From NCBI GenBank assembly GCA_002189035.1, contig CM007989.1:558001-622000 (forward strand): a stretch of DNA of 64,000 nt, written 5' to 3'. Both the position numbers and the translations under genes were made by a program. This stretch comes from Utricularia gibba. Lineage: Eukaryota; Plantae; Magnoliophyta. The notes under the pieces were generated by a model. The model ran no database searches. It had not been told where the DNA came from and was given only the letters and a program-made list of their open reading frames with translations. Each line of letters opens with the position of its first letter. The stretch's first letter is position 1. Below are positions 1-64,000 of this stretch, piece by piece.

Positions 1-2
1 AA

Positions 3-101
3 GTTCATTTCTCCCAATCCCAAGCCTCTAGGTTTCTTGAACGCCTGATTTCAGATGCAGAGGAGCTCAACACATGGGACATACGACGAAAGCTTGCGTG
101 A
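3..101 (+). CDS. Possible 3' end of an upstream gene (partial; VHFSQSQASRFLERLISDAEELNTWDIRRKLA*)
   Basis: Open frame from the window edge to TGA at 99-101, followed by AT-rich sequence; no family recognised. Confidence 0.25.
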   Translation, partial: VHFSQSQASRFLERLISDAEELNTWDIRRKLA

Positions 102-177
102 TAAGAATCAATAAGAAAAGGAAATTAATTAAAACTAATTTTCCATAATGATAAATACATGGGTCATGATTTTAAAC

Positions 178-230
178 GGCCAGCCAAAATAGTTACTGGG
201 CTTAGGCCCAATAAGGTCTAGGCCCATAGA
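178..230. promoter_or_regulatory. Cluster of site II (TGGGCY/RGCCCA) motifs upstream of the first gene
   Basis: tgggct, aggccca (x2) and ggcccag within ~50 bp; established motif of plant housekeeping promoters. Confidence 0.5.
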
Positions 231-540
231 ATGGGGTCTTGGACCGATCGCGCTTCTTTTCCATCCTCCATAAAATTACGAAAGCTGGAGAAAGTAATGG
301 AATTTATCAAAAAAAAAAAAAAAAAGGCTGCTGCTGCGGCCGTCGGAATCGGAAGGGGAGGAGTAGGGATTTTGGGAGACACGTAGGTAATCAGGCTTTT
401 GTCCTCTTTTTGAACTTTGGGTGAGCTGTTGGCTAGTTTGTTGAGCTGGGAAGCTTGTGGATTTGAATTTTAGGGATACGTTTGTGAGTGTTTTCTCAAT
501 TTGTAAGCCAATTTTTGGCAGGAGATTGTCTACTTTAGGG

Positions 541-2345
541 ATGCTTCAGTTGTTTTTAGACGAGACGACCTGGGATGATGATGAGTTCCTTGTGGATAAA
601 GCATCCCCTCTTGAGAAGTTAGAATCAGTACTATGGTCTTTGATGACGGCAACCGGATTATCTGAAGCTCGTCTCTGGCTCTGTGATACACTATCCGCCA
701 TAACCTCGATCAGTCGTCCAGGCCAGCGAGACTTATTCTTGAAGCTATTGAAATCTGAGACAGTGAAGCTGCAGTTAGCACCGCAAGTTCTGCAACTGAT
801 TTTTGAGAAACGACCACAAAAACTGGGGCCAGTAATAGCGAAGAAAAGTCGCAAGCTTGTGAACTACTTTGAAGGTTAGTCATCATGTTGTTTCATATTC
901 GTTTTATTGCACCTCCATAGTCTGCTTCTAGTTTGTCTTGAACAGATTTGATTACCTCAGTAGTAGTATCTGTTTCCTTCATCAGGGAATCCAAGGCGTA
1001 TATTGCAATGGTTTTCAAGTTTTTCATCTAGTGGTGATGTGGGGCATGCGAAGGGTGCCAGGGCACTCTCCCAGTTTGCTTTTATAAATCGTGATATATG
1101 CTGGGAGGAACTTGAGTGGAAAGGTAAACATGGACAATCACCAGCCATGGTGGCAACAAAGCCTCACTACTTTCTTGATCTGGATGTTCAACGAACAGTT
1201 GAAAATTTTCTAGAGTATGTGCCTGAGTTTTGGTCATCTGATGAGTTTTCTGAGTCGTTGATGGATGGTGACATTTTTTTGACTGATCCTAGTTACTTCA
1301 TCGATTTCTTCATTGACTGTATGTATGAGGAGAAACTACAAGAGGTTTGGGATGTTATAGAGGAATTTTTAGTGCAGCAACCTTTTGCATTATTGTGTCA
1401 GCACCTTCTGATCGGTCTACAGGAGCAAGGGTTGCGTATTTTCATAGATTCGATTCCAAAATATCTTGAGGCGAAGTCAAAATCATCGAAGTCCAGACCT
1501 GCCACTGAATGGCTAGAGATTATTATATCCAAATTTCGTGATTCATTGAACTTCGATAATCTGCTTCTACTGAATGCATTGACTAATCAAAGCCGACAAC
1601 TTATCAGATTTGTCAAGGAAGAAGGGAGTGATGAAGAAAAGGGAAGGATAAAGGAATTGGCCCATCAACTATCTGAATTGTCTGGCAATGTCAAATCCTC
1701 TTTACCAATACTCAGAGAAGGTCATGTTGTAAAAGCATTAGAGTCAGTAAAGAACTTTGGCTTGCTTTCATGGGCTATACACTTAAGGTTATCAGAAGAA
1801 TTTGTGACCTCAGCATCATGGGAATCCGCTTTTACTGGCAATGGTATCAAATATGTCAGATCTGAGCGATACAGTTTACCTTCAGATGATCCAAATGATG
1901 ACTATGAATCACAAAATGCTGTAGGCTGTTCCATGAGCACCAAGCACAGGAAATTCAAAGGACAAGGAAAGAAAAGAAAACTAAGGTCTAGTCCTGCTGC
2001 AAGCTATGAGGATGACCCAGTCGACTCCACATGGTCAATGGAAATGATTGATTTGCAGGCCAAAGAGGGCGACTGGCTGCTCTCCATTGATGGATATTCT
2101 ACTAGATGGAACATCGTAAGCACTTTTTCCTTTATACCCCCACAAAAGTTTTTCTTTCCATCGTCCCTGGTCACAATGCAGCAACTTTTAGTAATCTCTT
2201 ATCTATCTCACCCTCGGGTTGTGCAATTATAAATAGTTTTCATCACTTTCCTTTTGTGTAGAAGGATTTGCCTGAACACATTTCACGCCATTGCTTTACT
2301 ACATGGTGGAGTTGGCTGTTTCCCATGCTGGAGATTGCATCCTGA
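541..2345 (+). CDS. Conserved plant protein of unknown function, 3 exons (~541-874, 986-~2114, ~2265-2345)
   Basis: ORFs 457..879 and 1003..2232 join in frame across a GT..AG intron (GAAG|gttagt ... atcag|GG). Last exon DLPEHISRHCFTTWWSWLFPMLEIAS*. From memory resembles Arabidopsis At5g48340. Confidence 0.75.
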
Positions 2346-3501
2346 CCGCCCGCAATCCATCTAAACCAAACTCTGAGGAATGAAACCCCCCCAGACTGAG
2401 CTTATGCAGCCTCGTGGAAAACCGGTTTCATGGTACACAGATGTAATTCCCAACAACAATCCCCTTGATGCCTTCTTATTCCTGCATGCTAACATGTAGG
2501 TCGGTTTATGCTGATTGATGTTGATATATTGGTTTTTTTTACCACAGAAATCTTGATATGGAACCAGTCGATGAATGAAGGGAACCAGCTACAAGAAAAG
2601 AACAGGGCAGAAGCATTGAATGATTATTGGTAACATGCGGTGCACCTTTCAATTATTTGGCATCAGGAGAGCAGCAGACCCATCGGGGCCTGTCTCTTAC
2701 TAACTCCCTCGCAGGATTGTTGCCGCTTATTGCAATATGGCCCCATCTACTCTCATATAATACTACACTTTGCACCCTTCTGCTATTTCCAACAGTCGAA
2801 ATGTTCCTTATTTTTTGTGAAAAAATGCTATTCATTTAAATTTTATTTTAATTTACCCAGGAGCAGTAAATGCGAATGAGCAGTTCCAGTACCAGCTATA
2901 AAAGAGGCATTTATAAATCGAACTGAAGCTTCCAAGTTTTCACCTTCGCCCCTGCCTCCGTCGAGTTTTCTGCCGACAAGGGTAAATTATTTGTCAGTTT
3001 TCATTGATAGTAGTAGTTTCCAACCACTTCACCATATAGTTTAACCGAAAATTTTGCTGTGAAAAAAGTTTTATAGAAGTTATGGAGGAAGTCGGAGGAT
3101 GGTCCGGTGGATCGGAGTAGCTCCAAAAATACTGTGAAGTGTTTATTTCAATTGTGAAAAGGGGAAGAAGAAAAAGCGGAAGTTAATTTGGTAGCTCGCC
3201 GTCGGCGGTCGACCACTTGTCTTCCTGGACCTTAAAGTGGTTTCAAATATGAACTCTGAGCTCGCGGAGGCGTGGAGGTGGAGAGATTCTTGAGCCCACT
3301 CTTCGCTGTTCTATAATGCAAGACATAAGTGAACCCCATTTGTTTGTCCATAGTCCACATTCCTCTTCTTGAAGCTTTAATTCCCTTTTCGCCAGATGCT
3401 ATTTGCTTTCTGTCGAGCCCTGACTGATGAAAAGCTCCAGATTTGAAAAGGGTTTTTGGATCCAGGGTTTCTTGTTGGAAGACTGATTGCAGTCGATCGG
3501 G

Positions 3502-5101
3502 ATGGGGGTGTTGACGGAATCTTGGTGTTTCTGTGCCGGCGGTGGCAAGTCGGAGAAGATGAAAGCTGCAATTTTTACGGGAAAGTCTCCGGCAATGGCG
3601 AGAATCAACGGCGGGTATACGGGGTTCTTGATCCACCGGCATCTGCTACTCACTACCCACGCTAATTTACCGTCTCCTGCTGCTGCTGAAGCCGCCGAGA
3701 TCTGCCTCCCTAACGGCATTCACGCGTGCCTTTTTCCACACAGGTCAGTTACTTAACAGGTGAATGATTCACTACTACATCGTTACTCATCAGCATTCAA
3801 CATGATTCAGGTTCTTCATCACAAGTTCTGTCTTGGATCTCACCATTGTGGGGCTCGATGTAATGGAAAGAGATTCCAATCAGCATCTGCATTACCTGAA
3901 ATCATGTTCAAAGCCAAATCTTGATCTGGGAAGGGCTGTGTATCTCTTGGGATACTCAGATAAACAGGAGCTGGGAGTTGGTGAAGGGAAAGTGGTAGTT
4001 GCTACAGATAACTTGATCAAGTTGTCAACCGAAGGTGTGATCTGGAGTCCTGGTTCTGCTGGTTTCGATGCCGATGGACACCTTGCCTTCATGGTTTGTG
4101 ATCCCATGAAGCTTGCAACATCTCCCAATACGAAATCCTGTTCGGCATCATCACCTCCTCCTCCTCCTCCTCCATCTTGGAAAAGGGATCTCCCAATGCA
4201 GTTTGGTATCCCTCTCCCCATCATTCTTGATTGGCTGAATCAACACTGGGAAGGCAATCTTGATGAACTTAGCAATCCCAAACTTCCCCTAAAGCGGTTG
4301 ATGAACAATGACCTCTCCTGTGGATCTTTTACTATGAGGAGTGTCTTCAAGCCCACTGAAGAGAATGAAGGGACACCAATTGAGAATGTACTCTTTTCAA
4401 ATGCTTTGGAAGATGATGCAGTAACTGGGGAGAGGAGAAATGATGCTCATGTTTCTGGGATCCCAACTCCGGAGATATACGAATCTCCGAAGCTGATTTT
4501 GACCCCGAAGATAGCAGCTGCGGCTACCCAAATTCAGCTTCTGGATAACAATTTCCCACCCAGAATGCTTCCTAAGCCTAGAGATGCATCGACCGCAGAA
4601 CAATCAAGAAAGGTTCCAATTCCAATGCCAGAAGAAGAGAATTGGTGTGAGAATGAGCCTTCAGTCCATGTTGAATCATCCACAGGATCAGTGAACGGCG
4701 CCCAGAACGACGTGCAATCAGATTCCGACATTTCAGCCCCCCGGCACGATGAATACAGCAGCGAAGGGGAAACCACAATGTACTCCGCGGAGACAGCTGA
4801 AAGCAGGAACTTCCCAAGCCCCAGCCCAGGAAAGCTGCTGCTTCACAACGTGGGGAGAAGCCAGAGCTGCGTCAACTACCCAAGATGGGGATCGGTGCAG
4901 AGATGCTCTATAGCTCCAGGGACGATGCCGGAGAAGCGCCGGAGCTTCCCGCAGAGCCGCAGAGTGCACTCACAGGGCACAGCCGCTCACGATTACTTCA
5001 CCCCCACAGTCTCCTCCATCATGAAGAAGAAGAACAGTTTGGAGCTACAGACGAGAGCACGGCGAAGCGCGGTGCATGCCTCCCCGAGATGGATGTTTTA
5101 A
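3502..5101 (+). CDS. Trypsin-like peptidase domain protein with long low-complexity C-terminus, 2 exons (3502-3743, 3811-5101)
   Basis: MGVLTESWCFC start; GFLIHRHLLLTTH; a 67-nt GT-AG intron joins in frame to RFFITSSVLDLTIVGLD; WSPGSAGFD motif; ends HASPRWMF*. Confidence 0.8.
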
Positions 5102-5348
5102 TGCCCACGCCATCCCATATATTCCCATCGCGGTGGCTTCTCAGATCCTCATTCTTTTCTCGCATACATGTAACTAATTGATGAAGAACCGCCCCCAGCC
5201 AGCACCGGCCCGGCCCGCTCCGGACTGGCCCAACTTCAAATCCCCTATATAATAAATGATTTTTCCTCATATCATGCTATATTTGATAGATATTGTTAGA
5301 TATAAAATATTAATAAGTGTACTAAATTTTACATTTTTTAAGGTATAC

Positions 5349-5580
5349 AATTAAGATTTGATATCTTTAAAAAATAAAATTTATCAAATATTAAAAATTT
5401 GAGATTTTATGTTTATAATTTTTTTTGGTAAAAAATACGAGATAAAAATGTATAAAAAATGAAAATTAAGATTTGATGCCCTTAAAAAAAATAAAATTCA
5501 TAAAAAACTAAAATTGAGATTTTATTTTTCTAAATTTAAAAATATATAAAGTTTTTCTAGGAAAATACGATACATAATTA
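5349..5580. repeat. Degenerate AT-rich direct duplication (period ~115-130 bp)
   Basis: ttaagatttgat...ttaaaaaa.ataaaatt...gagatttta occurs at ~5351 and ~5467; aaaatacga recurs at ~5432 and ~5562. Confidence 0.4.
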
Positions 5581-7798
5581 TTTCTAAAAAATGATAAGAA
5601 TGTAATTATTTTTTTATCAATCAAAATATATTATATTTTTATTACCAATGACTCTTTATTTAAGAAAAAAAGAAATGGTGATCTGGGCCCCACATATTCA
5701 CATTTCACTCACACATACTTCGGTTTTTATTTACGTAAAATAGTGATGTGACTATTTGATAATATTTATAATAAAATAAAAATAGTGACCCGTCGCCAGT
5801 ACTGTATGTAATCTTGGCAGGACTGGTGCCGTGAGTGGCGCTCCTTGTCTTCGTGTTGTCCGAAGCCTCCCCTCACGTGTCCCCCGCCCCGCTCCTCTGC
5901 ACTGCACTCTGCTCACCTCAATTCAAATCACGCTTATGGATTACTAATTAATTCTAACAACTGGATGGATTTCATTACATCCTTGTGTAAAAGACCCAAT
6001 TATTCGTGTGTTTTCTTGTGCAAAAGGCAGACATGCACATGCAATAAAGGGGAAACACACACACCCACACAAAAACAAAGCAAGAAACCACCCCTAAAGC
6101 ACAATTGCCTGGTCTCTTTCCCCCTTATAAAGCTGCTATAGTGAACGTTTCCTCTACATCTTATCCTTCCTCCACATGATCCCCTCATACACATGAAAAT
6201 TGAAAATCGAATGACTAATGGACATAATCTCGTGCCGAAACCTACGAATTGTGACTGCATCACAACTTGTTAGAGTATGTTTACTCGTTTTCGAAAACGC
6301 TAACATGACATTTTTAAAAATTGAGTTATTAGATTTCTTTTATTAAGTTTTCGTTCTGTTTCTATCAATTTTTGAAAACCTTAATATTAAAATAAATATT
6401 ATAAACTTCATTTTAAATCATTTTCACAAGAAAACCGAATTTACTCATTTTCATTTTCGAAAAAAATGAAACAAATTTACTCATTTCCGAAATAATTACC
6501 TGAAAATGCCACATCATCATTTACATAAAACAAGTAAAGATGATCTTATAACGAATATCAGATACAAAAGATGGGTGGGGTGGGGTGGATCGCATGGCAG
6601 AAGTAAGACAGAACTCATGTAACTACTAAGGGTCCCTAATGTAATGCCAGGGCGACCCCCCTGGTGCACTGGACCGGGTTGCAGGGTACTACCCCACAAT
6701 CATTTGTACGGGCCCGGTCTCCCCCTTTTAACTCCGCCCAACGGACAACTCCTCCCAAAAAAATAATATTATATTAATTAAAAGAATAATCACACTTCAT
6801 GTCATTGTTTTAAAAGGATGGCTCAAGTAGGAGTTACATCAGGTTTAATTCGAATCTATGGTTTTTTAATATTTTATTTAAATATAATTAATGAATACTA
6901 TTCAACATATTAAAGTTCTATAGGAAACAATTACTAATGGAATGTTTGGAATTATGGAATTAGTATGAGAAACAGAATTTAATTTATTTAAATTAATGAA
7001 GTAAATATAATATAATTTATAAACTATTAAAAAAATTAAATAATTTAGACGTGGACGGGTTGTACGGAGACAGGGAGAGGGGCGTTTTGGTCATGGAATG
7101 ACGATTTAATAGTTTGTTTATTTATCACCCACCCCCACCAGCGCCCTCTGAGCTGGAGCCCAACACAATAATTGCATTCCCTATTTTATCTTCTTATATT
7201 ATATACTAATTAATAGTTACCAATCTAATGGATGCTTCGATTTTGTATCTCTTGTCTAGTACATGCGCAATTTACGTGTGATAAGTTCAAAATGGCATGT
7301 TCAAATTTCTTAGGGTTTTGGTGGCGTTAGTTACTATTCAGGGCTTTCAGACAAATCGGACACGTGACTAGTTTATTACTGTGGAATGGTGCCATAATTT
7401 GCGTTTCAGTTTGTCCCGTAACACGTGTCGCTCAATTATTGGCGACATGCTGATGAGTGTTGATCATGTTCATTAACCATGTGGTGAGTACATCCTATTC
7501 GTCTTTATGCCCTCAGAAGTAATTTTGTAATTAAAATAATTTGATTTGGTTGCTTTTGGTGTTCCTAGTTTTGTGCTTTGACTTAGTTTTCTTTAATATC
7601 GGGATTTATTTTGAATAAAAGAAATTAAAAAAAATTTCACTGGAATTTGGTGTTGGTATTTGACGTAAGAAAAAGGGGGGTGAAGTTGGGTGGGGAGTCA
7701 GTTTCTAGCTTTACGGACAAATCCTATGCGTTTAGTTTGGGAATCGGCTTCATTTTTCGTCTCGGCGGAAACGGGAACAAGAAACCGGAGATAAAAAA

Positions 7799-10700
7799 AT
7801 GCCAACTTTCGCCGCCTTTCTTCTCTTCTTGCTGTGCTTCCACTGCGCCGTCGCTAACCGCCGGATTCTCCACCAGCCCTTTTTCGCGGGGAGTCATTGC
7901 CGCAGGGGTACTCCCCACCGCCTTCTGTTTATCCATTTCCTGCCTCTGATTCTCAACCTGACAGTACCCCATTTTTCCCATCTGATACCTCGGCGCCGCC
8001 GCCGCCATTGCCGGCGACCTTTGCCTCCTTCCCAGCTAACGTGTCGTCGGCGTCTTTCCCGCACTCACCGGGGGGCAAATCTCCGTCGTCGAAGCTTATT
8101 GCGGCTGCCGTTGCGGCTGTTGTCGCTGCTGTGGTCGTCGTTTCCGTTGCCGTGTTTCTACAAGTGCGTAAAAAGAGCGGAGGTGATAGATCGCCGTCGG
8201 TGGAGCAGGTTAAAATTCGAAGATCTGATGGGGATTCGCCCCACCGACCTCCGGATAGACTGCCGTTACCGAAGCTTCAAAGGCCTTCACAGACTAGCTC
8301 GGAGTTCTTATACTTGGGGACTTTGGTGAATTCTCACGGCGGAGGCGGTGGTTTTGCCTTTTCCGGAGCCAATGGTGCACTGAATGATGATTCTCACATA
8401 CGGCGGATGGAGTCTCCGGAGCTTCAACCCTTGCCGCCTTTGAACACGCGGCAAAGCACCGGTAGAAACTACCGGAGCAACGCAGATGCTGCGACGGGTG
8501 ATGATGATGAGGAGTTCTATTCTCCAAGAGACTCCGTGAACGGCGTCGAGAGTAACATCGGAACGGGATCATCTTCTAGGAGGGCTTTTTCTGGTGTTCG
8601 GGTGGAGAACATCAATGTGTTGTCTACTTCTAATTCCTCCTCCATTTACTCTTCAACCACAGCCTCTGGATCGGCTTCAGGATCGCCGGGAAGGTCAGGA
8701 TCGTTGAGCCTATCGCCGGAGCGCAACCCAAGTCCCGGAAATTCGATTCCCAAATCTCCTGAATTGATTGAAATTCAGAATATTGCACCACTGCGCCGTC
8801 AGACACCTCGAGCTAGAGTAATGGTGTCTCAGGGATCTGCTTCCCCTTCCCCGCCTAGTTCATCTTCCCCCGGTGGATACTCCAGGCGAAGCGATGGATC
8901 ATCGCCTAGAGTTTCAACGAGTTCAGATACCAATATGGAGGCTCCGATTTCACCAAACTATCCTTCTAACCCAACTCTTCCTGCGAACCACCCCGTTTCT
9001 GCGTCACTGCCGCCGCCAACTCCCCCTGCATTCCCCGTTCTTCCTCCACCGCCGCCCCCTCCGCCCTTCAAGGCAACCGAGTTCCTCCGTGATAAAATGC
9101 CTGCCCTGAATCGCAAAGCTGTTGAGACTTCATTGTCTGTGGAGTTGCCTTCTGGCGGCTCTAGAGCTGTTGAGAACAATTTCAAAAAAGAATCACCATT
9201 GAACGAAGTGGAGCTCCCAGCCGAAGAGACGGACACAGATGACCATATTTTTTCTAAACCAAAGCTAAAGCCGCTGCATTGGGATAAAGTACGTGCTAGC
9301 TCTGATCGAAAAATGGTCTGGGATCAACTCAAGTGCAGCTCATTCAAGTATGATCACTGAACTTCAAAACTTTTTCGAAGCTTCAATTGCAATGGTTTGC
9401 ACATGTTTGAAAACTCGTTTTGCTGAGTACGTGCAGACTGAATGAAGAAATGATTGAGACACTTTTCGTTGCGAATGCCCCAAATGCGACTCCAAAGAAG
9501 CCCGCAAGATGGCAGGTTATTCCTCCGCCTGGGCAAGAGAGTGACCACAGTGTTCTTGATCCTAAGAAGGCCCAAAACATTGCAATTCTGTTGAAAGCAC
9601 TCAATGTGACAGTAGATGAAGTTTGTGAAGGCCTCATGGAAGGTACTTTTATGAATCGTCTTCTTCATTTTGATGTTTTTTCAATGTATCTGGTTTTTGT
9701 ATCCAACCTATAACTTCATTTTGCACTTGAACTCAGGCAATGTGGAGACTCTTGGAGCTGAACTCCTTGATGGTTTACTGAAAATGGCACCCACGAAGGA
9801 AGAAGAGCGAAAACTCAAAGAATACAATGATGCTTCTTCTCCTAGCAAGCTCGGGGCTGCTGAAAGGTTTTTGAAGGCAATCATTGATATCCCTTATGCC
9901 TTCAAAAGAGCGGAGGCAATGATTTATGTTTCCAACTTTGAATCTGAAGTTGAGTACCTCAGAAAGTCATGCTCAATACTGGAGGTACTCTCCCATACAT
10001 TATTGAAAATTTGTCCTGAATGTTTTTTCCCTTGAAAATTTCTTTAATCATTATGAAGTTGATGGGCAGACATAGACTTTTCCTGACGTTATACCCTTCA
10101 GTAGAAAGGTGCAGCCACTTTCTGGCTGAAAACTAAACCACAACTACATGAGCTTGTGTCTGCATAACTTGTCTGATAGAGACGTGATTGGTGAACATGC
10201 AGAGTATTCTGTAGCAGGATTTTCCTGCCGACAACTCCCTTTGCATTTCTTGCATATTTCAACTTTTTCTATTGAAAGCTGACTGTGTTGAGTGTGCCTT
10301 GGATTTATGTTTTGGTGACTCCTGTGTTGGTGGTTTGTATGAAACAGGCTGCTTGTGAAGAACTGAGAACTAGCCGAATGTTCCTTAAAATCCTTGAAGC
10401 TGTTTTGAAGACTGGAAACCGCATGAATGTGGGAACGAATCGGGGAGATGCGCATGCTTTCAAGCTTGACACTCTTCTCAAGCTTGTTGATGTCAAGGGA
10501 GCTGATGGCAAGACAACTCTTCTGCACTTTGTTGTTCAGGAGATCATCCGCTCCGAAGGAGCTCGTCTTTCTGACAGGGCGCCATGTGAGAATGCAACTC
10601 TTATTGATGATGCAAAATGCAAAAAGATCGGCCTCCAAGTAGTTTCTGGGCTGGGTTCAGAGCTGTCCAATGTGAAGAAAGCTGCCACTATGGATTCAGA

Positions 10701-11151
10701 AGTTCTCAGCGGTGATCTCTTCAAGCTGTCTAAGGGGCTTGGAAGTATACACGAAGTTGTCAGGCTAATCTCTGCATCCTCTTCAGATGAGAATGGCAGC
10801 CATAAGTTCTGTGATTCCATGAGCAACTTCATGAAGAGGGCTGAAGAGGATATCATAAGGGTCCAAGCTCAAGAAAGCGTTGCTCTATCTCTAGTGAAGG
10901 AAATAACTGAATATTTCCATGGGAATTCAGCCAAGGAAGAAGCTCATCCCTTCAGAATTTTCATGGTCGTGAGAGACTTCTTAGCAGTTCTTGACAGAGT
11001 ATGCAAGGAAGTAGGCATTGCAAATGATCGAACCGTGTTAAGTGCAGCCAACAAATTCCCAGTGCCTGTTAATCCTATGCTACAACAGCAAATATCGTTT
11101 GCATTCCAGGATCGAAAGCTGAACTCATCCCTGGGAGACGAGGGTCCTTGA
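7799..11151 (+). CDS. Class I formin (signal peptide, TM, FH1 polyproline, FH2), 4 exons, with an apparent 1-nt deletion at ~7888-7891
   Basis: [29 protein letters not shown] signal-peptide start is in a different frame from the 7897 ORF (TM segment, [24 protein letters not shown]). FH2 motifs [51 protein letters not shown]. Confidence 0.92.
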
Positions 11152-11451
11152 TTCAGCTTCATTTTGGAAAAGGCTGGAGGCTGTCGTGGCATACAAGGAG
11201 TTGGATCTTCGGCTCCAAAAAGAATCAACTTGACATTTTGATATCTCCCTGTAAAGCATATTACTCGGAAAATGCCTACATAAACACAGGCTACGTTTGC
11301 CCTGATTATTCATAGAGTGAACAGGCAAGCCTATGCTGCAAATGGAAGTAAATTATGTATCAGAAACTAGATTAGATTAGTACTTTGATGGCCACTCAGA
11401 AGACTATTCATTGTTTGGTTAGTAACCTCGTGCAAGAATGCAGCAGACTCT

Positions 11452-13052
11452 CTAGTGGATCTTGGCATGTCTTGTCCTGCTTTCTATGGAATCTTCATCC
11501 ATGCGGTGGATGATCCTCCGAGCTTCTTCCTCTGTTGCAGGAACCACCTTTCTAATTCTATGCTTGTTGGTGGCCTTTGCCTCCGGTTTAACAGTGAATA
11601 TGAAGCAAAACGTATTCGAAACCTGCAGCAAAAAGAATCATTGACACTTCATGTATCACATATAATGTAAAACACTCCCACCATACCTCACTAGACCTGA
11701 GTTCAGGTCTTGTAACATGCGCTACGACCTCAACGTGGATAAGAGGCTGGTCGGAGTTCTGGTTTTCAGTGTACAAAACACAAGACTTGAACCGCAGGAA
11801 GTCACCAACATCTACCTGCATAGCAGTAGAAAAACAGTACCCTGGGTTTCAGTTCATTACATGGTGCAACGGTTGAAAATAGCATCCATAAAGAAAGCTC
11901 ACTGGTCTGAGGAAATCAACATGATCTGCTTCAAGAAATGAAGGCATCATCCCTGCAAAGGTGTAGGCAGTCGAGAATGCCAACTCAAATGCTCGATGCA
12001 TTAGAAATCCACCGAAGATCCGACCATGAATGTTCCTTTGCTGGGGTTGGCAAATCAAGGAGTTCTCAAGGCTGGTGTCTCTTAACAGAATGCTATCCCG
12101 ATCTGCTAAGGCGGGCATGTCACAGAAAATCCTACCCTCAGTCAACATTGATTCATATCTTTTTCCACTGTCACCACCATTCTCTGTTTGCTGTCCATCA
12201 TCTCTTATCTTTCTTTTCCTTAACTTGCCTCGAGCTTCAGCAGCTTCGTACAGCTGTTTCTCTCGCTCAGTTTCTGGAACCAACCGGTTAACTGGAGCAG
12301 CTTTACCGGTCTTGTAGTCCCGAGCCACAAAAATGAAGTTTGCAGTAAGGGCTATGGCATCACTGCCATCTTGATCTGTATCAAAAGTAAAGCTTTAGGC
12401 CACTCTCAACAGATTCACAATTCTGGTGAAGTGAACAAGATACCAGATGCTTGTTGGGTAATGTCAAGCTGAATCTCAATAGATGATCGCCCAACCCAGA
12501 TAACAGCTCCAGTGATTTGCAAATCAACATCAATACTGATTGGTTTCTTAAGCAGCATTTTATCAACAGACGCTGTGACTAAATAGAGTGGTCTAGTGGT
12601 ACTATCAACATCTGAGCAATGCTACAAAACGAAGAAGGGAAGCATGAACTCCATTTTGAAGTCAACCCAGAAAATGAAATTTGAAGTATTACCTTGACAG
12701 AAATGGTACCAGCCAGAGCATCAAGATCCTCAAGCAATTTCCCAATTCTGACCCCATTCCAAGGATCCCTGTACTGCTCCCTGAGTATAAAATCACTAGA
12801 AAAATTGTACACGATGGCCATCCTGCTCTCCGAGGGGAACTTGGTGAGCAATTCACTCTGCGGAGGCGCATCAAGTGGGGGATCAAGAAGCCTCTCAAAG
12901 GTTTTCGTTCGTGTTTCCCAAAGTGCAATCGTAACAGGAGAATGGTACATCCCAGGCCATAAACTCAGGGGCTTTTTCGTTGAAGAACTCGAATCATCGT
13001 CATCCATTGGAGAAGTGAAACTTGAGAATATGGGTATGGGATTGGGTTCCAT
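11452..13052 (-). CDS. Hotdog-fold acyl-CoA thioesterase (ACOT9-like), ~5 exons
   Basis: KPLSLWPGMYHSPVT, YRDPWNGVRIGKLLEDLDALAG, QQRNIHGRIFGGFLMHRAFELA, HVDFLRPV; last exon VSNTFCFIFTVKPEAK...VVPATEEEARR..KIH* read from the reverse strand. Confidence 0.9.
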
Positions 13053-13188
13053 CGTCGTTCAAGTTCGGAGCTTTTCCAGATGGGTTTTCGTGTGGTCAAC
13101 AGATTCAGTTACCAAAGTGTTGGAATTTGGAGTTCAGTAGAAAACAAGTTTGGGCAGAGGCGTGAACGTGATGTGGAGGTGTAGAAGT

Positions 13189-13330
13189 TCTGGTGATAGT
13201 GGTTTTCAGAGTTGAGGAAAGGAAATGACCACTTGAATATCTGGTGATAGTAATTTCGAGGGTGGATGAAGGGAAAAGGTCTCTTGAAGATCTGGTAATA
13301 GTGATTTTGGGAGTGGAGGAAGAAAAAAGG
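13189..13330. repeat. Three imperfect tandem copies of a 51-bp unit
   Basis: tctggt(g/a)atagt starts at 13189, 13240 and 13291 (period exactly 51). Confidence 0.8.
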
Positions 13331-14003
13331 GGAATGATGCAAATTGCGATTGCATTGCACGTGCCGGGTGCAGGCGTATATACAAACCCCACAACACAAA
13401 TGGGGTATGCAGTTCGCTGTCTGGAGAATCGTTATCCACTTGACACAAACCCTCGTTCTTCTCCCCGGGGAATGGCGTGAAATTCTGCTCCTTTCGGAGC
13501 AGTTGGTCCCAATACGGTAGTCGCTGCACCGCCGCGCGGTTGGTAAGCGTCGTAATTTTTGTGTTTCCGGTTGCCTTTTGTGATGCGTCGTCCAGATCAA
13601 GGTCTTCTTTTTGAATTACTTGTTGTGGACTGCATATCTTGTAGTGGGTGCAGATATGGGAAATTTTGTGTGAGGAATGATGATTCTAGCTGTTTCTTCA
13701 GTTGGTTTTGTTTTGGTTGGCTTAATGACAAGATATATGCAATTAAACGTTTTTTTTTCTTGCTTCTAAATGTTTGAACCTTTGGGTGCATTATATTCTT
13801 TACTGGGCATTCAAACTGCATGCCTAAAAGGAGAAATTGGATGATACGGTATTGCTTTATGTTTTTTTGACACGCGTTGTTTCATGAACTTGTCATTTGT
13901 GATGAAGTATTGTTTAATACTGCTACTGCTGTATACATTGATCCACTCTCAATTGCAAGTGATGGGCTTCTGATGTGGTTGTGTAGCATTGAGATTCGCC
14001 GTC

Positions 14004-15898
14004 ATGGAAAACAACTGGTGTGCTGCTGCTCTTATGGAGTCCACGGCCTCCAAGATACAGCAGCTTCAGAAGGCATTTGCTGAACTTGAAAGTCACCGAG
14101 CTGTTACCCTAAATTTTCAATGGAAGCAGCTTGAAGAGCATCTTTATGGACTTCAGAAGTCACTGAAGAGGCGTTTCACCGAGCTAGAAGAGCAGGAAAA
14201 GAATTTTGATGCTAGAGTTGCAGAATCCAAAGACATGTTAGAGAAGCGTAAAGCTGCTGTCTTGGCTAAGGAGCAAGCTTCGCTTGAGAGGCTCCAAGAG
14301 AAGCGAGATGCTGCTGTTTCGGCTATCTTAACTTGTATGCAGAAGAAAAGGCCATTTCCCTTGGATTCATTTGATAGAGACACCGAGAATCACGTGGAAA
14401 ACACCTCTGTTGATGAAAGAGCGGATGCTGAGGCTAACTCGGATTTCACGAAAAAACGTGCTAAAAGTGTTGATGTGCAGGTGAAATCCTATCCAGAGCT
14501 AGTGAAATTATGCCGAGAGATGAATTCAGAGGGGCTGCAAAAATTTATATCTGATAACCGTAGGGATCTTGCCACCCTGAAGGAGGAAGTTCCTATTGCA
14601 CTCAGTGCATCTGCAGACCCTGGCACTTTGATTCTGGAAACACTGAAGGGCTTTTATGGAACAGAGGTTCCGAATTTTGATACTAAAAAAGATTCAAATC
14701 TCTTGGGCCTTAGAAGAACTTGTATCATGCTGATGGAGTGTCTCAGCAGACTGCTTAAAGATCAGGATGTCAACTACTCACACTATGAAATCTCAGAGGA
14801 TGCCAGGCAAGGGGCCAAAATTATGGCCGAGAATTGGAAACCGAAACTTGAAAACCTTGATGCTGATGCCAGCAACGGAAATTCTTTGGAAGCTCATGCA
14901 TTCCTTCTCCTTTTGTCTACATTCGGCATCAATTCAGAATTTGATCAGAAAATCTTATTCAAGTTAATACCCATGGTTTCTCGTCGTCGCCAAACTGCTG
15001 AGCTATGCCATAGCCTTGGGTTGACAGAGAAAATCCCAGGTTTTTTATTGTTGTAAACTTGTTTCACCGGAATGCAGCATATTTAGGATTTATGTATTAG
15101 CTCCTCCTGGAAGCTTTCCCTTCACCTTATTTTTCCTCAGAACGGTTTTCTGTTCACTTCTGTTTCTTATATGTCCATGGGAATTTTAGGAATTATTGAT
15201 GTGCTGATCAAGAATGGCAGACAGATTGATGCTGCTAATCTGGCTTTTGCATTTGAGCTCACGGATCAGTTTTCACCAATTCCGCTACTTAAATCTTACT
15301 TGTCTGAGGCGAAGAAAGCCCCCAAAAATGGCAGCACACCACCTACCGCTTCTTCTCAGGTTAATTTCTTAAGATTCGAAAAGCATGCTGTGATTTTGTG
15401 TTACAAGCATATGAGACATCGTAACATCTCCGCAACAGCTCTTAGTAAAACCTTTTTCGGTTGCAGATAGATGCTCATGAGAAAGAGCTAACTGCCATCA
15501 AAGCTGTGATGAAGTGCGTAGAAGACCACAAGCTGGAGGAGCAGTTCCCACTTGAGTCACTCCAGAAGCAGGTTCTGGAAATTGAGAAAGCCAAAGCAGA
15601 AAAGAAGCGTACCGCTGAAGTAGCCAAGCCACAACCCAAGAGGCCCCGCGCCACCGCCGCTGCTCATGCACCACGAGTTTCTCCCAAAGCTGCTGCTGCT
15701 GAAAAGAACTACCATGGCAGTAGGATGGCTGACAAAAGGTATCCACAATACGGCTACGAGATGCTGCCACCACCGCGTTATGCATACCCTGTACCAGGTG
15801 AGCCCCATATTTCCCCATACATGGGTACGCCATCCTACACCTTCTCTCCCAGCTTCTTTGGAAATCCGTACCAGTACCAAACGGGCTACCTTCACTAG
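14004..15898 (+). CDS. FRIGIDA-like protein (FRL3/FRL4-type), 3 exons
   Basis: SKIQQLQKAFAELESHRAVTLN, LRRTCIMLME, NGNSLEAHAFL, VSRRRQTAELC, GRQIDAANLAFAFEL, KRPR; Tyr/Pro-rich C-terminus; GT-AG introns near 15040-15190 and 15360-15467. Confidence 0.9.
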
Positions 15899-16395
15899 TC
15901 TGCTCAAGCTCAACTGATGATGGTCTGCAAATCTTTAACTGTTAGCGTTGACCTTCTACATGTGTCCTTAGTTTTATCGTCCTCTGCTCTTTCCCGCTAC
16001 TTGAAAACTGAATCGAGGGTAATTTGTAGTCTATTGTAGAAGTGGATCGCAGGCATGCCATGCGATCAATCAAACTGTGGTTTATGTTTATATAATGTTT
16101 GTTGTGCTGGTCTAGTGATTGTGATCTGTTTAGAGTTTCTTCTTCCTCCAAGTAGAAGAGAAAGCATCAATCAAGAAAAGATGTCAAATCTGCTGTACAT
16201 AATGAACGAGCAACAGACGAGTGGAAATGAAGGCTATATGCACAGAGGGGCTACATCTGTATTCTTCCCAGACACATATTCCACTCACCAAAAATGGCGT
16301 TCCAAGAAAGGCAGCCGATCAAGAGAAAGAGCCACTAGCAGCCTCTTCGGCACATCGACCACTTCCTATGAATTAGAGTAAGCAATGTTCCATCC

Positions 16396-19855
<3,460 letters not shown>

Positions 19856-20264
19856 TTCCAAAACCCAAAACTAATGTCACAAAAGCAACATGAAAAATGC
19901 TTCAATATGAAGGCAAAAACTCGCGAATCGATACTCAATGATCACAAGGTATTTGGTAAATTAGGGCATCCATTTTCCTGGAATGAACGTCACAAATGGC
20001 GTAAGTTGATCCACGACACTGGTAAACCAGGGCTATTTGACTTTGCATGAGAAAGGGTAGAAACTAGTGGCGATAGAGCCGTACTTTTGGGCCGGATCTT
20101 TTGAGCCAATATCTAGAGCTCATTACTACTGGCATCTCCCTTAGGCCCATTACTATTTAAAATAGTTATTGACCAACATGGACGCCGGTGAACTGCCGTT
20201 GCTGCCGCAGGGCGGAGGTATTCGGAGGTGAATCTGCAATTTTTTGTTTTCTCGTGAACGAAAA
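19856..20264. promoter_or_regulatory. Short divergent (bidirectional) promoter between FtsH and the DHHC gene
   Basis: Head-to-head start codons ~410 bp apart; site II-like tgggcc (~20089) and aggccca (~20143). Confidence 0.5.
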
Positions 20265-22504
20265 ATGAGGGAACAGGTTCGAGTTCTCCGTAATCAGCAA
20301 TCCAGCTCTTGGATTGTGGGCATAGTTTCGCTGATCTCTGTTCTGGCTACCCAATTGACGCTTTCAATGCTTCCCGTTTTCTTCCCCACCTTAAGCATCC
20401 TCCTTCTCATCCCGCTCTCAGGTTTAATCGATCTTCGCATCTTCTTCTCCATATCATGTTTATGATCAACAGGATTTCATGTTTTTTTTCCTCTTTCAAC
20501 TGCAGTTGTTTTTCTTGGGGTTGTGCTGGTCTTGTCGAGGTTCTTCAAGAAAATTGCTGGTGTGAGGGCCTCGGCTCCGGCTTTTGTTTTTTTCACAATT
20601 CTTTTCGTCTGGGCAGTTTACTTTTGGATGGTTCGCCAAGGTACTTGATTCAAGCTTCTATCCTTGAAACTGCTAAACCGGCGATTCTCCTTTGTTCATC
20701 ATGATTTTTTTTTACTACGGAAAATGAAAGGACTGCCACGGATGATGTTGATCTTATTCTTCTATCTCATGTTGAGTAATTGCCTGAGATTGGAAGGATG
20801 CGTGGATTGCATATTAATGATTTGAAATGAGTCTTAGGGTGCTGTTGACTTTATTCTACGTTATTTTTCTTTGGGAGATTCCCTAATAGAGCATGGCCTA
20901 TGAAACAATGTTTTGCATACGGTGATAGGAAGATAATCTCATGCTTTTTTTTTTTTTTTTTTGCTGATTTTGCAGCCATTTCACCTATGATGGACCTTAT
21001 TTTTAATATAGAAATCCTCTTGCTGATTGTTGGTTTATGCTGGTGAGCTAGTCTTACTATTTTAGCTTGATTGATTATACCTGCTTTTTTTATCCTTTTC
21101 TAAATTGTTTCTTCCAGTTTTATGAAATCGGATCCTGGGTATGCCAACTTTCATTCTTCCCAGTTGAACATGCTTGTCAGGGGTCTCGATGGGAAAGTTG
21201 AGGCTGAAGTAGAGGTTATTCTCGTTAGGGCTTAGAATGCCCCAGCAGATTCTGTGACAATCTGTTTTATCATGCAGGAATTGTATATTTGAACTTCTCT
21301 TGTTCAGGAGTCTCATGCTCAAGATGTAAGCTAATTCATTTCCGCTTTTTGTTTTCCAATTTTGTTTAAACGCTCTTTTTTCTAGGTTACTGGTGCACTC
21401 AGAAGAGTAAGATACTGCCCACAATGCAAGAACCATGTTAAAGGCTTTGACCACCACTGCCCTGCTTTTGGAAATTGTATAGGTCTCCATTAGTAAATAT
21501 TTTGTCAACTCTTTGTGCCTTTTTTGCTTATGTTTCAGGGATATCATATTTTGTGTGCAGGTCAAAGAAATCATTTTTTCTTTTTGGTGCTTCTGGTGGG
21601 ATTCTTCATATCTGAGGCCACTTTCGTAGTCTGTTCATTTGAGAGTGAGTTCAGTCTAGCCAAAGTTTAAGATGCTAGTTCTTAGAAACTTCCTTTTACT
21701 GCTCTCTGTGTAATTACTCAGATCATCTGCCTTCTCCTGGTTTCAGTTGCTTCTTCTTCATCTCCCAGCATCAACGCTTTCAGTTGGAAGATACCTTATT
21801 CTTCTCTGGTCACATCCCAAATGAAATTTCCTGTTAAAATGCTTCATGAGCCACTTCCTAATAATGATGCTAACCATGCGAATTTTTTCCAGACGGTGAT
21901 TCCAGAGAATGTCGTTGTAGGTTCCTTGTTGTTTTGCATAATTCAAGAAGCCTGGAAGGTACCATTCGCTTCTATTTCTATCTGTGTAGCTAGCTCTATG
22001 GGAATGTTCATTAACTAGCTTTCGGGTCCAGATTTTCTTGCATTATGCAAATATTGTACGACCGCCCATTGAAAGTATGCCGCCTTATGGTGTACCCTTT
22101 CAACTTGCAGGTGGTCTTCATCATGTGGCACATCTATTGTGCTTGTTTTAACATCAAAACTGATGAATGGGTAACTTCTCCCACCAAATAAGTCTCTTCC
22201 CTTTGATAACCATCGCTCCCTTCTTTATCCTTGTTGCGCCTCATGTACAAATGGCTGTTCACAAACATACTCCGCAGATAAACTGGAGAAAGTATCCCGA
22301 GTTTCAGATGGAAGTCATCTCCCACTACGGTAAATTCGCATGAACTTCTGTTATCTTCATTTTCTACTGGACTCCATAACAACAGAGATGGGGGGAACAC
22401 CCACACCATTTGCAGGGGAAGGTGCAACACAGACAGAGTTCAAGAATCCTTACCACAAAGGTATACTGCAGAATCTGAAAGAGTTCCTAAGACCACAGGC
22501 TTAA
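20265..22504 (+). CDS. DHHC-type protein S-acyltransferase (palmitoyltransferase), multi-exon
   Basis: Exon RRVRYCPQCKNHVKGFDHHCPAFGNCIG (~21388-21481), several TM exons, NIKTDEW, NPYHKGILQNLKEFL terminal motif; not captured by the ORF track because exons are short. Some internal exon boundaries are uncertain. Confidence 0.88.
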
Positions 22505-23165
22505 CATTCTGGGAGACATGCTCGTTCATTATCCGGTGTGTAGTGTCTTTCTTCAGATCTTGCCCCAAATAGAAACCCGAAACTTCACTTTCAGTCACGT
22601 GACATTATTTTAACCAACACAGTCCTCTGCAGATGCATGAGGTGGGTTCATTATTCGGTTTCTGGGTTCTTTGACAGACCGCCGCCCATCGGAGTAGTCT
22701 GCAGAGCTGCACAAGAAGAAGAACAAGCGGACCGCCCTCCGGCACATCTTGCCGCACCCACTCGTACGTCCTCTCCTCGTTTATGTCAAATCTATGTTCC
22801 GGTCGTTTGAACGGTCGACCACCCACAGGAATGAGCTGCTCTGCCCCCACCACCCTCCATTTTAATGTTTTGGATTTTGTCGGGATGATTTATGAGCTTC
22901 TCAATAATTTCCTCAGCGAATTTTCATTTTAATCACACAAAAATTAATTATATTTATTCCTAAACTTGCCCATTCTCTGTGCGGTCAAATGCATGCATGA
23001 ATTGGTAATAACCTAATTTAACGTTGTATTTATTTTCAGTGACCACCTGAAACAAATGTTGCAATAAGAAGAAAACTTGAGGATTAAGCGTCGTCCCCGT
23101 TCTTACAGAGACGAGACGACAGGCGCAGTTCTAGACTAAAAGCAATCTTGTCCTAGAATCTTCTC

Positions 23166-23726
23166 TCACGCTAACCCCGGACTGGAACCAGAGCCTGTGA
23201 CGGGGATGACCTGAGAATTCTGCTTGTGAAGGGGAAGCGGCGGAGGATTCCCATGGCCCGCCTGGCATCTGAACCTCCTCTGCATCTCCGCTTCCTGCGC
23301 CAGCCTCTTCCGCAGAAGCTTGTCTTCCGCGTCCCTCAAAAACTTGAAACTCGGGGGAGGAGAATGGGGAATCAGATCCACGGCTCCGGTGCCAACCCTC
23401 CGCGGCGGCGAAGGTACCGGGGTGAAGTCGCTTCTCCTGGACCCGTTTCTGGGTAGTTTCCCATCGTTGGACTCCAAATCCTCCCTCGTCTCCTCCACAA
23501 TCGGGAATAGAGACGGCTGCAGCTTCGTGGATTCCGGCTTCCGTCCCCCGGCGTGGAACCCGAAGCAGCAGCAGCTGCAGCAGAAAGAGACGGGTTTGGT
23601 CTTGTGGGCGGCGGTGACGACGATTCGCTTTTTCCAGTAGAAGTAGTAGAGATCAGCGACGATCCCGAGAAGAATGAATCCAAAGAGAATGCTGAGGCCG
23701 ACTCCCAGTCCGCAGAAGGGGTTCAT
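23166..23726 (-). CDS. Single-exon plant protein with N-terminal TM helix, unknown function
   Basis: MNPFCGLGVGLSILFGFILLGIVADLYYFYWKKR then LFPIVEETREDLES, FTPVPSPP, SPPPSFKFLRDAEDKL, a pattern I recognise from a conserved plant TM family. Confidence 0.75.
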   Translation of the reverse strand: MNPFCGLGVGLSILFGFILLGIVADLYYFYWKKRIVVTAAHKTKPVSFCCSCCCFGFHAGGRKPESTKLQPSLFPIVEETREDLESNDGKLPRNGSRRSDFTPVPSPPRRVGTGAVDLIPHSPPPSFKFLRDAEDKLLRKRLAQEAEMQRRFRCQAGHGNPPPLPLHKQNSQVIPVTGSGSSPGLA

Positions 23727-24313
23727 CGGGAGAAACGGAAAGGAGCGTGGAGGAGGATGTGACTGAAAATGGCTCCAAATATCCACAGGTGGCGTCAACG
23801 GGTCAGCAACCGCAAGGAGACGGATGCATCACAAGAACCCCGAAGCCGGACAAAAAACTCTTGCAGGGGCTTCTGAAAAAGAGGCGATTCCTCCCCCTCA
23901 CTCACATGCGCCTGCCAAGTGCCAATTACGGAAATTACAATTTTTTTAAAAAAATAATTAAATGCATATTTATTTATTTATTTATAGAATTAAAACGCCT
24001 TAGCTGGATTGGACGGATGGCTTCTTTTAAAAATTGGTATGATTTTTTACTAAAAAAAATATTATTCATTTGTTCTTTGTCTTTTTGTTTTTCACTTTGA
24101 GATTGATAATTTTTTTTAGTAATTTTTGGGATTTTGGGGTGGTTTCCGTAATTAACTAATTTTCAAGGACTCGAATTGCGAACCGCCTGATGTCTTTCCG
24201 TGGCACGTCTCTGGCACCTCACTCGTCTCGCATTCGCCGGAACACCCAGACGCTAGGGCGCATACTTTACGCGATCTCCGGAATCGGCTTGCGAAGATGC
24301 TGATACGATCAGC

Positions 24314-24630
24314 ATGTCGACGGCGGCTCTGGACATAACTCTGGATGATCGCATCAAAAGTAACCCGTAGCTCGTGGCCAGTGCCGCGGCGGCGGAGGTC
24401 CTGGACCGTCGCGCCGCCTGAATTTCATGGACGTTAATCGTGCCGCTCCGTACACAGTTTCGGAATCTCATATCCGGTTACTGGTTTTGCTCTGCAGCTT
24501 CTCATGAGATGCGGCTGTCGTATACGCTCCTGGAGCAGCAAGGGGCCATATTATGGTCTCTCATATCGGCACCGGGACGGAGCAGTACGTCTCCGATCTG
24601 GATTACGGAGCATCTAACGAAGATATTAAG
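24314..24630 (+). pseudogene. ALY/REF (THO complex subunit 4)-like RNA export factor pseudogene, truncated
   Basis: MSTAALDITLDDRIKSN then in-frame TAG; in a shifted frame RGGGGPGPSRRLN..NRAAPYT; after a putative intron IGTGTEQYVSDLDYGASNEDIK|gt (degenerate RNP2, cf. IETGTKLYISNLDYGVSNEDIK). No downstream RRM exons before RPS15A. Confidence 0.75.
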
Positions 24631-25252
24631 GTCAGGGGACGTAAATCAAGGAGGGGCTCCTGGTTTTCAATGGTTTTTTAGCAAGTGCTTTCATATAGGA
24701 ACAATATTTCATATGGCCAAACTACCCCTGCCCCAGTTAGCCGTGCATAGTATTTACTCGTTAGGGGCAAACATGGCATTTCTAATTCCGCCCTGCGACC
24801 CACCTAAAAGGCTTCTTTTACTTGGGCTTGAGCATTTGTATATGAGCCCAGTGTCGTCCAGGAAACCCTCGCCGTCAGACTAACAAATTGAGCTGCGAGT
24901 TCCGCAGGTTTGGAATTCTTCGATTACGAAGCGGCCGGCCAGCTTCTCAGGTTCTTTCTGGTTCTTTGTGTTCTTGCATTTAATCGTTATATTTTCGGAC
25001 ATCGTTTGAATCTTGAGATGATTTCTGTCTGGGTGTTCCGAATGAAAGACGTAATCCTGTTAGGAGATGCGGCTGTGTTTTCCGATAAATGTTGATTTTG
25101 GATGTTGTTGTTTAGTGATCTCTTGCGTCGAACGGAACTACAATGGGTTTTGAGTGATAGTGAGGGTAAATGATTGTAGCCGTGGGGCTTGCGTGAAGAT
25201 CTCGTTTTGTGATTCTATCATCGGTTATTTTGATTGCTGCAGCTTGAGTTAA

Positions 25253-25828
<576 letters not shown>

Positions 25829-26132
25829 AAATTCAGAACCCTGCTCGCCTTTCTCTACTCTTTGGACCATGTTGCAGTTTTGTTTCCTGGGAAACATTCT
25901 CGCATTTGTACCTGGATCTCGTTTGAGTTTCAATGGTTCATTTCATATTTAGGTTGATGAAATTTGAACTGCATGCACTGTGCTGTGCCCTCATCCTCAG
26001 TTTTTGAAATATGAACCATAAGCCCGGTTCTGCTATAATGAAATAGCCCCCAGTTGCTACCTTCCAATGCTACATGATGAAAACTGCTCCTTGTCCAAGA
26101 GCAAGTGATATTACACTGGCAGGTGGTGATTC

Positions 26133-26895
26133 TCATGGGCGTATCTTGAAGTGGAAGAGCCAGGAGAGGATGAAGGCGAACACCATGCACGCTACCAGAA
26201 AGTTTATGAAACGATGGCGATGACACAGCCTCTGGCGCTCAACCACAGCAACCGTCTCGGCTGTTTCCGAGGCCGTGCTTGCTGCTTCGTTCCACGTTAT
26301 GGCGAACTGTGCATCGCCGGTGGAGCTCACATTCCTTGCTGTGGATCCGCATATCTCACAAGTCCTGTGGATTCAAAAAGCAGAGGTCCTCAGAACTGTT
26401 GGAATTGAAATGCGTGGAACAACCCTGTTAGGAAACAAGGCTGGAGGAGTTGTGGGCGACCCAAAGAGACAACAACTTCGAGTTCAACCTTCAAGAATTC
26501 AAAAAACGAAGATACTGAGGTTGGAAATGGCAGAGGAACGGTAATGCGACTCACGTGTTTCCTTTAATCTTGAACCAAGTCTCAGCACACTGTTTGTGGG
26601 CGGCACCCAGATCATCTTTACATGAGCACCCTAATTCGAAGCAATTTCCAGGATCTTGATGCGTGGCATCGATGCTGAGATGACAAATCCTGCAGTCTCT
26701 CCCTGTTTTCCTGGAAGAAATTTGAATGAGCCCAGATTCCAGATCCACCATCTCCACAGATGCATTTGAATTCCTGCCTTTATCTTTCCTCTCGTTCTCC
26801 GACATCGGCGCGATCTCCTTCGCTGCCAGGGGCGGCGGCCCGCCGGCGTCGGTGACAGGTGATACAAAATCAGTAGACTGATGCAAAGTCGACAT
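26133..26895 (-). CDS. RING-CH (RINGv, C4HC3) E3 ligase with C-terminal TM, 2 exons
   Basis: CRIC...LGCSCKDDLGAAHKQCAETWFKIKGN|..CEICG; C-terminus RFINFLVACMVFAFILSWLFHF. Confidence 0.9.
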
Positions 26896-27522
26896 TTTTA
26901 CAGAAGCCCAGATGAAGAATATGATTCATCTATGAGAGGAAGATGAAAGGGTGTTGTAGACCCATTGACTACTGATTTCCCAACAGCCACAACAACCCCA
27001 ACAATTGAGATTCCTAGACTTTGCAGAGAGAAGAGGACACTGAGTGGGTTTGTTTTTAATTCCATTGTCAGCGGAAGGGGAGAGGTCCGGGCGACCATTT
27101 TCCCTTTAAGGAAGGCAGGCATTTTCATATCTCAACACATGTAAAACATGTGGCTATAGTATAGATGACGCCATTTTTAGGGTTTAGATCCTGTGTTACC
27201 ATTTTCTTCTGCCAGATGTTAACTTCAGACCACAGGCAAAGAAGCTCCTCAGAATGTTGGTTGGTTTGTACAGATCTATCTCTCTGTCTGTGCAGACCAG
27301 GCAGGCAAAAGGTTGCTGATTGATGACAATATATGGAGATTTAATTTCAAGTTCAAGAATCCAATCCAGAAAGGTAGTAAAAACTGGGGACATAATGTGA
27401 ATCAAGTGTTTCCCAACTTCAAGAACTGCAAGATGAATCACCAACTGGGGCAAGACAGCACCAGCTGGACATGGAAACGGAAACAGAGCATCGAGTAGCT
27501 ATTCCATCTCAGGCAAGGAGAA

Positions 27523-27756
27523 TCAACCAGACACCATTTTGACAACTATGCAGAGTAGATTGAGAAGTATTAGAGGAACTCTCAGGTACTGAGTTGCATA
27601 GATAAGACCAAGAATCTGCCCCTTCAGCGAGTTCCTTGTGACACCAGAGTACTCTTGGAAGCTCCACCCTCGTGGAGCAAGAAACCGATCTTCGTTCAAG
27701 ATTGCTAATGAATTCGCAAGAAGCAGGAACCCCTCCAGAAGCTTCCACAGCCCCAT
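27523..27756 (-). CDS. YOS1: Yos1-like (IER3IP1 family) ER-Golgi transport protein
   Basis: MGLWKLLEGFLLLANSLAILNEDRFLAPRGW...LKGQILGLIYATQYLRVPLILLN; family motif NxLAILNEDRFL. Confidence 0.92.
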   Translation of the reverse strand: MGLWKLLEGFLLLANSLAILNEDRFLAPRGWSFQEYSGVTRNSLKGQILGLIYATQYLRVPLILLNLLCIVVKMVSG

Positions 27757-28389
27757 TTGCACCACACTTCAAACAACCCTGGATCCTGCACTTGTTAGAG
27801 CGACATCACAAGTCAGCAGTGGAAGGGAATTCCTGAGATGACGCTTAATCCAAGCCCATGCTAACAAAAAAAATGAGAATGGAAAGAAGCCAGCTATGAT
27901 TCTCAACTAAGAACACATGAAAGCTCACTGACTTGATCCTAATACTTAAAACAGTCAAGTCATATGAAAAACCGAGGTTACTATTGACTGCATTGCCATG
28001 TCCCAACACAAAACTGATGGAACACCCTACAATCCAACTCAGTGGGTTGATCACAAAAGATTCCAAACTGCGCACCGTCCGAACTGTGTATTCAATTGAA
28101 GAAAAACCAATGGAATAATCACAGTTTTTTAAGCACTCAAGAAAAAAAAAATTGCATCATGTTTGAAACCACAAGTCGACTATTGAATCACCCAGGCAAG
28201 AAAAGCCCCAATCCAATCAAAAAGAAAAAGAAACGTCCGCAAAAAAAGAGCAATACTAGAAGCATGAAGTTCCATAGACTAATTCCAATAACTGAGCCGG
28301 AGGCGGCGAGGCCTGGCCTGATCGGTATACCAAAAAAAAAGCCTAAGAGCAGCAAAACAACGTGAATTCCCAGAAACAACAGCAAAATC

Positions 28390-28480
28390 AAGAGTACAAA
28401 CTCTCGATTTCTCCTAGAAACCGAAACCGTCGAGAGATCTGGAGCAAAATTTGATCTGAGAAAAAAAGTGCAAAATGCGA
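28390..28480 (-). promoter_or_regulatory. Putative 5'-UTR exon and donor of the YOS1-like gene; copy 1 of the leader shared with clathrin heavy chain
   Basis: Reverse complement tcgcattttgcactttttttctcagatcaaattttgctccagatctctcgacggtttcggtttctaggagaaatcgaga|gtttgtactctt. Confidence 0.7.
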
Positions 28481-29030
28481 AAAAGTCGCTACCAAACGAA
28501 GCTTAATGCTCTAAAGTTGCTACGCGATTCTGCATGACGCAGCTGTTGTTTACCATAGCGCCTTCCTTCAGTCGAGATGCGTCCCTGCAAGAGGTAGGTC
28601 GGGCCTGCGCAAGCATAATTCGGCCCATTGGGCCTTTTCGGTCTGGCCCACACCCTAAAGACATCTTCAAATTGCGCTTATCGAATACAAGAATTCACAA
28701 ACAGTTTCCATGTAAGAAACTGGTACCAAGGCAAAGCAGAATCAACGATTACGCTCCCAAAGCAACCCTAGACCAATTCTGGGCATGGGAGCCTGCAGGC
28801 AGAACTGAAAATTAAATATTATCAAATTTCTAAAACAAACAAAACACTAAGCACACGCTATTAAGAATTGCAACCAGGCCCTTGTGTTGCGTTTGTATTG
28901 TTGGAAGGCTCTCAAACAATTGGAAAATCATATCCAGACACGGGTTCCAAATCATGGGAAACACAGAAACGTGAAAATTAAGGCAGACTCGAGGTCTATA
29001 AGGTAAATAAGGCGGCAGCAAGCTTCCAAA

Positions 29031-30490
29031 TCAATCAAAAAGGCTGAAACCCATGTCATCATCAGACTCCTCAGCTGGCTCTTCTTTCTTCTCCTCCACA
29101 GCAGCAGGGGCAGCGGCAGAACCAGCGTCGGCTGCTGCTGCTGCCGGAGCTGCGGCGACAGCAAATTTGCTAGGATCCTGTAGAGAGGAATCAATCAGGA
29201 TTAGATGTACGGTGTACTGGGGGGGCAGACGGGGCAAGAAAGAAACCGGTAGCTTACTGCGAGATACTCCTTGACTTTGTCAGCTTCAGGGAAGGAGTAG
29301 TCTGTTTCAACAGCGATAGCCAAGACGTTCTTGTAAGCATTGATAAGCATGTGGGGCGCAGCTGCAAGAGTGGGATATGAGATGGCGAGAGAGAATGCAG
29401 TCACCAGGGAAACCCCGGATGCAAACTTCTCGACAAGGTCATCTTCGGTGAGGTCCAAAACCTCTGGGCTGAAGACGGACCCATTGTCGTACACTGAAAC
29501 GACTATCAGTCCATATGAGAAGGGCCTTATTCCAAGTTTCGCCAGGAGTGCAGCTTCAGAAGAACCAACTTTATCTCCCTTCTTGATGAGCTCTACCGGG
29601 GTAATAATCTCAACTGTACCCTTGTTGATTTTGGTGGGAATATTTAGAACCTGCATGAGTATCGACATTGGTTACTACATCACCTTAACGAAATAATGAA
29701 AATGGTCAGAGACAATTCACGAATTCGCTACCTGGAAAAAGGATGTCTGGGATGGATCCAGACCAGTGTTGCCTGGTGGAACAACCACATCAATGGGAGC
29801 TACTAGACCAACACGAGCAGGAGCCCCGACCTATTAACAATCATGCACAACAAGTCGGTACTCATCAACTGTCATACAAAGCAATCCAATGCACAAAATC
29901 AACAGTATCTGGACACAGGACTTCAGCATTGCTTTTAGAATGGACTTTCTATAAAAAATGTTCTAAAAATAAAACAATGGCATACATGCTTTCTTCGTAT
30001 AGAAACCAATACAACAGAAATGATAGAAAAGTGTTCACCAAAAGCATCGGCACGATGCTTACCTTGTACTTGGCAATCTCTTCGCTGACTTCCTTTAGAT
30101 CTCCCTTTGTGAAAATCAGCCCAACATTTCCCTATCAAGTAAAATAAACAAAACAAGGAATTTAGAATACAAATTCGGAGGCCGGAGTCTCAATATAATA
30201 ACGAGGTTACGGCCGAGCAATGCAATACACACAACAAGCAAGGGGATAAGGTTCAGAATGGCAGTGTTTCCCGTCTTCTCCGCGTGGATCCTGACACTCC
30301 TCTTTATCATAGTGTTTTTCCCCATGAGAACCACGGAATCACCACGCAATCCCTTTCTAATTGCCTGCAGCTGATTCGACCCCACGTTATCGGCAATCGC
30401 CACCAGAACCTGAGTATACTCGTCGAGCAACTGGCAGAGCTTCTTGTCATAGTTCACCTTCTTGTCCGCCTTTGAAATCTTAGGAGCCAT
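29031..30490 (-). CDS. RPP0: 60S acidic ribosomal protein P0 (uL10), multi-exon
   Basis: [53 protein letters not shown]-terminal [13 protein letters not shown]. Confidence 0.98.
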
Positions 30491-30893
30491 CTCTACAACA
30501 ACAAACAACACCTACGTACAAGGAAAAACAGGGCCAAGACGAAGCGACGATTGCTTGCCAAGGCGGACAGCGGCGGCCGTCACTTTAACCTGAAGATTCA
30601 GATTTAACAAAATGCAACCGCAGACGGGGAGAGGCAGAACCCTAGATCCCTGCCTTCCGCATCACTGTATACATATATATACACAGAGAGAGAGAGAAAA
30701 AAAAAAGAAGCCCATAATACCGGCCCAACAAACAAGTATGTGAGTTGAGCATCACTGTATGTTACAGCAATCTGATTTCCGAGAGGGCCTTTCTCTTCAT
30801 CACCTTTCCCCTGCTTTGCTCTACCGCGGCTGATTCCGGAGGCGGCGCCGGTGTTCGCCTGCCATCAACCACCATCCTTGAAGATCAACGGCC
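30491..30893. promoter_or_regulatory. Divergent promoter RPP0/WIYLD gene with telo-box-like and site II motifs
   Basis: gaaccctag (~30637), agccca and ggccca (~30709-30727), TA/GA microsatellite; established for ribosomal protein promoters. Confidence 0.55.
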
Positions 30894-31579
30894 ATGCCTC
30901 CGCGAACAGAGGTTTCTCCGATTGATCATCAGAGAAGAAATACCACCATTTGCCTCCCTCTCTGGGTTAAAATACTCGTTTTTTGTTTCTTGTAAACTAA
31001 TGTTAACAGGTGGGTTTAAGTAGAAAGCACGCGGCGTTGGATGCGATGCGCCCCATGGGATTCCCCAACTCCGTCGTGCGGAAATGTCTGAATGATCTCC
31101 TCAAGGTTTCAGAATCTCCCGAGTCATCATCGTCGCCTTCCTTCCGAATCTGAAAGATCGGATTTTGCTTCCAGGTTTACGGGAAAACCGGCTGGGCTTT
31201 CATCGAAGCGGATGCCTACAAGGTGCTTATCGAGACCATTCTCGAAGAACTTGAGAAGCCTCCTCCTGAAGATGATCAAAAGCAGCCTTTGGCGATAGAA
31301 GCTGGTGAAGATGATAAACAACCCATTCTTCTCCTGGAGGTAAAAATAGTTGCAGACACTTTATTATCGCTGGTTCTTCTGCGAGGTGGGAGAATGAAAA
31401 GAGTGATTTTTCAGGCGCCCAAGTCGGTGGAAGAGACTGGGGCCGGTAAAAGAAAACCATGCCATGGGTGGATTGGGGCTGAGGATGATGATGATTTTGT
31501 GTACTTGGAACCACTTGATCCGCATGGCTTCGATTACCCTTGCGCTTCAGGCGAGGTTCACTCCAACAATACTCAATGA
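30894..31579 (+). CDS. Small WIYLD (ubiquitin-binding, SUVR-type) domain protein, ~4 exons
   Basis: Spliced MPPRTE|VGLSRKHAALDAMRPMGFPNSVVRKCLNDLLK|VYGKTGWAFIEADAYKVLIETILEE...|...RKPCHGWIG; the 3' end is uncertain. Confidence 0.8.
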
Positions 31580-31882
31580 AGAGTTGTTAAGATCTCAACC
31601 TGATACAGAGTTTTTCTTTGATGCTTACAGAGGTTCCGGAGTCACAAAGCTCTCAGATGCCTGATGAGCCAGGACGCCAGCGCAGCAAAAGAATCGCGAA
31701 ACCTCCTCCTTGGTTGCCATTCTGACTCCAATCCAGGGATTCGCTGGAACCTAGACATTGTGGACGAGGAGAGATTTTACAGCAACGGATGATTGAAGCT
31801 GAAGGTACGGATTCAGGTATTGCAGCCTATTGATTGTGTAGTTTAGAGCTTGGATGCTGACAGAACTTACTTAGATTTCTGG

Positions 31883-32311
31883 TTAAGATCGGTTGGTATC
31901 GTAATCGAGAATTTCTTTATGAGCCACCGATCTGGAGTGCTGGACGATGGATCTACCGATGGCGTTGATCCAGTCTTCCTTCTCCTTCTCCGAATCGGCG
32001 ATGAAGTACATCGGCTCCTCGCCGGTTGAGATCTCGAACGCGAATTCTCGATTCAGCACATCCTCCGCGCCTTTCACGGTGACGCAATTCGCCGCTAGGA
32101 TAACGCCGCGAGGCTTCGAATCGGGCGTTACGTTTGATTCCTTGAACCAGAACAGTCTCCCTCGCTTCAGAACGAACCACCGGCGACGCCAGGTCTTGAT
32201 GTACTCCCCTTGCTTCATTAGCCACCCTGCGCGCTCCGGTGCGCTCCAGAACTCCACTCCGCCGTAATCCTCCTCGCCGGATCCCATCGTGGCTCGCCAT
32301 AGACTCAACAT
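31883..32311 (-). CDS. PH1: Pleckstrin-homology domain protein (AtPH1-like), single exon
   Basis: MLSLWRA..EDYGGVEFWSAPERAGWLMKQGEYIKTWRRRWFVLK...FIADSEKEKEDWINAIGRSIVQHS. Confidence 0.93.
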   Translation of the reverse strand: MLSLWRATMGSGEEDYGGVEFWSAPERAGWLMKQGEYIKTWRRRWFVLKRGRLFWFKESNVTPDSKPRGVILAANCVTVKGAEDVLNREFAFEISTGEEPMYFIADSEKEKEDWINAIGRSIVQHSRSVAHKEILDYDTNRS

Positions 32312-32851
32312 CGATCCGTGGTCGGTCGCAGCTGAAGGAACGATGATCGAATTTTCCTAGAATCTTATCATCCACGTTCGGCGAATCAATCAATACTCGT
32401 GCATCTGCACCACAAGGGTCACGCTTTCCGGTCTCTTCCTCGAAGCCACGAATGGGCCGGGCTGGTGCTCGAATAAGCGTAAACCCAACCCCGACCCATC
32501 TCCATGTTTGAGCGGATTTGCACCAGGGGATTCTTTCCCTTTTCTTTCCTCCATTGATCAGTGAACATCCATTTCCGAAGCTACTACTAAGTACACAAGG
32601 TTAACAAACAAACAAAGAAAAGGTTAACCCTTGGAATACTCTGTGCTGTCCCTCTTTGTCGCATTCTACTCACAACTGCATTGCAGGTTTTCAGGTAGTA
32701 TCCTTCCCTGAAACCGGTGACCTCCCTGCACACCTTCGGCCTTTCTGAAAGTTTCTCCAGTTTGCAGTCAGTGACTCAAGATAGCATGCTCTGATGATTG
32801 CAGGAGTTCACCTACGTGAACCAGCTTTCACTTGGAGGCATGATGTTGATC

Positions 32852-35800
32852 TTAATCACAGCTTTCCCTGGTTTTCAAGGTAGATTCGATGAGCTTGACC
32901 TTTTTGCTGTTCTCACTATTTAAAAGAGAGAGCTTTTCGAGTGAAGATTTAAGCTGACGCATCTCATCCTCCGCCCGACTTCTTGCCGGGGATTGCAGCT
33001 GTGGGGTTTTTGATTTTCCCTGAGGAGAATGCTGGTGTTTCTTCAATCTTGCGTTCAGAGCCTCGATGGCTGAGTGCAAGGCACCCAACTCCATCCCGGT
33101 TAATCGATCTGCAGATAGATGCAACCCTTTGTGAAATGACTAGCCAAACCAGAATGCAAAAAGGTGCCTAGACAAACAATTACCGAGCTCGGATTTGAAA
33201 TCTCTCTCTGCTTTTGAAAGAGGTTTCTTGTGTAATCCAGGTACGTTCCTCAGCTTCATTAAGCGCTCTTCAAGAGCAGTGTGCCGCTTCAGGGCTTCAT
33301 CTATTCTATCTTCAATCTGTACATGTTTCTCTTCAACATCCAACAGCTTCTGCTGAATTGCTCGCATGCGAGATGCCTGATTCTCAACCATCTTCTTCAC
33401 CTGAGGCCCATGATGCTGGAGTTCAAAGTATACCTACAAGTGAAACAAATCATGCTATGCAGTCAGCACTTGAGTTACCTGAAGATACTAATTGACCATT
33501 ATCCATGGAGTTCAATCATCTTCTTCAGCCATACCTTGTATGCATAATCCACATAATTTTCATGGAGGAGTGTGAAGAACTGATTGAGCATAGACCTTCC
33601 TTCAATGGAGTCAGAACTTACGTTGCGTGAACTTGCTGCAGAGGCAGGCAAAAGAAGTGGCTTTGGCCCGACAAGGAGCTCTTTACTGATTATGGTGTAA
33701 GGAGTCTCCGTATCACCCATTTTCTCCCCATCTGAAAAGAGAGTTTCCCTCAGCTTATGAATATCAGAACGCAATACGCTCTCCATCTGTAATACCAGGC
33801 ACTCATTTGCAGATGTGATTCCCACAATCCAAGAATTCCCAAACGGGTCCAACAGAGGAAGACAACCACGAAGAGGGGATGGTACTGAAGCATCCCCAGT
33901 TCCGGTAGTAACAACAGGGAGAACTGATGGAGGCTTCATCCGCTCATTTTTCCTGCTTGTAATGCTGGTGAATGGGAGGAAATGCAAGATAATGGAATCT
34001 ATTCCCCCAGCATGAACACAAAGTACACGTTTAGGGTCAAGAGGATCTGCCATCATGACCAGGTTGGATGTAGGCTTCTTGGGCAGAGCTAAATCGACAA
34101 CAGCCAGCCTTAGCAATGGAGGGGGATGGCCCAACCAAGCAGCAGAGTCCTCAAGCTTCATCAATGGCTTCTCTTGTGGATAACAAGGCTCACAAATTGT
34201 AGCAGCACGGAGGATTTGATCTGTTGAGCTGAAGGAGGTTCTTGGTGCAGAACCAGAATTCCACACCGGGTGAACTTCATCAGCTAAAGCATCAATTTGC
34301 AATTGACCACCACCCCAAGCAGTAACAAGGATTGAGTCTTTTCCAACCAAATTGTAAAGGAAACTGACGGCATGACCCTCGAATACTGCCTTCTTGTCTC
34401 CATTGGTTTTCTTCATATCATGGCGTATATTAGACAAAGGTCCCTGTGATTGAGGATATTCACACTCTAAATAAGCAAACTTAATTACATGGTTGGAAGA
34501 AAATCACACCACATGCTTCAGAAGAGAACTAGTGCAGCACCTGCAACACTACTGATGATTCCGACAAAACAAAAGGCCGAGCCTTCACAGCCTTTGGTTT
34601 TCCAGTATCTCTAGGTTGTTGAACTAAATCTGGGAATGTAGCCTCCAGCCAAGATAATGCAGCTCGAGCATTCTTAACCGCTTTTGGATCAGAAGATTTC
34701 AGTCCAGTGGCTTGCGTGTCATGGTACAATTCCAAAATTGATTCCCACGTATATACACTGGGAAAACAAAGTATTTCAGAGTCAAACGAAACAAGATCAT
34801 CAAGAACAGCAGCAGCAACAGAAATTCTGAGTTCCAAAAATAGTGAAAGATAATCATGGGAAAAATACCTTCCAAAAGGAGCTACAGCACAAATTACGAA
34901 GCAAGATCCATCACTAAACAATATAAACACCTGAAAATTTAGAAGGGTCTCACATTATCATGTGTATAATAAGGGATGGTGATATGAACCAGGAATGAGG
35001 TTTCAGCTATCATCAATAAATGTCACATATCAGAAGCACCAGATCCGCATAAACTCCACAGCATAAGATTGATTATCTTTTGCAAGTTAAGCAAGATGGA
35101 CTATGTCTTACACTAAATCTATCCCACATGTGGTCTCCACCAAAGGAAAAATCAACTGGACATATGGCTGCTGCATGTGAAGATTTTCCCCCTTCTATAG
35201 GTTGCAGATAAAATTCTTGCTCTGGTTTCCCGAAGTCATTGGACAGATCAAAAATTCTGCAGAAAAACTTCCAGGGTCATTGGAGCTCTTTTGGCTTGGA
35301 AACTCACAGAATTAGGATCGTACAATAGACTTATTTCCAAAGAAAAGCATGCTATCACATCTAATTAGAGGTGCCAGCCATAACAAACAGCTTTTCCAAG
35401 GATATTTGCATTAAAATGAAATCTAGCGTAACAATGATCAGCGTTGATGCAATAGCAATCAAGCGAGCTAGAAGAATATAAGAGAAATGGATCTCGACAA
35501 ACAAATTATCCATTTCAGATATCAATGTAGCCAAGAAAAATGATGAGACAGGAAAAAAACTCACCTAAACACAGAATCAGATGACAGAATTCCCACGTGC
35601 ATGTTACTGTAAGGGTGCCAAGAAACCTGGAGTACTCTTAGTGAACTATTTCCGTTGAAATAGATCTCCGAACCAACTGACGAAGTACTGAAAAAGAAGT
35701 AAGGGTTAAGACAAAAAATTGTGAATGCTTATTTTAGAAAAAAAATGCTTTGATTTTTCCAAATGGAAGAAAACTATTTATACAAACAAAAGGTCCAGGA

Positions 35801-36636
35801 GTACTTAAGTGCACGGAAATATGTGAGCAAACACAAGATAAGGGTTTACCGACATATGATGGTATTTTCTTGCATTGAAGTGCGCCCATGGAGGTACATA
35901 AGCTGTACTCCCTTCACACCAACAAGCAACAAAACAGATCCATCTCTGTTTATGGAGATCTTATTGACCTCAAAATTCAATGGAACATCTGGTCGTAGTA
36001 ACTGTAACAAAAGATCACCCGTAAGCATAGAGGCCAATTCTCGGAGTTTACGCCCCTTCGGATCTATTAAAATAAAAGGACTGCTCGATTGTTGAGCCGG
36101 GTACCACCAAGTCAGGATACCACAACCCCAAAAAAAGGCACATAATCATTCAAAGTTTCACCTCAAGATCTTAAATTCAATGTCAAAAATTTATTTTTTA
36201 GTCCAGAATCGAGAGCGTGAGGTCAAGACACCGATCCCCATTCAAAATAAAACTAAAGCAAGTTCACAATAGCAGAAGTCGTGCGTTGAAAAAGCTCTCA
36301 CAAGTCTCCCGGAAGTGAGTTTTCACTCAGAGAACAACAAACCTTAGATGGCGAAGCAGCGATGACAGAAGAAGGGTCGGGCTCTCCTAGCCGAACCGAG
36401 ATCCGGTGTACGCACTCATCTTCATCATCCCAGATATAAACACGCGACGAAGCTTCATCCCAGGCAATGAGATTGGAAAGCGTTTCCTCCCCCGAGTCGG
36501 TAGCCTTTCCTGAAGAGAAAAGCGGGTGATTCTGCAGTGGAACCCACACCACCTCCCCTTTGGAAACTGAACTCGACGCCGTAGTCGCGGGAGCTCGCCG
36601 GCTCCCTGTTTCAGCAACATCCAAAGCAAACCTCAT
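32852..36636 (-). CDS. NUP88: Nuclear pore complex protein NUP88 (MOS7-like), multi-exon
   Basis: GEVVWVPLQNHPLF, LRVLQVSWHP, DFSFGGDHMWDRFS, VFILFSDG, LAVVDLALP, LHENYVDYAYKV, coiled-coil C-terminus. Confidence 0.9.
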
Positions 36637-37000
36637 TTTTCCGACCTACCTTCGAATCCCACCCCCACCCCCGCACCACGCCAAGTCCCAAGGGCTGTGA
36701 ATGGAATTGCCGCTCTCCAGATTTCCTTTTTTTCTGCTTTTTTTAAGAATATTGAATTAAATTATATAATATATTTGAAGAAAAATACCAAATAAAATTT
36801 TTATTCATATAACAAATAATATACACATTTTTAATAAATCATCCATAACAAGCACAGGGTAGAGAAATGGGGGGAGCCAGCTTCTGAAGCCATTGTACAG
36901 AGATCCTTGAGTTCGGCCTCAGCAGCAAATTGAGAATCCTTGTTGCTGAAAGAATATTAACCTACAAGTCTTGGTTTGCATTGCACCGCCGGCAACCGCA

Positions 37001-38605
37001 TCATCCGAACTGATTCGCCGGAATTCCATGCTTTTCGAACCATTCCGGCATACAGAACTTCTCATACAGAAAGGGGCGTACATCTTTCTGCAAGGACAAG
37101 TGCTTCAGCAATGGGAGGATCACTTCCATTAGCTTTGAAGCAGATATAAAAATGTCATCACGCTTTAACAATGGTGTAAAGGCAGCATTTTGTCAATGGG
37201 GTTGTATTGTATGCATCATACCTGCTCGTCTCGAGGTTGACAAGCTGAGAAGGGGACACAGGGGATTCCATTCAATGGTTGCAGCAAGAAACTAAAGGGG
37301 TTGTTGTCTACAATGACCACCCTGCACAGATCCTTTGACAAACAAGATAGGTCCTTTACATGGTCACGATACTGCCTGCAATTCACCGAGAAATCCCGAT
37401 TCATTCGAAAAAAATGCATATGAAGATGATGAACACAGGATGTAACAGAAGAAGATCACTGCTTCCAAATGAAATGGCCATACTGAATCAGTGAACTTAC
37501 GTGCTGACAGTTGAAGGCCGGTAGAGTCGACGACCGAACACTTTGTTCACATCTATTCTGTCTACAAGTGGTCTTGCATAACCTGTGGGGGGATGAAGAA
37601 GAGCAGAGAGCTAAGCGAAGTATTACAGAAACATATGTATGCCTGAGCTTTAAAATCAACATAACAGAAGCTGACTGGGGAGAGGAGTGACCTTCTAGGC
37701 CAGCAGTAAACAATACTACATCTGCAAATTCACTGAGTTGCTTCAGAAAATCCTTCAATCCCGGCCTCTCAAAAACAGTTACATAGTTGACCTTAGGTTT
37801 CCCTTCATTCTCCTTCAATTACCATCAAATATTACTGATACTTACTAACAGCCTACTCATACATGTCCAGCAGAAACTAGCTACTCACCTTGTCTGGAGA
37901 GTAGCACTCTAGTTCAAACCAGTTAATCCCTGCTTCTGTAGCTTGGCAACGTATATTAACCGGCAAACTGGAAGATTCATATGCACATACAAGAGTTTCA
38001 TCCAAATCAAGAACCACCTGCAGGTTGTAACTAGACGTGATTACAAGGCAATCTGAATCAGGGGGAGCGAGCAATCATCACTGAAATCGTCCTCCCTCAT
38101 CAGTCACAGGTTTCTACATCAACGTGAAGTTTTTAGAGGGATTCTAGTGTTTGTATCATGCAAAACCTTCCACAAAAGCCGTAGAAAGTGATTTCAGGGC
38201 ACAACCCTTGAAGCAGTTTCATAGAATTAGTAATTGTTTGTATCAGATTCCCAATCTATGTCTCTTTAATGCCGAAATAATTACCATTAGCTTCTCCATT
38301 GGAGCGCCATCACCGCTTCCGGGCTCAGCATCCGCTACTGAAACCGAGGACGAACGCGGCGTCTCCTGCGTCCCTGTTTCCCCTATTTCCTGCATCTCAA
38401 CAACCGGGACAGGCTTGAACTGGAACTGCGGCGTCCCTGGGGCGGAAAACGAGTCCTGACGCCGGCCGACGTACGATACCACCTGCGCGAACGACGGCGC
38501 GCTGCCAAGGATCTGCGCGAAGATCTGGAAAAGAAACCCCACCCAGTCCACCATCACCCTCCAGACCTGTATCGTCCGCGGCGCGTAGACTTCATTCGCC
38601 GCCAT
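37001..38605 (-). CDS. CTD small phosphatase-like (SCP/NIF, HAD superfamily), multi-exon
   Basis: VVLDLDET (DxDxT), VFERPGL, YRDHVKDLS, VIVDNNPFSF, ends MPEWFEKHGIPANQFG*. Confidence 0.92.
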
Positions 38606-39250
38606 CTCCGGACCTCGAGAGAAAGCAGAAATAATCCAAAAATTGAACTCCGATTGAACAGCTCCGCCACCGGAGTACGAGAGTCTAGTCGGAAACTTCC
38701 CCGGGCATAAAGAGAATATTTATTCAGCGGAGGTAAAGACACGCGTGCTGTTCACGCTCCAATGGCGGCTGGGATTAGCGGATTAGCCATGTGTAATTAA
38801 ACAGGGAACCCCAAAATTCCCAGAAATTAGTTGGGAATTTTCCGATTAAAATCTTTTGAAATACATATTCGAAAATAAAACTCACGTAATTTTCATGGGC
38901 GATAATTAGAAATGGCACCGAATCTATTCACTAACTTCCAATCACAAATCGGACAAAAAAGAAAGAATATTTTAAATCATTTTTTTTTCCTGCACGCTGC
39001 ACTTCCACATCCACTCCTTTAATTCATTCAATGCATCGGGCGCCCGAAAATCCAAAAATTGAATATAATCAAATCTAATTCCATTTTTCGATTTTCAATT
39101 TCAATATTCACCTTAGAATATATGGGTTGATTAAATCCGATATTTATCAGTTTGATTTTCAGCTTATTTTTTTAAATCAATTATTTTAATATATATTTTT
39201 TAGAATATATTTAGAGTTCGATATTTTAGATTTATGATAAAAACTAAATC

Positions 39251-39475
39251 AGTGTTTGGCAATAAAAAGTTTCAATTTACTTGAGTTTAAAAAAGTTGAC
39301 GTGGAAAGATTGATTTTTAGATAGTATTTAATTAGTGGGATTAAAATTAAATAAAAAATAAATGCATTTATATATAGAACGTATATAATAACTAGTTTAT
39401 TTAAATTCAGGAATCAAAAATCATATGCTTTATAATTCTACATTTAAATCTATTTAATTTATTCAGCCAAACACT
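39251..39475. mobile_element. Putative non-autonomous MITE (Tourist/PIF-like termini), 225 bp
   Basis: Perfect 10-bp terminal inverted repeats agtgtttggc/gccaaacact, both flanked by ATC (39248-50, 39476-78); AT-rich non-coding interior. Confidence 0.5.
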
Positions 39476-40486
39476 ATCAAAAAAATAACTTCCGAATTCC
39501 GTTTACTACTGCTACTTTAATAAATCCATTTTTAACTCGGAGCATTCCGTACATGTTATTATCTTTTTGGATGGGAAGCATGGCCCGAACACATCGGTGC
39601 TTTGTGTGCCCTAATTTGATGCGATGGAAGGGCAATGGGCGACTGGTCCCCCAAGGAGAAGAAACATTGGATAGCAAGCAGCAGGGGCGGGGGTGGACCA
39701 AGCCCCAAGGTGAAGAGTGAAACACGCAATGCCCTGATTCGAGGAAAGCGACTCGCTCGCTCCATTTCAAGAACCGACGAGGATCCGATCCGCATCCAGA
39801 CCCGTCTGCCTTCAAGTCCCCAGGTGGTGGGTGGTTGGGTCGTCTCGGCTCGGCCTCTTCGCGCCTTTTCGATTCCACAGAGGCCGTCTTTTCTTCGATT
39901 CAACGCAGCATTTTGGCAGTTGCAGGTGCAGGGCTCATGTTCCGGGTCGCGATTGAGAAGTGTGACCTTTGAAATTTGTTTATTTAGCTCGGGGGGAAAA
40001 TGTGGCCCCCACGCTCCACGTGCATGCGAACGTGGTGGGTTGATCCGGTGGGACCCACGTTCAAAATTATACCCACATGGGATTTGCCCCTTTTTTTTCT
40101 AGGGTATTTACACTCTCGTTCGTTTAAAATCCATTTGGGTAAGATTTATGTTTAAAAAATATTAAAATTTTAGAATTATTTATTATTTTTTAGAAGATGA
40201 AATATTCCAATATTTAAATTTTGTTTAACATTATTTATCAAAAAATGATTTTACAGGGTGAAAAATGAACTGGGGTGGATGCGGCTCCGCCTGAGAAACC
40301 GCCATCTTCTGTTGGGGAGCAAAATGTACTCCTTAAGATAAACTGTTGCGCCATCTCACTAACGAAGATGACCAATACAATAGGCTTTAACTTTAGTAGT
40401 CGTCTTGTTTCGATCTAATGTCTGTAACGAAACAAATGGGTGATCCTGAAGTGCACCCAGCTCTGCGGTTTACTGGAGATGCCCAA

Positions 40487-42127
40487 TCACGAGTTGCGGT
40501 GATTCGGATCCGTCTGGTAGTAGACGATATCTCCGGTGGCAGAGACGAAGTGATCCCTGTTCAGGCTCTTGGCAATAGTTTTCAAAAGGTGAAAAGGAAT
40601 GGGATATGACTTCTTGGGTTCTCTGTAGTATTTCCCTAGAATCGGCTTCGCTGCTTCCGTCTGCAATTCACCCATAGCTCAGGCCAACCTAGTTTAGAAA
40701 CAGAAACAGAAAAAAAACTCACTGCTTGTTTCAGATGATAGTGTGGGATTTGTGGGAAGAGATGATGAATAACATGGGTTCCAATGTCATGGTGGACGTT
40801 GTTTATCCATCCATAGTCCCGATCCACCGTGGTAAGGCTTCCCCTTAGGTAGCTCCATTCCTAAACAACGCATAGATTGCAGTAACTCACGAGTTTCTTT
40901 GTAAAATACTGGATTTGCTCACCAACCTTGCCACGGTACCAAGGAAGCTTCTCTTCATCTCCATGGTGATGCAGATAGGTGACTAAGTCAAGCCACATCA
41001 CGAAAACCTGCACCCATATTTTTAAGTAGATGTTTATTATCGGTTTCTCAAGTTCAAAGAACCAAGGAAACCATGGTGGATTACCAGGTAAGGAACACCA
41101 TAGAGCTTGAGTAGTTGGAGAGGGCCTATAACGAACGTGAGCCCTGCCAGTGCCCCTGCCATTGCCGCCCAACAAATGCTTGATGTCATAACTTGTTTCT
41201 CTCATTTGGGGAACAAATCGCTGTCTGGATCAAAGTGTGAGCCGCTTTTCCCCGGGCTTCTGTTGACCTGAGGCGAGATGAGGGATGGAGACTAGGTAGA
41301 AAGGTTCCATGCAGGAGGTGTGTGCTCATAGCTTTGCTTAAGCGAGATGCTTACCAGATAAAAGGGATATGCCAGTAAAGGGAAGGGCAATGTGAACCTG
41401 AGTTTCTTAGTGCTATCACTTAAATTCTTGTACTCGTTCTCATTCAACTGCAAGTGATCCCATAGAAAACAACCGATCAAAATCAATCTTTTGCTGCTAG
41501 AAATTAAGGCCTCACCGGATGCCAGGATTCGTCGTTCTCGACGTCCATGATTGTGATGGTGATGCCTGTGGCTAATCCTCCTAGATGAGCACTCAATGTA
41601 ACAGTAGAGTGATTGAAAGAAAACCAAGAACATCATCACTTGATCCAAATACAGAAACATGCATACCAGCCATTGTAAGGCACCAGAATCGAAGAATGAA
41701 GCAAATGTCCCACGAAACTATTCAACGTGGGATTATCTGAAAAACTTCCATGGCCACTGAAAACGGAGGAGACCAATGAATAAAAATACAAATTCGAATT
41801 TCGAAAAGAACAGTCGCACCAGTCATGGCCGAGGACAAACATTGCCCAGAACATTGTCCCCTGCGCAAGCCAATACAGAGGCCAAAAGAGCCAGCTATCG
41901 AAATACCCCGCCGCGACCGCCAACCCAACGACCACGGCAACATCCCTCGCCACGTAACTCATCGATCGCCATGTTTCCTTCACCCAACACTCCTTCGGAA
42001 TCGCCGCCCTGATATCCGACATCTTGAACGACGGCGCTGCCCCGAGATCGAAAGCATTTTCGCTCTCGTTCGCCTCTCCTCCCATGGCACGCTCAAGTCT
42101 CGACGTTGGGGTGCCACTCTCCTGCAT
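40487..42127 (-). CDS. Omega-3 fatty acid desaturase (FAD3/7/8 family), 8 exons, disrupted as assembled (2-nt loss ~41543; in-frame TGA at 41202-41204)
   Basis: His boxes HDCGH, HRHHH, HVIHH; [29 protein letters not shown]; canonical family intron positions. Confidence 0.9.
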
Positions 42128-42615
42128 TGTTGCAAACTTGTATTTCTTTATTTCGATTAACTTAAATAAAAAAGACAAATTTGATCGTGACTTGATTTTT
42201 GATTTGTGCTTTAAATTTGATAAATGAATTACGATTAAACATTTTTAAATTACGAATTTTTATGATATAAAATAAATTAAATTTCTTTAAAATGAAAAAC
42301 AATGAATAATGACCTAATTCTAATTCAATCATGATTCAATTATATTTCAACCATAATTTAATATTTTATATATAATTATATTTTTTATTCAATCATAATT
42401 TAAACATTCGTATAAGTAATTTATACAAAATTCAATCTTATGATACAAAAATACATATAAAAATAATATGAAAATGACGTTGGAAAAGCAGCATTTTGGT
42501 TTGGATCCACCTTTACAAATGAAACGCTTCTTGGGTATATATACTGTCTGAGGGGCACACAGACAAGATTCTTGAACTCAATCCCTCGCACTTGCAGCAA
42601 TGGATGGTTGGCTGG

Positions 42616-45600
42616 TTACAGATTCCACCATTTCCGCTTCTCCATTGTCTTGGCGAGCTCCTGAGCCATGGAGGCGAAGTTCTCCGCTCCGCTTTGTAGC
42701 TCCTCCGTTCTCCGGCTGAGTCTCTGCGGTGACACAGAAAGATGACTGATTGTTTGTTTATTAAAGGGGACTGGCTGGTTCGGAATGCTCCCTCCATGGA
42801 AAGCTCACAGCATCCTGGAGTTGTAGGATTTACCTCAAGCTTCTCCTGGCGCTCTATGAGTTTGTCCCTTGCCTGCGATGCTGCACTTGCTGCAACCTGA
42901 AAACCGGGAAGTTCCATGGATTATCTCTGTGCATGTACTTCATCAAAATAACGAAGTTGAGATGCTGGAGCTAGAGGAGGAAGCCGCTCACGTCTGGCTT
43001 GCGATACTTGGCGATGATTTCTTCTCGTGTTCGCATTCTTGGCTTATCATCACTAGAACCTCCTTCGAACAGCTTTCTCCTGTCGCCCTCATTGTCTGAA
43101 AACCAGAAAGGTATGAGGGTCTCAATGATGCTTGAAAAACCAGAGCAGGGAAAGGATTATGCAAGTTTTACCTTTGATTTCATAAGTAACTTTGGAGCTT
43201 ATGGGCTCTGGCTCATCGATCTCAATGTCAATGTCATCTGGAATAAGCGATTTCAGCAGCATATTCTTTTCTTGAGAACAGAAAACCAACAAGGAGAAGA
43301 GAAGGTAGATTACCTATTCCGAGTTCCGTCGCATCGAGATCATAAGGACTGGAGAATGGAAACCTCGAAAATATTCTTTCCAGATGCTCTGCTAACATCC
43401 CTTGAGCTTCATTGTACTCCATGCTATGACTTGATTTAGATGCCTTCAACCCCTTCTTTATCATGTTGTTGACAAATCCACTGATAGCACTCTGTCGGAG
43501 ATGACCATGATTAATGAAGAAGAAGGAAACCGCATAAACATAGGAGTGAGTTGAACCAACCTTGTGTTTTTTTGGGATTGTTTTGGTAGAGGCAAGGACC
43601 TTATCATGTAGGCAAGGAAGCGACTCAGGAATCCTGAAATGGTTGTTTCTAGTTAGGGCTCCGGATATGAGACAGGGAAAAGTAGGCCATGGCAGGGGAT
43701 TACCTGAGCTCATTTTCGGATGCTGAAAGCGACAGTACAGCAAATTCATTACCATTTACCTATAGAAAGAAGGCATACAGGAGTCAGTTGCAAATACAGC
43801 ATAAAGGTTGGCAGCTTAATGCATACTGAAGAGGAGGCAACAACCAGTGCGATCAAGCCCTTCTTTGAAGCACTCATTGTCCTGTCCATGTTGTTCTTGA
43901 AGTTCCATCTCAAAATTGACATCAATGAGGTGCAGCTCAACAGTTGGAACTCTGGAAGAGTCCTAAAAGAAACGCCCATGTTTTGCACACAAACCAGTGA
44001 GTGGAAAAGTGTGATTCTACAGATATTTCTGATGAAATGACTATTGTGTATTCTATATGCGAATGCAACAAAAATGCATGAATTTTTACCTGATGTCAAT
44101 TTCGCCCGTTTGATACAGGAGTACCAGTTCACAATTGTCTACACCTTTCTTGAGGACTGCTGTCCATGAACATGGCTTCTCAAGTTTCAACTCTCGGATG
44201 GGTACTTTATCGCCCTGAGTCAAAAAATACTTGCTAGGAATCAGCATCTGGGGTTAACAGCGGTTAGATGAAGGACTTCATTAAAACTAGCTAGAACCTG
44301 AAGCAATGACTTCAACGCATACAGGAAGACTACTTCCTCACAACAAAGTAAAATCTGAGAATCCAGTGTCACATCTCCAACTTCTGATGTACTGCTCTGG
44401 TTTGTATCATGAGAACCAGTCGGTTCTACACCTGAAACAGATCGAATATGATGTAAATACTGGAGAAGAAAATACAACCTGACCACGTGACAAAAGCAAT
44501 ATCAAAAACTTGCCTAAAAAATGAAAGTTTATCGCAACCAAGTTTTCTTTATGATGGGAACTAAGTACGTTGCCGCTGCTGGTTTCCATCAGAACCATGC
44601 ACGCATCTCTAGTACAAACAAGAGCAATCTCCCTAGCAGATTCATAAACAGAGGCATGATCTGAGCTATCTTCTGTTGTCCTTGGATTATCAGGAGAAGT
44701 TGTAACAGCAATAGAAAAGATAGGAGATGAGCCCGCGAAACTGTCCACTATAAGTAAAACTGATGGCGAACCAGTGTCCAAAACCATAACCTGTATCACA
44801 GTCCACGGTGTTGTGGGAAAATATAATTATTTGAGAGTTGACTGAGTGTATTTTATTTCAAAAGAACAAGTACCTTTCCACATTGAAATCCAGATAGAAG
44901 TTTTGCACAGGATTTCGTAAATCGGAGAGCACGTACAGGAGATTTAAATATGGAATATATTATAGAGCAATTGTTCCTCTCTTCAGGTTGACAATGGTGA
45001 ACTGCCAACAAACTACATTCAGGGTGTAGCATTTTAAGGAGATATGAAACCTTTAAGTACCAACACAATGGTTGATAAAACGGTGCTAGAAATAAAGAAA
45101 AGATACTGATTTCATGTCACCACATGAATAAAGCTAAGAGACATGACTCTACATGCCATTTGTTGCTATTCAACCGAGAAATGAACGCATACCATAATGC
45201 TTGGATTCTGTATGAACTGCAATTTTTTTGTGACTGGAATTCGGATCTAGAGAATAAAGAAAAATCTGTGCAGAACAATAAGTGATGTCGTTAGTCAGCT
45301 CATTAAGGATGACAACAGCAAAACACATCTCTCCTTACCAGACCAGATTCATTTCCAACAGCAAAAGTTAAGGTAGGAATAGATAAGTCCAATGCTGTCA
45401 CTGATGAACTTGAACCCTCAATTGGGACACTTGTAACCTGCCAACGCACAATACATGAACTATGAATGAACATGTGCTGCACAACAGGGAGAGGAGATAG
45501 CAACTTTCAGTAGTGACCTCCTGTCCAAATACAGAAACCAGGGACAACACTGGTACTGTGGCATCCCAGATTCGGATGGATCCATCTTCATACCCTCCAA

Positions 45601-48197
45601 TGTACATTCTTTCCACTAAGTTTCTTTCATCAGCACGTATTTGATGCATGACACCACCTGCAAAAGGCCACTTTGACTTCCCACCAGCTGCTGAATTATC
45701 AGATTGATGCGTTGTACGTGAAACTGCCTAATAAAACTGTAACTGATCATTGCAATGAATGAATAGATGAAGGAAGCATGTACCATGCAAGATCATTTTT
45801 GAGTACCTCAAGAATTTTCTTTTCTAAGTCAATGGTGTAGAGTTTTCCAATAGTCATGTATGGATCCACAGTGGGTATGATGGAGCAGTATTCAGACGAA
45901 TCTATCATGTGGTTTTGTCCTTTTTCAGACTTCATGACAGATAGGGAAGCATATTCAGAGAAGTGTAATTGTCCTGGATTGGTCAAGATAAAGAATGAAG
46001 TGTTACTGGAACTTCTGTTATCCTCTTCATAAGAATTTGATATTACACATAAGTCCGCAAAAGATCCATGAAGCCTAAGGTCAACTCGGTCAATGCACTT
46101 CAATTTTGCTAGACCAGATGACCAATCAAGATCAAGGATCTGCAAAGGAATGAATATAAAATGAGGATATGAAGCCTTGCTAGGAATCACAACTTCATAC
46201 TGACTAGATGTCCTCATACTTTATATAAACATAACGAGTACATTATTGTATACAAACACGTGTAACAGAAAGAAGTGAGCATGAGACATGTGTAAAGAAA
46301 AGAACGGACCGTCAGCACTTCCTCTGATCCGATGTCTTCACCACCATAGACAAAAAGTTGGCCTCCATTCCTACTTTGAGTTTTGTTAGAAGACCAGTGA
46401 AGTACAATGACTGGTAGTCTTCTGTCTCCTGATGACAGCTGAATCTTCACAACATCATTATGAATTTTTTGACTCGTATGACTTTTTACATCATCTGAAA
46501 CAGACAGGTCCCACAGTAAAATATCTCCATCCACGTAGCCAACAGCAAGAAATGATCCATCGACTGACACCCAACAGAGAGAGCTTATTTCCTTTTCCAT
46601 TTCTTCTTCATCTGATGCATTTTGGTTGGCATAGTTCTCGTTATTTGAAAAGCTCACAATCATGCTCTCCTTCAGCTCAAGATCCTTATTTCCCTTGACG
46701 TGGATGGCTCTATCTTCAGTGACATCCCACAAAACAATAAGACCATTTCCATATGCAATCAGTACCCTATACATATTTGGAGGTTATCGTCAATGACCTT
46801 TCTTTGCAATGAAATCATGTAAACTGCTAGCAACTGAAACAAAAAAAAAAAAAATGGCATCCAATAATATGCTTAATCCATCATCTTCTCATAAGAAAAT
46901 GAGAAGCAATCTCATGTAGAAGGTTTCTGGGGTAAATACATAGAATAAGGCCATTTAAACATGTACGAAACGGGATAAATGAACTTAGAAAATCAGAAGT
47001 AAAATTTACCTGTTTCCACTTGAAAAAGGCTGAGGTAGTACGCCAACTATGGACTGATGATCAGGCATCGGAAATCCAGTCCCCTCTACAAACCAAAGAT
47101 GAAGATGAAATAGATGAAAGTATACAATTCACCATCTCAAGAACACAGAGCAGTCAGACGAAACACAAACTTTGAGATGGGCAAGTGAAATCCTGATGTT
47201 ATAGATCAATCATGATGGACAGAAAAATAACCAGTATGTTAAACATGAATATCTACCAACAAATTTTTTCATTGTCAATTCAACCCTCACAGCCATGTTC
47301 CTTGCTGCATTTGACATCTCAAAGATCCTCGATCACTGATATCAAAGTGTATAGGTATTAAAGGTTTTTATCTAGAATGAACAGGTACCAGCAATAAGAT
47401 TTGGTGGCATATGGTATGGCAACTGAAGAATATTCCTTTGTTCGAAATCATACTTTAACACAGATAGAAATCCATACTCATCTCCTGCATACCTGAATGG
47501 TCCAAGAATATCAATGAACAAAATGTTCATCTGCGAGATGCTAGAATACATAACTTACAAATCTCTTACATATAATTGGTACCAGAGATAACAGAAAATG
47601 CAGTAATATTGGACTCCCACTGTATGGAACAAGCTATAGATCTCGTTGCCAGATCCCAAATCTGTCAAGGTTACATTCGTGTGATGAATGAAACATGGAA
47701 TGTTAGATAAATGAACATATCATGCAATTGTACCTGAATTTCATTTTCACTGGAGACACTCACTAGAAAACCTTGGTTTTGAAAAAACTGGGGAAAAATG
47801 AAAAAAAAAAACCAGCATAAATAGATAGAAACTATTTTTCGTGCATCAGAAATATAAATGAGATACAAACGCAAACCTGTAAGTTCTTGAATGGTAAGGC
47901 TTTGGGAGACATAAAAAGCCCTTCTATACTGTCTCCACCAACCACTTTAATTCTTCCATCTCTGCAACAAAATACAAATATGCTCGGATGTTGCGTTTGT
48001 CACTTGATCCAAAGTTTGGCAACAAATAGGGAAAATTACAGCAACAAGTAAGCAATAATAAACCTCAAAAGGGGTTTTTTGACTCACAGTGTCCCTACTG
48101 CTAAGAGGCGTTGGATAGAATCGAAAGCAAGGATTGACGCAGTCGCTGGTATGCCATAATGAACAGCAACAATGGGCACAGATTCTGATGATGCCAT
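42616..48197 (-). CDS. Tomosyn/lethal-giant-larvae-like WD40 protein with C-terminal R-SNARE-like coil, many exons
   Basis: HYGIPATASILAFDSIQRLLAVGTL|DGRIKVVGGD, GYEDGSIRIWD, ends RLSRRTEELQSGAENFASMAQELAKTMEKRKWWNL*; start codon uncertain (an upstream exon is possible). Confidence 0.88.
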
Positions 48198-49827
48198 AAT
48201 TTAGTCAGATGAATACAGCTGCGAAAAATGGAAAAAGAGTTCATGGGTAAGAAAATTGGAAAACAGGAAACCGGATCGGGGAAAATTCCAGGAATTTCTT
48301 TCCTTGAATCGAACCTCATGAACTTAGTCCAAAAACAAGCTCCTCATTCCGCATCAAACTCAAAATTTCCATCTGGGATCGCAATTTCACGTACAACCCA
48401 ACCCAAAATGGAACATAAACAGATGATAAAAGCTCAATAAACTTTGAATTTTCAACAGAAGCTGTCTATTAAGGCCCAATCAAATCATTGACACTAAATC
48501 ATTTCCATTTTCCTCTCAATACACTAAATCATGGAGTGAATCCTAAGGCACCTGGATCAGAGGAGGAAAATGGGATAACAAAGAAACCCACCACTAGATG
48601 CCCAGCATATGTGAAACAGATTGAGAGAAAAAGATTGCTGACATTCACCTGGGAATAAACGAGAAGACGTGGCTTCCAAGGTTGATTGGGATTGGAGAGT
48701 AACAAGTCAAATCAAACTATTAAAAGCATCTAATGGTCAATTTTCGCAGTTATAGGTTCGACATTTTGCCTCTTCATTACGTACTCCTTTTCCCCCATGA
48801 TTCAGATCCTCTGGTCGGTGGAGAAGATCTTGATGCTCCAACGGTCGACACGGCACCAGTTCGAATCTCGAAGAGGACGCTTCAAAACAAAAAAAAAGGG
48901 AAAATTATTCTTTTTTATTTTCCATGGCACCACGTGGATACTGTTTGAATATAATTATTAATATTTAATTTACACTGGGCACGTGTTCATAAGCCCAACT
49001 GAAAAAAGGGCCCATCTACCTCTATCAGCGGCCCAGATCCACTGAAGAAATCTCTGTATATTATAATTTTAGGGTTGTGGTAGCAGGTTTTAAATACGAA
49101 TAAAACTAATTCATAAAAAATCAGTGTATTCTGAACCTAATAACCATATCACATATTGGTTAGGTATTCTTCTAATCTTATATAAAGGTTTTTCTTGAAT
49201 TGATAAAACGTAAAACTATAATAATTGGATATAAACTGATCTCAAATTGAAACTATAATAAGATTATGGTTTGAAGACTCTATTCTCATATATGAAAGTG
49301 GTATATAATCCATATAGTTATTTAAAAAAGTTTAATTTTTTAAATATATTAAAAATAATAGAAAATTGTTATTTTAATTATATTAAACAATCAAACAACT
49401 CAATTATATAATGTTTAATAATTTAAATTCATTTTTTAAAAGTATAATTGTTTTTTTAAAATACCTTTTGTGAAGACATTTTTATCAAATAATTTGTTTA
49501 CATGTTTTTTCAATAATTTTTTTGGGAATAATTACTTATTTTTAAGTAATTTATATATAAGTATTTATAATTGTTATTATGTTTTAAATATTATTTTATA
49601 CATAAATATTGAATAATAAATATTTATATACAAAAATATATACTTTTCGACAGTTTTTTTAAAAATATTGGATAAAAACATTTTATTTTAAAATATATAA
49701 TATATATTTTTATCTACAAAAACAATTAAAAATTCAAACAAGTGTGGATACCCTTTTTGAGTCTCGGTGTTCTCTGCCCCCTTCTGCCTCATGTATCAAT
49801 CCCGTAAATTTCAACAGAAAAGTCTCC

Positions 49828-49837
49828 TATATATAAG
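49828..49837 (+). promoter_or_regulatory. TATA box of clathrin heavy chain gene
   Basis: tatatataag ~20-30 nt upstream of the pyrimidine-rich leader. Confidence 0.55.
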
Positions 49838-49855
49838 CGCTCATTTTTTTGCTAG

Positions 49856-49961
49856 TCGCATTTTGCACATTTTTTTCCCTCAGATCAAAATTTCTCTCCT
49901 CGTTTTCTCCAGATCTCTCGTCGGTTCCTGTTTCTAGGAGAAATCGAGGGTTTGTACTCTT
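49856..49961 (+). promoter_or_regulatory. Putative 5'-UTR exon and donor of clathrin heavy chain; copy 2 of the leader shared with YOS1-like
   Basis: tcgcattttgcacatttttttccctcagatcaaaatttctctcctcgttttctccagatctctcgtcggttcctgtttctaggagaaatcgagg|gtttgtactctt; candidate intron 49950-50024 then ATG 50049. Confidence 0.7.
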
Positions 49962-50048
49962 CGCCTCATTCTCTGTTCATGCACTGATACTGTTTGCTGT
50001 CTAGATTCGTCTACAGTTTTCCAGATCCGGAGTTTTGAGTCGCTTACC

Positions 50049-53000
50049 ATGGCGGCCGCAAGCGCCCCGATCACTATGAAGGAAGCCCTCACGGTACGCT
50101 ACATTTTTTCGCATGATTTATTTTAATTTGATTCTTGTCTAGAAGTTGAGTTTTGCTGTTGCGATTATTCTCCATTGGCTCGCGATTTGATGTACGGACG
50201 GTATCTACAGTTTCTAAGAGGTTTTGGATTGGGCTTTTGTTGTTGAGTTGGATTAGTTTATGCACAGATCTGGTTGTTCTTTTTTATTTGATGGCGGTGA
50301 TGCACGAGTAGTTGCTGATCTTGGGTATTTTTTCCTGGTGATTGCAGCTGACTAGTATAGGAATCAATCCACAATTTATCACGTTTACAAATGTCACCAT
50401 GGAATCCGACAAATACATTTGTGTTCGTGAGACGGCTCCTGCAAATAGCGTTGTGATTATTGATATGAGCATGCCAATGCAGCCGTTGAGGCGACCAATT
50501 ACTGCGGATTCGGCTCTCATGAATCCAACTACAAAAGTTTTAGCATTAAAAGGTAAATTACATGTTAACGGGTTTGCAATATGATCAGAAGAGCACACTA
50601 TGATATTGTTCACCTTTTGGTGCCAAAAGACGTCAAAATTTCTTTCGCCCCTTCACTATTTACACTGAAGATGAGCTGTTTGTCTGTCATTGTATGGGAG
50701 CAGCACAACTCCCTGGAACGACTCAGGATCATTTGCAAATTTTCAATATTGAAGCTAAGACGAAGGTGAAATCTCATCAGATGCCTGAGCAGGTGCATTA
50801 TTTCTCCTTCTGAATTACTGGATTCTCATACTGCTCCTGTTTCTCGCCTGTAAATGTCATTTAGGCGAACTATGCTTTTGCAGGTTGTCTTTTGGAAGTG
50901 GATTTCACCTAAAATGCTAGGGATAGTTACACAAACTTCAGTTTATCATTGGGTTATTGAAGGTAGAGGAGTCTCAATCCTTTTATTTTACTATGTTCCG
51001 CCCTTTTTTGCATTCTTGTCGTGATATGTTTTGAAATTTTTTCATCAGGCGAGGCTGAGCCTGTGAAAATGTTTGAAAGGACTGCTAATTTGGCCAACAA
51101 CCAAATCATCAATTATAAATGTGATCCTTCTGAAAAGTGGTTGGTTTTGATCGGAATTGCACCTGGCTCACCCGAGGTTTGTGTTATGAACTATTTTATA
51201 ATGTCCTCCAAAAAATTCTGCAACAAGTGTCTCAGGAGAAGTACTTAGTTTTCTGCATATTTCAAATTAAACTTTTCCTTGCTGACTCTGGTATGCGATT
51301 GTTGGAAATACTTCAGCGGCCTCAGCTAGTCAAGGGAAATATGCAACTTTTTTCTGTGGATCAGCAGCGTAGTCAAGCACTTGAAGCCCATGCTGCGTCA
51401 TTTGCTTCCTTTAGGGTATATATTACTGTTTTTTCATTTGGCATTTATTAGCTGGGTTTCTACTAATCTATATATTTTCCTGTACTTGCATCTCAAGCAG
51501 GTTGCGGGAAATGATAAGGATTCTATTCTTATATCTTTTGCAACTAAAACATCTAATGCTGGTCAAACGCTATCGAAGTTGCATGTCATCGAGCTTGGTG
51601 CCCAACCAGGTTTTAATTTTTTTTTCTCTCTCTTAGCATGCTTCAGCAGGGCTAATCAGCGGAGCTTTTGTAGGTAAACCAGCATTCACAAAAAAGCAAG
51701 CAGACCTTTTCTTCCCTCCTGATTTTGCTGATGATTTTCCAGTGGCCATGCAGGTAGCACCCTTGTTTTTCAGAGGCTTTCCTTGTTGTATTTCCAATAA
51801 TGTATTTTCATATCTACCCCTTTTCTCGCAGATATCCCATAAATATGGCCTCATTTATGTCATTACAAAGTTAGGCCTTCTTTTTGTGTATGATCTGGAA
51901 ACTGCCACAGCTGTTTACAGAAATAGAATCAGCCCAGATCCTATTTTCCTTACATCGGAAGCATCTGATTTGGGGGGATTCTATGCTATTAATAGGAGAG
52001 GGCAGGTTCTACATGCCAATGTAAATGAATCAACTGTTGTGCCTTTTGTCAGTGGTCAGGTGGGTTTTCTTTTCCACATGCATAGTATTTTTGTATAAAT
52101 TTGGATGTTGTTAATTATCATTAAATTTCAACAGTTAAATAACCTGGAGCTTGCTGTTAATCTTGCAAGAAGAGGAAACCTCCCCGGAGCAGAAAATCTG
52201 GTCAGTCAATTTTTCACCTTTGATGCTTTCGAATAAGCGCTTAGCATTGCCCTTATGAAGTTGAATGTTATAAGAGCTTACTTTTTGTTTTTTTGCTTTC
52301 AATAGGTCGTCCAGCGTTTTCAAGAATTGTTTGCTCAAACCAAGTACAAGGAGGCTGCAGAGCTCGCTGCTGAATCTCCTCAAGGAATTCTTAGGACAAT
52401 GGAGACAATTTCCAAGTTCCAGGTGAAGTTGTTACTTCGAAGAAGTTATCCTTGTTTCCAGGAAACCATTTGGTTGGACTAGTTGCCATAGGCTGTTTAG
52501 TTCTCTTGGTGATGTGGGAGCTCAGTTATTTGTTTATGTTTTCAGGAAACCGTTTGGTTTGACTAGTTGCAATAATCTCTTTAGACCTCAGTACGGTGGA
52601 GCTGAGATATTTTCTTATGTTTTCAGAGTGTGCCTGTTCAAGCTGGGCAAACACCGCCATTGCTGCAGTATTTTGGGACACTCTTAACAAAGGGGAAACT
52701 GAATGCCTACGAGTCCTTGGAGTTATCTCGTATTGTTGTCAACCAGAACAAGAAAAATTTACTGGAGAACTGGTTGGCTGAAGACAAGCTGGAATGCAGT
52801 GAAGAGCTTGGGGATCTCGTAAAGGTACTTCAAATGTACTTTCTGCAGTAGATTCCTTGACTTTTGAACACTCACAGTTTCATTGATAGACCATCTTTTC
52901 ACTTATTTTTAGACGGTTGACAATGACCTTGCCCTTAAAATATATATTAAAGCCAGAGCAACACCAAAGGTCGTAGCAGCTTTTGCTGAGCGCCGGGAGT

Positions 53001-56000
53001 TCGACAAGATCTTAATATACTCAAAGCAGGTTACACCATAGTATTGCTTCAGCACTCTTGTTTGATCAGAAGATCTCAAGGGACCTGGTTCTTGTTTCTG
53101 TATTTCTATCACCGATGGAGTTCTCTGCATGAAGATGATTGATTTTATTATGACAGGTTGGATACTCACCTGACTATTTGTTCCTTCTGCAAACGATTCT
53201 CCGGTCAGATCCTACGGTATGCTGCAATGCAAGAGCTGATGACCCTCTTGCATGTTTATCCTTGAGCAGAACGTTTGTATTTTCATCCTCGCCACCAATT
53301 TATGTATAATGTATGCAGGGAGCTGTAAATTTTGCTCTTATGATGTCCCAAATGGAAGGTGGCTGCCCTGTTGATTACAATACCATAACTGATCTTTTTC
53401 TTCAGGTGTGAATGTGTTTTTTTTATGAACCCTTATTTTTGCTTCATTTGTACACCTTTTTTAAAGGCCCTTAGTGTAATGAAATATTAAGTTGTGTATT
53501 AATTAAAAACTTTATTCAGAGGAACATGATCCGTGAGGCAACTGCATTTCTCTTGGATGTTCTGAAGCCTAATCTGCCGGAGCATGCGTTCCTGCAGACA
53601 AAGGTGAATCATCACTGCTTTTCTATTTGACTCTTTGTGAAGATTCGTTGTTGTTTCCTTGATTCATGTTAGGTTCCTATTTCAGGTTCTGGAGATCAAT
53701 CTTGTGACATTTCCTAATGTTGCGGATGCTATCTTGGCTAATGGTATGTTTAGTCACTATGATAGGCCACGCATAGCACAGCTTTGTGAGAAAGCTGGAT
53801 TGTATGTTCGAGCTCTTCAGGTTTAGAAATCAGTACAATGGGCTATTTTTGTTGCTGTGATTTGGTGATTTTCTTTCCACTGAACCTTAATTCGATGGTT
53901 GCAGCATTACTCTGAGTTGTCAGATATCAAGCGTGTTATCGTGAATACTCATGCAATTGAACCTCAGGTGATTCAGTTAATAACGCTTCTGCTATGTTTT
54001 CCAGTCTGTGCCACTGATATGCATTTTTTTCTTCATCGCAGGCTCTTGTTGAGTTCTTTGGAACATTGTCCAAAGAATGGGCACTCGAGTGTATGAAGGA
54101 TCTGTTATTGGTTAATTTGAGGGAAATCTTCAGATTATCGTTCAGGTGGGAATGTGATTCGTGTTGGATATGGTTAACTTATTTCCCCTTGAGGGAAGCC
54201 TACTGCTATTATGTATTCTGAATGTGTATTGAGGAAATCTAAATCTTTTGCTTAAGTTGTTTGTTCATCACTCTAGTCCATGCTTACTAATTGCCAAGCA
54301 TTGAGCAGGTTGCAAAAGAATATTGTGAACAATTGGGAGTTGAAGCATGCATTAAACTGTTTGAGCAGTTCAAGTCATATGAAGGATTGTATTTCTTCCT
54401 GGGATCGTATTTGAGTTCAAGGTCGCCTATTTTTCAAAGCATGACTGTTTGTTCACTTTTTGTACTTTAAGTTTTATGATTGACTTGGTTCCATTTTTTT
54501 GGCAGTGAGGACCCTGAGATTCACTTCAAATACATTGAATGTGCTGCAAAGACTGGGCAAATCAAAGAGGTTGAACGTGTTACAAGGGAATCGAATTTCT
54601 ATGACCCTGATAAAACCAAGAACTTTTTGATGGAAGCAAAACTTCCTGATGCACGGCCATTGATCAATGTTTGTGATCGCTTTAACTTTGTGCCTGACCT
54701 GACACACTACTTGTACTCCAACAACATGCTTCGCTACATTGAAGGCTATGTGCAGAAAGTACGGTTTCTTTGTGACTCAATATTTCTTGAGATGGCGTCA
54801 TCCTTTCATGTTCTGAAGCCTTGATTTTATGATAGGTTAATCCTGGAATGCACCCTTAGTTGTAGGACAGCTCCTGGACGATGAGTGCCCTGAAGACTTC
54901 ATCAAGGGCCTCATCCTTTCTGTACGCTCTCTGCTTCCTGTTGAGCCCCTGGTTGAGGAATGCGAAAAAAGGTAATTTCATGTATTCTGTTTGAGAGTCT
55001 TTTAAAAAGATTTATGTGTTTATATATGGTTTTAATTTTAGGAATCGTCTTCGTCTGCTCACTCAATTTTTGGAGCACCTTGTGAGTGAGGGTAGCCAAG
55101 ATGTTCATGTTCACAACGCTTTGGGCAAGATCATAATAGACAGCAACAATAATCCGGAGCACTTCTTAACAACTAACCCATATTATGATTCTCGTGTGGT
55201 GGGTAAATATTGTGAGAAGCGTGATCCTACACTTGCTGTTGTGGCATATCGGAGAGGACAGTGTGATGATGAACTTATTAATGTCACAACTAAAAACTCA
55301 CTATTCAAGCTTCAAGCCAGGTTAGTATACCTGCTATGCCTTTACTACTTTTCATACACTGTTGGTCTATTGTGGCTCATATATGTCATTGCCATTTCAG
55401 GTATGTGGTTGAAAGAATGGATGCTGATCTCTGGGCTAAGGTCCTTGACCCAGAAAATGAATTCAGAAGGTTGCTCATTGATCAAGTTGTATCCACTGCC
55501 TTGCCAGAGAGCAAAAGTCCTGAGCAAGTTTCTGCAGCTGTTAAGGCCTTCATGACTGCTGATCTTCCACATGAACTCATTGAGTTGCTCGAAAAGATTG
55601 TGCTTCAAAACTCTGCTTTCAGTGGAAACTTCAACCTCCAAAACCTACTCATCTTAACTGCAATCAAGGCAGATCCTTCGAGGGTCATGGACTATGTTAA
55701 CAGGCTTGATAACTTTGATGGCCCAGCTGTTGGAGAGGTGGCTGTGGAAGCTCAATTGTACGAGGAAGCATATGCCATTTTCAAAAAGTTCAATCTGAAC
55801 GTTCAGGCTGTTAATGTATTGCTGGATAATATTCGAGACATTAATAGAGCAGTGGAATTTGCATTTAGAGTGGAGGAGGATGCTGTCTGGAGTCAGGTGG
55901 CTAAAGCTCAACTCAGGGAAGGACTTGTTAGTGATGCAATTGAATCGTTTATTCGTGCTGATGATGCAACTCAATTCCTGGAAGTCATCAAAGCCGCAGA

Positions 56001-58167
56001 AGATGGAGATGCCTATCATGATCTTGTCAAGTATCTTCTCATGGTCAGACAAAAATCGAAGGAACCTAAAGTTGACAGCGAGCTCATATATGCTTATGCT
56101 AAGATCGAACGATTGGGTGACATTGAAGAGTTCATTCTAATGCCAAATGTTGCAAATTTGCCTAGTGTTGGTGATCGTTTGTATGATGAGGCCTTATATG
56201 AAGCTGCAAAGATTATTTTTGCATTTATATCGAATTGGGGCAAATTGGCTAGCACTCTTGTCAAGTTGAAGCAATTTCAGGGTGCAGTGGATGCTGCACG
56301 GAAAGCAAATAGTGCTAAAACATGGAAGGAGGTCTGCTTTGCATGTGTTGATGCTGAAGAGTTCCGTTTGGCTCAGATCTGTGGTCTCAACATCATTGTA
56401 CAGGTATTGTACCCTAAAGTACAACCAAGGTTCATTCGTTTTTCTCTTCTATGCAGGCTAGTCGTTATTTGGGCTATGGTTCAATTTTATGTACATTTTC
56501 TGACATTTTTTAGGTTGACGACTTGGAAGAGGTTAGTGAATATTATCAGAACAGAGGATGCTTCAATGAGCTTATTTCACTGATGGAGAGTGGTTTGGGA
56601 CTGGAACGAGCACATATGGGAATATTTACAGAATTAGGTGTTCTTTATGCTATATACCGCCATGAGAAGCTTATGGAGCATATCAAATTGTTTGCAACTC
56701 GACTTAATATTCCAAAGTTGATTAGAACTTGTGATGAGCAGCAGCACTGGCAAGAGTTAACATATTTGTACATTCAGTATGATGAGTTTGATAATGCTGC
56801 TACAACCGTCATGAATCATTCTCCTGAAGCTTGGGATCACATGCAATTCAAGGACATCATTGTCAAAGTTGCCAATGTAGAGTTGTATTACAAGGCTGTG
56901 CACTTCTATCTGCAAGAACATCCAGATATCATTAACGATGTTCTGAATGTCCTTGCTCTCCGTTTGGATCACACCCGTGTTGTTGACATAATGAGAAAGG
57001 TTCATGACTACAGCCTTCAAAGCTTCGCTCATTTTGTTATGAAATTTTTCTGCTCAACTTATCATAAACTTTTTATGCTGTCATCTTAGGCTGGCCATCT
57101 GCGACTCATTAAGCCTTACATGGTAGCTGTTCAGAGTAATAATGTTTCAGCTGTCAATGAAGCACTCAATGAGATCTATGTTGAAGAGGAGGATTATGAT
57201 AAGCTACGAGAATCAATTGATTTGCATGATAACTTTGATCAGATTGGTTTAGCTCAGAAGGTGATTCTGACTTCTTTTTTTTTCTTCAGTTTTTTCACCT
57301 TTGTCTCAATGCTTATATGGATGTATGCTCCTCTAAATAGATTGAGAAACATGAGCTGATTGAGATGAGGCGTGTTGCGGCTTACATCTACAAAAAAGCC
57401 GGGAGGTGGAAGCAGTCCATTGCCTTGTCAAAGAAAGACAATTTGTACAAGGATGCAATGGAAACAGCTTCACAATCTGGTGATCGTGAACTTGCTGAGG
57501 AGTTGCTTGCTTATTTCATCGACCAGGTAAAAGAAGTGCAGCCCACTGACGTTTTTAACCGTGTTATTATGAGCTTTGGTATATCGACAATTGGATTTCT
57601 GATTTTGCATGTGTATGTAGGGCAAGAAGGAATGCTTCACATCATGCCTGTTTGTTTGCTACGATTTAATCCGGCCAGATGTGGCACTTGAACTTGCCTG
57701 GATGAATAACATGATAGACTTCGCATTCCCTTACATCCTGCAGGTAATTAACTAACTATCAGCTCTTGTCCTCCAAGTCCTTTTTGGTTTAATCATTTTG
57801 GTTTGATGGCACTTGTGAAATCACTTTGCTTCAGTTTATTCGTGAGTACACCGGCAAGGTTGATGAGCTAATAAAAGACAAGATTGAGGCTGCAAATGAA
57901 GTGAAGGCCAAGGAGACCGAAGAAAAAGACATTCTAAAGCAACAGGTATGAACAAGTCTCTTCAAGGAGTAACAACAACTTATCCATGGCCTTAACCTCC
58001 CCTCTGTGTTGTCGATGCAGAACATGTACGCCCAGCTGCTCCCTCTGGCGCTTCCCGCACCACCGATGCCTGGCATGGGCGGCGGCTTTGCTGTCCCTCC
58101 TCCGATGGGCGGCATGGGAATGCCTCCGATGCCACCTTTCGGCATGCCGCCGATGGCTCCCTATTGA
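50049..58167 (+). CDS. CHC: Clathrin heavy chain, many exons; two apparent 1-nt deletions (~54121, ~54847)
   Basis: [15 protein letters not shown]|[57 protein letters not shown] repeats, Pro/Gly/Met-rich tail ending PPMAPY*. Confidence 0.98.
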
Positions 58168-58689
58168 TGCGGGGACTCCAGAGGCGTGCGTGTGGTGATT
58201 GATGATTTTGGTAGCTGGGACTCGGCCTGAATGTCTGGTGCTTTGGGAGTATAGTCTGGTCATCCTTATTTGTAATAATAATATTCTTTGGTGGACGTGG
58301 GGGGCGGCACCGTAGGACATATGCGACGACGATTTTGTAATTTATATTCTCACAGGATCTACCTCTCTCGCACTCTCGCTCTCTCTATATATATATTGTA
58401 CTGGTCATCAATCTTCTCACTTGTTCCGGCGCTACGAAAAGATATATTTCACACCTTAGATTCATTTTGTGCGGAGCGTGAGGGTGCTGCTGCTCCTGTG
58501 ATACACATTTCCACTTGGAAAGGGGGAGGGGTTGCTCTTTGTCGTTGGTCTCTCCATGGCGGTTTCTTTGAATTTGGATTTTGGAGCCTCAATCGCCCTG
58601 ATTCGTTTTCTTCCTGTGTCTGGATATTGCATTAGGTGTGATTTCTCGATTCACGAGCCCTAGTTTTATGCGTGGTTTGCGTTTTTCAG

Positions 58690-59234
58690 GTGATTGGATG
58701 CATTTGTGGTGCAGGAAGGAAGTTTTGTAGGTCGAGAATGTATCCGATTCTACTGTGTGAAGCAGCTAGCTAGGGATGTGGATGAAGTCGATGTGTTCGA
58801 TGTGTCTGAAACTAGCCAAGAAGCATTTTCCAGTCCCTGTGTGATGAGTTTCGTTGAAGACATTGCTCCCACTGAAAAATCTGTTTTGGTTCCTCACACC
58901 TCCAAAGGGCTAGCTACTAGAGCACCTTTTACAGCCTGCAGCCAAGGTTCTTGGCGGATAGATGGATAGATACACGGACTCAAAGCCCCCTGTTCCAACA
59001 TCAGGAAGCAAGTTTCCAGACTTGTTACAGGAGTCACATAACAGTAAACGGCGTTCAGGACTTCCTCAGATTCATTTGATGATAGCAATAGAGGCTTACA
59101 CCTAAACAAACGTCATTCCTGGTGGAATGGGTGTGGCTGTCATAATCTTCTCGTTCGTGTTTATCAGCTCCGTAATGTTCGCTGCAACTTACATCCTATG
59201 GAAGTCGGGTGCGGTACATTTCAATGGATACTGA
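58690..59234 (+). pseudogene. Degenerate coding-like segment ending in a predicted TM helix
   Basis: After acceptor tttttcag, fragmented frames end VIPGGMGVAVIIFSFVFISSVMFAATYILWKSGAVHFNGY*; upstream frames are broken by stops and shifts. Confidence 0.35.
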
Positions 59235-59902
59235 ATGCTGGAGGATCATCCATTAGGTATGCTTCACACAATAGTTGTTCGTGTGTACCTAGTTTCTTAT
59301 TCACTTGTGCTGGTTTATCACTGAGATGTGGGCATAAAATTGCTTTGAAGTTCAGAATTAGGGTAGTTGCGGGACACATGAAATTTGAATTGCTTTGAAG
59401 CTCAGAATTTTAGGACCATGACACTCTTTTGTGCATTGCATTCATGCTAACAACTACCCTTCTCGTTTATTCATGGACTGGCAATTCCTATCAACTTTGA
59501 TTCATCAAGTAGTATCAGTGCAAGTTGTTCGGTATTCGGGGGGGAATTACGTGTACATAACGGTTGCTGTCCGCTGTTTGGTATGGTTTGCTTGTTGTAC
59601 AACCATGAAATGAACGCATGTGTTCAGTGTGTTACCATTGCCGTTTCCGCGAGTCCTGAATGCTTTTATGCCCCAGTTCTTGTAGGTGTTCTCTTGCCGG
59701 CCGTTTCTTCGGCCAGCTGGTTTATATCCCTAAAAACTTGGTGCAGAAAGAGAAACTGTCTTAACCACCAAGTGCCGATACCGAAAGTGGTTTCCTCCAT
59801 CAGCGAGCAGTTAGAAGTGATGGTTCTCCTCCACCCCTTTAACGTCGGTTATTTAAGTTGACAAGCATGGAGACTGTGTTCATCAACGGTTAAGACACAA
59901 CC

Positions 59903-60540
59903 ATGGAGATTAACGGCGGTGGCAGGGAAAGGATTAAAGGGCCATGGAGTTCGGATGAAGATGCTGCGCTGGTGAAGCTGGTGGCAGAGTACGGTCCCGG
60001 AACTGGTCCCTGATAAGTGCCCATATACCACGGCGATCGGGAAAATCATGCCGGCTGCGGTGGTGCAATCAACTGAGTCCGGCAGTGCACCATAGCCCAT
60101 TCACGCCGGAGGAGGACGCCGTCATAATGGCAGCGCACGCGGTGAACGGAAACCGGTGGGCAGCCATCGCTCGTCTCTTGCCTGGGAGGACGGATAACGC
60201 TATAAAGAACCATTGGCATTCTACCCTAAAGAGGAAGAGGAGCCCCGGCAGCGGCGGCTCGTCGGAATCCGGGATCAAGCGGCAGTGCTCGTGGGCGTCG
60301 CAGGAACACGATAGTTACCCTGGGGACGAGACTCTGCAGTCGGGCTTAAATGGGGCGGATGCTGATGACGGGCTTACGTTGGTTCTGTTCCCTCCCCGTG
60401 CGGAGGCGGATCCGACGGCTGAGACAGCAGACACGCGTTTCATGAAGACGATCAAGAAGATTATAGCGGAAGAGGTCCGTAATTGCATCAGGGGACTTTG
60501 CGCCAACATTCCTTGTAATCTTCCTCAATGCCAAAATTAG
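59903..60540 (+). CDS. Intronless R2R3-MYB, subgroup 22 (MYB44/73/77-like), with a 1-nt deletion at ~59996-59998
   Basis: [23 protein letters not shown][R][20 protein letters not shown]; R3 [23 protein letters not shown]; C-terminal [15 protein letters not shown] resembles the subgroup-22 motif. Confidence 0.88.
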
Positions 60541-60877
60541 TTCTCACAAAAATTTCCTGTTTACTTTCAATTGGTATATATTTCATGTACACCATTTAGG
60601 GTATGGAGGGTATATTTAGCCCATGATAGAACGTGTTCCTCGGTTTGTGCCGAGCGACTGAGTTTATCCACACTCCCTGCTACACCTTTACAAACAATCA
60701 CCGGAAAAAGCAGCAGAGCGCCTCCTTATTTGCTGAATCATTCCACAAACGCGGCGATGAGGATGAGGATGATGATGATGCATGCACCTTTCTCATGGTT
60801 GTAGATTTTGGTGGAGTTTCTCAAGTTCCTTATCCACGAGGGTCTTCCCTCGTACAAATGCAAACACAGACGGACAC

Positions 60878-62793
60878 TTACAGGGAAGAGGAGAACCTGA
60901 ACTGTACGCCGGTCCTTTCTCGCTCTGGCTTCTGTTGTTTCAGTATGCAGCAGTAGTTAACCTGCAATATCTCACCCCCAACACAGTTAGGAAGAGGAAA
61001 TGAGCGTGATTCAGGATGCAGATGGACATGCCAAGTGTCTATCTCACCTCCATCCGCAGTAGTTTGGTGGGTAGGACGATTCCAAATCCAAGGGAGCTGC
61101 GGAAGGAGTCGATGACGCTCCGGAAGGTGAGTTCTTTGAAGGAGTTGGGAGTTAGTCGTTGGGAGGAACCAGTGCGAGCAAAAGCATGGCCGTGCACGCC
61201 AGCCTCCCTGAAGAATCCAAATGGAAGATCGAAGGAAAAGTCTGCGAAGGCCTTGAGATTAAAATATCCACCCAAGGTGTCAGAACTCTCATTACTGGGG
61301 GCACCAACATCGTCCAGTCCCCAAGCCCTGAAGCCTGAAACGGATGTTGGGCCTGCGATGGAGTACGCTTGGGAAGAATCACCAGTGCCTAAAAACCGTT
61401 CAGTCAAGTAGGAAGACTCATTCAGGTGTCCACCCTTCCATGGGAACAGAAAGCCACCGGAAACTCCAACATTCAGAGCTGATCGATTGAGGCCAAAGGG
61501 AATGGCGTAGTGCAGCTGAAACACCTGGTTAATGACATGAAGGTTCTTGGCATGAGGAAGAATACGACCAACACGAGTCAGGAATGCAAAGGCATGTCCC
61601 TGTGTTGGCCTCACGAGTGAGTCTCTCTGGTCAACTTTGTAGGAATACTTGAAACCAGAGAAGAACGTATGTCCATGAGTCCTCTGCAGTATGTCTGAAG
61701 CGCTTTGCGCCTGATCCTTGAGCATTTGCCAAGAAAGAGCAAAAGAGAGATCATGGTTACCCGATTGCAGTAGGCCGACAGTTCCGCTGAGCTCCGGACT
61801 CTTATATGAACTCAAAGTCATCCAATCTTTCGAAAGAAGGGAGAGCTTCAGCGACAGTGGGGTAGCCAATGCTTTAAATCTCGGTAATGACACGCCTGTA
61901 TTGAACCCCATTGCTTGACCGTACTCCGGAGCAAATGATCCTTCCCACGCATCACCATAAGCAAACAAGTTCTTCAGCTTCACCACTCCTTCAAGAGGCC
62001 AAAATTTATCCTGGAGAAGAAATGCTCAAGTCATAAAACGAAAGCCAATAAAAGGGTAAACTGAGATGCAATGAAGAAATGCACTACGATCTGTCAACAT
62101 GCCCAGAAAATCCATTGGTCCACGGACCACGTTGGCTTTCCCAAGGTTCATTGAAGTCCAGCACAGCCAAATGAAGGTACGGATAGCATGATGATGATCA
62201 TGAATCAAGAAAGAGCACCTTATTCTCAGAAAGCATTTGAAGTACGGTACCTCCGGCGACCAAAAGCTTCCCAGGCTCAGAGAAACAGGGTTTTTCGCCT
62301 CAGAAACCTCAATTACAGCATTCGCTACGCCAGGAACCTCTGTCGGACCACCGTCAAGGGTAATGCGAACGGAGTCGAAAACGTCGAGACGTCGCAGGCG
62401 TGAGGTCGCGATAAAGGCGGCGCCGAGCAACTCATCGAAGTTCGTGGCGTCCCGGAGGATCGTCTCCACCTCAGATAAGATCAGAGAGTCACTAGTCTTG
62501 CGGTCGCCTTTGATAACAATATCAAACACCCGCACGGGAACCCTCTCCTCGGAGAATCTCCAGACGAGATCACCGATCTTTTCTCTGGTCATGATCTGAA
62601 ATTCTTCCTCTTCCTCTTCCTCCTCGATGTCGATCTCCTCGAATTCATCGCTGTCGTCATCCTCCTCGGCGTCCTCGCCTTCATCCCCGGAGTCATCCAA
62701 GTAATCGATTTCGGGAGTGAAGGGCTCCGGCTGTGCCTCCATTTGCAACCCTTGTTGGAGTGGGTTTGCAGTTGGATTCCCCGTAAACGTCAT
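60878..62793 (-). CDS. SAM50/Omp85-family outer-membrane beta-barrel assembly protein, 3 exons, divergent
   Basis: Acidic N-terminus, POTRA (VPVRVFDIVIKG..LDVFDSVRITLDGGP), KLKNLFAYGD, AFADFSFDLP, FRSSLGFGIVLPT, last exon VNYCCILKQQ...QFRFSSSL*; start at 62793 or 62742. Confidence 0.88.
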
Positions 62794-63234
62794 CGTTTTG
62801 AAGGTTGGGGCTCCCCTGCTCAGATGGTAAGATGACCCAATAGCCTTTCTGCCTTCCTGTGGTTGAGGGCTGTGTCACCAGAACACCATCCTTCTTCTTC
62901 GACGAATCTTCACCAAAGCGGAGCGGGGAAGAAGTGATATTGAACTGAATCAGAAGACAAAAGTCACGGCGGCTGAGCTGCTTTTTCACCATAAAGACTT
63001 TCAATGGAGTACACAAGAGATGAAGCAGATCTCCAAAGATGGTTATAAATGGCAACTAATGATGCTGAGTAAGGATCTGGGGATGCTGTGCTGCTATATG
63101 AACAACATTCCTGATATACCGACCGCGCAAGCAAGGCTCGAGGGCATCAGTAAGCCCCATGCAAATGCAAACAAAAATGGTTGGGCAGCTGGATTGGGGA
63201 GCAGCAGTGGTGATGATGATGGTGGTGTGGTGGT

Positions 63235-64000
63235 TCACTCTGTAATTCCAGGGGCTGCGTTCTCGAGATCGATTTCGCCCATCCCAGTATCCTCCTCTTC
63301 TTCACTGTCATCATCACCACTGACTTCCTCGTTTTCTTGACCAAGCTTAGCCATCTGCTCGGCAAGTAGTTTGTCCTCCCGTTCGCTCACCTGAAACCAT
63401 CGAACACCGTTAGCATATGGTGTGCAAATCACAATGGGCGAGTGGAAGTAATTCCCAAGAACATTCCCAGGGAAGGGAAGGCAGCAAAACGCACCGCTCT
63501 AGGCGCCTCCTTAACAGTGAGCTTTCCTTTGTGCTTCTCAATTTCTTGTCTGCAGACTTCAATAGCATCATTAAGAATCCCAATGCCTTGTTCCTGCAAA
63601 GCCCACAATTCAAACATCGGTGAGAATTATTTTCGCAAAAGTGTAGACGAAGACAAAGATGGTTACCTTGTCGAGAGTCTGGGTGTTTAGAACATATGAA
63701 GGCGCGGCTATGAGCTTCATTTTAACAGGACAATCCTTGTTTCCAGTATCTTCTGCTTTACGCATCGCTTCCTGAAGAGACATTTTGAGGGAACATTTTC
63801 AAAACTAGCCCCGATAATGCTGCATAAACATGGAACCAAGAAAACAACCCCAACATAACGGAAACAATTCCTATTTCAGCACATCAAACGCTAGCATATC
63901 AAATTAATCTGAAGGGATTCAAAAGACAGAACATATTCAAAAATAATGCATTTGGGTGAGCCATTGAAAGGACTATGACCTTTATGTGCAAAACACCATC
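63235..64000 (-). CDS. eIF2alpha: Translation initiation factor eIF2-alpha, 3' exons only (gene continues past window end)
   Basis: DGVLHIK|EAMRKAEDTGNKDCPVKMKLIAAPSYVLNTQTLDK|EQGIGILNDAI..KGKLTVKEAPRA|VSEREDKLLAEQM..acidic tail*. Confidence 0.93.

What the first reader, a model, noticed from the sequence alone, without database searches (positions are those of the whole stretch)
28390..49961. Near-identical structured 5' leader shared by two unrelated membrane-trafficking genes (YOS1-like and clathrin heavy chain)
Seen: the reverse complement of 28390-28480 aligns collinearly with 49856-49961. Both begin tcgcattttgcac-T-run-ctcagatcaaa, and their last 55 nt (ctccagatctctcg...gtttctaggagaaatcgagRgtttgtactctt) differ at only 4 positions. 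Both end in a GT donor at the same position (28401 minus; 49950 plus). The genes share no protein homology, lie 21 kb apart and face opposite ways. The core can fold as an outer stem CUCUCG/CGAG(A/G)G, a 5' bulge and an inner UUUCU-AGG-AGAAA stem-loop; the A/G difference keeps pairing (A-U vs G-U), and the outer stem ends on the donor G. Established: Yos1 acts in ER-Golgi traffic and clathrin in vesicle coats. Inference: either a cis-regulatory RNA/DNA element co-regulating trafficking genes (translation, splicing or mRNA localisation), or a leader/promoter exon captured by duplication. I do not know it as a described element.
Basis: partly seen in the sequence, partly recalled or inferred. 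Interest (0 to 1): 0.8.

Follow-up and report, generated by a model that had tools for sequence, protein, structure and literature searches.

The report
Clathrin leader fragment copied into YOS1
A roughly 100-base piece of the start region of the clathrin heavy chain gene (core promoter plus untranslated leader, parts of which are conserved in clathrin genes of other flowering plants) has been copied 21 kb away into the untranslated first exon of a small YOS1-like gene; it is a real but fairly ordinary local duplication, not a shared structured RNA or a shared splice leader.

Summary
The sequence match is real: the reverse complement of 28390-28480 aligns with 49856-49961 (86 matches, 5 mismatches, 15 gap columns; 59-nt core 91.5% identical). 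It is the only such pair in the window.

Both copies are transcribed. RNA contigs put the minus copy inside the non-coding exon 1 of the YOS1-like gene (at least 28525 to 28331). The plus copy lies in the unspliced clathrin heavy chain (CHC) leader.

The proposed common GT donor is not used in either gene. YOS1 splices 70 nt further on, at GT 28330 with AG 27786. The CHC transcript reads straight through the GT.

The proposed fold is no better than shuffled sequence, has no consensus structure across orthologues and has no Rfam match.

CHC is the source. The Orobanche CHC leader aligns with the element across its 3' boundary, and CHC leaders from water lily to banana carry the same telo-box-like AGGGTT(T) core. 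The Genlisea YOS1 leader lacks the element, and the YOS1 copy has mutated that core.

Best reading: a short DNA-level copy of the CHC core promoter and leader, probably drifting neutrally. Earlier notes of this scan describe several other gene-front-end copies elsewhere in this genome, so this is one more member of a recurrent, known kind.

The parts
49856..49961 (+). Source copy: CHC core-promoter/leader segment (from about 23 nt before the 5' end of the CHC mRNA contig to about +83)
   Evidence: Alignment with the minus copy. It aligns with the Orobanche CHC leader, score 168 against 63.6 +/- 13.4 for 3000 random 120-nt pieces of the window, none reaching it.
28390..28480 (-). Derived copy, embedded in the non-coding exon 1 of the YOS1-like gene
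   Evidence: It is covered without interruption by RNA contigs X3 record 8 (28330-28503) and X9 record 10 (28370-28525).
28331..28525 (-). YOS1-like exon 1 (non-coding; minimum extent, the 5' end may lie further upstream)
   Evidence: RNA contigs and joints. No ATG in it (read).
27786..28330 (-). YOS1-like leader intron, canonical GT..AG (run X3). Run X9 shows an alternative, non-canonical joint at 28370/71 to 27784/85.
   Evidence: joints table (skips 545, CT..AC on the + strand with cut +1).
27523..27756 (-). YOS1/IER3IP1-like CDS (77 aa plus stop), in exon 2, which starts at 27785
   Evidence: translation; 94% identical to the Genlisea aurea Yos1-like protein; PF08571 in the hits.
28398..28405 (-). 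GAGAGTTT: mutated telo-box-like core in the YOS1 copy.
   Evidence: AGGGTT is absent from YOS1 exon 1.
49946..49953 (+). GAGGGTTT: telo-box-like core (AAACCCTC on the other strand, 7 of 8 of the canonical AAACCCTA).
   Evidence: AGGGTT lies 85-170 nt before the ATG in 6 of 8 CHC loci, against a background of 0.083 per 300 nt.
49830..49838 (+). CHC TATA box (tatatataa), outside the clearly shared segment
   Evidence: It aligns with the Orobanche TATA.
49879..49886 (+). CTCAGATC, an initiator-like motif. The CHC mRNA contig of run X3 begins here. Its counterpart in the YOS1 copy is at about 28460-28453.
   Evidence: loose end behind 28448 (24 letters, the reverse complement of CTCAGATCAAAATTTCTCTCCTCG). 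The fit to an initiator consensus is my own reading.
50049..50093 (+). CHC coding start (15 codons of exon 1). The exon is continuous with the leader.
   Evidence: The loose end shows the CHC transcript running from the element into 49962-49991 without a splice.
28600..28655 (-). Cluster of site II-like boxes (TGGGCC / GGCCCA) upstream of YOS1 exon 1: the gene's own likely promoter
   Evidence: Similar boxes lie upstream of Genlisea YOS1.

Best explanation
The shared sequence is a short DNA-level duplicate of the transcription-start region of the clathrin heavy chain gene. It covers about 23 nt of core promoter, an initiator-like CTCAGATC, and about the first 80 nt of the 5' UTR, including a telo-box-like GAGGGTTT. 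One copy landed, inverted, 21.5 kb away inside the already existing non-coding first exon of a YOS1/IER3IP1-like gene. This probably happened after the bladderwort lineage split from Genlisea. In YOS1 it is simply carried along in the 5' UTR. It supplies neither the observed transcript start (which is at least 45 nt upstream) nor the splice donor (70 nt downstream), and it is decaying. The likely origin (inferred, not shown) is templated 'filler' synthesis or a small segmental copy during repair of a DNA break at the open YOS1 promoter/leader. In CHC itself the segment is old and partly constrained, most plausibly as a DNA-level promoter-proximal element (initiator plus telo-box-like motif), not as an RNA structure.
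For: The match is far beyond chance and there are only two copies in the window.

The boundaries are sharp. The flanks show no significant similarity: downstream 990/2000 shuffles do as well, upstream 92/2000. The copied piece was therefore short.

Polarity points to CHC as the source. The U. gibba-type CHC element aligns with the leader of Orobanche gracilis CHC2. In one search the score was 352 against 200 +/- 20 (0/1000 shuffles). In one search that leader was the best place in the whole locus on either strand. In one search a 35-nt block was 30/35 identical, and 0 of 3000 random window pieces scored as well. That alignment continues across the 3' end of the shared segment (CTCTTCGC) in CHC but not in YOS1.

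CHC leaders of Vitis, Prunus, Nymphaea and Ensete keep the AGGGTT core at a similar distance from the ATG. It is present in 6 of 8 loci, against a background of 0.083 per 300 nt.

Genlisea aurea YOS1 has the same architecture (site II boxes, non-coding exon 1, leader intron), but its leader gives only baseline similarity.

Of the 5 core differences, the two that can be polarised cleanly against Orobanche are changes in the YOS1 copy. One of them is the G>A inside the telo-like core.

Transcription was read. YOS1 contigs carry the element joined to the CDS exon, with the donor at 28330. A CHC contig carrying the 5 CHC-specific letters begins at 49879 and runs on unspliced into 49962-49991.

The similarity starts 23 nt upstream of that contig start, which favours a DNA copy over an RNA-derived copy.

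Earlier notes of the scan list several other front-end copies in this genome. These are leads only.
Against: Copy number in the rest of the genome could not be measured. No tool here searches this plant genome, and the DNA run laid did not even return the CHC locus, so that test is insensitive.

Polarity rests on one strong outgroup alignment (Orobanche) plus motif-level conservation in more distant species. Two unnamed CHC loci (L003, L006) and L010 lack an exact AGGGTT.

The Genlisea YOS1 leader shows weak similarity (z about 2-3). That is the same level as unrelated UTR pairs, but remnants cannot be excluded.

The donor could have been another CHC paralogue and not the one in the window.

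Transcript 5' ends come from contig ends, not from CAGE. The repair mechanism is inferred. Neutrality of the YOS1 copy is inferred from 5 substitutions only.
Confidence: 0.72

Rival explanations
1. Functional co-option: the copied CHC start region (initiator-like motif plus telo-box-like motif, acting as DNA, or the leader acting as RNA) is kept by selection in YOS1 and gives it CHC-like transcriptional or translational control, coupling two membrane-traffic genes.
For: The source segment is conserved in CHC genes over long distances, so it probably carries function in CHC. The copy is transcribed in the YOS1 leader. It has no ATG and so adds no upstream reading frame. The YOS1 promoter has site II boxes, the usual partners of telo boxes (Gaspin et al. 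2010, PMC3022908).
Against: The copy has lost what is best conserved in CHC: GGG has become GAG in the core, and the CTTCGC block is not included. Genlisea YOS1 works without the element. YOS1 transcripts start upstream of it. With only two sequences there is no way to show constraint. Membrane-traffic function is the only link between the two genes.
Confidence: 0.13
2. A structured RNA leader, or a common first exon ending on a shared splice donor.
For: A stem CUCUCG/CGAG(A/G)G with an inner hairpin can be drawn, and it is the minimum-free-energy fold of the isolated 59-mers. A GT stands at the same position in both copies.
Against: The GT is read through in both genes, and YOS1 splices at 28330. 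Fold z-scores are -0.57, -1.62, +0.17 and -1.66. In the full exons the two copies fold differently. RNAalifold over the two copies and three CHC orthologues gives only a 6-pair hairpin at -2.5 kcal/mol elsewhere in the sequence. There is no Rfam match even at E = 10.
Confidence: 0.03
3. A fragment of a dispersed repeat or transposable element that happens to lie in both leaders.
For: Genome-wide copy number was not measurable with the tools at hand.
Against: There are only two copies in 64 kb. In the RNA contigs of run X3 only the YOS1 and CHC transcripts matched at 82% or more. The sequence is orthologous to CHC leaders of other families at the same place before the ATG, which a mobile element would not be. 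No terminal repeats were seen around either copy.
Confidence: 0.05
4. Opposite direction: the element is native to YOS1 and was copied into CHC.
For: The T-rich 5' part of the element faintly resembles the start of the Genlisea YOS1 leader (gtagc..ttttt..catttt..ttctc).
Against: The Orobanche, Vitis, Prunus, Nymphaea and Ensete CHC leaders share the core or the neighbouring blocks. The Genlisea similarity is at the level of unrelated UTR pairs, and the YOS1 leader is not the best place in the Genlisea locus.
Confidence: 0.03

Closest known systems
Promoter / first-exon capture by local duplication
   Same: A piece of one gene's 5' end sits at the 5' end of an unrelated nearby gene and is transcribed there as a non-coding leader.
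   Different: The copy here is short (about 100 nt). It lies inside an exon that starts upstream of it, and it supplies neither the observed transcript start nor the donor. The two genes are not neighbours: a ribosomal protein P0 gene and others lie between them, and the copy is inverted. It is an insertion into a leader, not a replacement of a front end.
Filler DNA / templated insertions at repaired double-strand breaks in plants (polymerase theta end joining or synthesis-dependent strand annealing; review PMC8871565)
   Same: The size (tens to a few hundred nt), a template on the same chromosome, either orientation, and sharp ends without flanking homology.
   Different: This origin is not shown here. 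There is no pre-insertion allele with which to read junction microhomology. The review describes filler as mostly templated from the flank, whereas this template is 21 kb away.
Telo box (short interstitial telomere motif AAACCCTA) in plant 5' UTRs, often paired with site II boxes (Gaspin, Rami and Lescure 2010, PMC3022908)
   Same: The conserved core of the CHC leader is (T/G/A)AGGGTT(T), located in the 5' UTR. It is the exact octamer TAGGGTTT in Nymphaea.
   Different: In the window the CHC motif matches 7 of 8 positions (AAACCCTC) and the YOS1 copy 6 of 8. No site II box lies within 300 nt before the CHC ATG. There are no binding or expression data.
Spliced leaders / shared 5' exons
   Same: A near-identical leader on two unrelated mRNAs, with a GT at the same place.
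   Different: The GT is not spliced in either gene. Each copy is transcribed in cis as part of its own gene. There is no separate leader gene or tandem array.

Membership tests
Shared first exon / spliced leader ending on a common donor | The GT at the end of the shared sequence is used as the 5' splice site | tested here: not met
   YOS1 RNA contigs run through 28401-28400 to 28331 (X3, canonical GT-AG intron 28330..27786) or to 28370/71 (X9). The CHC contig runs through 49950 into 49962-49991.
Shared first exon / spliced leader ending on a common donor | The shared sequence makes up the whole first exon, starting at the transcript start | tested here: not met
   YOS1 contigs start at least 45 nt upstream (28525) of the element (28480). 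The CHC contig starts 23 nt inside it (49879). These are contig ends, not mapped caps.
Structured cis-regulatory RNA | A fold more stable than shuffled sequence | tested here: not met
   z = -0.57, -1.62, +0.17 and -1.66 for the isolated copies; -1.25 and -0.97 for the whole leaders.
Structured cis-regulatory RNA | Covariation or a consensus structure across homologues | tested here: inconclusive
   RNAalifold on 5 sequences finds only a 6-pair hairpin at -2.5 kcal/mol, not the proposed stem-loop. However, the distant orthologues align poorly and the two close copies differ at only 5 sites.
Structured cis-regulatory RNA | A match to a described RNA family | tested here: not met
   Rfam 15, E up to 10: only chance-level hits, none on the element in the sense orientation.
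Local duplication of a gene's 5' end (leader or promoter capture) | Two copies with similarity far beyond chance and definable ends | tested here: met
Local duplication of a gene's 5' end (leader or promoter capture) | The source can be told from the recipient using outgroups | tested here: met
   CHC leaders of Orobanche (strong) and of Vitis, Prunus, Nymphaea and Ensete (motif level) share it. The Genlisea YOS1 leader does not.
Local duplication of a gene's 5' end (leader or promoter capture) | The copy is part of the recipient's mature mRNA | tested here: met
   X9 contig record 10 joins 28525-28370 to 27784-27350, which holds the CDS.
Local duplication of a gene's 5' end (leader or promoter capture) | The copy supplies the recipient's promoter / transcript start | tested here: not met
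   Transcripts extend at least 45 nt upstream of the copy. Site II boxes of YOS1's own promoter lie at 28600-28655, as in Genlisea. Minor starts at the copied initiator are not excluded.
Telo box | The octamer AAACCCTA (either strand) | tested here: not met
   Window CHC copy: AAACCCTC. YOS1 copy: AAACTCTC. The exact octamer is present in the Nymphaea CHC leader.
Telo box | Location in the 5' UTR / proximal promoter, conserved across species | tested here: met
   AGGGTT on the sense strand 85-170 nt before the ATG in 6 of 8 CHC loci, against 0.083 expected per 300 nt.
Telo box | Binding by telomere-repeat-binding factors; an effect on expression | not testable with these tools
   Needs ChIP/DAP-seq or reporter assays.
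Dispersed repeat / transposable-element fragment | Many copies in the genome; terminal repeats or target-site duplications | tested here: inconclusive
   Two copies in the window. Only the two gene transcripts matched among the RNA contigs of X3. The full genome was not searchable.

The most novel reading that the evidence does not exclude
This copy may be one footprint of a genome-specific process in this compact bladderwort-family genome that preferentially copies transcription-start-proximal DNA (core promoter plus leader) into the leaders of other genes on the same chromosome arm. An example would be templated repair of breaks at open promoters, using other open promoters as templates. Such a process would keep reshuffling core-promoter motifs (here an initiator and a telo-box-like site of CHC) among unrelated housekeeping genes and would occasionally couple their regulation.
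Probability: 0.25. Interest if true: 0.6.

Novelty: new member of a known kind. Interest (0 to 1): 0.27.

Why it matters
By itself this matters little. It shows that a striking 'shared leader' on two trafficking genes is a small, decaying duplicate and not a regulatory RNA, which removes a false lead.

Two side results have some value. First, clathrin heavy chain genes of flowering plants keep a telo-box-like block in their 5' UTR from water lily and banana to Lamiales, which marks a testable promoter-proximal element of an essential trafficking gene. Second, together with the other front-end copies noted in this genome, the case supports a genome-wide count of such events. That count could show how a very compact plant genome rebuilds promoters and leaders.

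Tried and rejected
1. Exact-sequence look-up of the YOS1 protein, to get spliced transcripts: it is not on record.
2. Rfam scans of both loci at E up to 10: nothing relevant.
3. blastn-short of the leaders against the Genlisea YOS1 locus, a Logan YOS1 contig and two CHC loci: only 9-16-nt chance-level hits. Gapped Smith-Waterman alignment was needed to see the Orobanche homology.
4. Extension of the homology into the flanks. Downstream there is none (990/2000 shuffles do as well). Upstream there is a collinear 23-nt block (28543-28521 against 49783-49805, 18/23), but it is marginal (92/2000). I do not count it.
5. Search for further collinear inverted blocks between the two loci, which would be remnants of a larger inverted duplication: none.
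6. Copy number from the DNA run. Only the locus itself was laid and the CHC locus was missed, so the test says nothing.
7. Search of the scan's index by sequence: blank, which means nothing according to the operators.
8. Literature search for 'telo-box' plus 'clathrin heavy chain': no paper.
9. Reads could be laid on only one stretch (one call). I chose the YOS1 locus, so the CHC evidence comes from a CHC contig that cross-laid on the YOS1 copy at a low likeness threshold.
10. One look-up (Helianthus) returned no DNA. L010 added a CHC leader without the motif.
11. The organism name is coded in the run table. 'Utricularia / bladderwort family' is inferred from the 94% best hit to Genlisea aurea and from wording in earlier notes. 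It was not verified.


Full report
**1. What is there**

Reading both places and aligning them confirms the observation. The reverse complement of 28390-28480 (91 nt) is collinear with 49856-49961 (106 nt), with 86 matches, 5 mismatches and 4 indels covering 15 columns.

- The 59-nt core (28390-28448 / 49903-49961) is 54/59 identical.
- The local alignment scores 115, against 15.1 +/- 2.3 in 2000 shuffles.
- It is the only repeat of 40 nt or more in the window. A more permissive scan between 25 and 53 kb adds only the two 5' pieces of the same element and chance-sized matches.
- Two diagnostic sub-patterns occur exactly twice in the window.
- The flanks are not similar. Downstream, 990 of 2000 shuffles do as well. 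Upstream, a collinear 23-nt block is marginal at 92 of 2000.
- A copy that is about 92% identical in its core and has unrelated flanks means the duplicated piece was short.

**2. The genes**

The minus-strand gene encodes a 77-aa Yos1/IER3IP1-like protein (CDS 27756-27523). Its best hit is the Genlisea aurea Yos1-like protein at 94%, followed by other Lamiales. The window therefore probably comes from a bladderwort-family plant. This is an inference, because run names are coded.

The plus-strand gene is clathrin heavy chain (CHC). Its ATG is at 50049, exon 1 has 15 codons, and exon 2 starts at 50348.

The two genes are not neighbours. A ribosomal protein P0 gene, a PH-domain gene, an Lgl-like WD40 gene and others lie between them.

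**3. Transcription and splicing**

I could lay reads only once, and I chose the YOS1 locus at a low likeness threshold, so that CHC transcripts would cross-lay on the copy.

YOS1:
- In run X9, one RNA contig joins 28525-28370 to 27784-27350. The element is therefore part of the mature YOS1 5' UTR.
- In run X3, a contig covers 28503-28330 and a junction contig skips 27786-28330. On the minus strand this is a canonical GT..AG intron with its donor at 28330.
- Exon 1 is thus at least 28525-28331. The element (28480-28390) lies inside it, with at least 45 nt of exon before it and 59 nt after it.
- The X9 joint (28370/71 to 27784/85) is non-canonical however the 2-nt ambiguity is resolved. It remains unexplained.

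CHC:
- A 350-nt contig of X3 lies on 28390-28448 with exactly the 5 CHC-specific letters.
- One loose end is the reverse complement of CHC 49879-49902.
- The other loose end is the reverse complement of CHC 49962-49991.
- The CHC transcript therefore starts at or before 49879 and runs unspliced through the GT at 49950.
- The shared 'donor' is a coincidence of sequence. It lies inside the motif GAGGGTTT.

**4. RNA structure**

- The proposed stem-loop is the minimum-free-energy fold of the isolated 59-mers, but it is not better than shuffles (z -0.57 and -1.62). The whole elements give z +0.17 and -1.66.
- In the context of the real leaders the two copies fold differently (z -1.25 and -0.97).
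- RNAalifold on both copies plus the Orobanche, Vitis and Prunus blocks returns only a 6-pair hairpin at -2.5 kcal/mol elsewhere in the sequence.
- Rfam has nothing, even at E = 10.

**5. Which copy is the original**

I fetched genomic loci for a YOS1 orthologue and for seven more CHC genes by exact-protein look-up.

YOS1 side: Genlisea YOS1 has the same layout of site II boxes, a non-coding exon 1 and a leader intron. Its leader is not alignable with the element beyond the level seen between unrelated UTRs. It is also not the best-scoring place in its own locus.

CHC side:
- The leader of Orobanche gracilis CHC2 aligns with the window's CHC leader at 352 against 200 +/- 20 (0 of 1000 shuffles).
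- That leader is the best place in the whole Orobanche locus on either strand.
- It beats all 3000 random 120-nt pieces of the window.
- One block is 30/35 identical: tggttctcggagcgatcgagggttt...ctcttcgc against tgtttctaggagaaatcgagggtttgtactcttcgc.
- This alignment continues across the 3' end of the shared segment (CTCTT|CGC) in CHC, whereas the YOS1 copy breaks off there.

More distant CHC leaders keep the core. AGGGTT lies on the sense strand 85-170 nt before the ATG in 6 of 8 loci: the window, Orobanche, Vitis, Prunus, Nymphaea and Ensete. The background is 0.083 per 300 nt. In Nymphaea it is the exact telo box TAGGGTTT. CAGATC and AGATCTC motifs and a CTTCGC block recur around the core.

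So the segment is ancestral in CHC and derived in YOS1. Of the five core differences, the two that Orobanche can polarise cleanly are changes in the YOS1 copy. One of them is the G>A that spoils the telo-like core.

**6. What the segment is in CHC**

- A TATA box lies at 49830-49838.
- The similarity with YOS1 begins at 49856.
- The RNA contig begins at 49879, on CTCAGATC. My reading is that this fits the YYANWYY initiator pattern.
- The telo-like GAGGGTTT lies at 49946-49953.

The shared piece is therefore about 23 nt of core promoter plus the first 80 or so nt of the leader. This favours a DNA copy over a retro-copy, with the caveat that a contig end is not a mapped cap.

Telo boxes are known to sit mainly in 5' UTRs of plant genes and to act together with site II boxes (Gaspin et al. 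2010, PMC3022908). I found no paper that links them to CHC.

**7. Mechanism (inferred)**

Several features fit filler DNA or templated synthesis at a repaired break: a roughly 100-nt piece, copied in inverted orientation from 21 kb away, with sharp ends, into the open promoter/leader of another gene. The concept is summarised in PMC8871565. A very small segmental duplication fits equally well.

Nothing indicates that the copy does anything in YOS1:
- It adds no ATG.
- It is not the observed transcript start.
- It is not the donor.
- It has lost the most conserved CHC features.

Co-option is not excluded. I give it about 13%.

**8. Context from the scan**

Earlier notes on other pieces of this same genome describe at least seven cases of a gene's promoter or first exon copied onto a nearby gene. 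I did not test them. They suggest that this finding is one more instance of a recurrent process, which lowers its individual novelty but makes a genome-wide count worthwhile.

**9. Verdict**

- The 'structured leader with shared donor' reading is wrong.
- The 'leader captured by duplication' reading is right in a weaker form: a short CHC start-region fragment was inserted into an existing YOS1 leader.
- Novelty: a new member of a known kind.
- Interest: about 0.27.

Noticed in passing
window 27784-28371 (minus strand): RNA run X9 (another accession: C>T at 27403, a 2-nt deletion at 27485) joins YOS1 exon 1 to exon 2 at 28370/71 -> 27784/85. The intron ends are GA..GG, GG..AG or GG..CA, none canonical. 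Run X3 uses GT(28330)..AG(27786). A strain SNP creating a GT at 28370-28369 is possible but was not tested.
   Followed up: partly
window 49946-49953; L004 2850-2860; L005 about 2360; L008 about 2331; L007 about 2416; L009 about 2406: Clathrin heavy chain leaders of six angiosperms, from Nymphaea and Ensete to Lamiales, share a sense-strand AGGGTT(T) telo-box-like core 85-170 nt before the ATG. CAGATC/AGATCTC and CTTCGC blocks often lie nearby. This is an apparently undescribed conserved non-coding block.
   Followed up: partly
L004 2974-3003 (Orobanche gracilis CHC2): The ancestral start codon reads ATA (ATAGCGGCAGCC...). The annotated protein starts at an internal ATG nine codons later. This may be a decaying or re-started CHC copy in a holoparasite.
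   Followed up: no
window 49979-49987: A minimal upstream reading frame, ATG-CAC-TGA, lies in the CHC leader just after the shared segment. It is not part of the YOS1 copy.
   Followed up: no
window 28076-28163 (minus), inside the YOS1 leader intron: A weak C/D-box snoRNA-like Rfam hit (DdR16, 21 bits, E = 1.3, far below the gathering score). Probably chance.
   Followed up: no
window 28600-30511: A ribosomal protein P0 gene (29201-30511, minus strand) lies directly upstream of YOS1 on the same strand. A cluster of site II boxes (TGGGCC/GGCCCA, 28600-28655) lies between its 3' end and YOS1 exon 1.
   Followed up: no
L004 3035-3060 (Orobanche CHC2 intron 1): 'ttttcgcattttttctctgatttcaa' resembles the 5' part of the element ('ttttcgcattttgcactttttttctcagatcaaa'). 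It was the best place for the YOS1 copy in that locus (score 142). Probably a T-rich chance match.
   Followed up: no
other pieces of the same genome (earlier notes s1-257877, s1-290770, s1-206357, s1-277530, s1-199657, s1-186719, s1-299275): At least seven other noted cases of a promoter or first exon copied onto a nearby gene. This suggests a recurrent process in this compact genome.
   Followed up: no
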